IMG/VR virus record: IMGVR_UViG_3300030385_002649
Location: 62,001 to 126,000 of that record
Direction: 5' to 3' (one strand)
DNA: 64,000 bases
Of the stretch, positions 1-64,000 are shown piece by piece (within the stretch, counting starts at the first letter, position 1; the number at the start of each line of letters is the position of its first letter). The notes beneath the pieces were generated by a model. That model was not told where the DNA came from. It saw only the letters and a list, made by a program, of their open reading frames with translations, and did no database searches. Made by a program: the position numbers and the translations under genes.

Positions 1-1
1 C

Positions 2-118
2 GTGTTTTACACGGCTGACATGGTCACATCTGGCACGACGATTATAAAAACAAGATCCGGATGCCTTACTGACAAAATCTGGTATTCAGCACTTTTAGGA
101 GCCAACAATATACAATGA
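2..118 (+). CDS. 5'-truncated small ORF carrying the W-x-S motif of the microprotein family
   Basis: Frame open from the window edge: VFYTADMVTSGTTIIKTRSGCLTDKIWYSALLGANNIQ*. WYSAL resembles WYSAEIL of 10172..10381. Its TGA overlaps an ATG at 115. Confidence 0.45.
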   Translation: MFYTADMVTSGTTIIKTRSGCLTDKIWYSALLGANNIQ

Positions 119-542
119 ATATGTATGATTACAACAACGAAGGTAAAATGCACCTCTAGCCGATATCATTCGAGGCTGGCTTCAAGAGACCTGTCCTGAC
201 TTAACCGTAGTTAAAAACGTCTACGCTAAGCTCCACCTCAAATCAACAATCAACAATCAACAATCAACAATCAAAGAGCATGACTGGCTTCACCTTAACA
301 TAATTGTCAGCAGAGCAACGCTCAACCCCAAGATTATGATCACTGTGGATCGTGATGGCGATGACGAAGTCATGTATTTTCACGAGTTTGTGATTATTGG
401 AGACGGAATCAAGGACTGTAACAATCCTGATGACATCAATTTCGCTTACGACGACGCTTTTCTTGACCGATTTAAGGTTGAGATCGATAAGATCGTAAGC
501 GGAGAATGGTTCGACCAATCCGGGGTCGACGCTGTATCTTGA
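115..542 (+). pseudogene. Probable hypothetical gene with an apparent 2-nt frameshift near 153-159 (track reports only 336..542)
   Basis: ATG115 frame (MNMYDYNNEGKMHL) stops at TAG157-159. The 336..542 frame is open back to 147 (LADIIRGWLQETCPDLTVV...) with no ATG before 336. Removing one CT from cacCTCTagcc joins the two. Confidence 0.4.
241..275 (+). repeat. 7-bp tandem repeat (AATCAAC)x4 + AATCAAA
   Basis: Read directly at 241-275. Confidence 0.95.
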
Positions 543-600
543 CGCTTGGGACTTTCCGTGTTCCAATTTTCTTTCACTTCCAACCCCAAGAGGGTAATCA

Positions 601-1065
601 ATGACTACTGCTAAAATGACCAACGTTGCTGTGGGCCAAGTGTGGTATTGTAACGAGGGCTCAGGCACTCGTTACATCGAAATCACAGGTGTCGTCCCAG
701 GACAAAGCGTCCGATACACAACTTACGCTAAATGGGCCTGGCCTGACCGTAAGCGTTATCCGACCGACTCCACCATGAAAACGCAATCGTTGATCGCTAG
801 CTATAAGTTGGCAACTTCGATTCAAGTGGCAACTTTGTTGCGCCGTCAACCGGTGACCGGAACCAAGACTGCTGGCGCTCCTCCGTATGACGCTGCTCGC
901 CACGTCGCAGCCGAAATGATATCTATCAATAAAAAGCTGGGCGTTATCGGCCAAAACCAAGCTCAATTTCGGGCTGACTTCGCAAACACCATGAAGCGTC
1001 TGCATGACAAACAGAACCGACTTGAAGAGAAGCTCGACAGCCTTCTCGAATCCCTTGGAGGGTAA
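601..1065 (+). CDS. hypothetical protein (154 aa), C-terminal coiled coil
   Basis: ORF with AGAGGG RBS-like sequence upstream; followed by 1068 after 2 nt. Confidence 0.75.
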   Translation: MTTAKMTNVAVGQVWYCNEGSGTRYIEITGVVPGQSVRYTTYAKWAWPDRKRYPTDSTMKTQSLIASYKLATSIQVATLLRRQPVTGTKTAGAPPYDAARHVAAEMISINKKLGVIGQNQAQFRADFANTMKRLHDKQNRLEEKLDSLLESLGG

Positions 1066-1067
1066 TC

Positions 1068-1349
1068 ATGAGAGACACAATGCAAGACCCAATCGTACGG
1101 TACACGTGCGATTGGTGTAAAAAGGTCGACTACGTTCGGAATCTTAAGGACGTCTATAAGAAAACCAGTCCAGAGACGTGGGTTCACAACAACGGGGAGG
1201 GGCCAGGAGAGGATTTCTGCTCCTCCGGGTGTCGATCACAGTCTGAAGTCGCCTGGGAGCAAGGAATAGACGCTGCTCTTAACGCTCAGACTGACAAATG
1301 GGAGACGATCCGAATAGCTAGCGCGCTGGAGCGTCGAGCCTTCAAATGA
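1068..1349 (+). CDS. small Zn-binding hypothetical (CDWC...CSSGC)
   Basis: GGAGGG RBS; paired Cys motifs; ATGA overlap with the next gene. Confidence 0.7.
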   Translation: MRDTMQDPIVRYTCDWCKKVDYVRNLKDVYKKTSPETWVHNNGEGPGEDFCSSGCRSQSEVAWEQGIDAALNAQTDKWETIRIASALERRAFK

Positions 1350-1567
1350 GCAACATGACTACTAATACAAAGACTGATATGCTTAAACTGTTACGACCTG
1401 ATTGGACCGAAGAGGATCTTGCAGTTCATGGCCCTAATTGTAGGTGCGGACATAGCATTTACAACCATGAGGGCGGTCAATGGCCTATGGAACAATGTTG
1501 TTATCTTGATTGCGATTGTATTACCAACGCTACGTGGTTATCAAGCACGATTAAATGGGAGGCTTAA
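1346..1567 (+). CDS. CxC/W-x-S microprotein family member (73 aa)
   Basis: CRCGHSIYNH...CCYLDCDC...WLSSTI; ATGA-coupled. Confidence 0.7.
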   Translation: MSNMTTNTKTDMLKLLRPDWTEEDLAVHGPNCRCGHSIYNHEGGQWPMEQCCYLDCDCITNATWLSSTIKWEA

Positions 1568-1620
1568 TATTTATTTTGTTTATGATAAGTATTTAACAAT
1601 TAACCAAAGGAATAATTCCT

Positions 1621-2718
1621 ATGAAACTGGAATCAAGACCATACCAGGAACGGATCCACGCTAAAGCGTTGGGTTTCCTGGAGACTGACACCGGTAACGT
1701 AACCAACTCCGTAATGATCGAATCCCCCACAGGGTCCGGCAAAACCATTATGGGGTTGAAACTTGTCCAGCACCTAGCTGAGCAAGGTATGAACATTGGG
1801 TGGGTTGCGCACAGACGCGAACTTCTCAAACAAGCGATGGGCGCTAACAGGGACTTCTTTGGAATCGAAGGAGTTGAGTATATCTCGCTGTTTACTCGTC
1901 AACCACAGCAATACGCCCATTGCGACGTGATCGTGGTTGACGAGTGCCAGCACGACGCTAGCAAAACAGCAACAATGCTGCACGACGTGATCCGTCCTAA
2001 GATCATTATTGGGTTGTCAGCTACACCCTATAGAACTGACAACGCTCAGTTGTGCTTCTCTAGGGTCATTAGGGACGCTGGAATTCACCAGCTAATCCGA
2101 GAGGGCTTCCTTGCCGAATTTAAGCAATGGATTGTCGAGGACGATTGGACGCCAGAAGTGGTGGCTAATACTTATCTTCAGCAACCTGAGATTTGGGGCA
2201 AGTCGGTCATTTACTTCTTGACTAAGGACGACGCTGAAGCTTGTAACGCTATCTTGGAAGCTAACGGCGTTCGGTCCGGTTGCGTGGTTGGTGATAAGCC
2301 TCGTGACCACCTTTTGGAGGGCTTTCATGGCGACACTCTTGACGTGTTGACAAACGTTATGGTTCTTACTGAGGGTTTCGATTATCCTGCTTTGCAGACT
2401 GTATTTGTTAGGCCCTCTTCGCGGGGTCCGACTGTGCAAATGGCTGGGCGTGGGTTTCGGATTTATCCCGGTCAGGACAGCATCAATATCGTCCAGTCTA
2501 GAGCCACCAAGTATCCGTTCACTCGTCATGCCCGTCCATTGGAGCAGTGGCAGAGACTCCACGGAAAATGGCGAAACGTGAGCCCTAAGGATCTAGCACC
2601 TTTGTTCAAGTCGCAGATCGCGAGAGTCTCTGACGCCCAGGTTGCGTTACCCACTTTTCTGACCAAGCAAATGGGCAAGAAGAACATTTTTGCAAGTATC
2701 ATGGGCCCTCAGAAGTGA
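1621..2718 (+). CDS. SF2 DExH helicase (ResIII/UvsW-like)
   Basis: Walker A PTGSGKT, DECQH, SAT, TEGFD, QMAGRGFR motifs. Confidence 0.93.
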   Translation: MKLESRPYQERIHAKALGFLETDTGNVTNSVMIESPTGSGKTIMGLKLVQHLAEQGMNIGWVAHRRELLKQAMGANRDFFGIEGVEYISLFTRQPQQYAHCDVIVVDECQHDASKTATMLHDVIRPKIIIGLSATPYRTDNAQLCFSRVIRDAGIHQLIREGFLAEFKQWIVEDDWTPEVVANTYLQQPEIWGKSVIYFLTKDDAEACNAILEANGVRSGCVVGDKPRDHLLEGFHGDTLDVLTNVMVLTEGFDYPALQTVFVRPSSRGPTVQMAGRGFRIYPGQDSINIVQSRATKYPFTRHARPLEQWQRLHGKWRNVSPKDLAPLFKSQIARVSDAQVALPTFLTKQMGKKNIFASIMGPQK

Positions 2719-2725
2719 ACCCAGA

Positions 2726-2766
2726 CTCCCAGTGTCGCCATTGCGAATATGGGGGCCTTTTTTGTT
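2726..2766 (+). terminator. probable intrinsic terminator after the helicase
   Basis: Imperfect stem CTCCCAGTGTCGC-catt-GCGAATATGGGGG followed by CCTTTTTTGTT. Confidence 0.55.
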
Positions 2767-2903
2767 CCCATTGCATGAATTGTATGAGGGACAATTGCTT
2801 TTGGTATTCTTCAGTTTTAATTCAGAAGAATTACTTTTACTCAACCAAACAATTAACGAGGCCAACATATGAGCGACCAAAACAAGTCTAAAGGAAAACG
2901 ACA

Positions 2904-4061
2904 ATGAGTAACAACATGCAGGACCGGACGGTATCAACTCTCCGATCAGAAGGGCTGACCTTTGGCGAGCATTATGTCAAGCTAGGAGACGTGCTTTGTC
3001 GCAAGACTAAGGACTACAACGAAAAGGCCGGGGCAGGAAGTCGCAACAACCTCCTCAGTACCGCACTCGAATGGAGCAATAGCACTTTCTTCCCAAGCGG
3101 ACGATTCTGGCTCTCATTCTGTGCTAAAGTTGGAATTAGCCCGAGTGTTTTCAACCTTTTCACCCATGAGGAAGTGTTCAACCGTTGCCGAGATCGAAAC
3201 AAGGTCAGCGAGAGCGGCAATATCCGAATCGTAGAGGAAAAGAAGAGCAAAGACCTCCTAGCTATCAGCGATCCCAGCAAGGGCATTATTCATTGGGAGA
3301 ACGCCTATAAGATCGTGGAAGAGAAAAAGGGAACTGGAGTTTATTACAACGAAGGTGTTGTCTCTTCTCTTCACAGGCTCCAGAACGATACCCCGGTCCG
3401 AGTTGGGATTGAGGATTATGAGCCTCGGATTCAGGTCATGATTCCGATTGACGGTTATGGTTCCCCTACTGTCTATCTGGCTCTGGTCAGAAAGGCCAAC
3501 AACGCTGTGATCGTTGCTATGGGCAAGGCTTTCAAGTCTACGGTCAAGGTGTCTAAGAAGAAGAAAGCTGATCCGATTGAATTCTCTTTGGAGCGCATGT
3601 TCGATTCGTTCAGTAATGACGAGGGTTTCGACGCTCTAATCCGACGAATGGACGCTGCTCGCCACGCTCCTTTGTCAGTTCGGGAGTTTCATGAGATTCA
3701 GAAGATCTTGTCCAATCTCCCTAGGGATATTCGGGCTCAGAATGAGATTGATCGAATGATCCGTCCTGAGGTTCGGTTCTTCAACCGTCTAGCTGGCGAT
3801 CTTCACTTGAAGTATGGGCTTGCTCACCTTCAGGAAATGACTGAGAAGCAAATGGGCTTGCTGGAGACTGATATCTCTGTGTATGAGGCTTTCAACTTTA
3901 TCTCAGAATTGACCACTCACCACCTTGATTATCAGAACAATTCTGAGGCTAACGTTGCTGGAAAACTTCAGTCTTGGATTGGTCGTGTTTTGGCTCGTGC
4001 TTATGACCTTGAGGGCACGATCTCCCAGCCTAAGAAGAGCTACCTAGACCGTTACCTGTAA
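2904..4061 (+). CDS. DUF932/DUF945-like hypothetical protein (385 aa)
   Basis: LAISDPSK and PIDGYGSPTVYLALVR segments resemble, from memory, a DUF932-type family seen in planctomycetes; not searched. Confidence 0.5.
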   Translation: MSNNMQDRTVSTLRSEGLTFGEHYVKLGDVLCRKTKDYNEKAGAGSRNNLLSTALEWSNSTFFPSGRFWLSFCAKVGISPSVFNLFTHEEVFNRCRDRNKVSESGNIRIVEEKKSKDLLAISDPSKGIIHWENAYKIVEEKKGTGVYYNEGVVSSLHRLQNDTPVRVGIEDYEPRIQVMIPIDGYGSPTVYLALVRKANNAVIVAMGKAFKSTVKVSKKKKADPIEFSLERMFDSFSNDEGFDALIRRMDAARHAPLSVREFHEIQKILSNLPRDIRAQNEIDRMIRPEVRFFNRLAGDLHLKYGLAHLQEMTEKQMGLLETDISVYEAFNFISELTTHHLDYQNNSEANVAGKLQSWIGRVLARAYDLEGTISQPKKSYLDRYL

Positions 4062-4240
4062 TGGTTGATCTAAGCGAAGTTCCCTGGATTTGTAGGTGTA
4101 CCCATGAATGGGAGGATCACACCTACGACACTTCGCCTGGCTTTTGGGCTCCTCGGGGCTGTGAAGTTGAACACTGCATCTGTGACAACTGGCAACCCTG
4201 GCTTTCATGGCAAGTTTATTACGATTGGATTTCGAGATGA
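4061..4240 (+). CDS. CxC/W-x-S microprotein (59 aa), not in ORF track
   Basis: MVDLSEVPWICRCTHEWEDHTYDTSPGFWAPRGCEVEHCICDNWQPWLSWQVYYDWISR*; TAATG overlap upstream, ATGA overlap downstream. Confidence 0.75.
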   Translation: MVDLSEVPWICRCTHEWEDHTYDTSPGFWAPRGCEVEHCICDNWQPWLSWQVYYDWISR

Positions 4241-4548
4241 CTGACAACTTTGGGTTTGGGTTTAAATTCAACGATTGGTTTCGTTATTACTCGCCCTCTA
4301 AATTTAACAAATTCTCTAGAGAGCATGATTTAGATATGTACGGAGAAGATATTAACGCACTCCAAGCACTTTTCAAAAAGTACGGATACGATTCTCTCCG
4401 TGGACAACTCGATGAGTTCATGGATCAAGAACCCAAGTCCTTGAAGTTTCCAACGCCGATGAAGAATGTCGAAGTTCCTTACACCGATCCGGACTGTGCT
4501 GGGTGTGGAGTTGGACCCGACGAGGACTGCATCGAATCACGACATTAA
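4237..4548 (+). CDS. hypothetical protein with C-terminal CAGC...C motif
   Basis: Track ORF 4207..4548; ATG4237 overlaps the stop of 4061..4240 (ATGA) and is the likelier start. Confidence 0.65.
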   Translation: MTDNFGFGFKFNDWFRYYSPSKFNKFSREHDLDMYGEDINALQALFKKYGYDSLRGQLDEFMDQEPKSLKFPTPMKNVEVPYTDPDCAGCGVGPDEDCIESRH

Positions 4549-5639
4549 GCTTCCGGAGTCGCAACGTAAGTTATGACAACCTCCTGAACGTTGCCAGTTT
4601 CACGAGCTTTAGCTAGGGCGGCAGTAACAGCTGTCCTGGCCGCGTCAACCCCACTGTAAGAGTTGACCTGAACAACATCATTGTCTTTCACAACGAAAGT
4701 CAACTCTTCAGTGACGTTAACAGTATCAACAATTTCAAGACCGTAAGTCGCTCTTGGATACTTGATTGGATTATGAATCGTAACTGAGTTAGAGCCCGCA
4801 AATAAAAGGCCGACAGCGTTACGATTCATGTCCATCAACAGACTGCCAGAGTCTCCACCCTGGCTCATAACGCCAGTTATGATTTGGTCTTGGAATTTTA
4901 GAGTTCCAATGCCATAATCAACCCAAACTGTGGCGTTAAGACCAATGATATTGCCTGTTGTGTGACCTGTGGTTCGCCCTGTTTTTTGAACTGCCATGCT
5001 CATTGTTGGGTTGTCATTAAAGGCAACGATTGAACCGATGTCTTTAATGGCTTCTTCGACAAGGTTTTCGTTATCAATAACGGCAATGGCGGAGTCTTCC
5101 ACGTTATAACCGTAGATTCTGTGCCAGTTGGCTGCGTCCCATGTCCTTTGTCTAGCATTAATAAGAGGGCGGAAGTACTTGAGGAGACCGATTCTATCTC
5201 TTGTGCCTCCTCCGTCGTACCTGCCTGGTTGAATAGCCATGTGTCCTCTTGAACCACGATTTTCCGCTGCGAGGACGTGATTGTTGGATAGGATGACTAG
5301 GTCGCCTTCACGGTCTCGAAACACTCCGCCGATGGTTCCCGCTGTTACCCAGAGGTGCCCGCATGAGATTCCTGGGGCAGCTGGTCGTTCTTTACTGGTG
5401 TAGGGGTGGGCTGAGATTTTACCGACTCGGCCAACTACGTCGGTTTTAACCCCTTCAATTTCATCTTCAATGATGTCTGAAGGTTTTAACTGGCTCTTTG
5501 GGACTTTTTCACTAACGAGGACAATTAGGGCGTCCTCGTCGGTGGGTTTTCCGTCTACCCATTTCTTGCCTGTAGCAACTGCTACGACGTTCTTTTTCTT
5601 GTGTAGACGATCACCATGGGCTTCAACTAGGTTTTTCAT
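4545..5639 (-). CDS. trypsin-like (S1) serine protease, Nal1-like architecture
   Basis: AGTIG, LSNNHVL (His), EDSAIA (Asp), KTGRTTG, GGDSGS (Ser); N-terminal VVAVATGKK...LVSEKVP...EIEGVKTDV prodomain-like segment. Confidence 0.88.
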   Translation of the reverse strand: MKNLVEAHGDRLHKKKNVVAVATGKKWVDGKPTDEDALIVLVSEKVPKSQLKPSDIIEDEIEGVKTDVVGRVGKISAHPYTSKERPAAPGISCGHLWVTAGTIGGVFRDREGDLVILSNNHVLAAENRGSRGHMAIQPGRYDGGGTRDRIGLLKYFRPLINARQRTWDAANWHRIYGYNVEDSAIAVIDNENLVEEAIKDIGSIVAFNDNPTMSMAVQKTGRTTGHTTGNIIGLNATVWVDYGIGTLKFQDQIITGVMSQGGDSGSLLMDMNRNAVGLLFAGSNSVTIHNPIKYPRATYGLEIVDTVNVTEELTFVVKDNDVVQVNSYSGVDAARTAVTAALAKARETGNVQEVVITYVATPEA

Positions 5640-5643
5640 AACC

Positions 5644-5650
5644 TATTTTT
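5644..5650 (-). promoter_or_regulatory. AAAAATA putative late promoter
   Basis: 4 nt upstream of the protease ATG5639. Confidence 0.45.
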
Positions 5651-5653
5651 CAA

Positions 5654-6061
5654 CTAATCGGGTGATTCGACTGCGCCACCTTTAACAGTTCCATACCTAT
5701 TATTGGACGTGCGTTTCTTCTCTTTGTTCAATTTCTTAGGAGAATAACTCTCAAGCCCAAACAGCCGTCTGGCATCGTTTAGCTGAATAACTGGCAGTTC
5801 GTTGTCGGTCACTAAGTCTCTTAGAATGTTAGAGACGGTTTGTTCAAGGTATGTCGGGCCTAGTGACTTCTGCTCGGGGCTGGGGTGAGCTAGACACTCA
5901 CCGTTTTTAATGGCTGCTTGAACATGGTGCAGGGTATATCCTGCTCCATTCAGCAATTTTTTAAGGCGGCTGTCACCTTTATTCAATCTTCGGCTGACTT
6001 TTCTGAACACATATTGTGGGAATGGTTCGCCTGATTGTTCATGTAAGGTGTAGAGCTTCAT
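5654..6061 (-). CDS. hypothetical basic protein, MKLYTLHE leader
   Basis: 135-aa ORF co-oriented with the protease; TAAATA 6 nt upstream of the ATG. Confidence 0.65.
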   Translation of the reverse strand: MKLYTLHEQSGEPFPQYVFRKVSRRLNKGDSRLKKLLNGAGYTLHHVQAAIKNGECLAHPSPEQKSLGPTYLEQTVSNILRDLVTDNELPVIQLNDARRLFGLESYSPKKLNKEKKRTSNNRYGTVKGGAVESPD

Positions 6062-6172
6062 TCATTATATTTATCTTTAGTATTCTAATCGCATGGAGGG
6101 AATGAGGGAATTGATTTTATGTATTTAACTCTTGCGATTAAAGCAACTTCATAAAAAGCAAAGAGAACTAAA

Positions 6173-7462
6173 ATGAGCACAGTAACAGAACAACACATGC
6201 TAATCTTCACAGATATCGACAATAACAATAACAAGTTTTGGGAGGGCGTCTTAAAGGATGACAACACTCTTACTTGTCGATGGGGACGGGTTGGAGAACG
6301 AGGACAAAGCCGCGATTTCTCCGGAGGAGCCAAGAAATTGGCAGCCAAGTTGCGTGAGAAAAAGCGCAAGGGCTATGAAGAGGCCATGATCCTTAAAGAG
6401 ACCGGCCCTGCAGTTAGTGTTGGGAAGAGCCGACTTAAAAAGGTCGCGGCCAAGCAGATTGATCACGGATCGTGCGCGGAAACATCAACTCTCATTGAAT
6501 TCCTGGTTAAAGTCAACCGACACCAAATTTCTGCTGCCTCTGGTGGTAAGATTTTCATCGATGACGACGACGGGCTGATCAGAACTCCTCTTGGGGTTGT
6601 CAACCAGGAAGCTATCGATGCTGCTCGGATCTTCCTCACGGACATTGGCGATTGCGTCCAAGTTAAGTCCTACACTACTAAAAAATGGAAGGAAGCGGTC
6701 AACAAGTTCACTAGGCTTATCCCCCAGGACGTCGGTCGTGGTAGGGGGTGGGATAAGAAACTCTTCCCTAACATCTCGGCTGTTCGAAAGCAGAATGATT
6801 TGTTGGATTCGCTGCAGACCACTCTCACTCACGTCTTGGATAACCCTGCCAAGACTAAAGCTGATGCGAAGGAGGAAGATGTCTTCAAGGTTAAGCTTGT
6901 CCCGTTGACTGATGATAAAGTTCTTTCTCACATTAGGAGCTTCTATTATAAGAGTGTGAAGAAGATGCACTCTAGTTATGGGATGAAAATCAGCCGAGCA
7001 TGGGTCGTGGACATCGAGACGATGCGTAAAAAGTACGAAACTGATGGGGCGGGGCTGAGCAACGTCTGGGAGCTTTGGCACGGTACAAAGGCTTCGAACG
7101 TCCTCTCCATCTTAAAGGGTGGCCTGGTTATTCCCCCATCAACAGCAGGTCACGTATGTGGTCGGATGTTCGGCGATGGTCTTTACTTCTCTGACCAGAG
7201 CACGAAGTCTTTGAACTATGCTACTGGTTATTGGGACGGGTCGTCGGAGGAACGTTGTTTCATGTTCATGTCGGACGTGGCGATGGGCGAGACTTACGTT
7301 CCTAAGTCGACCTATTGGGGTCAATCTAACACTAAGAGTTGTCCTAAGGGCTATGATAGCACGTTCGCTAAGGCTAACGTTTCTGGCGTTCAGAATAACG
7401 AAATGATCGTTTATAGGACTTCTCAGGCTAACTTGAGATTTCTCGTTGAATTCGTCCGTTAA
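6173..7462 (+). CDS. poly(ADP-ribose) polymerase-like protein (WGR + regulatory + catalytic)
   Basis: WGR domain (CRWGRVGERGQ...EKKRKGY), helical regulatory region, catalytic LWHGT, MFGDGLYFSDQSTKSLNY, NNEMIVY. Confidence 0.93.
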   Translation: MSTVTEQHMLIFTDIDNNNNKFWEGVLKDDNTLTCRWGRVGERGQSRDFSGGAKKLAAKLREKKRKGYEEAMILKETGPAVSVGKSRLKKVAAKQIDHGSCAETSTLIEFLVKVNRHQISAASGGKIFIDDDDGLIRTPLGVVNQEAIDAARIFLTDIGDCVQVKSYTTKKWKEAVNKFTRLIPQDVGRGRGWDKKLFPNISAVRKQNDLLDSLQTTLTHVLDNPAKTKADAKEEDVFKVKLVPLTDDKVLSHIRSFYYKSVKKMHSSYGMKISRAWVVDIETMRKKYETDGAGLSNVWELWHGTKASNVLSILKGGLVIPPSTAGHVCGRMFGDGLYFSDQSTKSLNYATGYWDGSSEERCFMFMSDVAMGETYVPKSTYWGQSNTKSCPKGYDSTFAKANVSGVQNNEMIVYRTSQANLRFLVEFVR

Positions 7463-7601
7463 GTGGAGATGCAAATGGTGTGGATACCCCTGGGAACACA
7501 TTAACTCAGACGTTACTTGGAAATGCTCGCCAGAAAATTGTTACAATTACAGAATTTGGTTCTCTTATAATGTGCAAATAGACAGGCCATTCCCGGTATG
7601 A
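7446..7601 (+). CDS. Cys/His microprotein, array 1 member A (51 aa, TTG start), not in ORF track
   Basis: MNSSVKWRCKWCGYPWEHINSDVTWKCSPENCYNYRIWFSYNVQIDRPFPV*; overlaps the PARP stop by 17 nt; ATGA overlap with the next ORF. Confidence 0.6.
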   Translation: MNSSVKWRCKWCGYPWEHINSDVTWKCSPENCYNYRIWFSYNVQIDRPFPV

Positions 7602-7753
7602 GCGCGTTTAATGATGCTTTTCAGGATTGTAAGTGTGGCACGGTTTGGCATCATTTCCACGTCGGGTTTCACTGCTGGCATAGTTACCAAATTCGAGCCT
7701 GGAGAATAGAACTTTATGAAGAAGACGCAGGAATTGTGATCGATGGCTTGTAA
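7598..7753 (+). CDS. Cys/His microprotein, array 1 member B (51 aa), not in ORF track
   Basis: MSAFNDAFQDCKCGTVWHHFHVGFHCWHSYQIRAWRIELYEEDAGIVIDGL*. Confidence 0.75.
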   Translation: MSAFNDAFQDCKCGTVWHHFHVGFHCWHSYQIRAWRIELYEEDAGIVIDGL

Positions 7754-7754
7754 T

Positions 7755-7889
7755 GTGATTGATAATTTTCCTTGTCGGTGCGGACCGGATCCTGATCATT
7801 TCCAAGAAAATTGCTGGTACAGCTACCAAATCAAGTTCTGGGAAGCACCGATCAAGGTTTACCCTTTAATTAGTGGGGAAAAGATCTGA
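7755..7889 (+). CDS. Cys/His microprotein, array 1 member C (44 aa, GTG start), not in ORF track
   Basis: MIDNFPCRCGPDPDHFQENCWYSYQIKFWEAPIKVYPLISGEKI*; TGATG overlap with 7889. Confidence 0.75.
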   Translation: MIDNFPCRCGPDPDHFQENCWYSYQIKFWEAPIKVYPLISGEKI

Positions 7890-8188
7890 TGGAGATAGGT
7901 ATTGACCTTTTCCCGTGTTCTAATCTTATTTCGGGGGACAAAGACATGCTGAAAGATGAAGTTCTCACGTTGTGCAGATGTAAGGAGGAAAGCATCACCC
8001 ATTGGGAAGAAAATTGCTGGTATAGTTATCAACTTCCCAGGTGGTCTAAGGGTGTTGTCCGGCACGATCATTTGAGGTGTGACTTCCCGGCGTGGGCTCG
8101 GCTGTTGGTTGAGGCTCGTGGTAGAGTTGAGGATCCTGCGATTGCGATGGACAAATTGTTGATGGAATTTGAAACTCATGGTTTGTAG
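7889..8188 (+). CDS. Cys/His microprotein, array 1 member D (99 aa)
   Basis: LCRCKEESITHWEENCWYSYQLPRW core plus a C-terminal helical extension. Confidence 0.75.
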   Translation: MEIGIDLFPCSNLISGDKDMLKDEVLTLCRCKEESITHWEENCWYSYQLPRWSKGVVRHDHLRCDFPAWARLLVEARGRVEDPAIAMDKLLMEFETHGL

Positions 8189-8324
8189 ATGCCATTATGA
8201 AGTGTCGATGGTCCATTGGGGGAAAACTTGTTGGATTTCTTATCGAATCCCTAGATATAGGAAGACCGTTAGATTGGATTATCCAACAATTCATCGGCTT
8301 AACAAAGTGAAGGACTTATTATGA
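8178..8324 (+). CDS. Cys/His microprotein, array 1 member E (48 aa), not in ORF track
   Basis: MVCRCHYEVSMVHWGKTCWISYRIPRYRKTVRLDYPTIHRLNKVKDLL*; 11-nt overlap with D. Confidence 0.72.
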   Translation: MVCRCHYEVSMVHWGKTCWISYRIPRYRKTVRLDYPTIHRLNKVKDLL

Positions 8325-8372
8325 AATTTTGCGTATTTTACTCTTTAAGAGTTCCAAAAACGAGGAGGAAAC

Positions 8373-8975
8373 ATGGCGGTTACTGCTAACAAGGAACAAT
8401 TTGTGCTCATCTACACGAGCAACAAGAATCACGACAACCTGGTTTACCAAGTCGACAACGTGCATCGTGGGGTGTACCACTTGCGCTGTGTCGAGACTAG
8501 TCGGGTTATCAAGGCTCATAAGAGCCGTATTAGGAAAGTTCTATCCGAGGAGGAAATGATGAACGGAACTGGCGTTATTGAAGATACCGAGGTTGTCAAC
8601 GAGTCGACGACCACGGACAACATCGAAGTGAAGGCTCTAGAGGAAACTGACGAGACAATCGAGGCGATCAAGCCAAAGGCTAAGGTCAAGAAGACTAAAG
8701 CCCAAGCTATCCCCTTCGACTTCGATCAGTTCAAGACCGATGGTTACGAGATTTGGGTTAAGTCCGATCTTGAGTTCGACATCGAGAATGTTAAGGTTGA
8801 CGCGATCTGCCTCATCTACCCGGATGAGGCCAGTTACGAGACTTTCAACATCTACAACGGTTCTCTCGGAAAGAAGGGGTCTCGCGGTCAGAACTATAAG
8901 TTCACCGAGAAGAACACCATCGAGAGGAAGCGTAAGCAGCTGGGCAAGAAGGGCTACACCCAACGTAGCAACTAA
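8373..8975 (+). CDS. hypothetical protein, possible degenerate C-terminal WGR-like domain
   Basis: Strong AGGAGG RBS. C-terminus GKKGSRGQNYKF...KRKQLGKKGY parallels the PARP WGR GRVGERGQSRDF...KLREKKRKGY. Confidence 0.7.
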   Translation: MAVTANKEQFVLIYTSNKNHDNLVYQVDNVHRGVYHLRCVETSRVIKAHKSRIRKVLSEEEMMNGTGVIEDTEVVNESTTTDNIEVKALEETDETIEAIKPKAKVKKTKAQAIPFDFDQFKTDGYEIWVKSDLEFDIENVKVDAICLIYPDEASYETFNIYNGSLGKKGSRGQNYKFTEKNTIERKRKQLGKKGYTQRSN

Positions 8976-8992
8976 TGACACCAGCCAAGTGT

Positions 8993-9027
8993 GGGCGCCC
9001 GGGAGGAACAAACCCTCCCGGGCGCCC
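8993..9027. repeat. perfect 14-bp GC-rich inverted repeat (hairpin), 7-nt loop, no U-tract
   Basis: GGGCGCCCGGGAGG-aacaaac-CCTCCCGGGCGCCC. Confidence 0.85.
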
Positions 9028-9031
9028 TCGT

Positions 9032-9133
9032 ATGCTTAGAAACCATAAAGGAAGGTCCTGGCACAGTTTCTGGGTCACCTTAAAAAGGAACATGGATGCG
9101 ATGTACGGCATCGTACGGGTTACGAACTTGTGA
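9032..9133 (+). CDS. possible degenerate W-x-S microprotein (33 aa)
   Basis: MLRNHKGRSWHSFWVTLKRNMDAMYGIVRVTNL*; WHSFWV resembles WYSFWI at 13748. Confidence 0.3.
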   Translation: MLRNHKGRSWHSFWVTLKRNMDAMYGIVRVTNL

Positions 9134-9212
9134 GAATCTCTGGACCAGTTATCGAATTTATTATCTAAAAAATAATTCTTTTGTAATTAGTGCCAGGTCT
9201 CGGCGATTATAA
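9096..9212 (+). CDS. possible degenerate W-x-S microprotein (38 aa)
   Basis: MRCTASYGLRTCENLWTSYRIYYLKNNSFVISARSRRL*; ENLWTSYRI resembles ENCWYSYQI; AAGGA upstream. Confidence 0.4.
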   Translation: MRCTASYGLRTCENLWTSYRIYYLKNNSFVISARSRRL

Positions 9213-9357
9213 ATTCGCAAGCTGTACCAGGACCATCTGTTTGTTCCTATCCCTCGTGATCCCATGGTAGTGATTCTCTAGGAAATTCGAAAACATCTTC
9301 AGAGTTCAAGAGTTCTCTGAAAACAGCGGATTTGGAAGAAATGAGGAGTAGACGCCA

Positions 9358-9588
9358 ATGACAATCATTTTTCTTTGTGCCGTCCTGTTGATTACAGGAT
9401 TTATTACGCACCGACTGTATCTTAAAAATATCAGTCGGTGGCGTATGAGTAAAGTTGAACAAGATAGCGCAGTGATCGGGTATCATTGGGCTCAAGTAGA
9501 ACTGGATTACCTATATGCTGATTGCACTACCGATGAGTTTAATCGTTGGAATCCTCATCTCACTACGATTGAAAGAAAGAGCCACTAG
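9358..9588 (+). CDS. small membrane protein (N-terminal TM)
   Basis: GAGGAG RBS; hydrophobic IIFLCAVLLITGFI. Confidence 0.6.
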   Translation: MTIIFLCAVLLITGFITHRLYLKNISRWRMSKVEQDSAVIGYHWAQVELDYLYADCTTDEFNRWNPHLTTIERKSH

Positions 9589-9675
9589 CGGCATTTTCGA
9601 GCGCATGATGCGCGATCCCAAATTACTAACCACCATTAAACAGCTTGACAAAGCGACAAAGCGATGGAGCGATAA

Positions 9676-10002
9676 ATGACTGAAACCATTGAACAAACCG
9701 GCACTGTAACCACCACAGACACGGACACCGAAACCCAAGGTAAGAGCGGCTACTATCCAAAGTGGGTCGTCATTTTCCACAATGACGATGGCACTGCCTA
9801 TGATTTCGTCGTCGGGGTTCTCGTCAAGTTCTTCAACAAAGCAATGAAAGACGCCCAGCAATTAGCCGAGGAAGTCCACAAGAACGGTCAAGGCGTTGCT
9901 GGGATTTTCCCTAAGGAACAAGCTGAATTCCGCTCCCATGAGACGATGAAACTCGCCCGAGAACACGGTTATCCCCTGCAACTCTCGGTTGAGCCTGAGT
10001 GA
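9676..10002 (+). CDS. clpS: ATP-dependent Clp protease adaptor ClpS
   Basis: WVVIFHNDD..YDFVVGVL..FF...EVHKNGQG...YPLQLSVEPE; N-degron pocket NDD/H retained. Confidence 0.92.
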   Translation: MTETIEQTGTVTTTDTDTETQGKSGYYPKWVVIFHNDDGTAYDFVVGVLVKFFNKAMKDAQQLAEEVHKNGQGVAGIFPKEQAEFRSHETMKLAREHGYPLQLSVEPE

Positions 10003-10004
10003 GA

Positions 10005-10172
10005 ATGAAGTTCTTATCGCCAGAATGGTGGAAAAACGATCCTTCCTCAACTTGTCGTTGTGGATCACCGCTGAGCATCAACTCAATTGCTACGTGTCCT
10101 TGTGGGTCTATAGCGTGGTTCTCGGCGGAAATACTTAGTGAGGTCAGGTTTTACAACCGATTGGTCCATTAA
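10005..10172 (+). CDS. CRCG/W-x-SA microprotein, array 2 member A (55 aa), not in ORF track
   Basis: MKFLSPEWWKNDPSSTCRCGSPLSINSIATCPCGSIAWFSAEILSEVRFYNRLVH*; 2 nt after the clpS stop; TAATG overlap with the next ORF. Confidence 0.78.
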   Translation: MKFLSPEWWKNDPSSTCRCGSPLSINSIATCPCGSIAWFSAEILSEVRFYNRLVH

Positions 10173-10381
10173 TGTCGTTGTTCGAAAAAGTGACGCATCA
10201 TGACATTGAAGAATGGTTCACTAACTGGAAAGACCCTGCTGAAATGTGCCGGTGTGGGTATAGTCTATATGATCATACTATGCAGAGTCATTTTCATGCT
10301 TGGTATTCCGCAGAAATACTTAGTGATGAACAGTTCAATGAAAATATGAGTGAAAATATGAACGCGAAATCGAACAAATGA
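10172..10381 (+). CDS. CRCG/W-x-SA microprotein, array 2 member B (69 aa)
   Basis: WKDPAEMCRCGYSLYDH...HAWYSAEILSDEQF. Confidence 0.78.
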   Translation: MSLFEKVTHHDIEEWFTNWKDPAEMCRCGYSLYDHTMQSHFHAWYSAEILSDEQFNENMSENMNAKSNK

Positions 10382-10590
10382 GCGACGCATGGAAACGGAC
10401 ATGGAAAGACCCAGCCAAAATTTGTAGATGCGGCAGCCTTGTGATGGTACCATGGCACAGACACAAACCGTGGATTTCTGCTATCATTTTAAGCGACATT
10501 CAATTCTACAAGATTTATGACATGAAAACGGTTAGGCTCAGAATAAATGAAACTCATCCCATCGATTATAAAAGACCTTCTAAAAGATAG
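10378..10590 (+). CDS. CRCG/W-x-SA microprotein, array 2 member C (70 aa)
   Basis: WKDPAKICRCGSLVMVPWHRHKPWISAIILSDIQFY; ATGA overlap. Confidence 0.78.
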   Translation: MSDAWKRTWKDPAKICRCGSLVMVPWHRHKPWISAIILSDIQFYKIYDMKTVRLRINETHPIDYKRPSKR

Positions 10591-10885
10591 CTGCGAGCTA
10601 GAGGTAGAGGTTCTAGACTGTGGGTGGGTTTCAGACTTGCTAACGCATCTATACGTTCCAGCGGCAGAAATGGACATTGAGATTAGCCTGAATGAAGGAC
10701 TTATCAATGTCCAAGCATGGGGCGACGACAGTGTTTATAATTGTAGAGTATTTGACCCTCACGACATAGAGTTCATAGACGATCTAAGAGAATACTTGAT
10801 TCCTATGTGCGAAAACCATGAAGTACACATGAGGTACCCAGATGAAAAAAGCGGAAATAATCCAGAAGCTAGTAAAACACCTTAA
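10547..10885 (+). CDS. hypothetical protein (112 aa)
   Basis: Fills the gap before ligA; weak resemblance to the 147..542 frame (IIKDLLKDSCELEV vs IIRGWLQETCPDLTV). Confidence 0.65.
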   Translation: MKLIPSIIKDLLKDSCELEVEVLDCGWVSDLLTHLYVPAAEMDIEISLNEGLINVQAWGDDSVYNCRVFDPHDIEFIDDLREYLIPMCENHEVHMRYPDEKSGNNPEASKTP

Positions 10886-12779
10886 CCGTTGCGACCTAGC
10901 CTATTACAACCAAACCCCACTCATCAGCGACCAAGACTACGACAAACTCCGAGACAAGCTAACCAGCCTAGACCCAAGCAACCCCTTCCTCGCAAAAGTT
11001 GGGGCTCCCGTCGTCACCACGGACGGACGAAGCAAGCACACACATAAATCGCTCATCGGGTCCCTTGCCAAGTGCAAGACCAAAGAAGAGTTCATGAAAT
11101 GGGCCGAGGGAAAGGGCCCCCTGTGCGTCAGCTACAAGTATGATGGCAGTACAGTAGTCGCCACCTACGAAAGCGGTACGCTGAAAACTCTAGCGACCCG
11201 TGGCGATGGCACCATCGGAGAAGATATCACGGACAATGCCGACCTGATAGGCTCAAAATCCAACACTTACCATTTCATCCCGAAGCAACTTACCTCCGAT
11301 TTTACCGGAGAAATCCGAGGCGAAGCTATCCTGCGTTTAGGTCGGTTTGAAGAGTTCTTCAAGCCCGCTGGTTACAAAAACGCCCGCAACGCCGCCAACG
11401 GAAAAGTCCGCGATATGAAGCGCGACGACCTGATCAAATGGTTGGAAGTGGTGTGGTTCGATATCATCCCCGAGGACCGTGATGTCAAGACTGAGGGAGA
11501 GAAATGGGCTCTCATCCAGGAACTTGTCAACGATGATCGCCCCACCACTAAGAGTCTCGCTATGGCTCAGATCCAGACTGACGCCGAGAAGGCATGGGAG
11601 ATCTTCGAGGAGGTCGGCAAGCTTAGGTCCGGCTTGGACTTTGAGATTGACGGTATAGTCGTCAAGGTAAACGATATTGATGACCAAGAGTCCTTCGGTG
11701 TCACTAGTAACCGGCCCAATGGGGCTATCGCTATCAAGTTCCCCTCTTTGGGAGCAGAAACCTTTTTGGAGAGTATCGAATGGAATCGTGGATTGACAGG
11801 GGTTTACGCCCCGACCGGGATCCTCAAGTCGGTAGATATCGGCGGAGTGACCATAGGAAGAGTCTCCCTGTGCGGCATGGACGAGATCCGCAGGTTGAAG
11901 ATCGCCCCAGGAGACAAGGTCTACATCACCCGGCGAAATGACGTCATCCCCAAGGTTGAATATGTCATCAATCGGACCCCACAGCCGGGGACCATCCGAA
12001 CTCCAGTTAAAGCACCTAAGACGTGTAATGAGTGTGACGCCGACCTGATCCAGAACGGATCCTACCTGATCTGCCGAAACCCGGACTGCCAGGGAGAGAT
12101 TTTCGGTAGTCTCATGACCTGGATTCAGCGTTTGAAGATTAAAGGGCTAGGGTCTTCAGTGCTCCGGTCCCTCATCGACGAGGGCGTCACGGACATCTGC
12201 AAGCTCTACGAAGCTCAAGAGGAAGTCTATGAAAAAGCAACAAGATCCTCAAAGCTTGCAGCTAAGCTCTACGCATCCGTGCAATCAACAACGGAAGTTA
12301 GACTTGGTACTTTCTTATCAGGGCTCTGTATACCGTCTCTCGGGGCTACAAACGGTACGCGGTTGGAAAAGCGATTTAATACGCTTGAAGCAGTTGTCGC
12401 AGCATCCGAAGAAGACCTGGAAGGAGTACCGGGCATCAAAACAAATGCTAAGAAAATCAGAGCAGGACTTGACGCTAAATCCGATCTAATCGAAGGATTA
12501 GCTAAGATCCTAACGATCAAGACTCTAGACACTAGTGGGCCTCTAGCTGGACACACTGTCTGTGTCACCGGGGATTTAACCGTCCCAAGGTCTAAGTTCC
12601 AAGATTGGATTAGGTCTCTAGGAGGGGAAGTTAAGTCGGGCGTCTCTAAGGACCTATCGTATCTTATAACTAACGCTCCTGCAAGCGGCACTTCTAAGAA
12701 CAAGAAAGCGGACAAGTATGGTGTCAGAAAGTGTACTGAAACGGATTTCTATAGTCTTATCGGGTCCTCGCCAGCCTAA
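10842..12779 (+). CDS. ligA: NAD-dependent DNA ligase
   Basis: KYDG adenylation motif, TRGDG, EIRGE, DGIVVK, AIKF, C4 Zn finger, HhH repeats, C-terminal BRCT (VCVTG...GGEVKSGVSKDLSYLI). Confidence 0.96.
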   Translation: MKKAEIIQKLVKHLNRCDLAYYNQTPLISDQDYDKLRDKLTSLDPSNPFLAKVGAPVVTTDGRSKHTHKSLIGSLAKCKTKEEFMKWAEGKGPLCVSYKYDGSTVVATYESGTLKTLATRGDGTIGEDITDNADLIGSKSNTYHFIPKQLTSDFTGEIRGEAILRLGRFEEFFKPAGYKNARNAANGKVRDMKRDDLIKWLEVVWFDIIPEDRDVKTEGEKWALIQELVNDDRPTTKSLAMAQIQTDAEKAWEIFEEVGKLRSGLDFEIDGIVVKVNDIDDQESFGVTSNRPNGAIAIKFPSLGAETFLESIEWNRGLTGVYAPTGILKSVDIGGVTIGRVSLCGMDEIRRLKIAPGDKVYITRRNDVIPKVEYVINRTPQPGTIRTPVKAPKTCNECDADLIQNGSYLICRNPDCQGEIFGSLMTWIQRLKIKGLGSSVLRSLIDEGVTDICKLYEAQEEVYEKATRSSKLAAKLYASVQSTTEVRLGTFLSGLCIPSLGATNGTRLEKRFNTLEAVVAASEEDLEGVPGIKTNAKKIRAGLDAKSDLIEGLAKILTIKTLDTSGPLAGHTVCVTGDLTVPRSKFQDWIRSLGGEVKSGVSKDLSYLITNAPASGTSKNKKADKYGVRKCTETDFYSLIGSSPA

Positions 12780-12824
12780 AGAGATCCGGAAGACTCGAAC
12801 CACGCACAAAATAAAGGAACACAT

Positions 12825-13748
12825 ATGGCCCTCGGATTATGCTGCCAATGGTTAGAAATCAAAAAAGGCAAACCAAAGAATGTGCTCATAAGCAGAAGTC
12901 TTCAATTGGGCCGTTTTAACAGAGGTGAATATAGTCGAGAAAAGATCAAGAAGACATTTATAGACAACCTTCAAAATGTCTTAGACGTTATGCCTAAGAT
13001 TGTAGCATCTGGGGTTCGTTCTCTACGCATTAGCAGTTCAATGTTTCCTCTTTTTGATAAAGTTGACAAAGAATTGGCTGAAAATAAAGAAACCGATTTG
13101 TTACTTGCTGAAATAGGTTCAATGGCATTAATCAATGGCGTTAGAATCACCACTCATCCCGCTCAGTTTACAGTTATTTCAAGCGATAACCCAAAAGTGG
13201 TTGATAATTCTATCCGAGAATTGGAGTATCACGCTTGGATGTTCGATAAAATGGGGCTTCCACAAACCCCTCATTATAGCATCAACATCCATGGAGGTAA
13301 AAGGGACCGAAAAACGCAATTGATATCAGGAATTGAACGTCTTAATGACTCAACTCGTCTCCGCTTAACCTTAGAGAATTGTGAATTTGCGTACAGTGTT
13401 AAAGATTTAGCGTTAGTTGCGAAGGACGTAAAAGTTCCCATTTGTTTTGATAGTCACCATCATCGATTTAACTCTTCGGACCTGTCTGGTGAAAAAGCCA
13501 TGGGTATAGCGATAAAAAGCTGGCCATCCGGCAGCAAACCCATGACCCATTTAAGCAATTCCAAACCAGAATATGTAGAAACTGATTCCGTCACTAAATT
13601 ACGAAAGCATAGTGATTATTTACATCAAGTTCCAGAATATCAATTAAAAGCTAACAACGATGGGTTGATTGATATAGAAATTGAAGCTAAAATGAAAAAC
13701 CTCGCCATCTTTAAAGCTGTAAATGATTTTGGTTTACAGCTTAATTAA
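12825..13748 (+). CDS. uvsE: UV-damage endonuclease (UvsE/UvdE)
   Basis: LGLCC, RISSSMFP, RITTHPAQF, NIHGG, LTLENCE, CFDSHHH, HSDY, IEIEAKMK. Confidence 0.93.
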   Translation: MALGLCCQWLEIKKGKPKNVLISRSLQLGRFNRGEYSREKIKKTFIDNLQNVLDVMPKIVASGVRSLRISSSMFPLFDKVDKELAENKETDLLLAEIGSMALINGVRITTHPAQFTVISSDNPKVVDNSIRELEYHAWMFDKMGLPQTPHYSINIHGGKRDRKTQLISGIERLNDSTRLRLTLENCEFAYSVKDLALVAKDVKVPICFDSHHHRFNSSDLSGEKAMGIAIKSWPSGSKPMTHLSNSKPEYVETDSVTKLRKHSDYLHQVPEYQLKANNDGLIDIEIEAKMKNLAIFKAVNDFGLQLN

Positions 13749-13906
13749 TGCAAAACTCTACAGTCTCATCGGGTCCTCGCCAGCCTGATAGGCGTAAAAG
13801 AGGCGAATCACCACCGCCGGGTTCAAGATGGTATTCATTTTGGATCCGCCGCAAAAGGAAAAGACTTCGAGATGGACCTATTCGACGATTGTTACTGGGG
13901 GAATAA
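13748..13906 (+). CDS. possible basic W-x-S microprotein (52 aa), not in ORF track
   Basis: MQNSTVSSGPRQPDRRKRGESPPPGSRWYSFWIRRKRKRLRDGPIRRLLLGE*; TAATG overlap with uvsE; lacks Cys. Confidence 0.45.
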   Translation: MQNSTVSSGPRQPDRRKRGESPPPGSRWYSFWIRRKRKRLRDGPIRRLLLGE

Positions 13907-14063
13907 ACAAAAACGCAAGGAATACTACAAGAAATATGTTGAAGGCTGGAAGACCAGACCGTGCTCGGCCTGTGCCGGATCTGGCCATTACGACAGGGGC
14001 GGAAGCCCAAAATGCCAAGGCTGTGAACCGCCAGGGTCTGGAAAAGAAAGATATAAGCCATGA
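13872..14063 (+). CDS. small DnaJ-type Zn-finger protein
   Basis: CSACAGSG...CQGC..PGSG; ATGA overlap with 14060. Confidence 0.65.
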   Translation: MDLFDDCYWGNKQKRKEYYKKYVEGWKTRPCSACAGSGHYDRGGSPKCQGCEPPGSGKERYKP

Positions 14064-14662
14064 AGCTTAAAGCTGCCTTGAAAAGCGAACAAAACCTCAA
14101 GTGCGCAATTTGCAAAGACAATGACGATGGTCTTATGCTATGCGCTAAGTGCAACACTGTTCAGCACGCTTCATGCATGATCGAATTTAAAGGCTGTTCT
14201 GGCTGTGGAAATAGCGACCCTCATGCCGAGAAGCCTGCCAAAAAGAAAACAGAAACCAAAACGAGCAGTGCTCACACTTTGTCTAGACAGGATTCAGGTG
14301 TGCTCTGCGACCCCTCATTCGGTTATTGTCATTATCCAATGGGAACGCAACATTTTTGTCCATACCACAGAATTACGACGACCGATGATTATCAAGTTCC
14401 TAAAAGGAATGATGGGCCGCACGGATCACACAGACCGTGTCGGTCTTGTGGTCCCCACACTTATTCTCCTGGCGACATGCAGTCTAAAAGAACACACGGT
14501 TGCTGCTGTTGCTCCTGTTGGCGTTATAGGTCCTCAGAAGAACGAGACCGAGTCATGCCAGAGATGGAGATATCTGGCATGTTTGTTAATGCCGCTAAGC
14601 TATTCGTTTTTTCACTAATAGTTTTCTCTCTTGCGGACCTCCTTGTGGCGTTAAGTATCTAA
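14060..14662 (+). CDS. prokaryotic RING-like finger protein with C-terminal TM helix
   Basis: CAIC...LMLCAKCNTVQHASCMIEFKGCSGC fits the Prok-RING_1 pattern; extra Cys/His clusters; hydrophobic C-terminus. Confidence 0.6.
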   Translation: MKLKAALKSEQNLKCAICKDNDDGLMLCAKCNTVQHASCMIEFKGCSGCGNSDPHAEKPAKKKTETKTSSAHTLSRQDSGVLCDPSFGYCHYPMGTQHFCPYHRITTTDDYQVPKRNDGPHGSHRPCRSCGPHTYSPGDMQSKRTHGCCCCSCWRYRSSEERDRVMPEMEISGMFVNAAKLFVFSLIVFSLADLLVALSI

Positions 14663-14681
14663 ACTGAAGCGAGAGAGAATA

Positions 14682-15083
14682 ATGGAAGACCCAGGCCAAA
14701 TCGTCACTTTAATGGATTACCAACAGTTCTGCGACCAGAGATCGGGATACGAATTCTCAGCTCTGATTGGTCGAGGCGACCCGTGCTTACAAGTTGGGCA
14801 CGAGTTGGTTTATAATTCATTAGGTCTAGCTGGGGAAGCTGGGGAGTTCGTCGAGAAGATTAAAAAGGCCATTCGTATGGCCAACATCGACAGTTTTTAC
14901 GGTACCATCGACGATGAAAAAAGATTGGCTTGCCTAAAGGAATTAGGGGATGTGATGTATTATGTCTCTCGGTGCGCCAATCTTTTAGACTCTAGCTTGG
15001 AAGAGGTCGCTGAAATCCACAAGGTAAAGCTCCTAGACCGGATTGAGCGTGGAGTTGTTAAGGGAGAAGGCGATGACCGATAA
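14682..15083 (+). CDS. MazG-like nucleotide pyrophosphohydrolase
   Basis: GLAGEAGEFVEKIKK...KELGDVMYY...KLLDRIERGVVKGEGDDR. Confidence 0.9.
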   Translation: MEDPGQIVTLMDYQQFCDQRSGYEFSALIGRGDPCLQVGHELVYNSLGLAGEAGEFVEKIKKAIRMANIDSFYGTIDDEKRLACLKELGDVMYYVSRCANLLDSSLEEVAEIHKVKLLDRIERGVVKGEGDDR

Positions 15084-15480
15084 GCCTGAGGACGATGACG
15101 ACGAGTACCAAAACTTGGATGAATTTCTAAAAGACTTTTACGGACGCAAATCAGAACAAGAGCTAGAAGAATTGCTAGCTAAAATAACAGAAGGTGAAGA
15201 GATGGACGAAGATGACGATCTAGACATTATTGTGCACGGCCCTTTACACGTGCCCATGATTGACCTCACAGAAGAGATCGGAATGGCATTTGTTCACAGC
15301 GGAAGCTCCGTGGGAATTGTCATGAAGGATTCTTTCGCTAGAGAAAAGTTCATCAACGCTATCACCACCTGGGCTCTAGAGTCTGACTTAAAGAAGCACT
15401 TCATCATCTCCCCTAAGGGTGAAGACGAAGACCATATCAAGTGTATCGAACACATTATTACTGACCATTTCGATCAGTAA
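15073..15480 (+). CDS. acidic hypothetical protein
   Basis: Track ORF 15043..15480; in-frame ATG at 15073 is the likelier start. Confidence 0.65.
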   Translation: MTDKPEDDDDEYQNLDEFLKDFYGRKSEQELEELLAKITEGEEMDEDDDLDIIVHGPLHVPMIDLTEEIGMAFVHSGSSVGIVMKDSFAREKFINAITTWALESDLKKHFIISPKGEDEDHIKCIEHIITDHFDQ

Positions 15481-15501
15481 CTACAAGAGAGGAGAATCAT
15501 C

Positions 15502-15747
15502 ATGGTCGATAGAAAACAATCAGTCTGGACAGAGGTCGGAGCCGTAGAACTTGACGGAGGTATCACTGAAACCACAAGCCACATGCGAGTCATGGGCGGT
15601 TTTATGTACCGAATCTCAACCTCATGGAAAGGCGACGAGGACCGCCCAGGCGGCAGAGCAGAAGCCCTAGCGTTCGTTCCAGTTGACCCAGAAGTCACTA
15701 AGAACCTGCGCCCACAAGTTCGACGCGCCCCGACTCGATCTAGATGA
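15502..15747 (+). CDS. hypothetical protein (81 aa)
   Basis: AGAGGAG RBS; ATGA overlap downstream. Confidence 0.7.
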   Translation: MVDRKQSVWTEVGAVELDGGITETTSHMRVMGGFMYRISTSWKGDEDRPGGRAEALAFVPVDPEVTKNLRPQVRRAPTRSR

Positions 15748-15950
15748 CATTGGGTGAAGTAACCAAAGCATTATCAGCTTTGAGGGATAAGCTTCCAAAC
15801 GACCCGGACTTAAAAGTTAGGTTAATTGGTCACGACGACAGTTTTCATTTCGCGCCAACTTATGAAATTCTGGTGACTGACGGGGAAGTGGTGCTCAGCG
15901 GAGTGCCACCAGAGTTGGCGAAAGCATATGGCCTCGATGAGCGTAACTGA
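15744..15950 (+). CDS. hypothetical protein (68 aa)
   Basis: Coupled ORF in the + strand run. Confidence 0.6.
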   Translation: MTLGEVTKALSALRDKLPNDPDLKVRLIGHDDSFHFAPTYEILVTDGEVVLSGVPPELAKAYGLDERN

Positions 15951-17010
15951 ATACACCTATGCACCTTATAGGTTCCAACATGCCTCAGCCGTGTGCGCAT
16001 TAAAAGAACCAGCTAAAAACCACGGGTCCCAAAAATCGGGGGCCCTGGTTGCGTTTTACGCAGGGTTATCCGAATGCCACGAGTCTCAGCACGTCTGCCT
16101 AGCCTTCAACGGTGAAGTGTTCCACGAGCTAGAGCCGTACACTGGCAATCCTGTTCTTTTCTCCACAAGCGAGACAGAAGCTGTTCTAATTTACTCCAAG
16201 TTCGAAGACTTGCCAGCAAACAGGATAAGATGGTGGCAATATTGTTCCCTGTGGGCCCGCAAGATTTCCACCCTGGACGATGGAGTGCTTTGCGTTTCAG
16301 ACCCTGAGCAGATCATAGTGGAAATGGAAGACCTCCCAACAGGAAAAGGTCTTCTTACTAGGTGCCACCCTGTCAAGACAGAAATCCCGGGGTTCACAGA
16401 AGAAAAGTGGTGCTTACCAGTCTATCGTGAACACGACCCAACCCACCACGGTGCTCTCCTGATCAGCGATGACGGGTTTAAATGGGAAACCCATAGTCTT
16501 ATTGGGCACGATTCCACCTCCAATAGGGGCCTTCCCATTAGAAGCATCCAACCTACCTTCTGGAAGCAGAATGGAGAATTGCACGCTCTACTTCGAAACT
16601 TCAATTATTCGAGCAAGGGCCCTAGATTGGCTTATCATTCTAGGCTTGATGCAGACGGAAAATGGAAGCCTCTTGTAGAGTCCACACTCTACAATGCTAA
16701 TAATAGCTTAGTGGTCTTGCCCCACAATGACCGCAGTTTTGTGCTATGGAACCATGACCCTAAAGGCAGAAATAACTTGTTTCTTGGAGTGTTGAACACG
16801 CATGGTACAGGGGTTCCAAACGGTGGAGTGATTGCTAAAGTTTCTGATTATGGCCATTACCCTTCGATGGCTGTTATCGAGGGGAAGTTGCACATATTGT
16901 TCACAACTTCGATAGCTCACGTTGATTCCTTCACAGCCAAGTCATGCATCAAACATCGCATTTTCGACTTGGACTCAATGGAAATGTTTTTAAAAGCTAA
17001 GGGATTCTAA
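15928..17010 (+). CDS. BNR/Asp-box sialidase-like beta-propeller
   Basis: ISDDGFKWE Asp-box, IQPT...GELHALLR, RNNL, YPSMAVIEGKLHILFT. Confidence 0.65.
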   Translation: MASMSVTEYTYAPYRFQHASAVCALKEPAKNHGSQKSGALVAFYAGLSECHESQHVCLAFNGEVFHELEPYTGNPVLFSTSETEAVLIYSKFEDLPANRIRWWQYCSLWARKISTLDDGVLCVSDPEQIIVEMEDLPTGKGLLTRCHPVKTEIPGFTEEKWCLPVYREHDPTHHGALLISDDGFKWETHSLIGHDSTSNRGLPIRSIQPTFWKQNGELHALLRNFNYSSKGPRLAYHSRLDADGKWKPLVESTLYNANNSLVVLPHNDRSFVLWNHDPKGRNNLFLGVLNTHGTGVPNGGVIAKVSDYGHYPSMAVIEGKLHILFTTSIAHVDSFTAKSCIKHRIFDLDSMEMFLKAKGF

Positions 17011-17026
17011 AGTCCAAATATAAAGC

Positions 17027-17524
17027 ATGACAAAATTCATGCTTTATCTGGTTGTCCCTTTTGTATTGTTATTTAGTTCGTGTTCAACGCAAGAATTATC
17101 TAGCGACTGGTACCCATTAACAACATTAGTTGAACGTCCGGACATTGGGAATGAACGTGTTGTCACAACCGTTTCCCCTTACCTGTATACCTCTAGCCTA
17201 GATTGGTTTAATGAGACCTATACTCCGGGTTCTGTCCCTTATGAGGCCCTCAGACGACACGAGGTGACGCACGCTAAAAGGCAAGAAGCTTCTTCTAGTA
17301 AGACGCTCTGGCTTCAACGTTACCTAACTGACAAAAAATTCCGATACGAAGAGGAAAAGGCCGGATATAAGGCTGGGATAGAGTATTATATCAAGAGCGG
17401 GTGGGCTGCGAGCCCCGAGGGCCTGGCAGAAACCCTGTCTGGAAAAGCTTACGGCAGTATGGTTTCCTACGATGAAGCCTTGATCTGGACTAAGAAGATG
17501 ATTGCAGATGCAAAAGCCAAGTAG
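17027..17524 (+). CDS. lipoprotein with HExxH motif (zincin-like), paralog 1
   Basis: Lipobox LLFSSC; RRHEVTHAKRQE; YEEEKAGY. Confidence 0.75.
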   Translation: MTKFMLYLVVPFVLLFSSCSTQELSSDWYPLTTLVERPDIGNERVVTTVSPYLYTSSLDWFNETYTPGSVPYEALRRHEVTHAKRQEASSSKTLWLQRYLTDKKFRYEEEKAGYKAGIEYYIKSGWAASPEGLAETLSGKAYGSMVSYDEALIWTKKMIADAKAK

Positions 17525-17542
17525 TGGGCTGTAAATAGAAGG

Positions 17543-18184
17543 ATGAAAGTAAAAACAAGCGCATTCTGCGGTCTATCCCGCAACAAGGATTGGCAATTGT
17601 GGTTAAAAGACCAAGCGCCGGACTTAAATAAAGAATTGGATATAACGATTAAGTCCATGAAGGGTTGTCGAGCTAATAGCAACAAGATGATGGACATCTA
17701 TTACGAGCTTTACAAAAGAAATAAGGGTCAAAAATTCGAAGATTTCATCAGAGGTCGATTCCCATGGCTCGTAGAGGAAGAAGAGAAGAACACTAGGAAA
17801 GAGATTCGGAAAAAGGTCTCAGATCTAAAAAAGAAGGGAATCATTAAAAAGGTCAACATGATGGACCATGACGCGGTCAACAAACACCGTGTCTTCACCC
17901 TTTATCGCCCACATATTTTGAGTTTTCCCCAAAAGTTAATCATTGTTGGGGACGACCTCTTCAATAAAACTCAAGAGTTCTTAAAAAACAAAATCGGAGC
18001 TGATTACCTTATTGTTGAGGACAGGTCATATATCGAGTATTTCGAGCAGAAATACGCTAATGTTGTCGACAAGATCCCAAGAAAAAACCGGGAGATATAT
18101 AAATACAGGCAGAAGAATAGTCAGAATGCAACAAGCAATACTCCTAACGAGTCTGAACTTCAAGAACCCGAGCAATCTAGCTAA
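17543..18184 (+). CDS. basic hypothetical protein (213 aa)
   Basis: Long ORF; TAAATA 5 nt upstream of the ATG. Confidence 0.7.
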   Translation: MKVKTSAFCGLSRNKDWQLWLKDQAPDLNKELDITIKSMKGCRANSNKMMDIYYELYKRNKGQKFEDFIRGRFPWLVEEEEKNTRKEIRKKVSDLKKKGIIKKVNMMDHDAVNKHRVFTLYRPHILSFPQKLIIVGDDLFNKTQEFLKNKIGADYLIVEDRSYIEYFEQKYANVVDKIPRKNREIYKYRQKNSQNATSNTPNESELQEPEQSS

Positions 18185-19298
18185 CTTAGAATTGTACAAA
18201 CTATTCAACAACTTCTCGGACTACGACACATACATCTATTACGAAGGGTCAGAGAAGTCTAAAATCTGGAATCAAGTTTCAAACTCCAAGATCATATCCA
18301 AGAGTCCGAGCGCATTTAAAGATGCCCTCATCCTATTATGTGGATATAACCCATCCTTAGCGAACCTAGATAGATCTAATAGGGTTTTTTACTTCGTACA
18401 AGGCAGAAAACTAGAAAGCAGGGAGCTAACGCTCCTTCCAATCCTCGACACGGTAGTGGTCGATTCTCTTGATTCTGCTTACATTGTCCAATCCCAAATG
18501 GGGCCATATAAGAATAAGGTTAGAGTTGTGGTTCTCCCCGCCTGGTGGGACACCCAGCCAGAAGAATATCCTTCGGTAGTAAATGCGAAGGTTTGCAACT
18601 ATGACGAAATATTCGGACACGCCTTAAACAGCATCCCGAGATGTAAGGAAGACCATAAAGCTTGGATGATAGTAAACCCCGAAACCGTTGAAGTTCTAAA
18701 GTATATGGCCATGGGGAAACCAGTTTTAGCCCCGGATAAGACCCCGTATTCTAGTCTTATCATCAACGGTTTCAACGGTTTTCTGATATCAAAACCTGGG
18801 GATGTATCAACATCAATACGGCAACTCAAGAGAAACCGAAAAGAAATTTCCCTTAACGCCAAAGCTGCAGCTAGAGCAATACTGTCTCCTGCCAAATACC
18901 TTGATAAGCTATTAAATTCTGTTGGTGTAGAACCCCTCCCGGAGCCGTCAAAGCCAAGTAGGTGGGTTATAAAGGAGAGGTATTTTGCTGACGGCGGGAT
19001 TGGTTTTCGGCCCGAGACTATTGGTGCTGAGTTTAGAGATGCTGAAGTGTACGATCTAATTGAAATTCTAGAGTTCTTGGCTATTAAGAAGTTTCGTGAC
19101 GCTTTCGTGTTCGGTTTTGATTTTCCCATTTATGACGCTATCGAGATGGGTAGGGTGAAGACCCTTCTCAAAATTCTTGGGGAAAATTCTCTTAATATTA
19201 GGTTCTGTCTGGATGGCGATATTCCACCAGAGTGGGTAAATATTTTCAAAAAATTAAGTGTTGTGTCAGTTGAAGAAGGACTGAAACAAGTCCGGTAA
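18126..19298 (+). CDS. GT-B glycosyltransferase (GT4-like) domain protein
   Basis: ETVEVLKYMAMGKPVLAPD...IINGFNGFL; the track starts at 18012, ATG18126 gives less overlap. Confidence 0.6.
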   Translation: MQQAILLTSLNFKNPSNLANLELYKLFNNFSDYDTYIYYEGSEKSKIWNQVSNSKIISKSPSAFKDALILLCGYNPSLANLDRSNRVFYFVQGRKLESRELTLLPILDTVVVDSLDSAYIVQSQMGPYKNKVRVVVLPAWWDTQPEEYPSVVNAKVCNYDEIFGHALNSIPRCKEDHKAWMIVNPETVEVLKYMAMGKPVLAPDKTPYSSLIINGFNGFLISKPGDVSTSIRQLKRNRKEISLNAKAAARAILSPAKYLDKLLNSVGVEPLPEPSKPSRWVIKERYFADGGIGFRPETIGAEFRDAEVYDLIEILEFLAIKKFRDAFVFGFDFPIYDAIEMGRVKTLLKILGENSLNIRFCLDGDIPPEWVNIFKKLSVVSVEEGLKQVR

Positions 19299-19303
19299 AA
19301 ATA
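19296..19303 (+). promoter_or_regulatory. TAAAAATA putative late promoter
   Basis: 14 nt upstream of ATG19318; the same octamer occurs at three other gene starts. Confidence 0.5.
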
Positions 19304-19317
19304 AGTTAGAGGCTACG

Positions 19318-20619
19318 ATGGACAATGATATCTTAAAGATCGCCAGCATGTTGGGCGAAGACCCAGACGACATCAAGGAGATGGCACTCACTACAGGTGC
19401 CATTCCTGCTGGCCCATTTGGAGACGCTGGCTTCGTTAACAAGAAGAAGTCAAAGGCCAACAAAAAACGGAGCCGCAAAAAGAAGAAATCCGGATCCGAT
19501 AACAAAGAAGGTTCAGTTCTATACTCCGGAATAGAGGACGATAAGCACATCGAAGAGGCTAGCAGAGTAAAGAAACAAGTCGCCGCGCCGACAAGATTGA
19601 TGACTCCAGAAGAGAGAAAAGCGAAAAAGAAACAAGAGGTTAACCTTCACCTTAAGCAAAAAGCGCAACATCTATCCCCATCCAACATCAGAAGACCAAA
19701 TTCGATCATCTTCAACGGTGGGATCGACGTTAACCCAATGGAGGTTCCTGATTCCACTGAAATGCAAGGAATCAACGCTAGGGTAGAAAAGGCCGAAAGC
19801 TCACTTGGCGAATCATGGAAAAAACTCACTAATATCTTTAACGCCCTAAGACACTTAGAAATGTACGATGGCAAGATCCAGATCTTCGATAAGAACAAGT
19901 GTCACTTTTACAGACAATATCGAATCTTGAATGACATTTATTCCAGCGGACACTCAGCATATGAAGAGGCTCAAAATGAATGGGGCGGAGGGATTTCGCC
20001 GGGTCTAAGCATGCTTCCTCCCGTTAAAGGTTGGAGGGGGATCCACAATTGGAACAAAAACGCACTCGAACGTAGTCGCTACGTCAAGAATTACGTTCGT
20101 CAAATTGCTTACGTCTATTTGAAGCACATTGGTGAAAATGTTCTGATCACTCATATGGGCAGTTGCAGTAAAGCTGACTGTCTGAAATCCAACCACGCTC
20201 ATTTCCTTATTAAAGGATACTGCGATGGTTTCAAAGAGGACGGGCAAGTCTGGAATATGACTAGAGCGGTGAAAAAGGTATTCAAGATCCGCCAGAAAGC
20301 TCTGCAAGACTTCGCAGCTAAGAGAAGGAAGAAAAAGGAAAAACCACCAGCCCCTACTCTGAGCCCAGGAGACCAAGCACGCTATGATGAAGAAATCGCC
20401 ACTCATGGTAGGGTTAGAGGTGGACAAATGGCTTACGTCTTCCAAGACTACTATTATGACCTTATCCACAAGAACGATAAGGATGAGATGCCCGAAGTTG
20501 GCCCAGAAACTGCAGCCAAGCAGGGGCAAGCTCAAGCGCCTAACCCCACACAAGTTGACGAGTGGGCACCTTTTGATATCTCAGGGTATCTAACAGAAGA
20601 CCCGGATTTGTTTATATGA
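19318..20619 (+). CDS. hypothetical, probable virion/internal protein with LxEDPD motifs at both ends
   Basis: N-terminal IASMLGEDPD and C-terminal ISGYLTEDPDLF; TAAAAATA upstream. Confidence 0.7.
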   Translation: MDNDILKIASMLGEDPDDIKEMALTTGAIPAGPFGDAGFVNKKKSKANKKRSRKKKKSGSDNKEGSVLYSGIEDDKHIEEASRVKKQVAAPTRLMTPEERKAKKKQEVNLHLKQKAQHLSPSNIRRPNSIIFNGGIDVNPMEVPDSTEMQGINARVEKAESSLGESWKKLTNIFNALRHLEMYDGKIQIFDKNKCHFYRQYRILNDIYSSGHSAYEEAQNEWGGGISPGLSMLPPVKGWRGIHNWNKNALERSRYVKNYVRQIAYVYLKHIGENVLITHMGSCSKADCLKSNHAHFLIKGYCDGFKEDGQVWNMTRAVKKVFKIRQKALQDFAAKRRKKKEKPPAPTLSPGDQARYDEEIATHGRVRGGQMAYVFQDYYYDLIHKNDKDEMPEVGPETAAKQGQAQAPNPTQVDEWAPFDISGYLTEDPDLFI

Positions 20620-21719
20620 TACCAGTATATCAGCCATGGCTAACATCTAAAGAAAAGAACAACGTCCACGAAGCAATGGAGTCAGGTTGGATCTCATCAA
20701 CCGGCAAATACGTGGAGAAAGCCGAAGAGTTATTCGCAGACTTTGTAGGAACGAAACACGCTATAACAACCACCTCCGGAACTACAGCACTTCATTTATG
20801 CTTAAGAGCAATGAAAATCGAAGACCCTAAGAAATACGTTATCGTCCCGAACATTACGTTCATTGCTACCGCCTTCGCCGCCTCTTATGAAAGGATGGGA
20901 GTATTGATTGCTGAAGTTGATCCAAGAACGTGGAATATCGATCCATTACAAGTTGAACATTTCTGCTCTAATTATGATGTCGCAGCGGTAATTCCAGTAC
21001 ATTTATATGGGAATCCGGCTGACATGATTGCGCTTAAAGTCCTACAGGAAACCTGGGGTTTTGCGCTGATTGAAGACGCTTGCGAGTCTCTTGGTGCCAA
21101 AATCGGGGATAAAATGACGGGTTCTCTGGGCGACATGTCTTGCTTCTCCTTCTACGGGAACAAGACCTTCACTAGCGGAGAAGGCGGGATGGTCACGACG
21201 GATGATGACGAGTATGCTGAAAGGGCTCGGTTGCTACGAGGACAGGCTCAGGATCCGAACAAACGCTACTGGCACGTGGACGTGGGTCACAATTATCGCA
21301 TGACTAATATCCAAGCGGCTATCTTATGCGCCCAACTTGAGAGAGCGGACCAAATACTAGCCGAGAAGAAAAGAGTCTCTGACCGCTACTTGGCTAACTT
21401 GGGCGACATGGACGAATTGAAGTTCCAGAAGGTCTTCGAGGACCATGAACACTCTAATTGGTTAGTAAGCACTGAGCTTCTAACCACTAAAAATCACATT
21501 TTCTCAACTTGGATGCGGGAGAACGGGGTAGACACTAGAAAAGTCTTCTACCCGATTTCTGACATGCCGACGTATAAGGACTGTGAAACGCGAGAGCCTC
21601 CCCGAATATCGAGGAGGCTCTCTGAGCACGGTGTGTCGTTTCCATCTTATCCAGAATTGAGCAATAAAGAGGTCGACCACATTTGTGATCTAGTAAAGAA
21701 CTTTTTACTTAAGGCTTAG
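20616..21719 (+). CDS. DegT/DnrJ/EryC1/StrS PLP aminotransferase (perosamine-synthase-like)
   Basis: SGWISSTG, SGTTALHL, PVHLYG, EDACES, SFYGNKTFTSGEGG, NYRMTNIQAA. Confidence 0.93.
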   Translation: MIPVYQPWLTSKEKNNVHEAMESGWISSTGKYVEKAEELFADFVGTKHAITTTSGTTALHLCLRAMKIEDPKKYVIVPNITFIATAFAASYERMGVLIAEVDPRTWNIDPLQVEHFCSNYDVAAVIPVHLYGNPADMIALKVLQETWGFALIEDACESLGAKIGDKMTGSLGDMSCFSFYGNKTFTSGEGGMVTTDDDEYAERARLLRGQAQDPNKRYWHVDVGHNYRMTNIQAAILCAQLERADQILAEKKRVSDRYLANLGDMDELKFQKVFEDHEHSNWLVSTELLTTKNHIFSTWMRENGVDTRKVFYPISDMPTYKDCETREPPRISRRLSEHGVSFPSYPELSNKEVDHICDLVKNFLLKA

Positions 21720-22218
21720 GATGCCATTGTCCGCTTCGTACCAGTCTAGCCCAAGTTAGAGCGTCCTCATAAGAGACAATCCCTCCAGTGAAGATCTTAT
21801 ACTTGGACAGCGCAGATGCGACATTTTCAGGTCGCAGTGAACCATCTAGTTTCATCTGGTGATAATACCCAATTTTCTCTTCCGCTAAAGCGAACTTAGC
21901 ATCCGTCATATATTGTCCGACCCAGGAGAAAACTCCTGTCTTCTCCTGGCGTTGTGCATGAATTCGTTCATGAGTCATGATAGACCTGAACTTCACAGAG
22001 CCGGGTGGCTTCAGCTTGAGGTAGTAATCGAGGTCCGTTACGTAACAATACGGGGAAACAGTGGTGATATTGGATTTGGAGGGAACGACCAATGCTGCCA
22101 TTTTAGAACGTTGTTTAATTTCCTTCAGGGGAAGCCATTCATCGTCCAGTTCGTAAGATTTAGCGTTGGTACAACCCGAGAAAACCAAGACTGCGAGAAT
22201 TAACAAATACTTTTTCAT
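21709..22218 (-). CDS. lipoprotein with HExxH motif, paralog 2
   Basis: Lipobox VFSGC; MTHERIHAQRQE; alignable along its length with 17027..17524. Confidence 0.78.
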   Translation of the reverse strand: MKKYLLILAVLVFSGCTNAKSYELDDEWLPLKEIKQRSKMAALVVPSKSNITTVSPYCYVTDLDYYLKLKPPGSVKFRSIMTHERIHAQRQEKTGVFSWVGQYMTDAKFALAEEKIGYYHQMKLDGSLRPENVASALSKYKIFTGGIVSYEDALTWARLVRSGQWHPKP

Positions 22219-22230
22219 ATAGCACCTAGA

Positions 22231-22238
22231 TATTTTTA
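22231..22238 (-). promoter_or_regulatory. TAAAAATA putative late promoter
   Basis: 12 nt upstream of ATG22218. Confidence 0.5.
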
Positions 22239-23522
22239 GTGAAACTGTTCTGTTTCGGTTGAGCCTGCAAGAGCAGACGTTGATGGGTCCACGCCAATGG
22301 TTTTCTTGATATCGTCATAATATCCGGTACCAACAAATCCTTGGTGCTTGACAGCCTTGTAACCATCCGATTCCGCAAGAGCGAATTCTTCTTCCTGAAG
22401 AGTAGAGTACGCTGCCATTCCAGAATCTTTATAGTCATGAGCTAGCTTGTACATCGACGTGTTCAATGAGTGGAAGCCAGCAAGGGTGATGAATTGAAAC
22501 ACATAACCCATTTTGGCTAGTTCATTCTGAAATTCAGACAATTCTCCGGTCCGGTCCTTGTTAGATTCCCAATTGAAGGATGGAGAACAATTATACGCCA
22601 ACATCTTGTGTGGGTATTTGTCGTGAATTGCCGTGGCAAATTGACGGGCCTCTTCGAGGTCGGGTCTAGCTGTTTCTACCCATACCATGTCAGCGTAAGG
22701 AGCGTAAGCTAGACCTCTAGCGATTGCCATGTCCAACCCGCCAGTGACGCCATAGAATTGGCCTTGGCTTTCTCCGGTTAGGAAGGGCTTATCGCGGTCG
22801 TCGATGTCTGAAGTCATGAGTTTAGCGCTGTTGGCATCAGTTCTAGCAATGATCACAGTGTTAGCACCGACCACGTCTGCTGCTAACCTAGCGACTTTTA
22901 GTTTTTCGATGAATTCGCTGGTTGGGACTAGAACTTTACCGCCGAGGTGGCCACATTTCTTTTCGGAGGACAGTTGGTCTTCCAGGTGGACCCCTGCTGC
23001 TCCAGCTTCGATCATCCCTTTTACAACTTCGAAGGTGCACTGGACTCCGCCGAATCCGGCTTCAGCGTCAGCTACGATTGGCTGGACATAATTGTAACGG
23101 GGTTTCCCGTCTGTCTCTCCGAATTCGATCTGGTCTGCTCTTATCATGGCGTTGTTCAATTTCTGAACGTGGAAGGCCATGCTGTTGTTGGCGTAGAGGC
23201 TTAGGTCTGGGTACATCTGGCCGGACAGGTTGTTATCTGCGGCGACTTGCCATCCACTTGCGTAGACCGCCCTGAGGCCAGCTTGCGTCATTTGGATAGC
23301 TTGGTTTCCTGTTACTGCTCCGAGTGCTCTAACGGCGGGGCCTTCTTTTCGGAAGGCTTTTTGGCATTCTTTGTGCAATTGATCAGACATTTCCTCAGCT
23401 AGAAACCGTGGGTCTTTTGTGCCTCTCAGTCGGACGACATCTTGCTCGCTATAATCTCGTTGAACTTCTTTCCATCTGGGATCTGACCATTCGTTTTTTA
23501 AGTCTTCTGCTGATTTGTTCAT
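22236..23522 (-). CDS. aceA: isocitrate lyase
   Basis: SGWQVAAD, YPDLS, IVADAEAGFGG, HLEDQ, KKCGH, ARTDA, YNCSPSFNW, FITLAGFH. Confidence 0.97.
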   Translation of the reverse strand: MNKSAEDLKNEWSDPRWKEVQRDYSEQDVVRLRGTKDPRFLAEEMSDQLHKECQKAFRKEGPAVRALGAVTGNQAIQMTQAGLRAVYASGWQVAADNNLSGQMYPDLSLYANNSMAFHVQKLNNAMIRADQIEFGETDGKPRYNYVQPIVADAEAGFGGVQCTFEVVKGMIEAGAAGVHLEDQLSSEKKCGHLGGKVLVPTSEFIEKLKVARLAADVVGANTVIIARTDANSAKLMTSDIDDRDKPFLTGESQGQFYGVTGGLDMAIARGLAYAPYADMVWVETARPDLEEARQFATAIHDKYPHKMLAYNCSPSFNWESNKDRTGELSEFQNELAKMGYVFQFITLAGFHSLNTSMYKLAHDYKDSGMAAYSTLQEEEFALAESDGYKAVKHQGFVGTGYYDDIKKTIGVDPSTSALAGSTETEQFH

Positions 23523-23530
23523 GGTTCTCC

Positions 23531-25033
23531 TTAAGCGGGGTTGTGTTGTTGAGAGTAAATGAGTTGTTTGGTTTCTTCGGCGGCTTGTCTTAGTGTAGCC
23601 TCTGTGCCCAGTTCGCCAGTATCATGTGCTAATGCGATGATCGAATCGAGTACTTGAGCGAAGCACTGTTCAACTTGTTTCTTGGAAACAACCTCGTGTT
23701 GTAGTCTTTGAGCGACCATCAGCCTGCAGATTCTGTCCGTCGCGAGGTCTTCCATATACCCATCGAGCAAGACGGCTCCTCTACCATTAATGACGCCATT
23801 TCGGTATCTTACAGACACTCGGATGCAGTCCTGGAGCCCTTCTATAGTCATCGGAAGTGGAGTGGCCCGATCCCACATATCTGAAACATCCAGAAGATCA
23901 GGGATCGGACAATCAGGAATAATGTCTAGCTGATTAAATGCCGGGAATGCGCCAACTGCGATGTCATTCTGATCCGGATGTCCAGTCCAAGCTCCATCGA
24001 ACCCACAAGAGGCTTCATTAGCCTTATCCTTAGCCAGAAGTGTCAAAGCTCGGTCGTTCAATTCCTTATCGGAACGGCTTGGGTAAAGAGCGGTCATCCC
24101 GCCGATAGCGAGAATCCCAAATTCGTGGCATGTTTGGACAAGGTGGTGACGGAGGTTCTGAAAGAAAGCAGCGTCGTGGGGGATGCTGTTTCGGTCTGGG
24201 AGGAGGAATTCCTTCTCGCTATTCCAATCGATCCAGCTAGCCATATAATCCCATCGGCCAAGATTTAAGCCAAGTAGATGGTCTCGCAATTGGCCGATGA
24301 ATCCTCTTAAGTCACATGCCATTGGGTAGGATTCTACAAGGGCCATACATTTGATGTAGTTATCTTCTAGACCAACGGACCTAGCGGCGTGTTTTAGCAC
24401 TTCTGACCACCAGGCAGCTTCGGCTGGGTGTTCAGTCTTTGGAATGTAAATGCATAATGGTTTGTCCATTAGGTCGGGTTTGATGCGCCAAACGAGGTTG
24501 GCGATATCGAAGAGCGGGGCTGAAGTCAATCTACCGTTCACAACTTGGGTTAGGTGTAAGCCTCTGACTCTGCTCCAGACGACTGGATTGCCCGTGATCT
24601 CGTGAGTCTCTCCTCTTTTTTCATAAGATAAGGAGCCATGTAGGGCTTGGACAATGTTATCGTACCCTGTTTGGAGGGACTCCCAATTGTTAGCCATGGA
24701 ATCCTCTAAGTCGAGCATAACGCCTGGCGACCCGGAGTTGATCATTTTAACAACTAGTTCAGCGCTATCCGCTGGTCCGGTCATTTGGTTTCTTTGGTCT
24801 CGACACCAGGTTGGAAGGCTTACTTTCCAGGTTGATTTGCGTCTTGGCGGGGAGCCCGCTTTTTCACATTCACCCCTGGCCTTGGGCTTCCAATCTGGGA
24901 ACTTTTTGGTGCGTTCTAGAATCTCTCTACGTTGTTCTATCGCTTTGAAGGCATGGGCGGAGAATTTACTGTGAAATGACTCGTAGAATTCTAGAAATTC
25001 TGGGTCTACTAAATTGCCAACGTTAGGTTTCAT
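23531..25033 (-). CDS. aceB: malate synthase
   Basis: QMTGP, MLDLEDS, RVRGLH, YIPK, LVES, GLNLGRWDY, AIGGM, GFDGAWTGHP, MEDLAT (catalytic Arg/Glu/Asp/Asp present). Confidence 0.94.
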   Translation of the reverse strand: MKPNVGNLVDPEFLEFYESFHSKFSAHAFKAIEQRREILERTKKFPDWKPKARGECEKAGSPPRRKSTWKVSLPTWCRDQRNQMTGPADSAELVVKMINSGSPGVMLDLEDSMANNWESLQTGYDNIVQALHGSLSYEKRGETHEITGNPVVWSRVRGLHLTQVVNGRLTSAPLFDIANLVWRIKPDLMDKPLCIYIPKTEHPAEAAWWSEVLKHAARSVGLEDNYIKCMALVESYPMACDLRGFIGQLRDHLLGLNLGRWDYMASWIDWNSEKEFLLPDRNSIPHDAAFFQNLRHHLVQTCHEFGILAIGGMTALYPSRSDKELNDRALTLLAKDKANEASCGFDGAWTGHPDQNDIAVGAFPAFNQLDIIPDCPIPDLLDVSDMWDRATPLPMTIEGLQDCIRVSVRYRNGVINGRGAVLLDGYMEDLATDRICRLMVAQRLQHEVVSKKQVEQCFAQVLDSIIALAHDTGELGTEATLRQAAEETKQLIYSQQHNPA

Positions 25034-25310
25034 CGTCTTCCTCTTTTTCGATAATTTTTAGAAACCCAATTTTGTGAGCTATTGCTGCCCACAGCTGATC
25101 ACATATTGGTGCATGTGCGACCTCTTGGTATTTCCCGGTTTTAATGTCTTTTCTTAGGGTTTTTAGGTCTAGAACGTTCTTAACTGAACGAGTTACTAGA
25201 ACGTTCTCTTCTTTTTCCACCCAGCCTTTGGGTGTTTCTACAGCGAAATGTCTCCCGTTTCGTTTTACAACTAGTAGGGAGATAGGTTTTGTGAACACCC
25301 ATTCTTTCAT
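25023..25310 (-). CDS. hypothetical protein (95 aa)
   Basis: Coupled upstream of aceB. Confidence 0.65.
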   Translation of the reverse strand: MKEWVFTKPISLLVVKRNGRHFAVETPKGWVEKEENVLVTRSVKNVLDLKTLRKDIKTGKYQEVAHAPICDQLWAAIAHKIGFLKIIEKEEDDET

Positions 25311-25751
25311 TTAGTAATTCTTCCATTTAGGCTGGTAGAGCTTTTTTTTCTCCTCTTCAGTCATAGAGAGTTGTTCGACGTTGAGCTTGTCGATTTCGTC
25401 CATTAGTTGGTTACGCTGAAGGTTGAGGTCGCACGCTCTTTTTAAAATATGGCGGACACGATCTGGGTCATCTCCAAATTCTTCAGCCCACTCGTCCGGG
25501 GTCATTCTGCGAAACCTGTAGAGGTCGTCTTGAGCGTGCCACATTCTTACAGTAACAATTGAAAGTTTGTCAGTTAAGGAGCCAATTGTGTCCATTTCTT
25601 CCCTCTTGCCTTCTAATTCTACCGGGTTGCACGGGCTGTCATTGAACAAATTATGTAGAGTGGAATGAAACCACTCTACAAGGTGCTCGGAGTCTAATTT
25701 TTTAACTGCTGCGCTCTCAGCGCGCTCTGCCAAAATTGAGTAGTTTAACAT
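25311..25751 (-). CDS. DUF4254-like helical protein
   Basis: DTIGSLTDKLSI...WHAQD and LNLQRNQLMDEID resemble DUF4254 motifs. Confidence 0.6.
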   Translation of the reverse strand: MLNYSILAERAESAAVKKLDSEHLVEWFHSTLHNLFNDSPCNPVELEGKREEMDTIGSLTDKLSIVTVRMWHAQDDLYRFRRMTPDEWAEEFGDDPDRVRHILKRACDLNLQRNQLMDEIDKLNVEQLSMTEEEKKKLYQPKWKNY

Positions 25752-25769
25752 TAGGACAACCAGTATCTG

Positions 25770-26438
25770 ATGGCTATGAAATCAGAATCTAAGATATTTA
25801 TTCTCGGTTCGAGTGGGTTCGCCCATGAAATTAAGGACTATTTCTTAGAGTATTACAGAGCTAAGAGACCGAAGGGGCAAATAGCGGACCTTTACGTTAA
25901 TCATGTTGGGTTGCACGAACCTGAGTTCTATTTTGTTGGTCCTGACGGCATGTCTGTGAAAGAATATCACGCGGCCCTAAATGCCAGTCTGTCCAAGCCT
26001 ACCTTCTCTATTATGGGGTCTGGCAAGTGTTCTGTTAAGATTAAAATGCTAGAAGAGATTAGGGGACATATTATTAGTATGGTGCACCCTACCTCGCATG
26101 TTATTTCCGCTAAGATCGGTTCTGGGAGCATCATTGCCCCCGGAAGCGTGGTAGCCCCTAGAGCGGTGGTCGGAGACCATTGTCTTGTAAATTACAACGC
26201 CACAATCGGCCATGATGCTATTGTTGGAGATCTATCTGTTGTGTCTCCTAACGCGTCTATCGGAGGATCTTGTGTGCTGGGTCGCGGTGTCCATATTGGT
26301 TCTAATGCTTCGGTACGAGAAGGATTAAAAATTGGTGAAGGCGCAACGGTGGGTATGGGAGCGGTAGTAATTAAAGATGTCCCCTCTGGTGTAACCGTCG
26401 TTGGCGTGCCCGCTAGAACACTTATAAAGGAGAATTAA
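25770..26438 (+). CDS. NeuD/PglD/PerB-like sugar acetyltransferase (hexapeptide repeat)
   Basis: LGSSGFA...; left-handed beta-helix repeats; IGHD; GVPAR. Confidence 0.9.
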   Translation: MAMKSESKIFILGSSGFAHEIKDYFLEYYRAKRPKGQIADLYVNHVGLHEPEFYFVGPDGMSVKEYHAALNASLSKPTFSIMGSGKCSVKIKMLEEIRGHIISMVHPTSHVISAKIGSGSIIAPGSVVAPRAVVGDHCLVNYNATIGHDAIVGDLSVVSPNASIGGSCVLGRGVHIGSNASVREGLKIGEGATVGMGAVVIKDVPSGVTVVGVPARTLIKEN

Positions 26439-26663
26439 ATGAGTGACGAGGAAACTGTTGTTGAAGTTGATAAGTTGGCCGGAACAAAGCTCGGAGAGCT
26501 ACGTGATTTGGTCGCTAGTTTAGAAGAGGATTACCTCAAGGGTTGCGCAGGCGTTAAGACAGCCGCACGACGAGTAAGAAAAGGAGTCCAAAGCTTGGAC
26601 ACTATGCGTTCTGACATTCGTACCGAGCTTTTGTCCGCTATGAAGAAAGACAAAGAAGATTAA
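26439..26663 (+). CDS. histone H1-like Hc1 family small protein
   Basis: LRDLVASLEEDYLKGCAGVKTAARRVRKGVQSL...IRTE matches the bacterial Hc1-like pattern. Confidence 0.7.
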   Translation: MSDEETVVEVDKLAGTKLGELRDLVASLEEDYLKGCAGVKTAARRVRKGVQSLDTMRSDIRTELLSAMKKDKED

Positions 26664-27273
26664 CCTTCTACCTTACATAACTCCTGCGCTCAGTTTAGAA
26701 GACTCCATTGCTATAGTGGGTTCTAGTGGGAGACTGCTAGAAACCGATTTTGGTGATAGAATCGACAAATACGCAGAAATAGTAAGGTTTAATAGAGCCC
26801 CCGTAGAGGGCTGGGAAGCAAAAGTCGGATCTAAAACGACCCTAAGAGTTCTGAATAGGCCGACTTTTGCTTCTGCTCCCCTTCTTCGCTGGTCCGACGA
26901 CATTGAGTTCGCTAAAAAGATAAAAGATTCTAGGATCCTTGTTGGCGCTCATACTCAAGGTCTAGTAAAAGCAAGAGACAAATACGTTGACCCTAGTAAC
27001 GAATTATATGTGTTTAACCACGGAAAAGTGGTACAAGCCGCCCATAAAGCGAAATACATATTGACATCACCAACCATTGGATTCCAAATCGTCTTTCTGC
27101 TAGTTGCAGCAGGATTGAAACCCCACTTGTATGGTTTCGATTTTGAAGAAGGACGACCAAGAGACCATTATTGGCACGAACGACCACCTGGCTCTTGGTC
27201 TCACAATTTAGAAGCCGAAATGAAAGTAATGAGGGACCTAGTCTCCAAAGGAAAGGTTAATTTAATCCAATGA
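26659..27273 (+). CDS. GT29 sialyltransferase-like glycosyltransferase
   Basis: Sialylmotif L (SIAIVGSSGRLL...FGDRID....VRFNRAP..GWEAKVGSKTT), S (PTIGF...HLYGFD), III (HYWHE), VS (HNLEAE). The track start GTG26716 lies inside motif L; the frame is open to 26644, candidate ATT start at 26659. Confidence 0.85.
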   Translation: MNLLPYITPALSLEDSIAIVGSSGRLLETDFGDRIDKYAEIVRFNRAPVEGWEAKVGSKTTLRVLNRPTFASAPLLRWSDDIEFAKKIKDSRILVGAHTQGLVKARDKYVDPSNELYVFNHGKVVQAAHKAKYILTSPTIGFQIVFLLVAAGLKPHLYGFDFEEGRPRDHYWHERPPGSWSHNLEAEMKVMRDLVSKGKVNLIQ

Positions 27274-27671
27274 AGAAATTTCTAATCGCGGCTCTCGCCG
27301 CCATGTGCATCGGCACTCTCACTATAGCAGCAACGTCCCCCTCAAGGAGCGGCGCACGAAGTAGTGGTGCCGTTGATGTAGCACAAATTGCCAGCAATTG
27401 TGTTGTTACTGGCCTCATATCAGGCCCTAAAATCAAGCACAGCGCTATTGTTAACGATACGATCATATGGCAAGGAAAAATTTATGCCGTTGACGCCAAA
27501 ACCGGAAAGATCCGTGCATGGCTTAAAAGCGATAAGAAAGCTCGTACAACATCTGTCGAATTGACAAACGTTTCAGGGAAAAAAGCAACTTTTATCGTCA
27601 CGGAAAGGTTTAAAGACGACTTCGTGATCAATCATTTTTTTCATAAAGTTATTAAGCGGTCAAAACGATAA
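27270..27671 (+). CDS. secreted hypothetical protein (signal peptide)
   Basis: MKKFLIAALAAMCIG; VVTGLISGP..SAIVN weakly recalls GspC/PilP-type folds. Confidence 0.65.
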   Translation: MKKFLIAALAAMCIGTLTIAATSPSRSGARSSGAVDVAQIASNCVVTGLISGPKIKHSAIVNDTIIWQGKIYAVDAKTGKIRAWLKSDKKARTTSVELTNVSGKKATFIVTERFKDDFVINHFFHKVIKRSKR

Positions 27672-28272
27672 AAGCGATTTTCTGGCCGCTGGCTGGAGCG
27701 ATAGATTCTTTCCAGTAAGTTATCTTATGCTCTGGCAGAGCTTCTTTAATTTGTTTTCGGCCAAGATGTAAACCATTAAGATAATTGCGAGCAGCGAAAT
27801 AATTCTTGCTCTCAACGACTTTATCGGCTAACTTAATCTGGATAGCGATATGCTTGGGTGAAAGTTCCCTCCACTTTTGGGACACTTTCACCCAATATTC
27901 GTATGAAGGAAAGTGCTGGATTACGGAATAGCACAAAATCAGGTCGATCTTGTCCTCGACTTCAACATCTTCGGGGTTTCCGACATGTATCGTCTTGCAT
28001 TCCTTGCCTATAAAACGTTGAGCCTCAGTTAAACTAGCCTCACTAATATCCACAAGAGTGACATCAAAATGTTGAGAAAGCTCTTTAGCCAAAAGACCGC
28101 CGCCACAGCCCCAGTCCAAGGCAGTTTTAACTTCATCAAGATCAATCTGACTCAATACGTGAGATCTAACCCTATTGATGTGATCAGCAACCTTTTTCAT
28201 GGGCATGTGATCCACAAAGTGCTTATGGTTTAGGGTGACTTTAGTGTCCCAGTGTTTTCTTAGTTTATCCAT
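27652..28272 (-). CDS. class I SAM-dependent methyltransferase
   Basis: LDWGCGGG, LVDIS, DLILCYSVIQHF. Confidence 0.88.
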   Translation of the reverse strand: MDKLRKHWDTKVTLNHKHFVDHMPMKKVADHINRVRSHVLSQIDLDEVKTALDWGCGGGLLAKELSQHFDVTLVDISEASLTEAQRFIGKECKTIHVGNPEDVEVEDKIDLILCYSVIQHFPSYEYWVKVSQKWRELSPKHIAIQIKLADKVVESKNYFAARNYLNGLHLGRKQIKEALPEHKITYWKESIAPASGQKIAFIVLTA

Positions 28273-28951
28273 TTAATATTAGCTCAGCAATCTTAAAATC
28301 TAGTAAAGTGTCGATATCGACAGAATCTTCTATAGGCATGTGGTAGTTCGCTACTCTACCTTTAAAGAAATTACGGTCTCTGATGAATGATTCCATTCTA
28401 CGCAAATAGATCGCACCGTTTGGCCTTATAACTGAAGAATGGTCTTGAGACCTAGTGTTTCCAGTTATAAAAGGCAAAGACTGGTCGGAACAATGAACGA
28501 AACCGTCTGGATCAACTACAAGCCCTAAAGTTGGTGGAAATTCATAGTCCGTTGTACTAATAACTCCGTCTAAACTAGGGTCTTCCTCTAACAAAGCCAT
28601 GGCATCCATCACATCCACTTGACCTCGAAACGGAGCAGTGGGAAGAAACAATCCAACAACATCGTAATCATTGTACTCTTGAGATGCGACAAGATTGATA
28701 ACAGTTTCAAGGACCGTCGACTTATCTCCTGATAAAGCAGCGCTACGCTTTAAAGGAGTAACCCCTTCTATAGATCCTCCTACTTTTAGAATGTCGTCAG
28801 AGTCTGATGTTAGGATGACCGTGTGCGCTTCATCAACGACGGCCTCTAGGGTCCACTGAATTAGCGGCTTTCCTCCTAGAGGCCGGATGTTTTTGCCGGG
28901 CAACCTTTTTGACCCACCTCGGGCGGGCACTATTGCTAGGAGCTTAACCAT
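28265..28951 (-). CDS. acylneuraminate (NeuA/CMAS-type) cytidylyltransferase
   Basis: IVPARGGSKRLPGKNI, PTAPFR, NGAIY, SVDIDTLLDF. Confidence 0.92.
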   Translation of the reverse strand: MVKLLAIVPARGGSKRLPGKNIRPLGGKPLIQWTLEAVVDEAHTVILTSDSDDILKVGGSIEGVTPLKRSAALSGDKSTVLETVINLVASQEYNDYDVVGLFLPTAPFRGQVDVMDAMALLEEDPSLDGVISTTDYEFPPTLGLVVDPDGFVHCSDQSLPFITGNTRSQDHSSVIRPNGAIYLRRMESFIRDRNFFKGRVANYHMPIEDSVDIDTLLDFKIAELILNG

Positions 28952-29730
28952 TTCTGTGTTGCCAAAACCTTTTCAACTTCATCATAAGTCTTTATTAGAT
29001 TTTCGACTTTATCCAGGTACAACTGGCAGTCTCCATCAGAAACAGCCTTCCGAGGCTCCGGGTGGCATTCAGCGAAAATACCGCTATACTCATAAGCGAG
29101 AGAAGCGATCATATACTTAGCGGCAAGTTCTCTGTCCCCACCGGTAAAATCGCCCTTTTTGCGTTGAGTAGAGTGGGTGCAATCTAGGATCACTCTATCA
29201 TAGTGCTTCGACATTTCTTCGGCAGCGCCAAAATCAACGATTAATTGATTATACCCAAAGAACGTACCTCTTTCAGTGATCCAAACTTCACAGTCAGGGT
29301 TCTCGGCTTTTACCTTGCCAACAAAGTGTTTCGTGCTGTCCGGATTAATCCATTGGCCCTTCTTGATGTTCACCTTGTCGAAGCATTTTCCGGACTCGAT
29401 TAGAAGGTCGGTTTGGCGGCACAGAAAGGCTGGGATCTGGCATAGTTCGACGCCTTGGTCGGCAATGAGCTTAGCTTGATGACACTCGTGGATGTCCGTG
29501 GTCAGTCTAATTCCTGGAAACTCTTCTCGGACTTTTTCCATTAATCGGAGGGACTCGTCGATACCAGGACCCCTACCTCCATCAACTGCGGTTCTGTTGG
29601 CCTTGTCGAAAGAAGCTTTGTAGTACCAGTCTCTCCCATCCATGAACTTGGTTAGTTCTTCGGCACACTTCAAGTAAAGATGCTCGTTTTCCATGGAGCA
29701 TGGCCCCAAAATCCAGACTTTATCCGACAT
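28936..29730 (-). CDS. kdsA: Kdo-8-phosphate synthase (metal-dependent type)
   Basis: GPC, KASFDKANRT, TDIHE, QIPAFLCRQTDLL, NIKKGQ, ERGTFFGY, DCTH, ECHP...SDG; ATG29730 is the likelier start (track 29763). Confidence 0.92.
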   Translation of the reverse strand: MSDKVWILGPCSMENEHLYLKCAEELTKFMDGRDWYYKASFDKANRTAVDGGRGPGIDESLRLMEKVREEFPGIRLTTDIHECHQAKLIADQGVELCQIPAFLCRQTDLLIESGKCFDKVNIKKGQWINPDSTKHFVGKVKAENPDCEVWITERGTFFGYNQLIVDFGAAEEMSKHYDRVILDCTHSTQRKKGDFTGGDRELAAKYMIASLAYEYSGIFAECHPEPRKAVSDGDCQLYLDKVENLIKTYDEVEKVLATQKWLSS

Positions 29731-30637
29731 ATGAATCCCATCTTCTTTCAATATCATCAACAACGCCTCTTACTCTGAGTTGTTGTTCTCTTGTAACTTC
29801 GCTAAAAGGCGCCCTATTTTCAGTAGGCAGCAATTGTTTATAATTTAGAGCGGATTGCAACGCTTTATGCCATCCGATTTTCTTGAACACATTAAACAAA
29901 GGTTCTTCAAATTTAGTAACAATGTCGTGTGCTACCGCCAAATCACCAGCCGTAAACTCTTCCAAAAACCGGTCTTCAATTTCAGGAAAAATGTTTCCAA
30001 TCCCGCCAAGGAAAGTCTGCGCACCAGCGGGCCCTGTCAGCAAGAATCTCCTGCAGCTACCGCCAGCGGGGAAGATGAGAAAATCATCATCGGCCAATCT
30101 AGAAACATCATAGGCGAGCGCGAGCTTAGAACTTTCCTCTTTCATGCCTATGATGTTAGGGTGTTTTTTCAGTTTTTCGACTATTTGTGGTGTATAATCG
30201 TACATGCCGCCTAGAGCGTGTCGCATAAACATTCCGTGAATCATAACTGGCACTTCAGAACGGTCAGCGGCCCAATAGAAGTAATTCACAACGCTTTCAT
30301 CGTCGTAATACCTGTCAGGATAAAACAGGAGAATCGCATCTGGCTTGATTGCGTTAGCGAACTCTAGTTCTCTAGATAAGTGTTTGTTAGCTAATGGCGG
30401 GAGACCCATAATGAACGAACCTTGAAACTCTGAGCATAGCTCGTTCATTTCTTGGAGTTCAAATTCGTCCAGCAAGTTAAATCTTGTAGTTCCGGCTGTT
30501 GTTAGGATTGTTTTGGCTCCTTCTCTGTGAAGGTAATTGAGGTATCCTTTTATAGAGGCGCTGGACAATTCCCTTTCGCTAAATGCGGGGGGAATTGGAT
30601 ATATAACGCCTTCGCTCAATTTTTCAATGTTGGACAT
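29720..30637 (-). CDS. DHDPS/N-acetylneuraminate-lyase family class I aldolase (divergent)
   Basis: YPIPPAF, AGTT, PNIIGMKEES Schiff-base Lys; His where the family Tyr usually sits. Confidence 0.82.
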   Translation of the reverse strand: MSNIEKLSEGVIYPIPPAFSERELSSASIKGYLNYLHREGAKTILTTAGTTRFNLLDEFELQEMNELCSEFQGSFIMGLPPLANKHLSRELEFANAIKPDAILLFYPDRYYDDESVVNYFYWAADRSEVPVMIHGMFMRHALGGMYDYTPQIVEKLKKHPNIIGMKEESSKLALAYDVSRLADDDFLIFPAGGSCRRFLLTGPAGAQTFLGGIGNIFPEIEDRFLEEFTAGDLAVAHDIVTKFEEPLFNVFKKIGWHKALQSALNYKQLLPTENRAPFSEVTREQQLRVRGVVDDIERRWDSYVG

Positions 30638-31082
30638 GAGTAGCGATCACCTTTGAAACCGTCTTGGCAACTTTAATGTTTTCAAGTTTGTCATCGTAAA
30701 AGTAAATCTCATCGTATTCTTCGCTGGCGCACTTTTGAAGGACCTCAAGTTTCTTTTGAGGCACGTCTTCTCTTGTTCCTAGTCCTACGAGAATGTCGAA
30801 TAGATTTCCTTTTTTGTTTTCCGCTAGCCAGTAGGCAATTTGTTTAGCGCTTCGCCCAGATAGGATCATGTTATCACCCATTTTGCTGGTTGCGGCTACT
30901 TGTTTCCACATTTTTTGATACGGTTTGCATAAGTCCGCAACTTTGTATCCTATATCGCTATCAGCGAAACATAGGGCACCGGCTTTCGCCTCGTCCATCC
31001 AATCGTTCTCAATCAACACATCGTGAGTATTGACAAGGGTGTCATCGAAATCATATACATACAATCTTGATTTTGGATCCAT
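30624..31082 (-). CDS. HAD-superfamily phosphatase
   Basis: DFDDTL (motif I), LSGR (II), K (III), FYDD..EN (IV). Confidence 0.85.
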   Translation of the reverse strand: MDPKSRLYVYDFDDTLVNTHDVLIENDWMDEAKAGALCFADSDIGYKVADLCKPYQKMWKQVAATSKMGDNMILSGRSAKQIAYWLAENKKGNLFDILVGLGTREDVPQKKLEVLQKCASEEYDEIYFYDDKLENIKVAKTVSKVIATHVQH

Positions 31083-31136
31083 AAACTAAATACTCAGGAA
31101 ACACGCAAAGTTAAATTAAACCCCTAAAGAGGACAC

Positions 31137-31973
31137 ATGAAAATTTCAGTAGGAATGCTAGTCGTCAACGGACGCCCCTTCATTGAAGCGCAACTGAAAA
31201 ACCTATACGACATCGCACACGAAATCGTAATCTGCGAAGGAGGAGACAAGTTCTGGCATGCCAGACATGGTTATTGGAGATCCACAGACGGCACAATAGA
31301 CATTATCAAAAACTTCCCAGACCCGGACAAAAAGATTAAACTGATCCAAAAGAATTGGAAAAACAAAAACGAAATGTCCCACACCTTCAGCGAAGGCATG
31401 ACAGGAGACATAATTTATAGCGTAGACTTAGACGAATTCATGAACCCAACCGAACTAGTGGCAGTGTGCAAAAAACTCATGACACAGCCATTCACTTCAG
31501 TCACAATCCCACATTACGTCTTTTATGGAGATTTCGAAACTCTAATGGCAATGGAGCATTCACCAACATGGGTGCAAGTACCACGCATCTTCAAAAGACA
31601 AAAGAATTCATTGATCCATCATCTCCCAATGGCATATTGGAACATGACAACAAAAACACCATACAACCCTAAGAAAATGCCCCACAAAATGGTACCAGAC
31701 GTGTTCATCTACCACTATTCTTGGGTGTATCGCAAATCCGTCAGAGACAAAATCGCATATTACGCTCATCGCATTCCTGGTTGCATTAGAAAAGACTGGC
31801 TAGACAAATACTTCGAAGACTTCGCCAGCAAAAAAGACGCTCTTCTAAAATCCAAAGAGAACATCAGACCAACAGAAGGCGCAAAACAGTTCTTGCTACC
31901 ATTTAAAGGGAAACACCCAGAAATCGTTTCTGAAATTCAGAAGGATATAGCGCTACTTGACGCGGTAAAGTGA
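31137..31973 (+). CDS. GT2-family glycosyltransferase
   Basis: MLVVNGRPFIEAQL, STDGTIDII, VDLDE, IYHYSW. Confidence 0.85.
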   Translation: MKISVGMLVVNGRPFIEAQLKNLYDIAHEIVICEGGDKFWHARHGYWRSTDGTIDIIKNFPDPDKKIKLIQKNWKNKNEMSHTFSEGMTGDIIYSVDLDEFMNPTELVAVCKKLMTQPFTSVTIPHYVFYGDFETLMAMEHSPTWVQVPRIFKRQKNSLIHHLPMAYWNMTTKTPYNPKKMPHKMVPDVFIYHYSWVYRKSVRDKIAYYAHRIPGCIRKDWLDKYFEDFASKKDALLKSKENIRPTEGAKQFLLPFKGKHPEIVSEIQKDIALLDAVK

Positions 31974-33122
31974 TAATTTCCTGCCGCCAGGATAACTGCT
32001 AATTCGTTTCACCAATTCTAAGCCATGCTTGATTAACGCCTTTTCATAAACCTCGGCTGTGTTTATATCCTCTAAGATTAAGAACTTCTTGGTAAGGTTA
32101 GCTAACAGCTTGGCAAATATTTCATGCTTAAATGTTATATGGTGCACAATCGCTAAAGCAATCACAAGTTCAGAAGAGTATCTCTCGATTTCACGATACT
32201 CATTTCTAATAAGCCTTTCGATGTCAGAATAAACAAACGTTGCCGGAAGACTCTTATCAAATCCGTCAGCGTCGTCAATGCAAGGTTCAACATAATCGAA
32301 ACCAACCGCTGATTCTACGCCGCCCTGCTGTTTATCAATAGCCAAGAAAGTGTAATACCCCTTATTACAAGCGACATCAGTTACAGTTTTGTACTCTAAC
32401 TCATCCAATAAATCAGAGACTATCTTAGCCTTTGGATTAACTTTCTCAGGATGTTTCACATCCATGATGTTAGAGTAGTTGTTGTACCAATGGTTTTTCT
32501 TCTGAGGAAGTTTAATCGTCTTAACCCAAGTTAACAATTCATCCCAAAACTCTTTACTTTGGCAATTTCCTTTATAGCGCTTGTGATGGTTAGCTAACCA
32601 TCCGCCGTGGCCGTTGACTGATTTTCCATTATATTTCGAGTATCCACCTTGGACATCTTTCTTAAAAACATAACTGTTGATGATATACGCCAGTTTTACA
32701 AAAGAATAAGAAGCATAATTCGAGTCAATTTCAGCAACCGCATTGTAGTCTAACCAAACAAATTCGCCTCTTGAGTAAGCTATGTTGCCTTCATGAATAT
32801 CAAATAAGACGATTCCTTTCTTCAATAACTCTACGTTCATCTCACAAAGGCCAACCACTATCTTGAGAGATTGCTTACATGTCAATTCTTGGATTTTTAT
32901 TAAGTGTTCAATTATAGGATGCTCAATGACAGTCCTTAATTCTTTACCCCATCTTAATTTGATGTCAGTTTTTGAATATGGTTGAGTGTATTTGCAGGAG
33001 CTAATAGCGTCTAAAAACTGCAGTTCTCTACTCTGTAAACCCCTGTACAGTTTCTCTTTGTGGTAAAACAGTGTCGATGAAGAATCAGGGTGTCTTTTAA
33101 TGTCTTTTTTAGTAAGGATCAT
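31953..33122 (-). CDS. NoeA-like protein: kinase-like N-domain + SAM methyltransferase
   Basis: FDIHEGNI...WLDY, then DVACNKGYY, GFD, ALAIVHH. Confidence 0.7.
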   Translation of the reverse strand: MILTKKDIKRHPDSSSTLFYHKEKLYRGLQSRELQFLDAISSCKYTQPYSKTDIKLRWGKELRTVIEHPIIEHLIKIQELTCKQSLKIVVGLCEMNVELLKKGIVLFDIHEGNIAYSRGEFVWLDYNAVAEIDSNYASYSFVKLAYIINSYVFKKDVQGGYSKYNGKSVNGHGGWLANHHKRYKGNCQSKEFWDELLTWVKTIKLPQKKNHWYNNYSNIMDVKHPEKVNPKAKIVSDLLDELEYKTVTDVACNKGYYTFLAIDKQQGGVESAVGFDYVEPCIDDADGFDKSLPATFVYSDIERLIRNEYREIERYSSELVIALAIVHHITFKHEIFAKLLANLTKKFLILEDINTAEVYEKALIKHGLELVKRISSYPGGRKLSLYRVK

Positions 33123-33792
33123 TTTTCAGCTTTTTCATCGTTTTTTTATCTTTAACTCTATATTTGGCATTGCGCTCTAAACTAGATTGCCTATTAGCAT
33201 ATATTCCGAGAAACTTAGGAATATGACCCCAAGAGATATCACCAGCAGCTAGTTTAGTCCAAAATAGGGCATCTCCATATATTTCAAGTCTCTCCTCAAA
33301 AAAGCCAAATTCATCGTGAAGGCTCTTCCTCCACATGGGGAAAGGACCTAGCCCATTTCCTGGTGAGTACCCTTCATCTGAACACTTATAATAGTCATGA
33401 GCGGCTTTGTACCCTTCTTGCCATGTTGGTTTATAAGCGGAAAGTTTGTAGTCGAAGTAAGCAATGTCGGATCCTTCGTCCATTTTTTCAACTTGTGCCT
33501 TATATCCATTTGGGTGCACATAGTCATCAGTATTAGCTTGAACAACATAAGGAGTGTCTGCTAATCTTATGCCAAGGTTCATGGCTGCCCACACCGAGAT
33601 TCTCTCGTTAATAATGACTTTAACAAATTGCGGGGTGTTTGTTATATTCTCTACTAGCTTTAGTTCTTTTCCTCCTGTACAATCGATCAATATGATTTTT
33701 ATTGGCACAGCGGATTCTAGTAGGTTTAATATCTTATTTCTGATGAATTTGTCAGAATTGTAAATAGAAACAATCGCTGTGGCTTTATACAT
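33109..33792 (-). CDS. GT2-family glycosyltransferase
   Basis: AIVSIYNSDKFI, AAMNLGI, ANTDD, PMWRKSLHDEFGFF...GDALFW. Confidence 0.87.
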   Translation of the reverse strand: MYKATAIVSIYNSDKFIRNKILNLLESAVPIKIILIDCTGGKELKLVENITNTPQFVKVIINERISVWAAMNLGIRLADTPYVVQANTDDYVHPNGYKAQVEKMDEGSDIAYFDYKLSAYKPTWQEGYKAAHDYYKCSDEGYSPGNGLGPFPMWRKSLHDEFGFFEERLEIYGDALFWTKLAAGDISWGHIPKFLGIYANRQSSLERNAKYRVKDKKTMKKLKNDPY

Positions 33793-33815
33793 AGTGGTCT
33801 ACCAATAAATATTTT

Positions 33816-34646
33816 ATGAAAAAGGCTGTCATCGCTATATTTCACGGTCTTGGGGATTGCATAAACGCAACTTCCATAATTAAGCCCCTGAAAGCTAAAC
33901 ACCCAAACTGCGAAATAACGTGGGTTAGTTCTAAGGCTTACTTGCCAATAGTTGAACACAACCCTCTAATTGCACACACTGAAGGTATCCCCGGAAACGT
34001 TTGGGCCGCTGACGAGCAATACAAAAACCTCAGGAAAAAACACGGAAAGTCGCTAATAGTTCCAGCCCCATATCTCAACTCATTAGCGCAAGACAAAACC
34101 CTATTGGGCTCATACAAAGAACGGATTAAAGTGATAACTGGTGGGAAAAACCTCAATTTCACGCCTGAACCGTTATTGTTTTTAACCCCTAAAGAAGTAA
34201 AAGACGTGGACGATTGGCTAGAGGAACGGAAAATAGAAAAATTCGTAATGCTTGAGGCTATTTTCACATCCAGTCAATCATTTTGGGGTAGAGCCCATAC
34301 CGATGAAGCATTAAGAATTTGCGCTGCCAAAGGCTATACTGTATTAATGACGCACAGAGAAGACGTCAACTTACATGAATATAATAAAATATGTCCAACA
34401 TTTTGTTTAGACGTTGGTTTTAGATATATGCCAGCTTTCTACAACAAATCGTCTGGTTTCATAGGGGTTAGTAGTGGTATAACGTGCGTTGTTCATACGC
34501 ACCAGTGCCGAAAAAATATACCACACCTTGAATTTGTAAGCGGAGAGCACTGGTGCACCCGTCATTACGTCAAGAAAAACAAAGTGATCAGCTTTGACAA
34601 AAAAGTTGAATCTGTAGGAAAGCTGATACAAGAGAGAATTAAATGA
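33816..34646 (+). CDS. GT9 (heptosyltransferase-like) glycosyltransferase, paralog 1
   Basis: HGLGDCINAT...KAKHPNCEITW; FIGVSSG. Confidence 0.8.
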   Translation: MKKAVIAIFHGLGDCINATSIIKPLKAKHPNCEITWVSSKAYLPIVEHNPLIAHTEGIPGNVWAADEQYKNLRKKHGKSLIVPAPYLNSLAQDKTLLGSYKERIKVITGGKNLNFTPEPLLFLTPKEVKDVDDWLEERKIEKFVMLEAIFTSSQSFWGRAHTDEALRICAAKGYTVLMTHREDVNLHEYNKICPTFCLDVGFRYMPAFYNKSSGFIGVSSGITCVVHTHQCRKNIPHLEFVSGEHWCTRHYVKKNKVISFDKKVESVGKLIQERIK

Positions 34647-35209
34647 GCCTAGAAATTGAACCGTTTGTGGAGACCAAGGATATCATCTTTAAAGGAGACG
34701 ACCCTCTTTATTTTAAAGATGATTTGAAGAGGAAATACTATAATTTCTATTTCAGTTATGGAAGGCACTTCAAACCAAGAAATATCTTCGAAATCGGAGT
34801 CAGAACAGGCTACACTGCGTATTTCTTGCTTCTAGGGTCCAAGGCTGAAAAGTTCAGAGGCATCGACCTAGAAACCTACAAAGTGAACTCTAGTCAATTG
34901 GCTATCGGGTTAATCCGAAAAGTATGCGAAGACAGTAGCGTTGCGATTGGCGATAGCCACAAGTTGACGGCTCTAGATGAGGCTTATGATCTTGTCCATA
35001 TTGATGGTGACCACAGTTATGACGGAAAGGTCCAAGACCTAGAACTTGCCTTTGGCAGCTTGAGTCCAGACGGAGTCATCGTTGTGGATGATTACAACCC
35101 TAATCTTGGCATTGAAGTTAAGAGAGCAACTGATGATTTCGCTAAAAAACATGACCTAAAGGTTACCGTTTTACCAACCTTTACCGGCCACGCGCTACTC
35201 CAGAGGTAA
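34643..35209 (+). CDS. class I SAM methyltransferase (Methyltransf_24-like)
   Basis: FEIGVRTGYT, HIDGDHSY, GVIVVDDY. Confidence 0.88.
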   Translation: MSLEIEPFVETKDIIFKGDDPLYFKDDLKRKYYNFYFSYGRHFKPRNIFEIGVRTGYTAYFLLLGSKAEKFRGIDLETYKVNSSQLAIGLIRKVCEDSSVAIGDSHKLTALDEAYDLVHIDGDHSYDGKVQDLELAFGSLSPDGVIVVDDYNPNLGIEVKRATDDFAKKHDLKVTVLPTFTGHALLQR

Positions 35210-35211
35210 GA

Positions 35212-36144
35212 ATGCAATCGAAAATTTATCCAATAGCTAACTTTCCAAACTGGAAGGCAGCTTGTGACGCAGCCCACAAATGGCTACGTGAAAGTGGTAA
35301 AGAAACCACTCTTCTTTTCGAACAAAACAGAAATCTAGGGGACACTCTACATTTAACGCCAATCATACGGCATTATAGGTTAGAAAACCCAGACGCCGCT
35401 ATTGTTTTCCTAGTAGGTAGACCATATTCTGGCGCTCACGAGTTTAATCCGGATATTGATAAAATCTTTTGTGTTCCAGTTCTTAAACCTAAAGACAGGG
35501 TTGCGCTCCGAAAACACATTATTAGTTTCAAGGATGTTACGAAGGTGATTGCTCCATCTATTTTCCCGTATGCTGACATTTGGAAAGAATTATCTTGGTC
35601 ATATGCTGACATTGCTAGTCAATATTTTGCAAACGCTGAAATTGAAGGCATTGAACCGAAAGGTGGTCGCAACTTGATTGTGAAAATCACGGATGCGGAC
35701 CGAAAATGGGCTAAAGGTTTCATGAAGAGGCATAACTTAAAAAGGAAAACCTCTTGTGTTTTAGAGTATAACTCTTATTCCGCTCAGCCTGTTTGGCGTG
35801 CGCCGAAGTTTACTAAATTTGTACAACATGCCAAGAAACATGGCATTAAGTGCATCAGCATTGCTGGTAAGAAAGAGAAAGCTATTCCTGGTACGATTGA
35901 CGCTACTGGTATTTCTTGGCGTCAATCGGTCGCTCTATTCAATGAAGTTGGTAGTTTTATTGGTGTTGGTTCGGGTCTTACGATGCTAGCTGCATCTGCT
36001 GATAATTCACCTAACATTCTGGAGATCGCAGTAGATGACCCAGTAAATATGAACGGTTGCGGCTATGCTACTAGCATCAAGATACTCAATCCTGATCCTG
36101 TCAACGTCGCTGATCATTTATGGTTTAAGGTACTAAATGGCTAA
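35212..36144 (+). CDS. GT9-like glycosyltransferase, paralog 2
   Basis: NLGDTLHLTPII...ENPDAAI; FIGVGSGLTMLAAS. Confidence 0.8.
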   Translation: MQSKIYPIANFPNWKAACDAAHKWLRESGKETTLLFEQNRNLGDTLHLTPIIRHYRLENPDAAIVFLVGRPYSGAHEFNPDIDKIFCVPVLKPKDRVALRKHIISFKDVTKVIAPSIFPYADIWKELSWSYADIASQYFANAEIEGIEPKGGRNLIVKITDADRKWAKGFMKRHNLKRKTSCVLEYNSYSAQPVWRAPKFTKFVQHAKKHGIKCISIAGKKEKAIPGTIDATGISWRQSVALFNEVGSFIGVGSGLTMLAASADNSPNILEIAVDDPVNMNGCGYATSIKILNPDPVNVADHLWFKVLNG

Positions 36145-36538
36145 GAATAAGAATGATAATTTTACTTTCAAAGAAAAGGAGGAAATGCCTTTTGCTAAAG
36201 TAACAAAGAAGGGTGAAGCTCGAAAAGACTTCCATCCCAAGAACACATGGGAGTTCGACATCACTGAATTTCTAGAAGATGTGATTCCAAAGGACTACTT
36301 CGCCACTACTGGAGAAGCTGTAGTAAAAATGCGCAAGCTTGAAAATGATTTGTTCGCTCAGGCTGGCCTGGCACGCAAACTTGGAAACACTTTGGAGAAA
36401 CTGAAGGGTGAGAACATTTACATGGAGACTTGCTGGACCGGAGGAAGGTTACTTCTGAAGGCGAAGAATCCACGTAAAAACCGCGAAGCTAAGCTTGAGG
36501 CATTGTGGGAGAACTTTGAAGGCGGGAAGAAACAATGA
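36137..36538 (+). CDS. hypothetical protein (133 aa)
   Basis: Coupled ORF. Confidence 0.7.
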   Translation: MAKNKNDNFTFKEKEEMPFAKVTKKGEARKDFHPKNTWEFDITEFLEDVIPKDYFATTGEAVVKMRKLENDLFAQAGLARKLGNTLEKLKGENIYMETCWTGGRLLLKAKNPRKNREAKLEALWENFEGGKKQ

Positions 36539-36762
36539 GCCCCGAAGAAGCCTCGTTTCCCATTAGATTAGCTCAAGCCGAGCATCTTTTGGCGGCTCTT
36601 GAAACACTTCCCCCGGATCAGAAGATCTCTGTTACTCACACGGATCTGGTCAAGCGTATCTCACGAGTCAGGGATACCTGGAAGAAATCTGAGGTTGCAC
36701 GCAAAGACCGTCGCGCCCCAGTTAAAACCAAGTCTCAGTTCAAGAGAAAGCCAAAGCCTTAA
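36535..36762 (+). CDS. hypothetical protein (75 aa)
   Basis: ATGA upstream and TAATG downstream overlaps. Confidence 0.65.
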   Translation: MSPEEASFPIRLAQAEHLLAALETLPPDQKISVTHTDLVKRISRVRDTWKKSEVARKDRRAPVKTKSQFKRKPKP

Positions 36763-37424
36763 TGAGCGGAAAATTTGTAGTCTTTGAAGGTGTCGACAAT
36801 AGCGGGAAGACCACCGTAGCAACACGCATAAAAGAATGGCTAGAAAGCAGAAAAGTGCAAGCGATTCTAACGAAGCATCCTGGATCCACAGCTGTTGGGC
36901 AGGAGCTTCGTCAGATTCTAAAGCACTCAGAGCACCCTATTGACCCAAATTCACAAGCATTACTTTTCGCTGCTGACAACAGTCTGTTTATTAACAACAT
37001 TCTGAAGCCCGCTAAGAAGACCGGATGCTGGATTCTGTGCGACCGAAACAACTTCATCAGTTCCCTCGCCTACCAGATCGCCTCAGGGTGTGATTTCGAC
37101 CACCTAGACAACGTCCACGCGGCCACGGGAAATACCGAAGATACAAAAATCGACGTGCTCTTCGTCTTTTACTGCTCGTGGGAAAACACGAAGCTCCGTA
37201 AGTCTCTAGCGGGTGATGAAGTGCCCGACCGATACGAAGATCAGGGCAGGGATTACTTTAACAAACTTCACGATTGTTATGATAAATTGCTGTCCGAGCA
37301 ATCCGGGCGTCTTCAGAAGTTTGTCAAGGACTTAGACAACGTCCATTACATCGACGCTAATCGAACTCTAGATGAAGTAATCGGCGAGATTAAAGGGATC
37401 CTAGAAGTTAATCTTCGAGGATGA
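36762..37424 (+). CDS. tmk: thymidylate kinase
   Basis: FVVFEGVDNSGKTT, ALLFAAD, CDRN..SSLAYQ, RYE, IDAN. Confidence 0.92.
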   Translation: MSGKFVVFEGVDNSGKTTVATRIKEWLESRKVQAILTKHPGSTAVGQELRQILKHSEHPIDPNSQALLFAADNSLFINNILKPAKKTGCWILCDRNNFISSLAYQIASGCDFDHLDNVHAATGNTEDTKIDVLFVFYCSWENTKLRKSLAGDEVPDRYEDQGRDYFNKLHDCYDKLLSEQSGRLQKFVKDLDNVHYIDANRTLDEVIGEIKGILEVNLRG

Positions 37425-37727
37425 GATCATTAGAGTCGCAATGATTAACACTACCGTAACGTATCCCCAATCGATGTTCCATCTTGCTGACTTTGGCTCT
37501 ACGGGCTGAGGCACAAATGATGGCTCTTCGTCACGGAACTCTAGCTTACCTTTTAACTTCCTCAGGCGGTCTATTTTGTCGTCTGTGGGACCAGCTGCTA
37601 CCACTTCAATTGGGTATAGCCGCATCTTGTAAATCTTGGCTAAAAAGCCTTCGTAGTTTGGAGCCTCGATGACGCCTTCATGGACTTTGTCCTTAGCGTC
37701 GACGGCTTTGTACTTGAACTTTCTCAT
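37401..37727 (-). CDS. PilC/GspF N-terminal-like domain + single C-terminal TM helix
   Basis: MRKFKYKAVDAKDKVHEGVIEAP...KMRLYPIEV; TM WGYVTVVLIIATLMI; no GspF core domains. Confidence 0.65.
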   Translation of the reverse strand: MRKFKYKAVDAKDKVHEGVIEAPNYEGFLAKIYKMRLYPIEVVAAGPTDDKIDRLRKLKGKLEFRDEEPSFVPQPVEPKSARWNIDWGYVTVVLIIATLMISSSKINF

Positions 37728-37756
37728 CACTATATTGTACGCTTAAGGAAACATCG

Positions 37757-38200
37757 ATGAACGAAATTGACACAGTATCCCTCGAATATATGCTAATTCA
37801 TGAAGACGCTATTCTTCCAAGTAAGAAACGCCAAGAAGATGCTGGATATGACATCTACACAATTGAAACTAAGATCATTCCGGCTAGGAGTATCTTATCA
37901 TTTAGCACTGGTATTAGAGCGGCGTGCCCTTTAGGCTGGTTTATGAGCATTCGTGGCAGATCCAGTCTTGGGTTTAAAGGGATCAAACCATTTATCGGTA
38001 CATTAGACGCAGGCTACAATGGAGAACTAAAAGTCTTGCTAGAAAATTTTGGAGATGAGCCTTACCAAGTAAATAAGGGTGACAGAATTGCTCAACTAAT
38101 CTTAGAGCGTCAAACAGAAGTAAAGTTTGTTGAAATAGAAGAGTTCTCTCCAGAGTACAACAAGCGCGGAACTGATGGATTCGGAAGCAGTGGAAAATAA
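37757..38200 (+). CDS. dut: trimeric dUTPase
   Basis: AGYD, GRSSLG, GTLDAGYNGE, GDRIAQL, RGTDGFGSSG. Confidence 0.95.
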   Translation: MNEIDTVSLEYMLIHEDAILPSKKRQEDAGYDIYTIETKIIPARSILSFSTGIRAACPLGWFMSIRGRSSLGFKGIKPFIGTLDAGYNGELKVLLENFGDEPYQVNKGDRIAQLILERQTEVKFVEIEEFSPEYNKRGTDGFGSSGK

Positions 38201-38535
38201 TGCTAATAATCGTATACGCTAGAATAATCGACAACAAGAAGAACGGTCTAGAGATGGAAGGGCCATTCCTTGGTCCGGAGTCTTCGACTATGGAAGAAGC
38301 ACATGCTCATTGCTCAGATCTAGTGACTGAAAGCAAGAATCATACTATTGTTCGTATTTATAACTTGGATGAGTTTAGCGAAAAGGGCGCTTTGGAAAAG
38401 GCCACCGAAAGCTTTGATAAGATCTATTCGGATATGCAACGAGCTTCTCGTATTATTGAGAAGCCCATTATTAAACGAAAAAGAAAAAAGAAGATTGTCG
38501 CTAGTACGCCTAGCGTTGTTCCCCAAAAAAGTTAA
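38200..38535 (+). CDS. hypothetical protein (111 aa)
   Basis: TAATG overlap with dut. Confidence 0.65.
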   Translation: MLIIVYARIIDNKKNGLEMEGPFLGPESSTMEEAHAHCSDLVTESKNHTIVRIYNLDEFSEKGALEKATESFDKIYSDMQRASRIIEKPIIKRKRKKKIVASTPSVVPQKS

Positions 38536-39277
38536 TATCTTCCGAAATTAACCTTGCGATGCTGGTTATGTTCCTGGAAATACTCTCGAATTCGATCTCT
38601 TCCTCTTGGGGCATGAGATCTTCTTCTGGTTGAGCAGGACCGGGTTCCCCACCTGGTGGTGGTTCTAGGTCGTCTAGACCTTCTCCGTCATCTGGTGCTG
38701 GCTCTTCTGGGAGTCCTAGATTTTCATCATCCACACCAAGTTCTCCCATGTCTGGGAGTGCGTCTTCTTCTTCCTCTGGTGGTTCTTCGACTTTGTCGAT
38801 TTTAACCACTGTGATCATTGGAAGAATGTCTTTACGCTTAATTTTAGAGTTAGGCCCGACGTCAATCTTTTGGTGACTAACTTCGAGACCTAACTCTCCA
38901 CGCACAGCATTGCCGAATTCTTTGTTCATGGCTTGGTAAAGGTTAACCTTTAGCTCATGCTCAAATTTATGCCTTATCTCTTGGTCTTCTAATTGCTTAG
39001 ATAGACGTTGTGCGAGGTCGCGCTGCTGTTGGATGTCGGGACAATGTAAGGATACGTTTTTGATGATGAAACCTGGTGGAATGAGCTTAACGGTCAGTCT
39101 CTTGATATCAAGCTCGCATCCATTGTCCTCGGCCACCTTTTTTAGAAGCCCGACCACATTATAGTAGTCGGACAATTCTAAACAGGATTCCCTTTTCCAG
39201 GCATCTGAGTACGCAGACATAACATTAGGATCCTCTGTTAAGAGTACAGCGATTTCCCTAATTTTATTATCTGCCAC
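38510..39277 (-). CDS. probable virion/head protein, acidic Pro-rich C-half, LTEDP motifs
   Basis: IAVLLTEDPNV at the N-terminus and IARLISEDINF at the C-terminus. Confidence 0.7.
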   Translation of the reverse strand: MADNKIREIAVLLTEDPNVMSAYSDAWKRESCLELSDYYNVVGLLKKVAEDNGCELDIKRLTVKLIPPGFIIKNVSLHCPDIQQQRDLAQRLSKQLEDQEIRHKFEHELKVNLYQAMNKEFGNAVRGELGLEVSHQKIDVGPNSKIKRKDILPMITVVKIDKVEEPPEEEEDALPDMGELGVDDENLGLPEEPAPDDGEGLDDLEPPPGGEPGPAQPEEDLMPQEEEIEFESISRNITSIARLISEDINFFGEQR

Positions 39278-39288
39278 AGATGGTTCCC

Positions 39289-39783
39289 TTATCTGCGCCT
39301 GCGAGGACGAGGACGACGACCGCTAAAGACATCTGGGTCTTCAGTCAGTAAGTTAGCGATGCGATTGACGCTTTCGCCATAACATTCGCCAGCAACTTCT
39401 TCGCCACCGCCGAAGTCATCAAGACCTTCCTCAGTGTCATCGAGGTCGAGTGCTGCGTCTCCGTCAGCTTCTAGACCACCCATTTCGTCTCCGCCGAGAT
39501 CAAGGCCACCTTCGTCGCCTCCACCAGCTAGAGCGCCCCAGGCACTATCTACTGCACTCATGACTGCGTCTTCGAACTCTTGGCGAGTACACGTTACGCT
39601 TTCTTCTTCTTCGGCTCCGAGGTCGTCGCCCATGTCACCCATCTCTTCGTCTCCGCCGAGATCGAGGCCGCCTTCGTCGCCTCCGAGGTCCATGTCGTCG
39701 TCGCCTTCGTCGCCCATGTCTAGATCGAAATCATCGTCCATTTCATTCATAGGTCCCATTCCGATACCGCCCATTCCAGTCAT
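39289..39783 (-). CDS. very acidic Gly/Asp/Met-rich protein (scaffold-like) with DLGGDE repeats
   Basis: GGDEGGLDLGGDE twice; C-terminal IANLLTEDPDVF + poly-Arg. Confidence 0.7.
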   Translation of the reverse strand: MTGMGGIGMGPMNEMDDDFDLDMGDEGDDDMDLGGDEGGLDLGGDEEMGDMGDDLGAEEEESVTCTRQEFEDAVMSAVDSAWGALAGGGDEGGLDLGGDEMGGLEADGDAALDLDDTEEGLDDFGGGEEVAGECYGESVNRIANLLTEDPDVFSGRRPRPRRRR

Positions 39784-39805
39784 ATTATCTGACCCTTCTT
39801 AGATT

Positions 39806-39812
39806 TATTTTT
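39806..39812 (-). promoter_or_regulatory. AAAAATA putative late promoter
   Basis: In the intergenic gap upstream of ATG39783. Confidence 0.4.
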
Positions 39813-39844
39813 GTGTGGTTCACTGTTTATCTACTTGGGATTAA

Positions 39845-39869
39845 TGTAGCTCTTATACAAAGAGCTACA
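39845..39869 (-). terminator. hairpin spanning the stop codon of the 938-aa gene
   Basis: TGTAGCTCTT-ataca-AAGAGCTACA (10-bp stem); weak T-tract. Confidence 0.45.
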
Positions 39870-42681
39870 CTGACCGCCCAGCTTGATGCAATAACTTAAT
39901 TATTAAACTAAAAGACTTAGGATCCAAAAGACTAGTTGTTTCACCAACTTGATTAGGATTGTGACTTTGCTCACTCGTATTTTGTTTTACGAATTGTGCA
40001 AGATTACCATTAGAAACAGCCTTCAAGAGTCCTCCTAATAAATAATAAGTCTCGACTGACATATTGCCGTTATTGTGCGTCTTCTCAACATACTGATAAA
40101 ACGCTTTCATGGCTTCAGGTTTTGCGATGCCGGAGGATTTAACAGCATTGAGAATAACAGATTGTTTTCTTCTTGCCTCACGAGTGCTCGGGGTGGCCAA
40201 AGGCGCTTTACTTCTTATCCTTTCTTTTTCCTGATGATCTTTACTATGTCCTAAGGACCGCGTGACAAGGTCTTCATCCTTCTCATCTTCAGACTTAAAT
40301 ATGTCCTTCTCAGCTTGAGCCATCCTATTATTGGTTTTATTGCCCATAAAGTTCTTGTTTTTATACGCTTTATGCCCTCCAGCTTTATTGATAGTATTAA
40401 TTGCCGTCTTAAAGTGCTTGTGGTTCCCCAGTCCGTCTTCTTTGTCATTTAAAGAATTCTTGACAAATTCTATAAGGTTGTTTTCTCCCATAGCTTTCGA
40501 AACTTTATACATTAGGCTATAAGCCTCAGTAGATAAAGACTGTCCCAAATTACGATGAAGAAAATTATCAAAGCTGCGCCTAGCTTTAGGAGACGCAGCT
40601 ATTCCAGACAGTTTGACTGCGTCTAAGAAAACCTTTTGTGCTCTAGATTCTTTTTCCCTTTTTGGAGCCTTTTCTCTAAAGCGAGCCTGCCTACCAGCTG
40701 TAAAATCACCAGCGCCTGGCTGATCCGAAGCGAATTCCCTTTTCTTTTGGGCCAATTCTTTAGGACTCAACACACTCCCCCTGACGTCTTTGCCCCATGC
40801 GGCCTGGCCTTTTCTCTTGGCAATTTTCTGATCTTTATCCTTAGCTGTTTGTTCAGCCTTCTCTAGCTCATCAGGATTAGTGGCTTGTAAAGCCTCACGA
40901 GCTTCTTCTCCGCCTCTCATCTTGACATATTCTTGATAGGCTGGAGAGCCGGATTTTTTCAAAACCCTATGTAACATGCCAGGATCTCTAGCAAGAGACT
41001 TAGCAAGCTTCTGATATATTAACGACATTTGAGCAAGACGAATGTCCGCTTTTGAAAGAGGGCCTCCAAAAGCTTTAGCGATTGCCTTCAATTTCTTCTC
41101 TAATATCATTTCCTCGACGGACTTTTCAAGAATAACCCTATCAATGGACTCATTCACTTGAGACGATCTTTGATATTCAACAACACGAGCTGTCACAAAA
41201 TTGAGGATGTCATTAAAATCCACAACTTTGTTCATGTCTTTAACATCACCATTAGAATACTTCATCAAAAGCTGAGGTTTCCTAGCGACTTTTAATAATG
41301 TTTCAAGATCCTTATTAGCAAGAGACGAAATGATGCCAGAGAGGCTCCCATTATCACTTGGATCAGCCCTTTGGTAAGCTTTTAGAAGGCGGTCTTTAGG
41401 TGTACCGCCGATATACTGTGTAAAGTACGCTCTTGCATTGCCAGGGGTTTCTTCAGTTTTAGAGACAGCATGTCTTAGATTAGGAGAAAATAATTGATTA
41501 TATTCCTGCGCTGCCTGAGCGTCTTCCCCGCTCTTGGCCATATTGCTTGCTGCAGACAAGTATTCCCAGACGTGACTTTCATTAGGAGATTCTATGTTCG
41601 TCCAATAAGGCGCGGAAAGGTCAATGTTAGCGAACTTATAAGCTGGTATTTTAGTGCCATCTGGGCCTTTTTTAAGCCCTCTAACCCTTACAACCAAATT
41701 AGTTGGAGCACGCTTGATGATGTCGATTCTTTTTCTAGCGTGCTCCGAGGCTTTTTGATCGTTTTGAGCCTCAATAGACCCTCCAACTTCGACGCCGTCG
41801 TCACGGGCGTCAGACTTGACAGGCCCTCCGACTGTTCCTTTTGGCTTTTCTTTACTAAACGCCTTAGCGCCTCTCGCCAGATTTCTAGCTTTAACATCTT
41901 CTGGATTAAATTGCAGACCGCGATTTTTCTGCTTGATTGGTGAACCCGGCTCAACATTAGGCTCAGTTGGTCTGGGTGATGCTTTAACTTTAGACTTACG
42001 GTCGCTGAGACTTTGGTTCCTATCTAGTCTAGGAGTCGCTCTAATTTTTTCAATTTCGCTCTGAGTTGGATCTTCGGATTCTTCCTCTTCAGGTGCTTCT
42101 TCAGCCTGCTCTATACCAAGCTGTTTAGCGTAACCTTTGAAAAAATCATTGTTGATACCTATGCTCTTAGCGTCAGAAGACGTTAAGAGACCATAAAATC
42201 CTCCGAGCTGGTTCTTAAAGTTCTCATTGTCTAAAAGATCTGGATTTTCAACTATATTGCCCCAGAGGTCTTTGCCAAATCCAGAAGCGGCCTTAGCCAG
42301 AGCCTTGGTCACCTTTCCTTTTGCGCTATTTCCTCCCCATGACCTTGCAAGAAGAGTAGCAATTTTATCGCGTTTGCTAGGGTTTAGAATGTCCGAGAAG
42401 AATCCGATTAATCTTAGGGAATTTTCGCTATCGCCAGCTTTTAGAACTGCGTCGTGGACTCTCTTGAACCCACCTTTTTCTTTTAGCATGCCGTTGATTA
42501 TGCCGACGCTGGACATTTTTCCTTTTAGCAAGGCACTTAGTGCTTCTACCTTACCAGTATAAGGTGTAGTAGGTTCCTTATCATCTTCTTCTTTGAGAAG
42601 GTCCATATACTCATTGACGATAGAGCTTGCAACAACCCCATTTTCAATGAATGATTTATTAAGCTTGTCTAGAAAATCCAT
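39865..42681 (-). CDS. large basic hypothetical (938 aa), probable internal head/ejected protein
   Basis: Several [ILV]-x-E sites (FIE, VNE, LKE, ILE); duplicated ~65-aa C-terminal unit. Confidence 0.75.
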   Translation of the reverse strand: MDFLDKLNKSFIENGVVASSIVNEYMDLLKEEDDKEPTTPYTGKVEALSALLKGKMSSVGIINGMLKEKGGFKRVHDAVLKAGDSENSLRLIGFFSDILNPSKRDKIATLLARSWGGNSAKGKVTKALAKAASGFGKDLWGNIVENPDLLDNENFKNQLGGFYGLLTSSDAKSIGINNDFFKGYAKQLGIEQAEEAPEEEESEDPTQSEIEKIRATPRLDRNQSLSDRKSKVKASPRPTEPNVEPGSPIKQKNRGLQFNPEDVKARNLARGAKAFSKEKPKGTVGGPVKSDARDDGVEVGGSIEAQNDQKASEHARKRIDIIKRAPTNLVVRVRGLKKGPDGTKIPAYKFANIDLSAPYWTNIESPNESHVWEYLSAASNMAKSGEDAQAAQEYNQLFSPNLRHAVSKTEETPGNARAYFTQYIGGTPKDRLLKAYQRADPSDNGSLSGIISSLANKDLETLLKVARKPQLLMKYSNGDVKDMNKVVDFNDILNFVTARVVEYQRSSQVNESIDRVILEKSVEEMILEKKLKAIAKAFGGPLSKADIRLAQMSLIYQKLAKSLARDPGMLHRVLKKSGSPAYQEYVKMRGGEEAREALQATNPDELEKAEQTAKDKDQKIAKRKGQAAWGKDVRGSVLSPKELAQKKREFASDQPGAGDFTAGRQARFREKAPKREKESRAQKVFLDAVKLSGIAASPKARRSFDNFLHRNLGQSLSTEAYSLMYKVSKAMGENNLIEFVKNSLNDKEDGLGNHKHFKTAINTINKAGGHKAYKNKNFMGNKTNNRMAQAEKDIFKSEDEKDEDLVTRSLGHSKDHQEKERIRSKAPLATPSTREARRKQSVILNAVKSSGIAKPEAMKAFYQYVEKTHNNGNMSVETYYLLGGLLKAVSNGNLAQFVKQNTSEQSHNPNQVGETTSLLDPKSFSLIIKLLHQAGRSV

Positions 42682-42881
42682 TACTTAGACTTACCCTTCT
42701 TCTTTTTTTTCTCGCCTTGAATGACGTTTAAGAACCTATCACGATCTTCATGACCACCTTTTAAGTGGCTCAAATTGCTTCGGCCCTTAACTTTAGGCTT
42801 GGCTTTACCTTTTGGATCCCCGTAGAAATCTTCTGAGGATTGGATGACATCGAGATCTTCGTACAACTTATTTAATTTCAT
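42681..42881 (-). CDS. small basic protein with MKLNKLYE leader
   Basis: ATG42881 overlaps the upstream TGA (ATGA); track start 42917. Confidence 0.7.
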   Translation of the reverse strand: MKLNKLYEDLDVIQSSEDFYGDPKGKAKPKVKGRSNLSHLKGGHEDRDRFLNVIQGEKKKKKGKSK

Positions 42882-43948
42882 CCTGGGTACTTGAACTGTT
42901 CCTTGAGTGGAACGCAAGTTCCCCTTCTTTCGTCAACAATAGCGGCACCAGCTGGTTCTTTGCTATTGTAACGGTTCTTAGATTCATTGAAAGCGCCAAG
43001 GTTTTTCTTGCGCCCACTTGGAACGTCCGTCCAACCGCATTCAACCATAGTTACGCCAGGCTTGTTTCCAGCGTCCTTCATGTCAGCCTCGATGAGGCCC
43101 TCATTAGAATCAACGGACATCATGTCAAGACCAAGGCCACCGCTACCCTGCGTTTTCAATCGGTTAATGTCATCGACAGAGATTTCTAGTTTATGCCTAA
43201 GATCACGATCAGTAACGATCATATACTTGAGAGGCTTTCTTCCAGAATCACCGGCTTTAATGTGTGACATGAGACCAAGAGCACCATTTACTGAATCGGA
43301 GATCCCAAAAGAGATTGTTGGTTGTACTCTTCTTTCTGGAGACCATCCCTCATGGTGGAAACCTTGACCAGCCAGAGTGTTGGACATTAGAATACAACGT
43401 TTAATAACGTCAGCGAAAATCCTCTGTGCCCTATCCTTGTCCGTATCACCCACATAGACGCTGACGGCGAATGTATCACCACCCAATCGGTAACACTCTG
43501 CTCTACTTGAACCGCCAAATTGGCTAGTGATGAGGTTTCCGATATATCCAATGACTGAATTGACTCCAATAGTTCCTAGACCGCTCTTTTCGTTAAGGTG
43601 CCTAGCATCGTCAACGTCGCCAACAACATAAATGAAGTTTTTCAGACCGTTTTCGTTGACATCATCGCTCGCCTCAGCATGCAGGGCCTTGAAAACGTGC
43701 CCGCCCTTTAAGCCAGTTACCACGTCTTTTTCTACTAGGTCTCTTAGCTCTTTATAAGCACTACCCGGGTTAGACTTGGACAAATCGTCTAGTCTTTCTA
43801 ATTCCTCGCACATATTGATGGCTAGGGAATTTTCTACTGGCCTATGTCCTGATACCGGTGGGTACCTGATAGGGTCTAAAGGAAGGTCTGAACTTTCTTT
43901 TAGTACTCCTCGGTAGCTTCTCTTGCCGTATAGGTCTTCTAATTTCAT
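42878..43948 (-). CDS. GGDEF-like (diguanylate-cyclase fold) protein with MKLEDLY leader
   Basis: DVVTGL, GDVDDARHLNE..G, YRLGGDTFAV, TISFGIS. Confidence 0.8.
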   Translation of the reverse strand: MKLEDLYGKRSYRGVLKESSDLPLDPIRYPPVSGHRPVENSLAINMCEELERLDDLSKSNPGSAYKELRDLVEKDVVTGLKGGHVFKALHAEASDDVNENGLKNFIYVVGDVDDARHLNEKSGLGTIGVNSVIGYIGNLITSQFGGSSRAECYRLGGDTFAVSVYVGDTDKDRAQRIFADVIKRCILMSNTLAGQGFHHEGWSPERRVQPTISFGISDSVNGALGLMSHIKAGDSGRKPLKYMIVTDRDLRHKLEISVDDINRLKTQGSGGLGLDMMSVDSNEGLIEADMKDAGNKPGVTMVECGWTDVPSGRKKNLGAFNESKNRYNSKEPAGAAIVDERRGTCVPLKEQFKYPG

Positions 43949-43974
43949 ACGTTATGTCCCAACCTTATGTTTAA

Positions 43975-45272
<1,298 letters not shown>

Positions 45273-45273
<1 letters not shown>

Positions 45274-48200
45274 TAGCTGCCACCGAATCCACCTCCGCCA
45301 AAGTCTTCTCCGCCAAAATCATCGTCCACAGTAACTGTACCGCTAGTTACGTTACGAATTTCAAAAGCTATGTCATCGACAATATTGTTGTCTAAGAAGA
45401 AAGCGAAAGGATTGTTAAATGTTTCATCACCACATCCGAATGTGGTCTGAAATCTTTTTATTTCTTGAGAGCCACCTTCAGCAAGGACCATAAAGCCCTG
45501 ATCGGTAACCTGAATAATCTGACGTTCTACAGTCTCAACTCCGTCTTTAAAGACGCGACGGTTGATAACCTCACCAGATATTTCTTGGCCAGGGACCCTA
45601 GGGTCTTGGACCTGGAGTGTGTAGTCCAACCTGTCGTTGAACGTTTCGAAGATTACTCTATAAATAATGCCATAATCATCGATGAACTTAAATGACCCTT
45701 CTTGAGGGAATCGTTCATCGAAGTCCGTGAGAGGCCCACTGAATACCTCTTTTTCATCCTCGAACATCATCATGTTATTAATGGCGCCGTCCATAATGCA
45801 GGTCTGAGCGCGATATTGCTCATCCAGAATCATTGTGGAGATCAAGTCGACTCTATCACAGTTAAAATCATATGATCCGTCTGGAAGTTCGAAATGGCTT
45901 AAGTGACATCTTTCGATTGTGAGGGTTTCTGGTTCTGCTGTGACATCCGCACTGGTTCCCGTTCCCGTTCCGCCCGAATCGTCTGGGCATTCGAAACTCG
46001 TGCAGCCACAGTCCATTCTGTGTGGCCTATAATCTTCATAATCAAAATCACCAGGTCTGACGCGGACGCCAGAGCCCAGCCTAAATCTTAAAGAAGGGGC
46101 CCCTTCTCCAGTGACAATCAGAGGAAGTCCGAGAGCGATAGCTGGGCCCAATATCGTAATCCCGCCTTCAGCGCTATACAAGTCCTCGTCATATAACGAG
46201 AAACCATACCCTTCAATAGTCTCCCTTGGGAAATCGAAGTCCGTCAGATCTTCCATGTAAGAGCCGAATTCCGCAGGGTATCCGTCGATAAAGTCCGCGC
46301 CCCCGGTTGGCGTCACGCCACCCGTGATGGCTGTCGGGTCGGCTCCGGTTGTTTCGATATTTTCGAGATCCTGTGCTGTCCACACGTCATCCCCTTCAGG
46401 ACATGGGCAGTTACGATCCGCAGACTCGAAAATCGGGTCCTGGAGATCAGTGAAACAAATGAAGTTCTTCTGCTCCCCAAGAGCCTCCTCAGAGAATCTA
46501 AGAGCATCGCTTTTATGGTCGATAGCGTAGACAGGTTGACTACCAAGAGAAAAACCAGTGCTATAACAGAGGCCAGGATCTGCAGAAGACCAAACCGAGT
46601 GCGTCACATCATTCTGAGGGATCAAAGACCCATCATGAACGTCCATGTTTGGAATGTCCGCTGCGATGCCATTTCCGACATAGATCAGATCAGCGTCATC
46701 ATAAGCGATGACTTCCTCTCCGTCAGTTCCAATTTCAATCCTAGCGTTAATTTCCGGAACAGTCAATCCTGATGGGACATCTTCTGGACAATCGTAGTTG
46801 AACACATAATCCCAAGGACGCAACCGATACTCAGGGTGGTTCAGATCACTGATAAGATTGGCCATTGAAACAAACCGATGGCCAGGATAAAACATGTTAT
46901 CCTTGTCAATTTCAAGAGACGGTCTACGAGTGGCGAAGAACCTATTGTTAATAGTGTCTTCGATGTCATCTACGTATGCCCTATCAGTATAATGCAATTC
47001 AGGATTACTGAAAGCCATGACTCTAGTATAACCCTGGTCATGCCCGCTCCGGCGATAATTGGCTATGTTGGTTAAGTCAGGAGCGTTAGGGCCTTGATCC
47101 CCACATGAGAATTCATCGTTTTGTATGAGCGGTGTTAAATAATACAGCCCCAGCCCTGGCATTAGGTCGCAAGGACGGCATCTCCAGGACTCCGGAAGAA
47201 TCATGGTCAGTTCGGTCTCAGCAACCTGTTCTACTCTGCCCTTATAGCAATAGTCGGCAACGTTATTTTCAACATCACAGAGCTTGGCACGATCATCTTC
47301 AAAGTGATCAAAGTCTTTCTCTCCATTGCTGACAATTCTGTCTTGTCCGAAAGGGTTAAACTGGCAAGAATCGCCATCTGGTTGTCTAATTTGGATTCTT
47401 GAGGCCGATTGTAGAATTGGGAGAAGAGCGTCTGGAACTTCATGAGTCCCGTCTAAGTTCTTCCATGCTGCATGTTCTTGCTCGAGGAGGTCGAGGATTT
47501 CATCTCTGTGGTCTGTATCGGAGCCTTTGAAGCCTCTATCTAATGAGAACTCCGAACAGACGAAATCTGGATCATCCAGGTCGGGGATGTCGTTAGGGAT
47601 AACCGGAGGGGGTATTTGGATGTTTCCGAGATCGCTATCTGCGTCTTGGGCTAAACGGCCTCCAACACAGAAATCTTGAACGTTATAAATCTCTGGACAT
47701 TCGACTGTGAAGGTGATTTTTCTGAGCAACGAGTGGAATGCCTTGAACTTGAACAAGAATTCAAGAAGGAACTCGTAGACGTCTGATGTTGGTTGTTCCC
47801 CATTCTTGAACAACAAAATGTTAATGTCGAAGCGGTTGCTTCTCAAATCGGCCAACGCTGTAGGAAGAACGATCTTAGTTCTTTCATACGTGGCAAAGAC
47901 GTAAACCACTGTATCTCTATCGAACGAGAAATAATGGTCTAGGTCTAGGCTTACTTCATTAGTGTCAGGATTAAATCCAATACCTTCAGTACTAACAACA
48001 GGAATTCCACGTTGTGTTTCGTCGATACCTCCAACATCTTGTGAAATCAGAACGGTCGAATGACCGATTGACCCTACAGCAATTGACTCTTGAAAGTCCG
48101 ATAATTGGAAGCCTTCTGGAGTCAGAGAGCATCTTCCGGTGCTGAAAGACTCTACGTCAGTAGCAGTAGCATCCAAGGCATTTTGGAGGGCTATTTCTTG

Positions 48201-49409
48201 CGGTGTTCCTCTTGTCACAAAATAAGCATCAAGAGTGATATTACCAAGAGCTTTGAATAAAAGTGGAACGGTTAGTTGTCCGAAGCCTGGAGAGGAATAA
48301 TCGGCTATCAGAGGCTCGGAGACGCATAGCGTTTCTGTCGTGATCTCTTGATCTTCAATATCGCTTGGCAGTTGCTCGTCTGGAGCAATGAACCTTTGTC
48401 CATCCTTGCTAAACCATAAGTTAGCAACATCGATAGTGAATCCGAAAATATCGAAAAGTTCCCTAATCGCCCTCTTGGACCCTTTTAGTTGTTGGAGTTT
48501 TCTGCCATTTCTCAACATTGAACGGCGAACTTGGTCCGTTGTGCTTGGGAAATACGGTAGATCCAACCCGATGAGGTTGGCTAGGTACGGGATGTACTGC
48601 ACTGGGATCTTATCGATCCAGTTAACGCCTCTTAATAGTTCTTGCTCGTCGAAAATGTCCTGAAGGGCATCTGCGAATGGCCTATAGAAAGCAACTGTTC
48701 CGTCTTTGTCAATCGATGGGCTGTTAAAATAGAGCGCTGGGCTCCTGCGGATCATTGCGAAGTGAAGGTCGCCCGGGTGATTGATATAACTTGAAAAACG
48801 TGACTTGATAGCGCGGCTAGTATCAATACAAACCAATTCGCCGTTGGATGAAATGATTCTCTTGTAGTAAGAGCATTCCCAAACGAAATTGTACTTTCCT
48901 TCTGGGAGATCTACAGTCTCAATAATGAACGGAGTAACGTCATAATAATCGGCATCGTAATAATATGGAATTCTGTCTTTTGAACCTGGCCCTGATCTGC
49001 CGAATGCGCCGATGACGCCTCTCATTAGAGTGATCTCCATGAGGTCGCCGTTGTTGACGTCGCTATAAGTTTTTTCGTCTCCTGTTGCTGGATCGAAAAA
49101 GCGTTGGCCTGTGACGTCTATCTTTACTGATGACAGTTCTTCTGTACTAACTTCTCTTCTGAATCTTTCAAAGTTCGGTACGAAGATTCCTTGGTTTTGA
49201 ACTCCAGCTACTGGAACCTTTCCGGGTGCGTCTTCAATGTAGAAAGCGCAGTCGGTGAGGCCAGTGTCATTGATCGGAATACCGTCAATAGTACGCCTAA
49301 ATGGTACTACAAGCACTAACGGCAGGTTTACAGGCTGATAACCTGTCCTGTTTGTATTGATTGGAAATAATGAGAAGGTAGGTTGGTACCTATCAACAAC
49401 TTCTGCCAT
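45273..49409 (-). CDS. large baseplate/tail protein with P2 gpI-like segment (1378 aa)
   Basis: [15 protein letters not shown]...[30 protein letters not shown] typical of baseplate wedge proteins. Confidence 0.75.
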
Positions 49410-49716
49410 TACTTGATTTCTTTATCCTAAGTTGAGTATATTGCTGCCGAGGTATATTTACCCAGAAGGAATTGAAGGTCGGATAAACTTGACCATTAAG
49501 TTCCCATTTATTAGTATCTGTGCCCTGCTTAGTGGCAGTCAGAGGTTGTAATGGGTTTCTTTGTTTTTGAGTTGGAGTTGGGCCCGTTGGAGTCGGGTTA
49601 GGTTTTGGTTTGCACTTTTCTAATTTACAAATAGGGCCCACGGGGAACAGCCCGGAGCCCTTAATGTTGTTATATCTAACGTCTTTTGGATTTGTGCGCC
49701 GTACTTTTAAACTCAT
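49393..49716 (-). CDS. hypothetical protein, Pro/Thr-rich linker
   Basis: PKPNPTPTGPTPT. Confidence 0.6.
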   Translation of the reverse strand: MSLKVRRTNPKDVRYNNIKGSGLFPVGPICKLEKCKPKPNPTPTGPTPTQKQRNPLQPLTATKQGTDTNKWELNGQVYPTFNSFWVNIPRQQYTQLRIKKSSNGRSC

Positions 49717-49736
49717 TGTGCGGTATATTTGGTGTC

Positions 49737-50207
49737 CTAGACTGGTTGACCGTCTCCTGTGCCAGACATTTTCTTTTTAGCGAGTTCTTTAACACCAGTC
49801 AATGGAAGGTAAGCCCCACCGACAGCAAGAAGAATCTCCCACCATCCGAGAGGATCTCCAGATTTGTCGTTCTTAGCCTTGATTTCTTTTACAAGAGCTA
49901 GAGTCTCAACGCCGCTAATCTGACCGTCCTTGTTGGCGTCAAATTCTTCGACTTTAACTCCGATTCTTTCCAGTTTTCCTTCGCTCTCTAGTTTGTATTT
50001 ATCAAGCTGGATTACGGCAGCGGCTACTGCAGCTTCTTGGGCTTCTCCTGCTAGACCCTTAGCTTCTGCTATAAGTTGCGGTTTCCATTCTTCTTGCCAT
50101 TTAAGACGCATTTTTTGGTCAGCCGAATCAATGGCATCGCTAACAGCGCTAGAAACACACCCAGTAAAGGTGAGGAGCAATACAATTAAAATAGCGATTT
50201 TCTTCAT
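49737..50207 (-). CDS. lipoprotein with EF-hand loop and C-terminal hydrophobic segment
   Basis: True start ATG50207 (MKKIAILIVLLLTFTGC); DANKDGQISGVE EF-hand loop. Confidence 0.72.
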   Translation of the reverse strand: MKKIAILIVLLLTFTGCVSSAVSDAIDSADQKMRLKWQEEWKPQLIAEAKGLAGEAQEAAVAAAVIQLDKYKLESEGKLERIGVKVEEFDANKDGQISGVETLALVKEIKAKNDKSGDPLGWWEILLAVGGAYLPLTGVKELAKKKMSGTGDGQPV

Positions 50208-50217
50208 ATTATAAATT

Positions 50218-51825
50218 TCACTGAGGGTTGTTGAAACTTCTATCGATTCTTTGTGATATAGGAATTGAAGCCGCTGCTGAGGGCATAGGAAAAGCCCTAA
50301 AATATACTGGGTCATAATCAACATTAAAAATGTTGATATCAATACTTAGCAAAGCAGCAAGCGAGAACGCAAAAGATCTATCATCAAGTGTACCACCGGT
50401 AACAGTTTCAATTCCTGCTACTTCTGTTGTAGTCCCGGCATTATACACACGAACTTCAGTGTCTTCACGCATTCCGGTTAACGTTAGTGTTACGTTGTTC
50501 AGAATATTGACAGTAGCGCCACCAAGTTTCTTAAATGTTGGAGTTGTGCCACCATCGATAGTTAGATTATATGTTCCGGTAGCGGCTGTAAGGTCCAGAG
50601 CGGCGCTATCGGTCGTGTCAGCGCCGTAGCCGGTCCATGTCATTTCAGTGAATGTATAGTTGCCCGCAGTTGCTATTTCAACTGCGTGTCCTGCCCCACC
50701 TTGAATAAATTCAGTGTTGTTGAGATCGGTAGTAGTTCCAAAAGTAGGATCCTGTAGAGTTGCAATACTAGTAAGAGACACGGTCGTCACGACACACCCC
50801 TCGACATTTGCACTACCCTGTGTAAATGCTGCCGTTTCGATATTGCATGATGCAATATCGACTTTACTTGTAGCAATAAAGTCTGCTAAATTTTGAAAAT
50901 TACAACCAGTAATGTCCGCCTGTGCCGTTGCTGTAGTCCCAATAAATTCAACAATGGCACGGGTATCGACAGTACCACCCGTTGTTCCCCGACTAATGAA
51001 CGTGCTGTTGGAAATGCTGATAACGGTGCTGGCATTCTCAAGGTTGATGTCCAGACCAAAGAAACCGACCGAATTGAGGAACTCAGCATCAGGCCAAACG
51101 ACAACCTCTCCCGAACTCGTGAACTCGGCTCCGGTTCCGCTATCACCAACGGTGAGGACACCGGTAACGAAAAGAATACCGTTGCGCGTCGAGACGATCC
51201 CCCAGCGATTAGTGCCCGCAGAGTCCTCGTCGGTCGTAGCGAAGAGGGCGAAGTTGCCGTCAGTGCCTCCGATTCCGTCAAGGCAGGTCAGCCCGGTACC
51301 GCTAGTGATGTTGTCAACCGCATCACTAGCAACATTCTCTGATTTACTAGTAGCGCTGAAATCACATGTCCACGAGTAGAAGTCGATAGACGAAAGTGTT
51401 AAGCCACCATTAACAGCGCTAGCGTTGCCCCCATTTGGATCAATCGGAATGATAAGCCAACCACCCAGTAGCGGATAATCATCATTTCCAGCCACGTAGT
51501 AATCATCAGAGTTACCAGCACCTCCTGTTCCAATAGATAATACGCCTCCAGGTGCAGCTTTAGCTAGCAAAGATGACGAGTTAGTAGCAATACATTTTGC
51601 TATCCAGACTAATGGAGTCGTATAATCAGTTGCTGCTCCTAAATTCAATTGCTGACCACGCAGCGAAGTACCAACCTTACTAGAAATAGAGAATGATCCT
51701 TGATAGACAAAGTCGGGCTCGGCGACGGCCTTGGCGCCACCACCACCAATGCCTGTCCAGACCGTTCCGACAGCGTCAGCGTCGTTGACGCGTGTTCCGT
51801 CGAACGTGACAGCAGCAGCAGCCAT
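50218..51825 (-). CDS. virion structural protein, Gly/Thr-rich beta-rich (535 aa)
   Basis: Composition and position in the structural block. Confidence 0.7.
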   Translation of the reverse strand: MAAAAVTFDGTRVNDADAVGTVWTGIGGGGAKAVAEPDFVYQGSFSISSKVGTSLRGQQLNLGAATDYTTPLVWIAKCIATNSSSLLAKAAPGGVLSIGTGGAGNSDDYYVAGNDDYPLLGGWLIIPIDPNGGNASAVNGGLTLSSIDFYSWTCDFSATSKSENVASDAVDNITSGTGLTCLDGIGGTDGNFALFATTDEDSAGTNRWGIVSTRNGILFVTGVLTVGDSGTGAEFTSSGEVVVWPDAEFLNSVGFFGLDINLENASTVISISNSTFISRGTTGGTVDTRAIVEFIGTTATAQADITGCNFQNLADFIATSKVDIASCNIETAAFTQGSANVEGCVVTTVSLTSIATLQDPTFGTTTDLNNTEFIQGGAGHAVEIATAGNYTFTEMTWTGYGADTTDSAALDLTAATGTYNLTIDGGTTPTFKKLGGATVNILNNVTLTLTGMREDTEVRVYNAGTTTEVAGIETVTGGTLDDRSFAFSLAALLSIDINIFNVDYDPVYFRAFPMPSAAASIPISQRIDRSFNNPQ

Positions 51826-52304
51826 TATTCAACCCCTCGGCCGATAAGACGCATGGGGTAGCGCTCGGGGTAGGAGCAGACGAGCACAGTCTGGTTCCGC
51901 TCGCGGCTTACCCTCTCAACCGCTAGCCGGGCCTCGTGCGTATCCTGTGCGCCCTCAGAGGTAGGAATTGCCCGCAGCGCGTTTTCAATTGGCAGTACGT
52001 CGTCAAGTACAACGCCAACGAGGTCAGGCCGATCCTCTTCCGCACCATAGCCTCGAATCCACATGCAGGTGTAGCCGCAGGCAGGCTTTGGCCTATTGGC
52101 ATAGTCTGTACAGTTAAGGCCGTCGTCACAGATCTCGTCCTTGAGCTTGCTGCACGGAACAAGTGGAGGTTTTTTGAGGGCTTCAATCGAGAAATAGGTA
52201 CAGCATACTGTGCAACTACCGCAGTTTCGGCCTTTAACAGGCTCAAATGCTTTCTTGATTGCCGCAAGCTGCAATTTTCTACCTTTAGACTTTTTACTTG
52301 GCAT
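51825..52304 (-). CDS. YkgJ/FliB-like CxxCxxCC cluster protein
   Basis: CGSCTVCC...C...C..Y..RP..C.Y.C.W; ATG52304 likelier than the track start 52325. Confidence 0.8.
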   Translation of the reverse strand: MPSKKSKGRKLQLAAIKKAFEPVKGRNCGSCTVCCTYFSIEALKKPPLVPCSKLKDEICDDGLNCTDYANRPKPACGYTCMWIRGYGAEEDRPDLVGVVLDDVLPIENALRAIPTSEGAQDTHEARLAVERVSRERNQTVLVCSYPERYPMRLIGRGVE

Positions 52305-52329
52305 GGGGATCTCCAATCCTTCCACAATC

Positions 52330-52337
52330 TATTTTTA
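52330..52337 (-). promoter_or_regulatory. TAAAAATA putative late promoter
   Basis: Upstream of the YkgJ-like gene. Confidence 0.45.
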
Positions 52338-53147
52338 AATCAATCCGGGAATGAGAGAAGTGCGATTTCCAATGATGTTGACTAACTCTCCGTAGCTTCC
52401 AACAGTTGTTGGAGTAGTCGCAATAGTCCAAACCGCATTTGCGATAGCGTTATTGTCAACTGCAGCTGTGGCGGTTCTAGCTAGAACCACCATTTGGTCT
52501 CCTGCTGAAGGCGCAAGAGGAAAATCAGGACTGACGAAAATTGTTCCATCAGATGTGTAATCCGAGATAGTCCGAGCAAGGATTATAGGAGCGGTTCCAA
52601 GAGTTCCAATCCAAATGACCAATTGACCATTGAAAAAGTCATCAGGATAATCAGCGTTCCCAGTAGGAATGACTCCCTCGCTAAGGCTCGTAGATGCTAT
52701 AACGGTAAATTGCTCCGATATGAGAGTTGCAAAAATCGTCGAAACATCGCTTTCGATATCGGTAACAATGTTTTCCACATTATTAAGAGAAGTCTGGATA
52801 TCAGTAATCGTTGTAGCACCTGCAATATCGTTCAGATCTTTTTCAGCTACATTTAATACTTTACTAAATGCCGTTCTAATTTTCGGTTTTACAGATGAAT
52901 CAATTTGAACAACAACACCATAATCACCTATCCCATTGGCCAATAAAAAAGCTGAAGTAACATTAAAATAATAAAACCCAGCCTTCTGCGTAGATTCTGC
53001 AACTACAAAAGCATCAGTTGCAGAATCATCTCCGTCAACTATGGTAGCAATAAAGTCAGAAGGTATCATCCCAGTTCTGAGATTGCCTTTAGAATCTATG
53101 ACAGAAAACCAACCTCTAAATCCAGTTGAATCCTTAGTAAACCACAT
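52335..53147 (-). CDS. probable virion structural protein (270 aa)
   Basis: ORF in the structural block; its C-terminal pattern recurs in 53147..53944. Confidence 0.7.
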   Translation of the reverse strand: MWFTKDSTGFRGWFSVIDSKGNLRTGMIPSDFIATIVDGDDSATDAFVVAESTQKAGFYYFNVTSAFLLANGIGDYGVVVQIDSSVKPKIRTAFSKVLNVAEKDLNDIAGATTITDIQTSLNNVENIVTDIESDVSTIFATLISEQFTVIASTSLSEGVIPTGNADYPDDFFNGQLVIWIGTLGTAPIILARTISDYTSDGTIFVSPDFPLAPSAGDQMVVLARTATAAVDNNAIANAVWTIATTPTTVGSYGELVNIIGNRTSLIPGLI

Positions 53148-53944
53148 TAAGACACCCCTCCCCTATTGACATCATGTTTGTTAAGTATAATTATCGAAGC
53201 GCCATCTGACGGGACAAAAGGAAGAGGATCAATCAAATCAATTTGTCCCGTTGAGAAATACTGGTCTATTTGGCGAGTTGCCACATTATTTCCAACTGAA
53301 TCAATGACAATTATAGAAGAATCGTCATAATATCCGTCGGGTTTAATTAATAACGTTTGTAAGGACGAGTTTGTGCTCACATTGGTACCAGCATTATCAA
53401 CCATGCTTGTGCCTGAAATTATAGCATCCTGTAAATTTAAAACAACATCTCCGATCGATCCAGCGATAATGCTATTAACGCTAACGTCCCAAACAGCCTG
53501 AGAAATTTCAGCAGCTGTTATTGTAGCTTCAACAAGGTTATCAACAACCAGAGTAGAAACTGTTGAAGTAGCAAAGGGAACATCCCCAACCGTAATAAAA
53601 GGAGGGTCGCCGGACTCGGTGAAAAGGTTACCAGTGAAGTTGATACCGTGATCCAACACAATGCGCCAGCCGTTAATAAGGAAGAACGTTCTTCCTAGAA
53701 ATTCACCGCCGGGCAACGGGTCACCACCAGTTGACCTAAAAGCAGCGACCCACTTCATGTTGATCGCGCTCGCGATCAACATCCATTCTTTCCATGCGGA
53801 ATAAAGGTCGATTCTAACGTCAATTTCGGTAATATCAATAGGTATAGTTATAAGACGGTTAAAACCATCAAAGTTGACTTTATGAGCTAAATCCCAAAAG
53901 TCCCAGAAGTATCCATAGGTATGATGCATAACACTAGATATCAA
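53147..53944 (-). CDS. probable virion structural protein (265 aa)
   Basis: DLYSAWKEW...GGDPLPGG...FFLINGWRI resembles a segment of 55566..58310. Confidence 0.7.
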   Translation of the reverse strand: MISSVMHHTYGYFWDFWDLAHKVNFDGFNRLITIPIDITEIDVRIDLYSAWKEWMLIASAINMKWVAAFRSTGGDPLPGGEFLGRTFFLINGWRIVLDHGINFTGNLFTESGDPPFITVGDVPFATSTVSTLVVDNLVEATITAAEISQAVWDVSVNSIIAGSIGDVVLNLQDAIISGTSMVDNAGTNVSTNSSLQTLLIKPDGYYDDSSIIVIDSVGNNVATRQIDQYFSTGQIDLIDPLPFVPSDGASIIILNKHDVNRGGVS

Positions 53945-55553
53945 TCCCTGTAAAGCTAAATTTTACTGTAGTATCACCTGCTGTAGGCTCTAAGGATTCC
54001 ATTGTTATTGTTAAATTATCTTGGCTATCGTCAGCATTTAATCTGCCAGCAGTGCCAAGAAGATTGAAATTTGGCGGCATGGGCAAATTATGGCCGCCAG
54101 GAGCCAAATACCAATCATATATTAAGTATCCTCCGCCAAATGTACCAGTTAAATTAACATCTCCCGCATTGTCAATGTCTATTTGACTCCATACCCCACC
54201 AGTTACAGTAGAGAATGTGTACATTTGAATATGGCACGCCTGTCCGGTAACAAAACATCTTAACGATTCAGGAACAATCGTCTTATTGTTCCTAATCCCA
54301 TTTATTGCCAATGTTGGTCGCCAAGATGCAGCAAAAGCCTCTCCACTAAATGTTCCAGCGCTTTTTACTGTCCATTTGACAGATCGCCTCTCTAAAGTAG
54401 GAACAATCTTTCCTTCCACTTCAACTTGAGCGCAAGTAAGCTTTAGCCTACTTGGGCTCACGACAGGAGTTATGTTCTCTATTTCTAATCTAATTGGCAA
54501 CGTGCCAGAAGTCATATAAGGGCGATCTAATGAGTTTGGGTTATGAAAATCATGTATTAAGATTCTCTCTCCAGCAGGCGAGAAAATCCCAAAGCGTACA
54601 CGGCCAGCGCCGAGCCAGGCAAAGTCAATCCAGTAAATGTTGACATTTGTTACATCTAGCAGAACATTGCTGGCATTGGCCTCGTCCCTACTGCCATCAA
54701 GTTTGTCTTCCCCCCAGCTGCCTTGAAGCACTCTAGTTTCTATTACAGACCCAGATGTGTTCGACCTTTGAACTACACAAAGGTCGGCGCCAAGTTGCTC
54801 AAAATACAACCCATTAAAATCATCGAAATACCCCCAACGCCTACGAAGCCCAGCCTTCCCGTTATCTCCACATGTGACAGTCATCTCAATAAGCTGTCCA
54901 AATCCAGGCTGGTAAATGTGGTAACGGTCTGTAGTAGATCTTACCATATCGCCAGAATCTATACCTATATCTAATGCAATGGAAGACTCATCTGGTAAAT
55001 GAGTAACATCTACTGCTGGAGCTGTCCCACTTACCTCGTGGCTCCACTCTGTGCTATCCATATCATAGTGAAAAGTATAAGCAGCCAGCTGTTCGCTAGG
55101 GGCTACTTTAGATGCTCCGAAAGCACTTAATTGTTGAGAACCGTCAGTAAATCTAACAAAAGCTGACCCATTTCTGTCAACTCTTTGCCCGAATGTTGGA
55201 TTATTGGCTCCAAGCACAATGTGGCCTGGAGGGTAAAATGGGATACTAGTTGTAACTTCGGCGTACTTGGTAGCATTAACATTTAAATCGTCATTGGGCG
55301 TAACATCTTGGACCGTAGATGTTATGCTGGGATTTACATAGATTGTGCCGCTAGCAGTTAAATTGCCAGGTCTTAGAGCTATTACTGTTCCAACGAAGTT
55401 ATTTCCTGGTGCTGTAATTTCATCATCAACAACGAAGTCTGTGACGCCGTTCTTGTAATCTATAGCTAGATATACACCTGTGACCATCCTCTTGCCAGCT
55501 CCATCTGGCGGGATTCTGATATAAGAATTTGGTCCAGTGTCGAGATCTGCCAT
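53934..55553 (-). CDS. phage virion structural protein (539 aa)
   Basis: YQPG...WGYFD..NGLYFE...W.EDKLDG...IYWIDFAWLGAGRVRFG, a pattern I recall from uncultured tailed-phage proteins. Confidence 0.75.
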   Translation of the reverse strand: MADLDTGPNSYIRIPPDGAGKRMVTGVYLAIDYKNGVTDFVVDDEITAPGNNFVGTVIALRPGNLTASGTIYVNPSITSTVQDVTPNDDLNVNATKYAEVTTSIPFYPPGHIVLGANNPTFGQRVDRNGSAFVRFTDGSQQLSAFGASKVAPSEQLAAYTFHYDMDSTEWSHEVSGTAPAVDVTHLPDESSIALDIGIDSGDMVRSTTDRYHIYQPGFGQLIEMTVTCGDNGKAGLRRRWGYFDDFNGLYFEQLGADLCVVQRSNTSGSVIETRVLQGSWGEDKLDGSRDEANASNVLLDVTNVNIYWIDFAWLGAGRVRFGIFSPAGERILIHDFHNPNSLDRPYMTSGTLPIRLEIENITPVVSPSRLKLTCAQVEVEGKIVPTLERRSVKWTVKSAGTFSGEAFAASWRPTLAINGIRNNKTIVPESLRCFVTGQACHIQMYTFSTVTGGVWSQIDIDNAGDVNLTGTFGGGYLIYDWYLAPGGHNLPMPPNFNLLGTAGRLNADDSQDNLTITMESLEPTAGDTTVKFSFTGIDI

Positions 55554-55565
55554 AGGCTACCAGCT

Positions 55566-58310
55566 TTATGTGCTATAGTTACGTTCGAGAGCGTTACCAA
55601 CCGCAATTGTCTGGGAGTTAACCTTTCCAATAGTTTCGTTGACCAGAACGTATTGGGCCAAGTCATCGCCGATTGCTACTACAACAACGTTAGCATCAGT
55701 ATCCGGAGTTCTACCTCCCTGAGCGTTGTTGGTATAATCGAAAGATCGACTAATGTTTCCAGCAATTGTGGTGAAGTCCATGTCGACATTGCTAGCATCG
55801 TCAACGATGATTGCTCCGTTACTATCGAATTCATCACCGTTAGCTGGTGTTCCATCGGGATCAGCGAAGAATGCAACTAATCTCTTGAAGCTGGAGTTGA
55901 TCAAGTTGTTGTTAACAGCGAAGATCAATCCAACAAGGAAAGCGTTGTTTCTATCATCACCAGTCAAGTCACGGAACGTAACATTGTTAGACTCAGTTGT
56001 TGAAAGATCATCTGGGAAGAGGTCAAGCGTGGTACCGTTAGGAGAAGCGAAGCTCATCAATAGGGCAGTAATGTCTCCACGTTCAATCCCAGTCGATCCG
56101 TCAATATCAGATGTCAAGCGCAGCTTCCACTGTAAATATTGGAAAATCTGTGATAGGTCACCAGAGTTAGCGAACAACCTCCAGTGGAAAGGATATGCTA
56201 CAGAGTTAATCGTTCTAACAATGCCGGTCTCATAAGCAAGAACCGCTGCGGTGTCCGTAGCATCTGCTGTAAGAAGTTCCTCAGCAATCAACGTTATAGT
56301 TAACGCTACGCTTGCTGAGATAACAAACTGTCCATCGTTAGCAGAAACTGTAGCGCTTGTAACTGTTACAGCGCCACCGACATCATAACCGTCCGTGACC
56401 CAAGACCCAGCAGCACGTGTAATCGTGTCAGGGTTGGAATCAACGAATGACGGATCGTTGGCAACATCACCTTGAGTAGTCTCGAAACGCTGCAGGAACA
56501 TTCCTGGGCGGAAAACCCTGAAAGACTGAGCAGTCTGGGTGGTAAAGACTTGGTCACTAGTGTCGAGAGTAATAACTGTCGCGGTCGCACTAATCACCTT
56601 GTAATAGCCAACATGCGCAGCTACACCAGAGTAAATCTCAACAATGTCGTCTGCTACAACAATTCGGTCACCGATAGCTGTATCAGTAGTGAATGTTCCA
56701 CCAGCATCAGTTAGAGTACCAGTAACCCCGGTAGCGTCCGCGATAGCGCCAATAGCGCTACCAACATCTTGCAATGGAGTCCTGGCATCATAAGTCTGAG
56801 TCGACTCACCGCCAGTATAAGTAAGCAGAGGATCCTTCCAAAGAGTTACTACTGTATCAGAGTCTACACTCTTTACAACATAGCTGCCTGCGTCAGAACC
56901 AGTAGAGATGACAAAAGCATCTCCAGTTCTTAGAATAGCAAGCGTACGAGCAACTGTGGCAGTAAATCCGCCAGTGGCACTAGTAAATGTGAAGGCTGTA
57001 GTGTCAGCGGTTGGCGCTGTTTCAGTAACACCATCAGTAGTAGTTAGAAGCGACTCTGATTGTTGAAAAATCTCACCAGTAGCCGTACCATCGCCAGCCA
57101 TGACGCCATCTTCTAAAAGAATAGCGGGGTCTACGGCGTGCGATAGAGGAAAACGGTTAACAAGAGCTTCAAGAACCGTAACGCCAATTTCTGTTAGGCC
57201 AGCTTGAGCGTATGTACGAGCTTTCTTACGAACACGAAGTTCTAAGAAACGTCTGTGGTCAACTTGGACCACAGCTAGAGTGTCGGCACCGTTTGCGGTA
57301 AACGTGGCAGCACCGAATGTCATTGTAGAGTCGGTTCCAGTAGGTACTGTAAGGATTGGCCCAAACGTGCCATCATTAGCGACATTCTCTGCCGCACGAA
57401 TGATGACGTAATCGCCAACACGATAATTATCTGTTTCCCAACTACCACCATCTTGTCGTTGCAGAGTGGTGGTACCGAAGATGAACCCAGTACCACTATC
57501 AGGACCAACATCTGGCCCGGTAACTAGAACAGCCTGGTTAGCAGGACCTGTAAGTTTCATGTCTGTAGGAGTAGCTGTCGTATCACCTTGCTGGTAATAA
57601 ATCTGAGCGTCAGCGTCGACGGTACCAAGAGTAGCAACCCCAATATAACGACGAAGAATGTTGCCAGTGGTATCTTGCTCCTGCCATCCACCAGTTCTAA
57701 CTAGGTCGCGAGGAACACCCTCATCATCAGAAGTCTCCACGGCGTTAACAGCAGCGAAAGACCAAGCTGATGTAGCATCACCGTTAACACCACCAAGAAT
57801 CATCTGCTCACGAGTAATAGCGGTAAATGGGAACGTGAACTGGATCAAGTCCTCAGCGTTCCCCAAGCCTCCAGCAAGTTCACGCCACTCTTCCTTAAGG
57901 AAGGAATAAAGAGCCTGTAGAGTAACACCATCTGAAACTGCAACCGGAGTTCCACCTGTAGCAAGCTTAGCATTAACTCTATACGTCAGGTCAGCCGCCG
58001 TTGAAGCCGGAATTGTTCGATCGACCACGAATGAAGTAGCTGCAATGGTGCTGACTACTCGATAATGACCGATAATCAAGCCGTCGTCAGCAGGATCACT
58101 GATAATAGTCAGTACATCACCTACCTCGACACTATCGGTGACGTAATCGCCATTAGTAGTATCAGTAAAAGTAGTGGTGCCATCAGAGTCGCCCGTTTGT
58201 TGGAGCGTACCTCTTATTGTATCTTGACCTCTTAGAGAGATAGTTTGTGCAATTGGGTCGACGGCTACTTGATAGCGGTCTAGTGAGTCTGGGTCTGTTA
58301 CAATTGTCAT
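55566..58310 (-). CDS. large Thr/Asp/Gly-rich virion structural protein (914 aa)
   Basis: Repeated beta-rich modules (GD..TI...GHY.VV...T...D); structural block. Confidence 0.75.
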   Translation of the reverse strand: MTIVTDPDSLDRYQVAVDPIAQTISLRGQDTIRGTLQQTGDSDGTTTFTDTTNGDYVTDSVEVGDVLTIISDPADDGLIIGHYRVVSTIAATSFVVDRTIPASTAADLTYRVNAKLATGGTPVAVSDGVTLQALYSFLKEEWRELAGGLGNAEDLIQFTFPFTAITREQMILGGVNGDATSAWSFAAVNAVETSDDEGVPRDLVRTGGWQEQDTTGNILRRYIGVATLGTVDADAQIYYQQGDTTATPTDMKLTGPANQAVLVTGPDVGPDSGTGFIFGTTTLQRQDGGSWETDNYRVGDYVIIRAAENVANDGTFGPILTVPTGTDSTMTFGAATFTANGADTLAVVQVDHRRFLELRVRKKARTYAQAGLTEIGVTVLEALVNRFPLSHAVDPAILLEDGVMAGDGTATGEIFQQSESLLTTTDGVTETAPTADTTAFTFTSATGGFTATVARTLAILRTGDAFVISTGSDAGSYVVKSVDSDTVVTLWKDPLLTYTGGESTQTYDARTPLQDVGSAIGAIADATGVTGTLTDAGGTFTTDTAIGDRIVVADDIVEIYSGVAAHVGYYKVISATATVITLDTSDQVFTTQTAQSFRVFRPGMFLQRFETTQGDVANDPSFVDSNPDTITRAAGSWVTDGYDVGGAVTVTSATVSANDGQFVISASVALTITLIAEELLTADATDTAAVLAYETGIVRTINSVAYPFHWRLFANSGDLSQIFQYLQWKLRLTSDIDGSTGIERGDITALLMSFASPNGTTLDLFPDDLSTTESNNVTFRDLTGDDRNNAFLVGLIFAVNNNLINSSFKRLVAFFADPDGTPANGDEFDSNGAIIVDDASNVDMDFTTIAGNISRSFDYTNNAQGGRTPDTDANVVVVAIGDDLAQYVLVNETIGKVNSQTIAVGNALERNYST

Positions 58311-58311
58311 A

Positions 58312-58548
58312 TTAAACCTCTGCCAATTCTATGGGTTCGCCGCGCTGGTCGGCCTTTTTTCTAGCGTAACGCAAGCACTTTCCACATTGTAAACAAAGGG
58401 ATGTTCCATCTTTCAGAAGATCAATATAGTATTGTTCACTAGATTGGATGAATGTAGGACATAACTTGTCGCTACATTCTTTCTCGCCACCACCATTTAT
58501 GAGGGGCTTCATTCCAAAAAAGGTTCCTTCTTCTTGTTCTTCATTCAT
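58312..58548 (-). CDS. small Zn-ribbon hypothetical
   Basis: CSDKLC...CLQCGKC. Confidence 0.6.
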   Translation of the reverse strand: MNEEQEEGTFFGMKPLINGGGEKECSDKLCPTFIQSSEQYYIDLLKDGTSLCLQCGKCLRYARKKADQRGEPIELAEV

Positions 58549-59036
58549 TCGGTTACAACCTCTGTCACAATCTGATATTTTTTATATAAAGCGCGACGTT
58601 GCACTATCAAATTATTCACAATATTTTTGTACGCAGACTCTTTAGAAAGACCTTGGGCCCAGGCTCTCTTAAAAACCCTAATTTCTCTATCATGGACGTC
58701 GCATAACTTGCATGGTTCATCTCGAATCGGTTTCCCAGATTTGATCATATGAACAAAACATTGATCTCCGCCAGGAGGCCAGCTTTCATACTTCCTATGC
58801 TTACCAGAACACACCATGCATAAATTACAAGACTCACATTTCGCAGCTACTCTTCTAATATCGACTTCTTGCGTTAGTCCTACCCTACCTTTATATGCTG
58901 TTTTTACTGTCCCTTTAGTATCTTCTATTTTCTTGTTTAATTCAATGAGTTCTTTGGTTGGTATCTCAGCCACAACTGGAATTTTAGAAAATTCACCATC
59001 AGGCCCTCTAAAAAACAGCATAGAGATAGTATTCAT
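58545..59036 (-). CDS. Cys-rich hypothetical protein
   Basis: CESCNLCMVC...C..H...CKLCDVH; ATGA overlaps. Confidence 0.65.
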   Translation of the reverse strand: MNTISMLFFRGPDGEFSKIPVVAEIPTKELIELNKKIEDTKGTVKTAYKGRVGLTQEVDIRRVAAKCESCNLCMVCSGKHRKYESWPPGGDQCFVHMIKSGKPIRDEPCKLCDVHDREIRVFKRAWAQGLSKESAYKNIVNNLIVQRRALYKKYQIVTEVVTE

Positions 59037-59692
59037 GCAATGGTCTCCACAGAAATCAGTCTTGAACCAGAATATATTAGAGCTTTGCTGAGAGTAGCTC
59101 CATCCGACGCCCTTGTTAACAACGTGGACGTCAGATTGTTCCCAGTATACGCCAACGATTTGGCAAATAACAAAGTTGTTTTGGTATTATCCTCATAAAT
59201 GTTTACTGAGATCAAATTGTTCCCAGTATACAATAACTCTTTAAAATTAGAGAGATTACTTAGTTTAAATTCTAACTCTAACTCTAAATCTAATTTATTA
59301 TCTATAGACCATAATGATTGCAATCTCCAATCGCCACTTGCTTTATGAGTTAGAAGATAATCTCCAACATCGCTGATGGTCGCTGAAGCCGCGTCATTTA
59401 CAGTCCCAGAAGATGTAAATGTGAGACTGTTACTTTCAATATCGTCATTTTCAACGTGTAGGAAGAACAGTCTCCCAGGAAGTTCTGTAGCGTCTAAAGT
59501 AAGGGTGCGGTCTGCTGATAAATTCCCGGAAGAGCCCAAATAAATTGGTGCGTCTTCTTCTAAGTTAGATGTTGCTGCATTTTGTAGTAATGAGTCGCAG
59601 ACGCCGTCAACCTGAGGTCCAACATTTAGGTCATAAAATTGACCAGATAGACCTCCATGAATTTGGACCGACTCAAGAAACGACTTGGCCAT
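59033..59692 (-). CDS. probable structural protein (219 aa)
   Basis: C-terminal YTGNNL repeats; TAAAAATA upstream. Confidence 0.65.
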   Translation of the reverse strand: MAKSFLESVQIHGGLSGQFYDLNVGPQVDGVCDSLLQNAATSNLEEDAPIYLGSSGNLSADRTLTLDATELPGRLFFLHVENDDIESNSLTFTSSGTVNDAASATISDVGDYLLTHKASGDWRLQSLWSIDNKLDLELELEFKLSNLSNFKELLYTGNNLISVNIYEDNTKTTLLFAKSLAYTGNNLTSTLLTRASDGATLSKALIYSGSRLISVETIA

Positions 59693-59696
59693 ATCT

Positions 59697-59704
59697 TATT
59701 TTTA
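59697..59704 (-). promoter_or_regulatory. TAAAAATA putative late promoter
   Basis: 4 nt upstream of ATG59692. Confidence 0.5.
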
Positions 59705-60331
59705 GCTGATTATTACTCGACCACTAAATGTGGGCGCTAAAGGAGCCTTGATTAGTCTAATCAGCCCAGTTACAAGGTTGACCGACACTTCTAAATCGAC
59801 TCCGACAATTATTGGGCTACCATCGCTTCTCCATACATTTAAGTGAAATGAGCGATTTGTCCCATATTCATGTGGCCCAATATCGCCAGGCACTAAAGGG
59901 CCCTCGTTTGGAATATGAATTTGGTTAACAGTGCCATCTGTCCAATCTGAAGCGGCAAATGTGAATTCGCTAGCTTGTCCAGTAAGTAACTCTAAAATAG
60001 AAACTCTGCGGTTTAGATCAGAGCATTCTAAAAGCCAGTCAATGGTATCGCACATATTTTGTTGTAAAACTGTTTGATAAACTAGCTGTGCTCGTGGGCC
60101 TTCTAGATTAACTCCAAACCTACCGCCGCCTGGGACTGTACTATCTGGGATGAAACCGTAGAGGTATTCAACGTTCACACCGTCAGAAAATGTGATAGTT
60201 CCCCCACCGCCGCGAACTAAAATGTCGGTTACTTTCACTCCAGATTTTACAGGCAACAAAGAATTGTTGATGCCGCTAAAGTTTTTCGAGGTGGCTGCAA
60301 ATTTCCAAAAGTCTTCTGGACATGGCTGCAT
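59702..60331 (-). CDS. probable structural protein
   Basis: Track 59702..60355 (TTG); ATG60331 avoids overlap. Confidence 0.65.
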   Translation of the reverse strand: MQPCPEDFWKFAATSKNFSGINNSLLPVKSGVKVTDILVRGGGGTITFSDGVNVEYLYGFIPDSTVPGGGRFGVNLEGPRAQLVYQTVLQQNMCDTIDWLLECSDLNRRVSILELLTGQASEFTFAASDWTDGTVNQIHIPNEGPLVPGDIGPHEYGTNRSFHLNVWRSDGSPIIVGVDLEVSVNLVTGLIRLIKAPLAPTFSGRVIIS

Positions 60332-60345
60332 GGTAGTACTCCGAC

Positions 60346-60720
60346 TTAAGTACAACTAATTAGATTAATCAACAATCCTAATAGTTGTTTTACTTCTGAT
60401 CTCGAAACAGGACCATCGTCTTCTTTAATCTCGTTGAACCGGGCCCTAGCGCCTTGGACGCCAGCTTGCTCCATGCCTTTAAGCATTTGTTCAACCCATT
60501 GATTGTCTTTAAAATTGCCAAGTTCTTTAGCGCCGTCAATGAATTTAACTTTGGTATCCTCTGGAATCCCTCTGTTCTTTTCGTCATCATCAATAGTGAT
60601 TGTTATTTTGGCTTCGTTTAAAACCCCGGCGCCTGACTTCAAGACATAATCCTGAAGCTTGGACATATATTCCAAGAAAACCTTTTTGTCAGTCTCCTTA
60701 TATAATTTATCCAGTTTCAT
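60346..60720 (-). CDS. hypothetical with MKLDKLY leader
   Basis: MKLDKLYKE...FLE...VLNEA. Confidence 0.7.
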   Translation of the reverse strand: MKLDKLYKETDKKVFLEYMSKLQDYVLKSGAGVLNEAKITITIDDDEKNRGIPEDTKVKFIDGAKELGNFKDNQWVEQMLKGMEQAGVQGARARFNEIKEDDGPVSRSEVKQLLGLLINLISCT

Positions 60721-60733
60721 GCTTTATCTTTCA

Positions 60734-63700
60734 TTAAAGGGAAGGGAAGAGAATAAACGGAATCTCAGAACCAGGGTTTCCAATTATTTTACTCGCCGAA
60801 CCGCCGTTTATAATCCCAAGGAAAGCGTCAGACATCGCCTGATCCTTCATAAAGTTTACAAACCCACTAGTAGGGAGCCCAAGAAACTCTTCCCCGCCAC
60901 CGCCAGGAATATTACCAACAGCCCCAACAAAAGGAGGTGTTGTAGTGGGCCAAGCGATAGCCGGGTGGCCATCTCCAGAGTCTATGAATTGCCTCACACA
61001 AGGTGTGCTTTCGCTCTCGCCACCGCCACAAGTCGTGTCGATACCGATGGACCGTTTCACGATAACCCACCAGTTGTCTGTGCCAACTTCGATCAGAGCG
61101 CCACAGCAAGCACCAATTCTCCAGCCTCTTTCATACCATTCCACCTGCTTATAGTGCATTTGGCACCCAGAGCCAGGTGGAATAGGCGAGAAAATGACCC
61201 TATTAGGATTCTGGCCAACTCCGCCAACACTCTTACCATTTCCAGAAGCGGTCCAGGTGCTATTTGTTGGAACTTTATTGTCAGGTTCTGCACCCGGAAC
61301 TGGTGGGACAGGGCTTTCTGTAACTTCAACAACTCGTGCGTTAACCGTTTGACCCGCGCCGCCAATCTGGAGAGTAGAAAGAACAACGTAGAGGGCCTCG
61401 ACGCCTAGATCTGATTTAGGAGGAAGCGTGTTTCCGAAGTTGATCGCAAAGATCCCCTCATCGCCCTCAGCTCGGTATACCGTCTTGATTCTGGGTAGAC
61501 TCGTGTCTGGATCGATATCATCAACATCAATTCTCTTAATTCTAGTTCCAGAAGGAATAGGAGTAGAACCCCTGTCGTTAGTGATGTAATAAATGTCCTT
61601 AGTCACAGGGTTTATTTTAAGTCCGAAACCATTCTCAGGAATATCTCTGAAAAGAACTCTAGCACCATTGCTGGACACCACAGTATAGATAGCATTATCT
61701 TCAATGGAGAAGACACTATATTGGTTAAATTCTAAGTCTAGCTCCTCTTGGATGGCTTCAACATGAAACTGGTTAATCTGCTCACTTGGGACTGGAAGCG
61801 TTGGTTGTGGGTTAGCAGGCTTGCTAGAAGTGACAGCGACCCCTGAGAATCCTGTCCCAAAAAGTTGGATTGATTCGGAATTTCTAAGGCGTCCTGCAAC
61901 TGCAACAGTTCTCCCTGATCCCGGTGGATTTCCAACTCCGAAACAACATCTTGGAGTCGTCACATCATCTCTAAACGCTGAACCGTTGGAGAAGTAAGTC
62001 TTGCTCATGCCCTTCGCGAGATACCAATTACTACCAATTCCGATGTACAGTTCTTGATTCAAGTTCGGCCCGGCTTGGACGTGGTCTCCTAGAGCGATGC
62101 TAACATTGTTTGAAGTTGGGAGACCTTCTTCCATGGTGATGACCGTATTAGCAGCCAGACCGTTAGCGTCACCAAATGAGGTGTTGCGAATCAAGCTGTT
62201 GGACGCCAAGAATGAAATGATGGTTCCTGCTGGGCCGTCTACAATATAGACAACGCCGTGATCATCTACTGCCATGCAATCGCCTGAAACCGAACCACTA
62301 ACTGTGTTTAATACTCGGTTGTCATTGTTCACCAAGTCATTAAAACCGCTGCTCACATTCAGGTGAGTGACACGTTGGTTGCCTGCTTCATTGAACAAGA
62401 AATGATTATTGCCGTTGAAATTGATTCCACGTTTTAGTACGGTGTCGAATCCCTCGTAATCGCCATAATAAGAGCCTAGGCTGCTATAAAGAAGACCAGT
62501 GTTTAAGCTATCAGTGCCAACTTTGGTACCAACCACTCTCTTGATTCTACCTAGTACAAAGTTCTCACCTTGCGCTAAGCCAGTCTGAGGCAGATTGAAA
62601 TCATCAATTATTACTTCTATGGACGACCCTGGAATTCCGATTGTTGCGGTGATCACGCCAATGGCTACCGTGCCAATAGGAGCGTTTTGATACTCTATTT
62701 CGATGTCGGTCATCACTCGGCCGCTAGCGGCTTTTTCAACAGGAGTCCCAAGAAGACCCTGGACGTAAGTTAGCCTAGCAATGCCTTCTAGTCGGATCGC
62801 TCTTCTGAGTTGATTCGCCGTTAAAGAACTCTTGATAGCCGATTCTTCAATAGTCTTTTGTGCTATGACGGTCTCGGTGAAGATGTCAGGAGGTGAAAGA
62901 ACCTGCACTGGCATACCGAGAGACAAAGAACTTAAAACCCCAACGCTCTCCGGGCCCACTGTATGAAACGCCGAGTAGTATTTGTTTCCAGAAATATCAG
63001 TAAGAATATATCGAAGGCTAACAGAGCTTGATGATTGAATGCTGATACTAATATCTAGAATACATGGGTCTTGAGGCGATCCTGGTGTACCTCTTGGAAG
63101 CATCGAAGCTTCTTCTGAAACAATCGGAACGCCTGGGATGACGATTAAACCGCCCTTTACGGTGGTCGGAACGTCTTCTGGATCGTCACCGTCGTCCTCT
63201 GGAACGTCTTTTGGATCGTCTCCATCAGGAACGTCTCTAGGATCATCTCCGTCAGGAGGTGTAAGACCCTCTGGAATAGGAGCAGGAATGATCGTTTCTT
63301 CTGGAGTGGACCCAGGAACCGCTGCAGGAACTTCAATGTTGATCGGTCGGGTTACAGTATAGTTCTGGCCAGCTACGTTGTTTTCTGATTCAATAGCGAA
63401 TTCGTTTCCGCCACCATAACGAGATTCATCTTCTGAACTAGAACCAACCGTAACGTCATAAAGCGCTACCGATACCACATCGCGCACTTGAGAGGTCTGA
63501 GGGCCAAGTCCTTCAGTTCCACCTTGCGCCAGGAGGATTTCACCCTGATCAGGGTCGGCTACCAGCCAACTTCTCATAGTATCTAGGTTAAGCGGATCGA
63601 AGACAATAGACCAGTTAAGTCCATCTAGTTCTCCAATAGCGAACCCGGAAGAGCTAGCAATGTTTACGCCGCCTTCAAAGGCGGTCTCACTAGACTGAAG

Positions 63701-64000
63701 AATGGTGCTTCCAGGGCTTTGAGCTGCTATAGATGTCGAAAGGGCGTTATCGTTAACTTCTAAGGCCACTTGCATATTGGCAGTGAAGTCAGCTTCGTCG
63801 TTCCCAGTACCAGGAACTGCGCCGCCAACAAAGAAGAAACTAAGACCATCAGTTCCCAAGTGGAAGAAGTTTTGAGCAGTGGTTTCTACTAGGGTTAGGC
63901 CAGACGGGTTAACGTTTCCGTCTCCATCAACGGCCAAATAATCCGCAGCGGTTCCTCCGCTCACGAATGGGACAACTCTAGCTACGAAACTATCTGTTGA
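60734..64000 (-). CDS. very large virion protein, 5'-truncated by the window edge
   Basis: Frame open from 64000 (STDSFVARVVPFVSGG...), so the track start at 63964 is not the true start; beta-propeller-like segments and Pro/Asp linker. Confidence 0.8.
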   Translation of the reverse strand, partial: STDSFVARVVPFVSGGTAADYLAVDGDGNVNPSGLTLVETTAQNFFHLGTDGLSFFFVGGAVPGTGNDEADFTANMQVALEVNDNALSTSIAAQSPGSTILQSSETAFEGGVNIASSSGFAIGELDGLNWSIVFDPLNLDTMRSWLVADPDQGEILLAQGGTEGLGPQTSQVRDVVSVALYDVTVGSSSEDESRYGGGNEFAIESENNVAGQNYTVTRPINIEVPAAVPGSTPEETIIPAPIPEGLTPPDGDDPRDVPDGDDPKDVPEDDGDDPEDVPTTVKGGLIVIPGVPIVSEEASMLPRGTPGSPQDPCILDISISIQSSSSVSLRYILTDISGNKYYSAFHTVGPESVGVLSSLSLGMPVQVLSPPDIFTETVIAQKTIEESAIKSSLTANQLRRAIRLEGIARLTYVQGLLGTPVEKAASGRVMTDIEIEYQNAPIGTVAIGVITATIGIPGSSIEVIIDDFNLPQTGLAQGENFVLGRIKRVVGTKVGTDSLNTGLLYSSLGSYYGDYEGFDTVLKRGINFNGNNHFLFNEAGNQRVTHLNVSSGFNDLVNNDNRVLNTVSGSVSGDCMAVDDHGVVYIVDGPAGTIISFLASNSLIRNTSFGDANGLAANTVITMEEGLPTSNNVSIALGDHVQAGPNLNQELYIGIGSNWYLAKGMSKTYFSNGSAFRDDVTTPRCCFGVGNPPGSGRTVAVAGRLRNSESIQLFGTGFSGVAVTSSKPANPQPTLPVPSEQINQFHVEAIQEELDLEFNQYSVFSIEDNAIYTVVSSNGARVLFRDIPENGFGLKINPVTKDIYYITNDRGSTPIPSGTRIKRIDVDDIDPDTSLPRIKTVYRAEGDEGIFAINFGNTLPPKSDLGVEALYVVLSTLQIGGAGQTVNARVVEVTESPVPPVPGAEPDNKVPTNSTWTASGNGKSVGGVGQNPNRVIFSPIPPGSGCQMHYKQVEWYERGWRIGACCGALIEVGTDNWWVIVKRSIGIDTTCGGGESESTPCVRQFIDSGDGHPAIAWPTTTPPFVGAVGNIPGGGGEEFLGLPTSGFVNFMKDQAMSDAFLGIINGGSASKIIGNPGSEIPFILFPSL
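63168..63256 (-). repeat. GDDPxDVP peptide repeat x3
   Basis: PDGDDPRDVPDGDDPKDVPEDDGDDPEDVP. Confidence 0.85.

What the first reader, a model, noticed from the sequence alone, without database searches (positions are those of the whole stretch)
26659..31082. Eukaryote-type GT29 sialyltransferase plus a full ulosonic-acid donor operon in a phage
Seen: GT29 motifs L, S, III and VS are all present, with no TM anchor and no L/S disulfide cysteines. Facing it is a coupled operon: HAD phosphatase, aldolase, KdsA, NeuA-type cytidylyltransferase, methyltransferase. Established: synthase + phosphatase + cytidylyltransferase yields a CMP-ulosonate, the donor class GT29 enzymes use (CMP-Neu5Ac/Kdn in animals, CMP-Kdo in plants). 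The mix is unusual: a Kdo-type synthase paired with a NeuA-type rather than KdsB-type activator and a GT29 rather than WaaA. Inference: a self-contained pathway attaching Kdo or a modified (methylated) ulosonic acid to virion or host targets.
Basis: partly seen in the sequence, partly recalled or inferred. Interest (0 to 1): 0.85.

Follow-up and report, generated by a model that had tools for sequence, protein, structure and literature searches.

The report
Phage sugar-acid pathway with sialyltransferase-like enzyme
A huge uncultured phage carries a stripped-down relative of animal sialyltransferases next to genes that make an activated eight-carbon acidic sugar (Kdo-like); this module turns out to be common in environmental phages, but I found no paper that studies it.

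Summary
Window 26659-27273 (+) encodes a 204-aa protein that passes Pfam GT29 (E 3e-21). It has all four sialylmotifs. Its AlphaFold model (pLDDT 92) matches only mammalian GT29 structures at E<=0.001 in the PDB. It has no cysteine and no membrane anchor.

Convergent to it lies a five-gene overlapping operon: a capless HAD, a DHDPS-superfamily Schiff-base enzyme, a metal-type KdsA, a NeuA/PseF-type cytidylyltransferase and a SAM methyltransferase. The contig is a 370.8-kb tailed phage.

"Eukaryote-type" is misleading. The protein belongs to a large clade of ~205-aa GT29s that is mostly phage-encoded (182 clusters at 50% identity). Similar bacterial GT29s without anchor or cysteines were already published.

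In 18 of 20 distinct relatives with enough flank, the GT29 lies within 8 kb of an ulosonate synthase: KdsA in 12, NeuB in 5, HMGL-like in 1. Seventeen also have a cytidylyltransferase. Two sister phages swapped a KdsA cassette for a NeuB cassette between the same GT29 and the same cytidylyltransferase.

The donor logic is therefore well supported. The exact sugar, the role of the DHDPS-like enzyme, the acceptor and the ATT start remain open. Verdict: a new variant of a known kind, of moderately high interest.

The parts
26659..27273 (+). Minimal soluble GT29-family glycosyltransferase, 204 aa if started at ATT 26659 and 185 aa from GTG 26716. Sialylmotifs: L at nt 26704-26841, S at 27070-27138, III at 27166-27177, VS at 27202-27219.
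   Evidence: Pfam PF00777 E 3.2e-21. PDB phmmer ST3Gal-I E 1.8e-10. AF2 pLDDT 92, and Foldseek gives only GT29 structures at E<=0.001. H170, Y171, H182 and E187 are invariant. No Cys and no TM segment.
27270..27671 (+). Small protein (133 aa) with an N-terminal signal-like hydrophobic segment. Its start overlaps the GT29 stop (ATGA). Whether it belongs to the module is uncertain.
   Evidence: ORF list. Hydrophobic residues 1-24. No Pfam or NCBIfam hit. No homologue in the related loci.
27652..28272 (-). Class I SAM-dependent methyltransferase, the last gene of the operon. Likely methylates the ulosonate or the glycan.
   Evidence: Methyltransf_25/11/12 E 1e-9 to 4e-11. Found beside GT29 in 8 distinct relatives: 7 plus L006. 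P0034 is a GT29-MT fusion whose MT half is 32% identical, E 2e-25.
28265..28951 (-). NeuA/PseF-type CMP-ulosonate synthetase (CTP_transf_3 cytidylyltransferase).
   Evidence: Pfam PF02348. PseF TIGR03584 scores 122 bits, below its cutoff of 205.7; KdsB models reach at most 39 bits. PDB NeuA 6ifd E 6e-21 over the full length; KdsB matches only the N-terminus. Within 8 kb of GT29 in 17 of 20 loci with enough flank.
28936..29763 (-). Metal-dependent-type Kdo-8-phosphate synthase (KdsA). The true start may be ATG 29733.
   Evidence: NF003543 256 bits against cutoff 242. Aquifex KDO8PS 1fwn E 1.5e-60, with the Cys/His/Glu/Asp metal ligands, KANR(T), the PAFLCRQ motif and the PEP lysines aligned.
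29720..30637 (-). DHDPS/NAL-superfamily Schiff-base enzyme of unknown reaction. Lys166 is kept and His134 stands where DapA has Tyr133.
   Evidence: Pfam PF00701 45 bits. Alignments. A family profile is equidistant from DapA, NanA, KDG aldolases and KdgD. It co-varies with synthase type: the KdsA-linked clade has 100/98 support.
30624..31082 (-). Capless HAD-superfamily phosphatase, the first gene of the operon. Candidate Kdo-8-P phosphatase, not KdsC-type.
   Evidence: Weak Pfam HAD_2/DUF2608/Acid_PPase hits. Motifs DFDDT, LSGR, K and YDD read in the sequence. ESM Atlas structure neighbours are PNKP/T5-dNMPase HADs, TM 0.74-0.82. A homologue sits in the same position in L001.
31137..31973 (+). 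GT2-like glycosyltransferase ('GT2a'), divergent from the operon. A frequent partner upstream of GT29 in relatives; may build the acceptor.
   Evidence: Pfam GT2 E 1.3e-5. A homologue lies within 8 kb of GT29 in 17 of 27 distinct loci.
20616..21719 (+). Perosamine-synthase/LegC-type sugar aminotransferase. Points to a second sugar in the same glycan island.
   Evidence: DegT Pfam E 4e-102. LegC-family TIGR04181 314 bits. PDB perosamine synthetase 3bn1 E 1.6e-78. Near GT29 in L001, L010, L014 and L022.
25770..26438 (+). NeuD/PglB/VioB-family sugar N-acetyltransferase, the likely partner of the aminotransferase.
   Evidence: TIGR03570 141 bits. Hexapep Pfam.
31953..36144 (.). Rest of the soluble glycan island: a 389-aa methyltransferase-domain protein (-), GT2b (-), two proteins with weak N-terminal GT9 heptosyltransferase similarity (33816-34646 and 35212-36144, +), and a Methyltransf_24 protein (+).
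   Evidence: The whole block is syntenic in L001. No TM segments.

Best explanation
This is a phage-encoded 'sialylation-like' module.

Donor synthesis, from a translationally coupled operon:
- A metal-type KdsA condenses host arabinose-5-phosphate with PEP to give Kdo-8-phosphate. Shown by homology and active-site residues.
- The capless HAD removes the phosphate. Inferred from its position in the operon.
- A NeuA/PseF-type cytidylyltransferase activates the free sugar with CTP. The family is shown; the substrate is inferred.
- A DHDPS-superfamily Schiff-base enzyme acts in the sugar-specific part of the pathway, on the 2-keto-3-deoxy acid or its precursor. The reaction is unknown.
- A SAM methyltransferase methylates the sugar or the finished glycan. 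Inferred.

Transfer. The convergent gene encodes a minimal, soluble, cysteine-free GT29. It transfers the ulosonate from the CMP donor with inversion. By analogy with solved GT29s, the invariant His182 (motif VS) would act as base, and His170/Tyr171 (motif III) would sit at the phosphate.

Acceptor. The acceptor is a glycan built by the neighbouring soluble glycosyltransferases of a ~20-kb island. That island also makes an N-acetylated 4-amino-6-deoxyhexose. Every enzyme is soluble, no lipid-carrier, flippase or export gene is present, and the structural genes follow directly. The acceptor I favour is therefore a phage structural protein (a virion glycan). Host envelope precursors at the inner face of the membrane are the main alternative.

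The confidence of 0.55 is for the donor-plus-GT29 chemistry. For the virion target alone I would give about 0.4.
For: - GT29 family, motifs, fold and invariant catalytic residues.
- KdsA: above the NCBIfam equivalog cutoff, and all metal, PEP and A5P-phosphate residues align to Aquifex KDO8PS.
- Cytidylyltransferase: full-length NeuA/PseF-like.
- Operon genes overlap by 8-44 nt.
- Synteny. The set GT29 + DHDPS-like + KdsA + cytidylyltransferase, often with the methyltransferase, recurs in phage contigs with otherwise different neighbours: L001, L002, L004, L010, L011, L012, L014, L019, L021, L026, L030 and L032. L006 shows GT29 + DHDPS-like + KdsA + methyltransferase before the contig ends.
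- Counts. Of 20 distinct loci with at least 6 kb downstream, 18 have an ulosonate synthase within 8 kb and 17 have a CTP_transf_3 enzyme.
- Where KdsA is missing, a NeuB-family synthase takes its place. The public huge phage LR756508.1 has five GT29 paralogues plus NeuB and a cytidylyltransferase within 20 kb.
- A natural GT29-methyltransferase fusion exists.
- The DHDPS-like tree splits cleanly by synthase type, 100/98 support, matched by 0 of 500 shuffles.
- No TM segment in any island enzyme. Structural genes start at ~39.8 kb.
- Precedents. GT29 uses CMP-beta-Kdo in plants (RCKT1, PMC11288761). Virions are glycosylated by phage enzymes in mycobacteriophages (Freeman et al. 2023, as cited in PMC12619734).
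Against: - There is no biochemistry on any member of the clade.
- The GT29 ORF has no canonical start before GTG 26716. A product started there would lack strand 1, so expression of an active enzyme depends on ATT initiation or reinitiation, or on the ATT being an assembly error.
- No A5P isomerase in the ORFs scanned. The HAD is not KdsC-like and is absent from most related loci.
- The cytidylyltransferase is below the cutoff of every NCBIfam equivalog.
- Sister phages L016 and L030 keep the same GT29 (88.6% aa identity) and cytidylyltransferase (86%) around either a NeuB or a KdsA cassette. The GT29 tree follows synthase type only weakly. The GT29 is therefore not tied to an 8-carbon donor specifically.
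- The role of the DHDPS-like enzyme is unexplained, so the final sugar may not be Kdo.
- Weak GT9 (LPS heptosyltransferase) similarity of two island proteins hints at LPS-core-type chemistry, which would favour a host target.
Confidence: 0.55

Rival explanations
1. Same chemistry, different target. The module remodels the host envelope during infection, by adding the ulosonate to LPS core, O-antigen or capsule precursors at the cytoplasmic face of the membrane. The effect would be to block superinfection or stop progeny from sticking to debris.
For: Kdo is an LPS and capsule sugar. Two island proteins have weak N-terminal similarity to LPS heptosyltransferases, whose natural acceptor is Kdo. 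Cyanophage papers interpret kdsA/kdsB and glycosyltransferases as cell-wall modification genes (PMC12801897). E. coli K6 has a GT29-GT107 protein predicted to make poly-Kdo capsule (PMC13171606). Peripheral LPS enzymes also lack TM helices, so one search does not exclude this reading.
Against: The island has no flippase, polymerase, ABC exporter or polyprenyl-phosphate transferase. No integrase or lysogeny gene turned up among the window ORFs scanned. The module lies beside structural genes.
Confidence: 0.28
2. The GT29 gene in this particular phage is a decaying or poorly expressed copy (ATG mutated to ATT). The operon's product would then be used by another transferase or serve another purpose.
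For: No ATG, GTG or TTG lies between the in-frame stop at 26641-26643 and GTG 26716. The closest homologue has ATG exactly where the window has ATT. The gene callers report only the 185-aa form.
Against: The 19 upstream codons are stop-free and align with the conserved N-termini of homologues. All invariant family residues are intact over 204 codons. AF2 models residues 1-20 at pLDDT 95-98. The ATT overlaps the stop of the preceding gene (ATTAA), a layout compatible with coupled reinitiation. AUU is a known, rare bacterial start codon (infC; from my own knowledge). Another homologue uses GTG (P0006).
Confidence: 0.12
3. The product is not Kdo but a new tailored ulosonic acid, for example a C4-epimerised, dehydrated or branched octulosonate that is then methylated. 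The DHDPS-like enzyme would be the key tailoring or alternative condensing step.
For: The DHDPS-like gene is as conserved in the module as the synthase and always overlaps or abuts it. It keeps the Schiff-base Lys but has an invariant His in place of the catalytic Tyr, plus an invariant GWH motif. This combination fits none of the NCBIfam equivalog models for this family: all five hits are far below their cutoffs. A family profile is equidistant from the solved subfamilies. It splits by synthase type. A methyltransferase is part of the module and is fused to GT29 in P0034. Some relatives add PhyH dioxygenases, sulfotransferases or kinases.
Against: The reaction cannot be deduced from sequence. 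The enzyme could equally be a lyase for salvage or regulation. This rival is compatible with the best explanation and refines it rather than replacing it.
Confidence: 0.4
4. The glycosyltransferases act on phage DNA (hypermodified bases) or on a small molecule, not on protein or envelope glycans.
For: Phage glycosyltransferases that decorate DNA with diverse glycans are known (Pyle et al. 2024, as cited in PMC12619734). Nucleotide-metabolism genes (thymidylate kinase, dUTPase, MazG) flank the island.
Against: No hydroxymethylase or other base-modifying enzyme was found in the window ORFs scanned. I know of no CMP-ulosonate-dependent DNA glycosylation. GT29 enzymes are known only with glycan acceptors. 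The Foldseek match to T4 beta-glucosyltransferase is not significant, E 0.076.
Confidence: 0.05

Closest known systems
Bacterial GT29 sialyltransferase-like proteins (Petit et al. 2018, PMC5811610)
   Same: All four sialylmotifs, no transmembrane anchor, and no L/S disulfide cysteines. Placed basal to eukaryotic GT29.
   Different: Those were 23 sequences assigned to bacteria, with no function or gene context established. The present clade is mostly phage-encoded (78-91% Uroviricota in ESM Atlas clusters). Only 3 hits came from 185,579 species genomes in a pattern-limited scan. It also has a conserved donor cassette. I could not fetch their sequences, so I did not test directly whether they are the same clade.
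Plant GT29 RCKT1/MGP2, putative inverting CMP-beta-Kdo transferase of RG-II (PMC11288761)
   Same: A GT29 enzyme linked to an 8-carbon Kdo donor rather than sialic acid. This is the best functional analogue for a KdsA-linked GT29.
   Different: The plant enzyme is a Golgi type II membrane protein, and plants use a KdsB-type CMP-Kdo synthetase. The phage enzyme is a 204-aa soluble core paired with a NeuA-type activator.
Animal GT29 sialyltransferases (ST3Gal-I 2wml/2wnf, ST8SiaIII 5bo9, ST6GalNAc2 6apj)
   Same: Fold and motifs. Motif L is about 60% identical to pig ST3Gal-I over 46 residues, by my count on the printed alignment.
   Different: Overall identity is 16-24%. The phage protein covers about two thirds of the catalytic domain (TM by target 0.42-0.54). 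It lacks the stem, anchor, disulfide and acceptor-side insertions.
Predicted Kdo pathways of the giant viruses CroV and Fadolivirus (PMC9614988)
   Same: A virus-encoded Kdo-8-P synthase, with a cytidylyltransferase that is phylogenetically NeuA-like in CroV. Fadolivirus, Homavirus and ChoanoV1 also have compact GT29-like proteins that match my model (E 2e-11 to 5e-13).
   Different: Those are eukaryote-infecting NCLDVs with fused API/phosphatase genes. They have no reported DHDPS-like partner, and no link between the Kdo genes and a GT29 has been proposed.
Cyanophage S-SCSM2R kdsA/kdsB (PMC12801897; PQ898602.1)
   Same: An isolated phage with adjacent KdsA and a cytidylyltransferase.
   Different: Its activator is KdsB-like, similar to the window enzyme only over 55 N-terminal residues. 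It has no GT29 and no DHDPS-like gene.
Uncultured huge phage LR756508.1 (484 kb, unannotated GenBank record)
   Same: Carries GT29 homologues next to an ulosonate synthase and a CTP_transf_3 enzyme.
   Different: It has five GT29 paralogues and a NeuB-type (9-carbon) synthase, with no KdsA or DHDPS-like hit in the 30 kb examined.
E. coli K6 capsule GT29-GT107 protein (PMC13171606)
   Same: A prokaryotic GT29 domain predicted to transfer Kdo from a CMP donor.
   Different: It is a two-domain capsule polymerase in a transporter-dependent capsule locus. It is not a stand-alone 204-aa enzyme with its own donor operon.

Membership tests
CAZy GT29 / Pfam PF00777 | Significant match to the family model above the curated cutoff | tested here: met
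   76.4 bits against cutoff 23, E 3.2e-21, profile positions 58-271 of 272.
CAZy GT29 / Pfam PF00777 | Sialylmotifs L, S, III (H-Y-x-x) and VS (H-x4-E with the catalytic His) | tested here: met
   L at residues 16-61, S at 138-160, HYWH at 170-173, HNLEAE at 182-187. H170, Y171, H182 and E187 are invariant in 17 homologues.
CAZy GT29 / Pfam PF00777 | Modified GT-A fold of solved sialyltransferases | tested here: met
   AF2 pLDDT 92.1, pTM 0.89. All 30 PDB matches at E<=0.001 are GT29 structures, TM by query 0.52-0.76; the next hit has E 0.018.
CAZy GT29 / Pfam PF00777 | Type II membrane topology and the L-S disulfide (a feature of eukaryotic members only) | tested here: not met
   No Cys and no N-terminal hydrophobic segment. 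The published bacterial GT29 group shares this absence, so it argues against 'eukaryote-type', not against GT29.
CAZy GT29 / Pfam PF00777 | Inverting transfer from a CMP-activated ulosonic acid | not testable with these tools
   Genomic linkage only: a synthase plus a CTP_transf_3 enzyme within 8 kb in 17 of 20 loci with enough flank.
Canonical CMP-Kdo pathway (KdsD-KdsA-KdsC-KdsB) | KdsA: Kdo-8-P synthase | tested here: met
   NF003543 255.9 bits against cutoff 242; TIGR01362 is below its cutoff, 244 against 314. 1fwn E 1.5e-60 with metal ligands and substrate motifs aligned.
Canonical CMP-Kdo pathway (KdsD-KdsA-KdsC-KdsB) | KdsB: CMP-Kdo synthetase | tested here: not met
   KdsB models reach at most 39.5 bits against cutoffs of 155-281, matching the N-terminus only. 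The best matches are PseF (122 bits, below its cutoff of 205.7) and NeuA structures.
Canonical CMP-Kdo pathway (KdsD-KdsA-KdsC-KdsB) | KdsC: YrbI-type Kdo-8-P phosphatase | tested here: not met
   No NCBIfam hit. The HAD present is a capless PNKP/T5-dNMPase-like type.
Canonical CMP-Kdo pathway (KdsD-KdsA-KdsC-KdsB) | KdsD: arabinose-5-phosphate isomerase (SIS domain) | tested here: not met
   No SIS-domain protein among the window ORFs scanned. The other 306 kb of the contig were not examined. The host is presumed to supply A5P.
NeuB-type nonulosonic acid pathway | NeuB-family synthase | tested here: not met
   None in the window. NeuB is present instead of KdsA in relatives L008, L016 and L025 and in L036.
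DHDPS/NAL superfamily (class I pyruvate aldolases) | Family model match and the Schiff-base lysine | tested here: met
   PF00701 45.3 bits against cutoff 22.1. Lys166 aligns with the DapA Schiff-base Lys and is invariant in 16 phage homologues.
DHDPS/NAL superfamily (class I pyruvate aldolases) | Catalytic Tyr (DapA Tyr133 / NanA Tyr137) and membership of a characterised subfamily | tested here: not met
   An invariant His134 stands at that position. The DapA, KdgD, HpaI and NanA equivalog models are all far below their cutoffs. The family profile is equidistant from DapA, NanA, YagE and KdgD structures.
HAD superfamily phosphatases | Four HAD motifs and the Rossmannoid fold | tested here: inconclusive
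   The Pfam hits are below their cutoffs, E 0.004-0.1. Motifs DxDxT, S-G-R, K and DD are visible in the sequence. ESM Atlas structure neighbours are HADs with TM 0.74-0.82, but that tool gives leads only.

The most novel reading that the evidence does not exclude
Tailed phages of aquatic environments carry a widespread, unstudied 'viral sialylation' system. It consists of a ~205-aa disulfide-free minimal GT29 and a generic NeuA-type activator that flank an exchangeable sugar cassette: KdsA or NeuB together with a matching, novel His-containing DHDPS-like enzyme. The system would decorate virions with acidic, methylated 8- or 9-carbon ulosonic acids, some of them new to chemistry. This phage-borne clade may be the reservoir from which bacterial, giant-virus and ultimately eukaryotic GT29 sialyltransferases derive.
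Probability: 0.3. Interest if true: 0.85.

Novelty: new variant of a known kind. Interest (0 to 1): 0.62.

Why it matters
GT29 enzymes are the sialyltransferases of animals. They are hard to produce because they are disulfide-bonded, glycosylated Golgi proteins. A natural, soluble, cysteine-free 204-aa core that may tolerate both 8- and 9-carbon CMP donors would be a useful catalyst. It would also give a minimal model for the GT29 mechanism.

For evolution, a large phage-dominated GT29 clade bears on the open question of where eukaryotic sialylation came from.

For phage biology, acidic ulosonate caps on virions or on infected cells would be a new kind of surface chemistry, with consequences for adsorption, defence evasion and particle stability.

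The conserved DHDPS-like partner is a likely new enzyme activity in ulosonic-acid metabolism.

Tried and rejected
1. Megablast of 20 kb against GenBank phages found no match. No close sequenced relative exists in that collection.
2. tblastn against GenBank phages. GT29 is found only in LR756508.1, KdsA in 4 records and the DHDPS-like protein in none. The module is essentially absent from isolated phages.
3. I tried to assign the DHDPS-like enzyme with NCBIfam, a single-sequence PDB search and a family-profile PDB search. DapA, NanA, KDG aldolases and KdgD all score alike, so no assignment was possible.
4. I tested whether GT29 clades follow donor type. Clustering was weak: 8 changes against a shuffled mean of 11.7. 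The L016/L030 swap also argues against strict donor-specific clades.
5. AF2 of the GT9-like protein at 33816-34646 from a 2-sequence alignment gave pLDDT 38.5, which is unusable. No fold search was run on it.
6. The promoter and terminator scan of 25.6-31.4 kb gave counts within or near the shuffled expectation, so it was uninformative.
7. A PDB sequence search with the BNR protein found nothing.
8. The scan of bacterial species genomes found only 3 loci, but it relies on one peptide pattern, so the true count is probably higher. The Opitutales locus L034 showed methyltransferases, GT8 and GT2 but no clear donor genes.
9. I considered a recent transfer from a eukaryote. I rejected it because identity to eukaryotic GT29s is 16-24%, whereas the compact phage-type clade has 182 clusters at 50% identity.
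10. I considered a frameshift fusion with the upstream Hc1 gene. The frames differ, the GT29 N-terminus aligns with stand-alone homologues, and nothing supports a fusion.

Full report
WHAT IS THERE

The window is part of IMG/VR contig IMGVR_UViG_3300030385_002649, which is 370,804 bp long (the same length appears). It is a tailed phage. The window carries a virion structural protein (phrog_1645, E 8e-69), a tail protein (Tail_P2_I/phrog_48), a collagen-repeat protein, a helicase, a polymerase, an NAD-dependent ligase, a thymidylate kinase and a dUTPase. Megablast finds no relative among GenBank phages.

THE GT29 GENE

The frame 26659-27273 (+) has no internal stop. It scores 76.4 bits (E 3.2e-21, cutoff 23) against Pfam PF00777, covering profile positions 58-271 of 272. 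phmmer against the PDB finds pig ST3Gal-I at E 1.8e-10 and then ST6Gal1, ST8SiaIII and ST6GalNAc2.

All four sialylmotifs can be placed:
- L at residues 16-61
- S at residues 138-160
- III, HYWH, at residues 170-173
- VS, HNLEAE, at residues 182-187

In an alignment of 17 homologues, H170, Y171, H182 and E187 are invariant. An AlphaFold2 model built on that alignment has mean pLDDT 92.1 and pTM 0.89. Its 30 PDB matches with E<=0.001 are all mammalian GT29 structures (best E 8e-12, TM by query 0.52-0.76), and the next hit has E 0.018. The protein has no cysteine. Its only hydrophobic stretch is the buried motif-S helix.

THE START CODON

One caveat concerns the start. The frame opens after a TGA at 26641-26643 and holds no ATG, GTG or TTG before GTG 26716. 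Gene callers therefore report 185 aa (P0001). A product started at that GTG would lack the first beta-strand, IAIVG.

Homologues start about 19 residues further upstream. The closest one (57% identical) has its ATG exactly where the window has ATT 26659. The 19 codons align with the homologues' N-termini, and AF2 models them at pLDDT 95-98. The ATT overlaps the stop codon of the preceding Hc1-like gene, as ATTAA.

I infer initiation or reinitiation at ATT. An ATG-to-ATT mutation or an assembly error cannot be excluded.

THE OPERON

On the minus strand, five genes overlap one another by 8-44 nt.

1. 30624-31082: a 152-aa HAD-like protein. The Pfam evidence is weak (E 0.004-0.1). However, the DxDxT, S-G-R, K and DD motifs are visible in the sequence. 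ESM Atlas structure neighbours are capless PNKP/T5-deoxynucleotidase-type HADs with TM 0.74-0.82. It is not KdsC-like.

2. 29720-30637: a DHDPS/NAL-superfamily protein (PF00701, 45 bits). It is discussed separately below.

3. 28936-29763: KdsA. It is above the NF003543 equivalog cutoff (256 against 242) and matches Aquifex KDO8PS at E 1.5e-60. The Cys/His/Glu/Asp metal ligands, KANR(T), PAFLCRQ and the PEP lysines all align. It is therefore a metal-dependent-type Kdo-8-P synthase.

4. 28265-28951: a cytidylyltransferase with full-length similarity to NeuA structures (E 6e-21) and to PseF (122 bits, below its cutoff). KdsB matches only its N-terminus.

5. 27652-28272: a class I SAM methyltransferase.

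The operon converges on the GT29 gene and on a small signal-peptide protein that is coupled to the GT29 stop.

THE WIDER ISLAND

The module lies in a block of soluble glycan enzymes spanning about 15.9-36.1 kb:
- a BNR-repeat protein
- a GT1/4-like protein
- a perosamine-synthase/LegC-type aminotransferase (3bn1, E 1.6e-78)
- a NeuD-type N-acetyltransferase
- two GT2 proteins
- two proteins with weak N-terminal GT9 similarity
- further methyltransferases

None has a TM segment, and there is no flippase, polymerase, exporter or lipid-carrier transferase.

IS THE LINKAGE MEANINGFUL?

Exact-protein look-ups, an IMG/VR scan and a genome scan gave 27 distinct GT29 homologues with flanking DNA. Twelve phage contigs with otherwise unrelated neighbours repeat the set GT29 + DHDPS-like + KdsA + cytidylyltransferase. 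They range from 53 kb to 459 kb. Six of them also carry the methyltransferase.

Of the 20 loci with at least 6 kb downstream, 18 have an ulosonate synthase within 8 kb and 17 have a CTP_transf_3 enzyme. Where KdsA is absent, Pfam shows a NeuB-family synthase directly after the GT29 (L008, L016, L025). In one case the synthase is HMGL-like, with a HAD beside it.

The unannotated GenBank huge phage LR756508.1 has five GT29 paralogues, a NeuB and a cytidylyltransferase within 20 kb. P0034 is a natural fusion of a GT29 domain with a methyltransferase. That methyltransferase half is 32% identical (E 2e-25) to the window's methyltransferase over its whole length.

I could not compute a background frequency for these genes in phage DNA. 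As a guide, KdsA occurs in only 4 of 50,697 GenBank phage records, and the DHDPS-like protein occurs in none. The clustering is therefore far from what chance would give.

A NATURAL EXPERIMENT

L016 and L030 are sister phages. They are 83% identical in DNA up to the last base of the GT29 gene, then they diverge, and then homology resumes. Between the same GT29 (88.6% aa identity) and the same cytidylyltransferase (86%), one phage has DHDPS-like + KdsA. The other has a NeuB fusion protein plus a DHDPS-like protein that is only 21% identical to the first.

Two trees fit this picture. The GT29 tree tracks synthase type only weakly (8 changes against a shuffled mean of 11.7). The DHDPS-like tree splits cleanly into a KdsA-linked side and a NeuB-linked side (100/98 support, matched by 0 of 500 shuffles). 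Relatedness alone can produce such label clustering, so the contrast between the two trees, built from the same set of loci, matters more than either tree alone.

My reading is that the GT29 and the activator are generic for CMP-ulosonates. The synthase and its DHDPS-like partner form the sugar-specific cassette.

THE DHDPS-LIKE ENZYME

Sixteen phage homologues keep the Schiff-base Lys (K166). They have an invariant His where DapA has Tyr133, and an invariant GWH motif near the C-terminus. A family profile scores DapA, NanA, YagE-type KDG aldolases and KdgD about equally.

It should therefore bind a 2-keto acid covalently, and Kdo, Kdo-8-P and nonulosonates are all 2-keto-3-deoxy acids. I cannot tell what it does to them. 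Candidates are retro-aldol/aldol epimerisation at C4, dehydration, or a parallel condensation. This is the main gap in the pathway, and it is the reason the final sugar may not be plain Kdo.

HOW IT MOST LIKELY WORKS

1. Host A5P + PEP give Kdo-8-P, by KdsA.
2. The HAD removes the phosphate to give the free octulosonate.
3. The NeuA-type enzyme activates it with CTP to give the CMP-sugar. The DHDPS-like enzyme and the methyltransferase tailor the sugar or the glycan at some point in the pathway.
4. The GT29 performs an inverting transfer, with His182 as base by analogy with solved GT29s.
5. The acceptor is a glycan begun by the neighbouring soluble transferases. A GT2a homologue lies within 8 kb of the GT29 in 17 of 27 distinct loci.

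The family assignments and conserved residues are shown. Substrates, order of steps and acceptor are inferred.

All enzymes are soluble, no export machinery is present, and the structural module follows directly. I therefore favour glycosylation of phage structural proteins, as shown for mycobacteriophages (Freeman et al. 2023, as cited in PMC12619734). Modification of host LPS or capsule precursors at the inner face of the membrane remains a serious alternative. Weak GT9 similarity in two island proteins and the usual reading of cyanophage kds genes (PMC12801897) point that way.

COMPARISON WITH WHAT IS KNOWN

The protein is a GT29 by every sequence and fold criterion. It lacks only the eukaryote-specific anchor and disulfide. 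Petit et al. (PMC5811610) already reported bacterial GT29s with exactly these absences and placed them basal to the eukaryotic enzymes. 'Eukaryote-type' is therefore not apt.

The clade is large. A profile search of 1.84 billion representatives finds 182 clusters at E<1e-30, and roughly nine in ten of the best 150 are 183-243 aa long. ESM Atlas clusters of 473, 131, 65 and 78 members are 78-91% Uroviricota. BFVD holds compact GT29-like proteins from uncultured Caudovirales. It also holds them from the giant viruses Homavirus, ChoanoV1 and Fadolivirus. Fadolivirus also has a predicted Kdo pathway (PMC9614988).

Other precedents:
- A GT29 using CMP-Kdo is supported genetically in plants (RCKT1, PMC11288761). 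It is predicted for E. coli K6 (PMC13171606).
- KdsA paired with a NeuA-like activator is predicted for CroV.
- The one isolated phage with kdsA (S-SCSM2R) has a true KdsB-like partner and no GT29.

I found no paper that describes phage GT29s or this module.

VERDICT

The system is best filed as a new variant of known kinds: prokaryotic or viral GT29 plus a virus-encoded ulosonate pathway. It is not a eukaryotic import.

Three things make it interesting: the size of the unstudied phage clade, the exchangeable sugar cassette with its unassigned DHDPS-like enzyme, and the practical appeal of a minimal, disulfide-free GT29.

Nothing was left out for safety reasons.

Noticed in passing
window 22236-25033 (-): The phage encodes both glyoxylate-shunt enzymes side by side: isocitrate lyase (PF00463, E 6e-104) and malate synthase (E 5e-47). 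They sit in the middle of the glycan island. The same pair is present in the related 293-kb phage L001.
   Followed up: partly
window 26439-26663 (+): A 74-aa Hc1-type histone H1-like protein (PF07432, E 5e-10), a family I know from Chlamydia. It is also present in L001. The only bacterial genomes on longer contigs with close GT29 hits were Opitutales (Verrucomicrobiota) MAGs. Together these hint at a host in the PVC group.
   Followed up: partly
window 26659-26663: The GT29 reading frame appears to start at ATT, overlapping the stop of the Hc1 gene (ATTAA). The closest homologue has ATG at the aligned position.
   Followed up: yes
window 15928-17010 (+): A BNR_2 (sialidase-like beta-propeller) protein, E 1.2e-13, at the edge of the island. 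It may be a glycosidase for ulosonic acids. It had no PDB or NCBIfam match.
   Followed up: partly
window 27270-27671 (+): A 133-aa protein with a signal-peptide-like N-terminus, translationally coupled to the GT29 stop (ATGA). It has no family match and no homologue in related loci.
   Followed up: partly
window 33816-34646 and 35212-36144 (+): Two proteins whose first ~50-65 residues weakly resemble LPS heptosyltransferases (GT9), E 3e-5 and 7e-4. The AF2 model of the first was unusable, pLDDT 38.5.
   Followed up: partly
L016 8613-12206 vs L030 8613-10274: Sister phages exchanged a NeuB-fusion + DHDPS-like cassette for a DHDPS-like + KdsA cassette, exactly at the GT29 stop codon. The flanking GT29 and cytidylyltransferase stay 86-89% identical.
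   Followed up: yes
L036 (LR756508.1 307069-337641): A public 484-kb huge phage has five GT29 paralogues, three of them in tandem, plus NeuB and a cytidylyltransferase within 20 kb. The record is unannotated.
   Followed up: partly
P0034 (L037 4172-5401); P0254: Natural fusions of the mini-GT29. One is fused to the operon-type methyltransferase (409 aa). The other is fused to a dTDP-4-dehydrorhamnose 3,5-epimerase domain (350 aa).
   Followed up: partly
L001 16181-16924; L016 13805-15618; L005 8127-8900: Related modules carry an APS kinase or sulfotransferases, which suggests that some of these phage glycans are sulfated.
   Followed up: no
L005 4171-6315: An epimerase/GDP-mannose-dehydratase-like gene of 714 aa has a faint intein-splicing hit between two halves of the domain. 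It may be an intein-containing sugar dehydratase in a phage.
   Followed up: no
window 43975-45273 (-): A collagen triple-helix repeat protein (E 5e-10) among the tail genes. It is a plausible fibre and a candidate glycosylation substrate.
   Followed up: no
window 12825-15083 (+): A UV-damage endonuclease UvdE (E 7.5e-48), a protein with weak PHD/RING-finger hits, and a MazG pyrophosphohydrolase lie just upstream of the island.
   Followed up: no

Follow-up and report, generated by a model that had tools for sequence, protein, structure and literature searches.

A short N-terminal leader on unrelated proteins of a T4-like marine jumbo phage and its relatives is a candidate capsid targeting sequence

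By following a short N-terminal motif through a complete 370.8-kb virus record from a marine metagenome (IMG/VR IMGVR_UViG_3300030385_002649), we identified a leader, M-K-L-x-x-[L/I]-x-E, that opens otherwise unrelated proteins of an uncultured 371-kb T4-like jumbo phage and is found in 52 distinct instances on non-orthologous proteins of 15 or more related genomes. The leader probably marks proteins that are loaded into the capsid, and we put at roughly 60% the chance that it is a functional analogue, without sequence similarity, of the capsid targeting sequence (CTS) of phage T4. A sequence-only reading had pointed to four such N-termini in one part of the record, a stretch of 64,000 nucleotides (the window, positions 62,001 to 126,000 of the record). 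All four were found where it had placed them and all are on the minus strand. The carriers and their leaders are as follows, with coordinates counted from the first letter of the window.

5654..6061, minus strand: 135-aa basic protein (pI 9.7), starting MKLYTLHE with Q as residue 9
6038..6061, minus strand: leader of the 135-aa protein, residues 1-8; its L-H-E8 is the sole [LIV]xE of the protein
42681..42881, minus strand: 66-aa basic protein (pI 9.8), starting MKLNKLYE with D as residue 9
42858..42881, minus strand: leader of the 66-aa protein, residues 1-8; its L-Y-E8 is the sole [LIV]xE of the protein
42878..43948, minus strand: 356-aa protein with a predicted GGDEF-like fold, starting MKLEDLYGKRSYRGVLKE; a cargo candidate
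43895..43948, minus strand: putative leader of the 356-aa protein, residues 1-18, ending L-K-E18
60346..60720, minus strand: 124-aa protein, starting MKLDKLYKE, within the virion-structural operon
Outside the window: six further carriers, starting MKLSALYED, MKLSELFKEE, MKLNALHEA, MKLDVLHDD, MRLSKLHQD and (M)MKLSHLHES

The motif as first defined, MKL[DEN]xLY, captured a genuine shared leader but was too narrow, its core being M-[KR]-L-x-x-[LI]-x-E. When the whole genome was searched for N-termini of the form M-[KR]-L-x-x-L-[YHF], about 10 proteins were returned where composition predicts about 0.14, and the full octapeptide MKLxxL[YH]E, in which position 7 is Y or H, opens five proteins. These counts are based on our own crude gene caller, which gave 506 genes for the whole genome. 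Within this call MKL is the commonest N-terminal tripeptide (18/506), and L6 together with [YHF]7 occurs in 7 of the 18 MKL proteins compared to 5 of the 488 others (Fisher p = 1.4e-8). The carriers are indeed otherwise unrelated, as had been claimed: once the leader is trimmed, BLASTP finds no similar pair within a genome (E <= 1e-3). Since the Leu codons of the leader differ widely between carriers and the DNA upstream is unrelated, the leader is conserved as protein and not as DNA. Its carriers are dispersed around the genome, many away from structural modules. A Sec or lipoprotein signal peptide would have a positively charged N-region and, after it, 10-15 residues of hydrophobic core. Such features are absent from the carriers, in which the residues past position 8, read from the sequences, are polar or charged (as in EDLDVIQSSEDF and EQSGEPFPQ), and the true lipoprotein-like starts of this genome, such as MKKYLLILAVLVFSGC, differ from the leader.

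Across the 52 instances the conserved positions are M1, K2, L3, [LI]6 and E8. Position 6, the P3 residue of the putative cleavage site, is L or I without exception; E8 is present in 42, so that residues 6-8 read [LI]-x-E; and position 9 is D, S, A or G in 38. With [LI]6 and E8 conserved, the leader terminates in the motif cut by the T4 prohead protease gp21, which cleaves after L/I-x-E (PMC9026906). E8 also stood in 14 of 22 carriers picked by an aromatic-defined motif that did not include it, and the ten instances without E8 include two of the three main examples of the sequence-only reading. Each of five genomes yields 3-6 matches to M[KR]L..[LI].E, against about 0.1 expected per genome. Among 20 relatives there were 25 leader matches and 1 for a control pattern, and in 1 Mb of sequence flanking capsid genes 19 and 1, respectively. 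In T4 (2 matches, 1 control) and in the distant 595-kb phage LR756511 the motif is at chance level. When N-terminal octapeptides were clustered without bias, no cluster was larger than the MKL family in any of the four genomes tested; similar pairs exceeded column-shuffled controls only modestly, and we regard this as supporting, not decisive.

The form of the leader appears to be specific to the genome. An aromatic residue fills position 7 in 5/5 carriers here and in 0/6 carriers of the relative G002, and one orthologue pair joins the two genomes: the 135-aa protein starts MKLYTLHE, its G002 orthologue (31% identity) starts MKLNSIIE, and each has the leader form typical of its own genome. This suggests, from few cases, that the leader may co-evolve with a shared receptor. 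In a further relative, G004, few genes were called and an alternative genetic code was considered; it was rejected because long ORFs in the standard code already span 88% of that genome.

The genome encodes a 225-aa prohead protease of the gp21 family (S77) at genome positions 159711-160388, recognized by PF03420 (69.9 bits), phrog_207 (E 1.2e-45) and PDB 5JBL (E 5.7e-12). Aligned to wild-type T4 gp21 it conserves a His, in ..DHPP.., and a Ser, in ..GISSRG.., and in its own N-terminus, MSQQFLQE8, the segment QFLQE8 matches QLLIE9 of gp21. Two observations are indirect signs that this protease may be specific for [LI]xE. The capsid propeptide has a conserved [LIV][LIF]E right before the conserved mature N-terminus, predicted here at residue 73 (45 relatives inspected, of 79 aligned), and the scaffold candidate is denser in [LI]xE than any other protein of the genome (12 sites where 3.3 are expected). 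T4 gp22 is likewise rich in such sites (16, with 5.9 expected). Complex prediction for the protease with the 66-aa protein gave a score of 0.00, which is evidence neither way.

All four window proteins had been credited with an [ILV]-x-E or Y-x-E site near the start. We find L-x-E at residues 6-8 of the 66-aa and 135-aa proteins and L-K-E at residues 16-18 of the 356-aa protein, while the 124-aa protein fits less well. It shares the leader's hydrophobic residues and lacks E8, its Y-K-E9 is unconserved, and Y-x-E is to our knowledge not a gp21-type site. Its closest conserved [LI]xE is V-L-N-E36, in which case the putative propeptide would be encoded by nt 60613-60720; the orthologue in the relative G001 starts MRLNKLHRDD and keeps VL[NS]E followed by KITITID. 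The homologues of the 356-aa protein begin with MRLDHLYSGGPRRVLAEE and MRLDNLNGRRSLRLLFEE; E18 does not vary among them. Its AF2 model is disordered over residues 1-37 and has a core that matches diguanylate cyclases (Foldseek E 3.5e-8), giving this one cargo candidate, as modelled, a GGDEF, diguanylate-cyclase-like fold; its signature reads GGDTF. The 66-aa gene starts at an ATG that shares bases with the stop codon of the 356-aa gene (ATGA). This overlap makes it a likelier start than an upstream TTG and indicates that translation of the two genes is probably coupled. Syntenic orthologues of the 66-aa protein start MKLTALFEYLDV and MKLRLLWEYVAV and have FYGDPK in common.

The window carriers sit in a virion-structural operon. 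Three other genes of this region are relevant here.

39865..42681, minus strand: 938-aa protein, the conserved partner downstream of the 356-aa and 66-aa leader genes
43975..45273, minus strand: 432-aa tail-fibre-like protein (PHROG tail-fibre families, best E 3.5e-21), directly upstream of the 356-aa gene
53934..55553, minus strand: 539-aa virion structural protein (phrog_1645, E 8.2e-69), same operon, given for context

The position of the tail-fibre-like gene directly upstream places the leader genes in the virion (late) module. Two other contigs conserve the order tail fibre, GGDEF-like protein, small basic protein, protein of about 940 aa, acidic protein and protein of about 256 aa. The T4 late promoter TATAAATA occurs just 11 times and never before structural genes; TAAA-N-ATA precedes some starts, two carriers' among them, by 10-18 nt and is too sparse for a late promoter to be assigned. 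Pfam and PHROG scans gave no significant family for any of the ten carriers here, the 356-aa protein among them, for eight carriers from relatives or for the 938-aa protein. Megablast of the region against cultured phages gave no match, the ESM Atlas returned nothing usable for the 124-aa and 135-aa proteins, and a related-locus search with the 356-aa and 124-aa proteins found nothing besides G001. A search of sequencing runs gave the source marine metagenome alone and no run of RNA.

As a class the carriers resemble internal head proteins. Their median length is 132 aa, and 60% of the small carriers have a pI above 9, compared to 20.5% of other small proteins (p = 2.4e-8). The T4 internal proteins IPI, IPII and IPIII have pI values of 8.9-9.5, and their sole [LIV]xE is the end of the leader; residue 8 is likewise the end of the only [LIV]xE site in five carriers. 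We considered depletion of [LIV]xE in the mature parts as a signature of cleavage. It was dropped because shuffles that keep the composition of each protein account for the counts (45 observed and 45 expected; 19 and 22 for small carriers). Hypervariable cargo was also considered and dropped: in the closest complete relative an orthologue was found for only 1/10 carriers, against a baseline of 25% for all genes and 15% for small genes, so that carriers vary between genomes no more than other small genes and give no specific arms-race signal. The earlier suggestion of a T4-like packaging tag is in part supported, by the unrelated carriers, the clade-wide occurrence, the [LI]-x-E end, the gp21-type protease and the small basic cargo, but not by any depletion of [LIV]xE.

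We infer that the leader could act as a short N-terminal propeptide in the manner of the T4 CTS. Its hydrophobic face (L3, L6 and often an aromatic residue at position 7, spaced i/i+3/i+4) would bind the scaffold core during prohead assembly, and the carrier would thereby be enclosed in the prohead. The gp21-type protease would then cut after E8 (P3 = L/I, P1 = E), so that a mostly small, basic mature protein would lie free within the head and may be ejected together with the DNA. Carriers that keep only the hydrophobic part would be cut further on, the 356-aa protein at L-K-E18 and the 124-aa protein perhaps at L-N-E36, and a carrier with D8 is perhaps never cut. A bolder form of this proposal, which we hold only tentatively, is that the octapeptide is a portable label by which the complete set of head-loaded and injected proteins of this uncultured clade, 5-10 per genome, can be read from sequence, that its form co-evolves with scaffold and protease, and that the proteins so labelled include an injected nucleotide-signalling effector of GGDEF fold.

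The alternative that survives best, although unlikely, is that the leader is a prohead-protease site only, clipped to activate the protein or to unblock its N-terminus. The carriers would then enter the head by other means or, as T4 gp67 and gp68 do, belong to the accessory proteins of the scaffold core, processed and not injected. Consistent with this, [LI]6 and E8 are the most conserved features, the T4 core proteins gp67 (MEGLIE6), gp68 (MLLIPE6) and gp24 also have an early [LI]xE, and so does the start of the protease itself. However, M1-K2-L3 is equally invariant and at a fixed distance from the cut, which would be needless for a bare site, and MKLxxL[YHF] is kept in carriers without E8, suggesting a separate hydrophobic role. 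In T4, moreover, targeting and processing determinants are adjacent in one short leader, residues 4 and 7 being required for targeting and residues 8 and 10 for processing (PMC9026906).

Slightly less probable again is an address or regulatory peptide for a target other than the capsid. It might be a degron or adaptor tag that governs how stable early proteins are, or be recognized by a different phage enzyme or chaperone. The conservation of the motif would allow for this, as would the many carriers outside structural modules, and the complex prediction, uninformative as it is, lent the protease no support. It would then be coincidence that the peptide ends in just the motif that belongs to the family of the phage's prohead protease and that its carriers are enriched for basic proteins of the internal-protein kind, and the genes of the T4 internal proteins are scattered too. 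That the peptide has no function is largely refuted. It would then reflect an initiation preference (an A/T-rich start with AAA/AAG as second codon), the frequency of MKL starts or duplicated gene 5' ends, and MKL is indeed the top tripeptide and Lys is favoured at position 2 in general. However, initiation context does not explain L6, position 7 or E8, the Leu codons and upstream DNA differ as described, each of five genomes shows about 50-fold enrichment, the control pattern gave single matches in both surveys, and orthologues retain the pattern though residues change.

We therefore return to the analogy with the CTS carried by T4's internal proteins, reportedly described by Mullaney and Black in 1996. 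Like the leader, it is short and N-terminal, common to otherwise unrelated and mostly small basic proteins, starts with M-K, has a hydrophobic or aromatic i/i+3/i+4 face (Y4/F7/I8 in T4) and ends in [LI]-x-E. The rest of the T4-like kit is also found here, namely the gp21-family protease, the [LI]xE-rich scaffold candidate and a gp23-type capsid protein with a propeptide predicted to be cleaved. The T4 internal proteins are diverse, the CTS being their sole conserved part (PMC3012670). The two leaders differ in length (8 residues compared to 10-19 in T4) and in sequence: only M-K is in common with MKTYQEFIAE or MKTFKEF..., L3/L6 stand in place of Y4/F7, and the Glu of the leader directly follows the hydrophobic pair. 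There are some 5-10 carriers per genome, known from sequence alone, compared to three in T4, and cultured T4-like phages have capsid proteins with only about 30% identity to the one found here.

The giant phages phiKZ, 201phi2-1 and SPN3US similarly have a gp21-related protease that cuts after Glu, and head and ejection proteins with propeptides thought to target proteins into the prohead (PMC5694885). In this system the paralogues gp53 and gp54 have a conserved 15-residue N-terminus in common (PMC5694885). However, the propeptides are mostly longer than 100 residues, compared to 8 here (up to 18-36 in two cases), cleavage is at [S/A/G]-x-E or A-x-E where P3 is L or I here, and there is no common short tag across many unrelated proteins. 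In phage P1 an N-terminal signal of DarB is sufficient for capsid loading and delivery (PMC9024508); this signal is 30 residues long, belongs to one protein and to the stepwise Dar assembly, and has no tie to a T4-type protease motif.

If the leader is a capsid targeting sequence, packaged and possibly injected proteins could be listed from sequence for phages that have not been grown. In T4 this class includes anti-restriction and host-takeover factors. It would also follow that a distant lineage with giant genomes has retained the T4 way of loading cargo, by a short tag and a prohead-protease site, and has replaced the sequence of the tag. A tag of eight residues that apparently varies by genome offers a compact system in which signal and receptor may be seen to co-evolve, and the tag would be usable for loading foreign proteins into capsids. 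Finally, the cargo candidate with the GGDEF fold raises the idea that the phage may deliver a nucleotide-signalling enzyme along with its DNA.

The 370,804-bp virus record, from a marine metagenome, has direct terminal repeats and is rated complete; the window comprises its bases 62001-126000. Judged by its sequence the phage is T4-like, with these head genes (genome coordinates):

157269-158804, minus: gp23-family capsid protein (PF07068, E 8.5e-80)
159711-160388: gp21-family prohead protease (PF03420, 69.9 bits; phrog_207, E 1.2e-45)
between protease and capsid genes, the position of T4 scaffold gp22: scaffold candidate, a 251-aa helical protein
portal protein (phrog_213)

A capsid search among deposited phages gave no cultured relative, the top match being an uncultured 595-kb phage (LR756511; 39.7% identity), and identity to cyanophage T4-likes is up to ~30%. 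Using tblastn against IMG/VR we found at least 159 contigs with related capsid proteins, several of 270-408 kb; in the 80 contigs retained from these, the capsid proteins are 75-90% identical.

Several neighbouring ORFs lie outside the window, in the stretch labelled L201. A 1106-aa ORF without a family match (160428-163748, minus; L201:5428-8748) separates portal and protease, the position that gp67 and gp68, small core proteins, occupy in T4. Directly 3' of the capsid gene, a protein of 613 aa that combines HNH and DNA-binding domains (155319-157160, minus) looks like a mobile element. The unusually long 1230-aa ORF adjoining the portal (165747-169439, minus) is taken, from position alone, for the large terminase and may contain an insertion or intein. 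Elsewhere (stretch L002), the S77 prohead-protease family is matched once more, weakly, by a 135-aa ORF (224094-224333, minus; E 0.02); this may be a diverged paralogue of the protease, like that reported for SPN3US, or noise.

The sequence-only reading had picked out four related N-termini in the window; all were located, on the minus strand, and a search of N-termini across the genome (506 genes from our own crude caller) added six carriers beyond it:

window 42878-43948, minus: MKLEDLY, 356 aa
window 42681-42881, minus: MKLNKLYE, 66 aa
window 60346-60720, minus: MKLDKLYKE, 124 aa
window 5654-6061, minus: MKLYTLHE, 135 aa
outside the window: MKLSALYED, 145 aa
outside the window: MKLSELFKEE, 84 aa
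outside the window: MKLNALHEA, 161 aa
outside the window: MKLDVLHDD, 103 aa
outside the window: MRLSKLHQD, 78 aa
outside the window: (M)MKLSHLHES, 97 aa

Leu at position 6 followed by Tyr, His or Phe occurs in 7/18 MKL proteins versus 5/488 others (Fisher p = 1.4e-8), with ~0.14 expected from composition.

The leader is a trait of the whole clade. Four large, nearly whole relatives, processed with the same gene caller, each have a carrier set of their own, mostly on non-orthologous proteins, and counts of M[KR]L..[LI].E run from 3 to 6 per genome versus ~0.1 expected (per-genome Poisson p 2e-4 to 9e-10). DNA scans with a degenerate pattern encoding the tag, beside a control pattern, gave 25 matches versus 1 in 20 relatives, 19 versus 1 in 1.04 Mb flanking capsid genes, and 4 versus 0 and 2 versus 0 in two further fragments; one 234-kb relative had zero instances, and both T4 (2 versus 1) and the 595-kb phage (3 versus 2) were at chance level. 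In five stretches of relatives (L144, L151, L157, L200, L150) a leader-bearing family has GHW right behind the tag (MKLxx[LI]xE[AGD]GHW...NYPN); some members are 58-62 aa long, and elsewhere the family sequence begins a 266-aa protein. In some relatives (L010:12977; L049:11686 and 12368) a leader-bearing ORF lies directly 3' of the capsid gene; that of the related genome G001 has just 23 aa (MRLSLLHETKEPVPKKAAAKGEG) and may encode a tiny packaged peptide, or be no gene.

Residues at each leader position in 52 distinct instances pooled from the clade; M1, [KR]2, L3 and [LI]6 are invariant by construction, since the search patterns required them, and E8 was imposed too for most instances
Position 1: M 52
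Position 2: K 46, R 6
Position 3: L 52
Position 6: L 26, I 26
Position 7: Y 14, H 13; next S, F, L and others
Position 8: E 42
Position 9: D, S, A or G in 38
Positions 10 onward: unconserved

Independent support for E8 comes from 14/22 cases of the motif defined solely by its position-7 aromatic. Orthologues retain the pattern despite residue changes, in the 356-aa family (MKLEDLY..VLKE, MRLDHLY..VLAE, MRLDNLN..LFEE; E18 invariant), the 66-aa family (MKLNKLYE, MKLTALFE, MKLRLLWE) and the 124-aa family (MKLDKLYKE, MRLNKLHRDD). Among M[KR]L..[LI].E instances, position 7 is aromatic in 5/5 here versus 0/6 in the related genome G002, whose form is MKLxxIxES; the 135-aa protein begins MKLYTLHE here versus MKLNSIIE in its G002 orthologue. 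One orthologue pair and small counts fit, but do not establish, co-evolution of the leader form with a receptor common to one phage's carriers.

T4 gp21 cleaves after L/I-x-E, and in the T4 capsid targeting sequence (CTS), MKTYQEFIAE, residues 4 and 7 serve targeting and 8 and 10 processing (PMC9026906). Residues 6-8 of the leader are [LI]-x-E, within its conserved core. The phage's protease aligns to gp21 (PDB 5JBL, E 5.7e-12) with the His of ..DHPP.. and the Ser of ..SSRG.. conserved, and its N-terminal QFLQE8 corresponds to T4's QLLIE9. In the 45 inspected of 79 aligned relatives, [LIV][LIF]E closes the capsid propeptide, directly followed by a conserved mature start, [DE]xTTTG[DN]IADFTRF; of the capsid protein's six [LI]xE sites, five fall within residues 1-72. 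The scaffold candidate has 12 such sites versus 3.3 +/- 1.6 expected, the highest density in the genome among proteins of at least 100 aa; T4 gp22 is likewise rich (16 versus 5.9). Indirectly, these capsid and scaffold features suggest that [LI]xE specificity is conserved in this protease. Structure prediction of protease with cargo returned no answer. The leader could instead serve cleavage alone, without any part in targeting, which we consider less likely. In T4 IPI, IPII and IPIII the leader end is the sole [LIV]xE site. In the mature parts of the carriers [LIV]xE is not depleted after allowing for each protein's composition.

Median carrier length is 132 aa. Among carriers of up to 200 aa, 60% have a pI above 9, versus 20.5% for the remaining small proteins of the genomes concerned (p = 2.4e-8); the T4 internal proteins IPI, IPII and IPIII (NC_000866) have pI 8.9-9.5. 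The window's carriers are housed in a minus-strand virion operon of tail-fibre, tail and virion structural proteins. A tag for some destination other than the capsid is the less favoured interpretation beside packaging. Between-genome variability of carriers is not unusual, since conservation is low for all genes. One block of genes is conserved:

window 38510-45273, minus; L141:3608-12526 and L142:1669-7750 in two other contigs: six genes, in the order tail fibre, 356-aa GGDEF-like, small basic 66-aa, ~940-aa, acidic and ~256-aa protein
window 43975-45273, minus: tail-fibre-like protein (collagen-like minor-tail and tail-fibre PHROG families)

The ATGA overlap of the two leader genes is kept in both other contigs. 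The ~940-aa protein begins MDFLDKLN or MGILERLD, and the acidic one is very D/E/G-rich; these and the ~256-aa protein may also belong among the head-internal or ejection proteins. Neither family scans nor the Atlas identified carriers other than the 356-aa protein. Pfam did not detect a GGDEF domain in the window's copy of the latter; in its AF2 model (mean pLDDT 65.6; residues 1-37 disordered) the core resembles GGDEF domains of diguanylate cyclases (Foldseek E 3.5e-8, target TM up to 0.74). We describe a predicted nucleotide-cyclase-like gene within the virion module, its activity uncertain because the signature is GGDTF (GSDSF, HGDEF and SGDEF in homologues).

An artefact of initiation or ancestry is also a less likely source of the shared start: the DNA 5' of carrier starts is unrelated and Leu codons vary (TTA, CTG, CTC, CTT, CTA), so that conservation sits in the peptide, and, as had been proposed, carriers are otherwise unrelated, no pair of leader-trimmed proteins of this genome being similar. 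No usable late promoter was found. TATAAATA, the late promoter of T4, is rare here, with 11 copies genome-wide and none placed before structural genes; seven-mers of the GTAAATA, AAACATA and AAAGATA type are 6-11x enriched 5' of gene starts, and a TAAA-N-ATA box lies 10-18 nt 5' of some starts, two leader genes among them (example motifs at window 6071-6080 and 43965-43975).

The leader is shorter than the T4 CTS and shows no similarity to MKTYQEFIAE; it is therefore not classed with the CTS by descent. No description of the tag was found in the searchable literature. The most economical reading, to which we give a probability of roughly 0.6, is that the leader is a functional analogue of the CTS. 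Its hydrophobic i/i+3/i+4 face would bind the assembling core, with the protease site directly behind that face, and carriers would then be encapsidated, cleaved and injected.

What the first reader, a model, noticed from the sequence alone, without database searches (positions are those of the whole stretch)
42878..43948. GGDEF-fold nucleotide cyclase with altered signature, among head genes and carrying the putative packaging leader
Seen: DxxTGL, the DVD metal site, N of NE, and RLGGDTF (GGDEF to GGDTF). The guanine-binding Asp of the canonical GD motif is replaced (GVN) and the RxxD I-site is absent. Inference: an unregulated, possibly virion-delivered cyclase making c-di-GMP or a different nucleotide signal, to reprogram surface or motility or to jam cyclic-nucleotide immunity.
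Basis: partly seen in the sequence, partly recalled or inferred. Interest (0 to 1): 0.68.

Follow-up and report, generated by a model that had tools for sequence, protein, structure and literature searches.

The report
Divergent GGDEF-fold protein in jumbo phage
A marine T4-like giant phage encodes a diverged relative of bacterial diguanylate cyclases with a leader peptide suggesting virion packaging, but this copy lacks the glutamate those enzymes need for catalysis, so its activity is doubtful.

Summary
ORF 42878-43948(-) encodes a 356-aa protein whose residues about 54-248 are a GGDEF domain: hhalign against canonical GGDEFs gives 99.1% probability, E 1.3e-18; VIA-align gives Z 15.4; all top 50 Foldseek PDB hits are diguanylate cyclases.

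The protein belongs to a rare clade, about 14 full-length members among 1.84 billion representatives. In the five relatives whose contigs have enough flank, the gene sits in the same operon, after a giant P2-gpI-like tail protein and overlapping a small basic ORF by 4 bp.

"Among head genes" is not supported. The upstream neighbours are tail-type, and the capsid protein and prohead protease genes lie about 52 kb away.

The "leader" is real. Eleven unrelated proteins of this phage start M[KR]L..L[YH], against 0.2 expected. The phage has a T4 gp21-type protease, and family-conserved L-x-E sites lie near both ends of the protein. Packaging is inferred from this, not shown.

The family's catalytic residues are conserved. 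However, this copy and its sister have Thr or Ser where all other members have the general-base Glu. It is therefore unlikely to be a canonical c-di-GMP synthase, and whether it is active at all is open. I rate it a new variant of a known kind, of moderate interest.

The parts
42878..43948 (-). Gene for the 356-aa GGDEF-fold protein (P0001), stop codon included
   Evidence: ORF list and translation. Family profile, hhalign and structure searches.
43895..43948 (-). N-terminal leader, residues 1-18: MKLEDLYGKRSYRGVLKE. It ends in L-K-E, the L/I-x-E motif cut by T4 gp21-type proteases.
   Evidence: M[KR]L..L[YHFN] opens 11 of 561 ORFs in the phage, against about 0.2 expected and a maximum of 3 in 2000 shuffles. 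Codons differ between copies, so the signal is in the peptide. The start and a following [LI]-x-E are kept in all family members with a complete N-terminus. Cleavage and targeting are inferred.
43205..43789 (-). Stalk helix plus GGDEF (palm) domain, residues 54-248
   Evidence: VIA-align model range 54..247 against DgcB 6ttr, Z 15.4, rmsd 3.4 A, 173 residues aligned. hhalign covers residues 59-228.
43559..43618 (-). DVDDARHLNEKSGLGTIGVN, residues 111-130. It holds metal-binding D111 (with D113), R116 at the canonical Lys position, N119, T126 where family and canon have His, and N130 at the position of the guanine-binding Asp.
   Evidence: Alignments to DgcR 6zxb and to canonical GGDEFs. Residue table.
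43469..43489 (-). Signature hairpin RLGGDTF, residues 154-160. D158 is invariant in the family. T159 (codon ACA) replaces the general-base Glu.
   Evidence: Role of the Glu: PMC6456294.
42881..43204 (-). Family-specific C-terminal extension, residues 249-356. It ends in the near-invariant P-L-K-E motif (347-350), seven residues from the end.
   Evidence: Conserved in all 14 full-length members. No known fold was found: the model is poor when folded alone (pLDDT 58) and the Atlas search gave no usable hit.
42681..42881 (-). 66-aa basic ORF. Its ATG overlaps the GGDEF gene's stop (ATGA), and it begins with the same leader (MKLNKLYE).
   Evidence: Junction sequences in the window, L001 and L002. 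The same 4-bp overlap is seen in L007 and L009. Alignment A4 has invariant M1 K2 L3 L6 E8.
39865..42681 (-). 938-aa Lys-rich protein of unknown fold, next gene of the conserved operon. Relatives are 530-1408 aa.
   Evidence: Synteny in L001, L002, L003, L007 and L009. No family or Atlas hit.
38510..39783 (-). Two acidic proteins (164 and 255 aa) carrying IAxLLTEDPxV-type motifs within about 25 residues of their termini
   Evidence: A reading as gp21-type propeptide sites is inferred.
43975..45273 (-). Collagen-like tail fibre protein, immediately upstream (26-bp gap)
   Evidence: Pfam Collagen 4.9e-10; PHROG tail fibre families down to 3.5e-21. Intergenic sequence.
45273..49409 (-). 1378-aa protein with a P2 gpI-type baseplate domain. 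It lies upstream of the GGDEF-like gene in every relative whose upstream flank is held.
   Evidence: Pfam Tail_P2_I 1.2e-10. The same neighbour occurs in L001, L007 and L009.

Best explanation
The gene encodes a diverged member of the GGDEF (diguanylate-cyclase palm) superfamily. It belongs to a small clade confined, as far as can be seen, to marine T4-like giant phages.

It is transcribed with the late structural genes. It is translationally coupled to a small basic protein.

It carries an N-terminal peptide (MKLxxLY...LxE) of the kind that T4-like phages use to load diverse proteins into the prohead core, where the gp21-type protease trims them. The most likely life history is therefore: made late, loaded into the capsid, trimmed after E18 and perhaps after E350, and delivered into the next host with the DNA.

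The clade as a whole looks enzymatic. It probably works as a dimer held by the stalk helix, binding NTP-Mg through D111, D158 and K231. An Asn replaces the guanine-specific Asp, so GTP specificity is not expected.

The window's own copy has remodelled the hairpin: H126T, H154R, H156G, E159T. It lacks the general base of GGDEF chemistry. I therefore expect it not to make c-di-GMP. It either catalyses a different or much slower nucleotidyl transfer, with metal-activated attack as in class III cyclases and minimal CRISPR polymerases, or it only binds nucleotide.

Shown: fold, homology, motif states, synteny, gene overlap, leader recurrence, presence of the protease gene.
Inferred: late expression, packaging, cleavage, dimerisation, any catalysis.
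For: Fold and homology:
- hhalign probability 99.1%, E 1.3e-18.
- Profile hits to true diguanylate cyclases.
- Foldseek and VIA-align tops are all GGDEF domains.

Enzyme-like conservation:
- D111, D113, D158, F160, T211, F214 and K231 are invariant, and N119 and N130 nearly so, across 14 members at 21-48% identity.
- P0001 and P0002 are sisters (96/85 support). They share only about 50% identity in the domain, yet both keep all of these residues.

Remodelling is focused on the active site:
- P0001 departs from the >=80% family consensus at only four positions. Three of them (T126, R154, T159) line the active site.

Activity without the full GGDEF motif has precedent:
- OptS mCpol keeps two Asp, has the GGDEF motif 'nearly absent', and makes 2',3'-c-di-AMP (PMC12657218).

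Base specificity:
- The position of N130 sets base choice in GGDEF enzymes; Asp gives GTP, and Ser gives GTP or ATP (PMC6456294).

Operon:
- The order P2-gpI giant, GGDEF-like, 57-71 aa ORF with 4-bp overlap, then a large protein, is conserved in the related contigs.

Leader:
- 11 N-termini carry it against 0.2 expected, at peptide level.
- The phage has Peptidase_S77 and a Gp23-type capsid protein.
- gp21 cuts after L/I-x-E, and a 10-residue CTS loads unrelated proteins into T4 heads (PMC9026906; PMC3012670).
Against: - The fourth hairpin residue is Thr. In GGDEF enzymes that Glu is the proposed general base and E->Q is dead (PMC6456294).
- The Lys of DxDxFK is not conserved in the clade.
- The first Gly is His in most members, outside the known active [G/A/S]G[D/E]E[F/Y] set quoted in PMC6456294.
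- There are no proteomic, transcript or biochemical data. No RNA run holds the sequence.
- The leader is not uniformly followed by Glu at position 8 (5 of 11 copies). In P0001 the first L-x-E is at residues 16-18, so cleavage is a guess.
- Recognisable neighbours are tail genes, which would fit tail association as well as head loading.
- The complex test with the coupled small protein gave no verdict.
Confidence: 0.45

Rival explanations
1. A degenerate, catalytically dead GGDEF-fold protein. In the common ancestor of P0001 and P0002 the enzyme lost its general base and two or three active-site His residues. It now serves as a structural, scaffolding or nucleotide-binding component of the virion (head interior or tail periphery), much as many bacterial degenerate GGDEF domains act as receptors or adaptors.
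For: - T159 in P0001 and S159 in P0002 replace the Glu that 12 of 14 members keep. E->Q abolishes activity in GacA, and the residue is required in canonical enzymes (PMC6456294).
- T126, R154 and G156 changed together with it.
- The gene sits inside a structural operon.
- The family-specific C-terminal extension is as well conserved as the domain, which suggests a role beyond catalysis.
Against: - Both descendants still keep every metal- and phosphate-binding residue (D111, D113, D158, K231) and both base-facing Asn residues, despite about 50% divergence. A pure structural role would not demand this.
- There is no I-site (RxxD), so the usual receptor function of degenerate GGDEFs, binding c-di-GMP, is not available.
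Confidence: 0.33
2. A canonical, constitutively active diguanylate cyclase that raises host c-di-GMP, as the first reader primarily proposed.
For: - GGDEF fold, with the stalk helix typical of dimeric diguanylate cyclases.
- R154 and G156-G157 are canon-like.
- No I-site and no sensor domain, so it would be unregulated.
- Other phages carry annotated GGDEF genes: Bacillus phage G gp350, SP-15 and Bordetella phage CN1 (PMC12484599).
Against: - The guanine-binding Asp is Asn in 13 of 14 members.
- The general-base Glu is Thr.
- His of the GH motif is Thr.
- Pfam and NCBIfam scores are far below their cut-offs.
- No c-di-GMP partner genes (EAL, PilZ) occur in the phage.
Confidence: 0.07
3. An active or inactive GGDEF-fold protein that is not packaged at all. 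It would be a late cytoplasmic protein, or a tail or baseplate-associated accessory of the P2-gpI-like giant protein. The MKLxxLY start would serve another purpose, for example recognition by a chaperone or assembly factor.
For: - Immediate upstream neighbours are tail proteins, and this adjacency is conserved.
- Only 5 of the 11 leaders have Glu at position 8.
- Head genes are about 52 kb away, and the Baseplate_J and gp25 genes about 70 kb away, so gene position says little.
Against: - In T4 the internal-protein and alt genes also lie away from the head cluster (established T4 genetics; my own knowledge).
- Leader-bearing proteins here are mostly small and basic, like T4 internal proteins.
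- Family-conserved L-x-E sites lie near both termini, matching the two-ended processing of T4 Alt (PMC9026906).
Confidence: 0.3

Closest known systems
Bacterial GGDEF diguanylate cyclases (Pfam PF00990; e.g. PleD, WspR, DgcB, DgcR, SiaD)
   Same: - Same fold, including the preceding stalk helix.
- Same order of motifs: DxxTGL, DxD, N, G-x, hairpin xGDxF, TxSFG, and the C-terminal A...K helix.
- Metal Asp, hairpin Asp and phosphate Lys are conserved.
   Different: - Asn instead of the guanine-binding Asp.
- Thr instead of the general-base Glu. The rest of the clade reads HGDEF rather than GGDEF.
- A two-residue insertion (KSGLG) before the GH position.
- No I-site and no sensor domain.
- An extra C-terminal extension of about 110 residues.
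- An N-terminal leader.
- Encoded in a phage structural operon.
Hypr GGDEF enzymes (GacA, Bd0367) that make 3',3'-cGAMP
   Same: These are GGDEF enzymes in which replacing the base-reading Asp changes nucleotide choice, with Asp at the central hairpin position (GGDEF, not GGEEF) (PMC6456294). The window protein likewise has a non-Asp residue there, and its hairpin has D at the central position.
   Different: Hypr enzymes have Ser or Thr, not Asn, at that position. They keep the fourth-position Glu and the GG.
Minimal CRISPR polymerase OptS (Panoptes), Cas10 palm domains and class III nucleotide cyclases
   Same: These are palm-domain cyclases that work with two acidic residues and without the GGDEF Glu. 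OptS has the motif 'nearly absent' yet makes cyclic dinucleotides (PMC12657218). Class III cyclases are the next-best structural matches, at Z about 10-11.
   Different: The window protein is clearly closer to GGDEF domains in both sequence and structure: Z 15 against 10, and profile hits only to GGDEF. It matches no PADLOC model.
T4 internal proteins and Alt, head-packaged and injected proteins loaded by a capsid targeting sequence (CTS)
   Same: - A short N-terminal peptide shared by otherwise unrelated, mostly small basic proteins.
- L/I-x-E sites.
- A gp21-family protease in the genome.
- An enzyme (Alt) among the cargo.
(PMC3012670, PMC9026906)
   Different: - The leader sequence differs: MKLxxL[YH] against the T4 CTS.
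- No experimental evidence of loading or cleavage exists here.
- The cargo would be a nucleotide-cyclase-fold protein, which I have not seen described for T4-like phages (four literature searches).
Annotated phage GGDEF proteins (Bacillus phage G gp350, Bacillus phage SP-15, Bordetella phage CN1)
   Same: Phage-encoded GGDEF-fold proteins, and the best BFVD structural matches.
   Different: There is no detectable sequence relationship at the tblastn level: no hit in 50,697 phage records. Those proteins are annotated as ordinary diguanylate cyclases (PMC12484599). Their gene context and leaders were not examined.

Membership tests
GGDEF domain superfamily (PF00990 fold) | Palm fold with the topology of diguanylate cyclase domains | tested here: met
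   AlphaFold model pLDDT 75.7. VIA-align Z 15.4 to DgcB, with the top 30 matches all GGDEF. All top 50 Foldseek matches are GGDEF.
GGDEF domain superfamily (PF00990 fold) | Significant sequence-profile relationship to PF00990 members | tested here: met
   hhalign 99.1%, E 1.3e-18. The family profile hits canonical diguanylate cyclases at E 1e-7. Relative P0004 passes the Pfam cut-off at 27.2 bits. The window protein alone does not: 13 bits against a cut-off of 23.8.
Active diguanylate cyclase (c-di-GMP synthase) | Signature [G/A/S]G[D/E]E[F/Y] with the fourth-position Glu (general base) | tested here: not met
   The hairpin is G156-G-D-T159-F. The requirement for the Glu is from PMC6456294.
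Active diguanylate cyclase (c-di-GMP synthase) | Guanine recognition by Asn (of ND) and Asp (of GD) | tested here: not met
   N119 is present, but the Asp position is N130.
Active diguanylate cyclase (c-di-GMP synthase) | Metal-binding Asp on strand 1 and an acidic third hairpin residue | tested here: met
   D111 and D158 are invariant in 14 of 14 members.
Active diguanylate cyclase (c-di-GMP synthase) | Formation of c-di-GMP from GTP by a dimer | not testable with these tools
   This needs biochemistry.
Product-inhibited diguanylate cyclases (I-site) | RxxD five residues before the hairpin | tested here: not met
   The sequence is GGSSRAECYRLGGDTF. The family consensus also has no RxxD.
Hypr GGDEF (cGAMP synthases) | Ser or Thr at the base-reading position, together with GGDE[F/Y] | tested here: not met
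   The position is Asn, and the hairpin lacks Glu (the definition is from PMC6456294).
T4-type capsid-targeted internal proteins | Short N-terminal targeting peptide shared by unrelated proteins of the same phage | tested here: met
   11 of 561 ORFs carry it against 0.2 expected. Codons differ between copies.
T4-type capsid-targeted internal proteins | gp21-family prohead protease in the genome, and L/I-x-E at the end of the leader | tested here: met
   Peptidase_S77 at 69.9 bits. L16-K-E18 is conserved as [LI]-x-E in all complete N-termini.
T4-type capsid-targeted internal proteins | Presence in the virion and cleavage of the leader | not testable with these tools
   No cultured relative and no proteome are available. 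The source is a marine metagenome.
Class III nucleotide cyclases / mCpol / Cas10 palm | Closer in sequence or structure to these than to GGDEF | tested here: not met
   Class III cyclases score Z 10-11 against 15 for GGDEF. No PADLOC hit.

The most novel reading that the evidence does not exclude
T4-like giant phages of the sea load a GGDEF-derived nucleotide synthase into the capsid through a capsid-targeting leader and inject it with the DNA. Its product would not be c-di-GMP, because Asn replaces the guanine-reading Asp and the hairpin resembles a class III cyclase. The product would act in the first seconds of infection on host second-messenger circuits, for example by supplying or mimicking the nucleotides that CBASS, type III CRISPR or Panoptes-type systems read. 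That would be the first virion-delivered cyclic-nucleotide enzyme.
Probability: 0.12. Interest if true: 0.85.

Novelty: new variant of a known kind. Interest (0 to 1): 0.5.

Why it matters
GGDEF enzymes are among the commonest bacterial signalling enzymes. Phage copies are usually filed as ordinary diguanylate cyclases.

This clade differs in four ways:
- It is phage-specific.
- It is locked into a structural operon.
- It carries a leader shared with about ten other proteins of the phage.
- It has changed exactly the residues that read the base and activate the nucleophile.

If the clade is active and packaged, it would extend the T4 idea of injected proteins (Alt, IPI*) to nucleotide second messengers. 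It would also give a natural series for asking what GGDEF chemistry can do without its general base: HGDEF in most members, GGDTF here and GSDSF in the sister P0002.

Separately, the MKLxxL[YH] leader offers a way to predict the injected proteome of an uncultured giant phage.

If the window's copy is dead, it is an ordinary case of a degenerate enzyme fold reused in a virion.

Tried and rejected
- tblastn of the protein against 50,697 GenBank phage records found no match.
- An IMG/VR scan with the family alignment found no further relatives.
- PHROGs gave only weak hits to families of unknown function.
- PADLOC gave nothing. NCBIfam gave only sub-threshold diguanylate cyclase hits.
- phmmer of the single sequence against PDB sequences gave nothing. 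The family profile did reach DgcR, at E 2.7e-4.
- The complex prediction of the protein with the translationally coupled 66-aa protein gave no verdict, score 0.00. It counts neither for nor against binding.
- The C-terminal extension folded alone gave pLDDT 58 and pTM 0.30, too poor to search with. The Atlas search of that part gave only sub-0.9 feature hits and TM below 0.45.
- The Atlas search of the 938-aa neighbour gave no usable hit.
- The T4 late-promoter consensus TATAAATA is not enriched in the window (3 found, 1.8 expected) and does not occur near the gene.
- I considered a nucleotide-level explanation of the leader, as a shared DNA or RNA element. I rejected it because synonymous codons differ among the 11 copies.
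- My first, over-strict patterns for an 'LLTED'-type motif missed most copies. A looser search was used instead.
- The sequencing-run search found only the source marine sample and no RNA runs.
- The tree joins the canonical outgroup next to P0001 and P0002, but this is a flagged long-branch join with weak support (82/78). I draw no rooting from it.
Full report
**What is there**

The window is bases 62001-126000 of a 370,804-bp virus record with direct terminal repeats, a complete giant phage genome. The only public runs that hold the sequence are from one marine metagenome sample.

The phage is T4-like. It has a Gp23-family major capsid protein (265 bits) at genome position 157329-158567. It has a gp21-family prohead protease (Peptidase_S77, 69.9 bits) at 159867-160301.

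The finding's ORF is exactly as stated: 42878..43948 on the minus strand, 356 aa.

**Checking the observation**

- DVVTGL (residues 75-80)
- DVD (111-113)
- NE (119-120)
- RLGGDTF (154-160)
- GVN (128-130), where canonical enzymes have G-D
- no RxxD before the hairpin

A single-sequence Pfam scan is only suggestive: GGDEF E 0.091, 13 bits, against a cut-off of 23.8. The relationship is nevertheless solid.
- A word-index search of 5.8 billion proteins found three relatives.
- A profile of those four proteins, searched against 1.84 billion representatives, found about 14 full-length members. It also found a set of 240-350-aa proteins that pass Pfam GGDEF, and then canonical diguanylate cyclases at E 1e-7 to 1e-4.
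- hhalign of the 14-member alignment against ten canonical GGDEF domains gives 99.1% probability, E 1.3e-18, with all motifs in register.
- The AlphaFold model (pLDDT 75.7, pTM 0.78) finds only GGDEF domains at the top of both structure searches. Foldseek gives E about 1e-7 for WspR, SiaD, DgcB, DgcR and PleD. An exhaustive VIA-align search gives Z 11.4-15.4 with rmsd 2.4-3.4 A, covering model residues 54-248. Class III cyclases follow at Z 10-11.

**Anatomy of the protein**

- Residues 1-18 are a leader (discussed below).
- Residues about 20-45 are proline-rich and conserved (PLEPSRYPP).
- Residues 46-72 are two helices that align with the stalk or coiled coil of dimeric diguanylate cyclases.
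- Residues 73-248 are the GGDEF domain.
- Residues 249-356 are an extension found only in this clade. It ends in a near-invariant PLKE motif. I could assign it no fold.

**State of the active site**

Across the 14 members, which share 21-48% identity with the window protein, the following hold:
- Invariant: D111, D113, G128, D158, F160, T211, F214, K231.
- Nearly invariant: N119 and N130.

These are the metal-binding Asp of strand 1, the hairpin Asp, the base-facing Asn and the phosphate-binding Lys of canonical enzymes. That pattern suggests an enzyme rather than a structural protein.

Three things depart from canonical diguanylate cyclases.

1. The Asp that reads guanine is Asn in 13 of 14 members. 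In GGDEF enzymes this position sets base choice: Asp gives GTP, and Ser gives GTP or ATP (PMC6456294).
2. The clade's consensus hairpin is H-P-H-G-D-E-F. This lies outside the known active set [G/A/S]G[D/E]E[F/Y].
3. In the window protein and its sister P0002 (a clade with 96/85 support), the fourth residue is Thr or Ser instead of Glu. All 12 other members keep the Glu. The same two proteins also changed H126 to T, H154 to R and H156 to G.

The window protein departs from the >=80% family consensus at only four positions, and three of them are these active-site residues.

The fourth-position Glu is proposed to be the cross-dimer general base of GGDEF enzymes. Mutating it to Gln abolishes activity, and earlier work had shown it is required in canonical enzymes (PMC6456294). 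The Thr codon is ACA, two changes away from any Glu codon, so this is not a sequencing slip.

There is evidence on the other side. Palm cyclases outside the GGDEF family work without this Glu. The minimal CRISPR polymerase OptS keeps only two Asp, has the GGDEF motif "nearly absent", and still makes 2',3'-c-di-AMP (PMC12657218). In addition, P0001 and P0002 have kept every other catalytic residue through about 50% divergence.

I conclude that c-di-GMP synthesis is unlikely. The clade is probably enzymatic, with a non-guanine-specific substrate choice. Whether the window's own copy is active remains open. I give roughly 40% to some catalysis and roughly a third to a dead domain.

**Context**

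The gene lies in a long run of minus-strand genes.

Upstream:
- A collagen-like tail fibre (Pfam Collagen; PHROG tail-fibre families down to 3.5e-21), separated by a 26-bp gap.
- A 1378-aa protein with a P2-gpI baseplate domain.

Downstream:
- A 66-aa basic ORF whose ATG overlaps the gene's stop codon (ATGA).
- A 938-aa Lys-rich protein.
- Two acidic proteins.
- A gene on the other strand (37757-38200) whose counterparts in related contigs are marked dUTPase.

This order recurs in five related contigs: L001, L002, L003, L007 and L009. The 4-bp overlap is kept in four of them; in L003 the small frame shows no ATG at that point. The gene is therefore a fixed part of a structural-type operon.

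"Among head genes" is not supported by anything annotatable. The capsid protein and protease genes are about 52 kb away. The Baseplate_J and gp25 genes are about 70 kb away.

The phage has no EAL or PilZ genes and no second copy of the family.

**The leader**

In this genome, 11 of 561 crude ORF calls begin M[KR]L..[LIV][YHFN]. About 0.2 are expected from internal frequency or from shuffling, with a maximum of 3 in 2000 shuffles.

The bearers are unrelated proteins, mostly small and rich in Lys and Arg. They include the coupled 66-aa ORF (MKLNKLYE) and the 124-aa ORF at 60346-60720. The codons differ between copies, so the signal is in the peptide.

The same start is kept in all clade members with a complete N-terminus and in the small GGDEF relatives. 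It is followed within 20 residues by [LI]-x-E; in the window protein this is L16-K-E18. A second family-conserved L-K-E lies at residues 348-350.

T4 offers a close precedent:
- T4's gp21 cuts after L/I-x-E.
- A 10-residue capsid targeting sequence loads otherwise unrelated internal proteins into the prohead core.
- Alt, an enzyme, is loaded and is processed at both ends.
- The CTS has been suggested as a general way for T4-like phages to load varied proteins.
(PMC9026906; PMC3012670)

The two acidic proteins downstream carry IAxLLTEDP-type motifs within about 25 residues of their termini, which would fit the same processing.

Loading and cleavage are still inferences. Only 5 of the 11 leaders have Glu at position 8.

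**Comparison with what is known**

The protein is a member of the GGDEF superfamily by fold and by profile. It fails two defining tests of an active diguanylate cyclase (the general-base Glu and the guanine-reading Asp), and it fails the Hypr definition.

Phage GGDEF genes are already annotated in Bacillus phage G, SP-15 and Bordetella phage CN1 (PMC12484599). These share no detectable sequence similarity with this clade at the tblastn level.

In four literature searches I found no description of a GGDEF-fold protein with a capsid-targeting-type leader or in a T4-like structural operon. That is absence within the searched library only.

**Verdict**

- Novelty: a new variant of a known kind.
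- Interest is moderate (0.5). The clade and its leader are new and testable, but the specific copy in this window may be catalytically compromised, and nothing shows what it does in the host.

Noticed in passing
window 6061(-), 42881(-), 43948(-), 60720(-) (start codons); genome G000 134969(-), 139578(+), 188969(-), 230599(-), 264399(-), 334001(+), 334520(-): Eleven unrelated ORFs begin M[KR]L..[LIV][YHFN], for example MKLNKLYE, MKLSALYE, MKLNALHE and MKLSHLHE. About 0.2 are expected. Most are small and rich in Lys and Arg. They may mark the phage's set of capsid-loaded internal proteins.
   Followed up: partly
window 38510-39277(-) and 39289-39783(-); genome G000 near 210654(-) and 244360(-): An 'IAxLLTEDPxV' motif recurs near the N- or C-termini of two adjacent, very acidic (D/E/G-rich) proteins, and in two proteins elsewhere in the genome. 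It contains L-T-E, which fits gp21-type cleavage. The same LLTED string opens a small GGDEF relative (P0020).
   Followed up: partly
window 42681-42881(-): A 66-aa basic protein (FYGDPK ... DRxRFL ... poly-Lys tail). It overlaps the GGDEF gene's stop (ATGA) in the window and in four relatives, and it overlaps the start of the next gene as well. The complex prediction with the GGDEF protein gave no verdict.
   Followed up: yes
window 39865-42681(-): A 938-aa Lys-rich protein with an internal repeat (two similar '...AVK.SGIA...FVK.N' segments near the C-terminus). It has no family, Atlas or structural lead. Homologues in the same operon position range from 530 to 1408 aa.
   Followed up: partly
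window 43975-45273(-): A collagen-like fibre protein with long G-x-T/G-T-G repeats. It sits between the P2-gpI-like giant and the GGDEF gene in this phage, but not in L001 or L009. L002 has a gene of similar size (433 aa) at that position.
   Followed up: no
window 53934-55553(-): A 539-aa virion structural protein (phrog_1645, 8e-69). It is shared at about 30% identity with many T4-like cyanophages (S-RIM2, S-SZBM1 and others) and with Puniceispirillum phage HMO-2011. This is a hint to the phage's marine lineage, not to its host.
   Followed up: partly
proteins P0018-P0024, P0027 (metagenomic; not in the window): Small (239-349 aa) GGDEF proteins with H[PAK][HS]GDEF hairpins and MKL/MRL starts nest inside the clade in the tree. 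They lack the C-terminal extension. One (P0020) sits next to an AbiEii-like gene on a 2.5-kb contig.
   Followed up: partly
window 37757-38200(+): A 147-aa ORF on the opposite strand. Its positional counterparts in L001 and L009 are marked dUTPase/DCD by Pfam. It marks the conserved downstream end of the operon.
   Followed up: no
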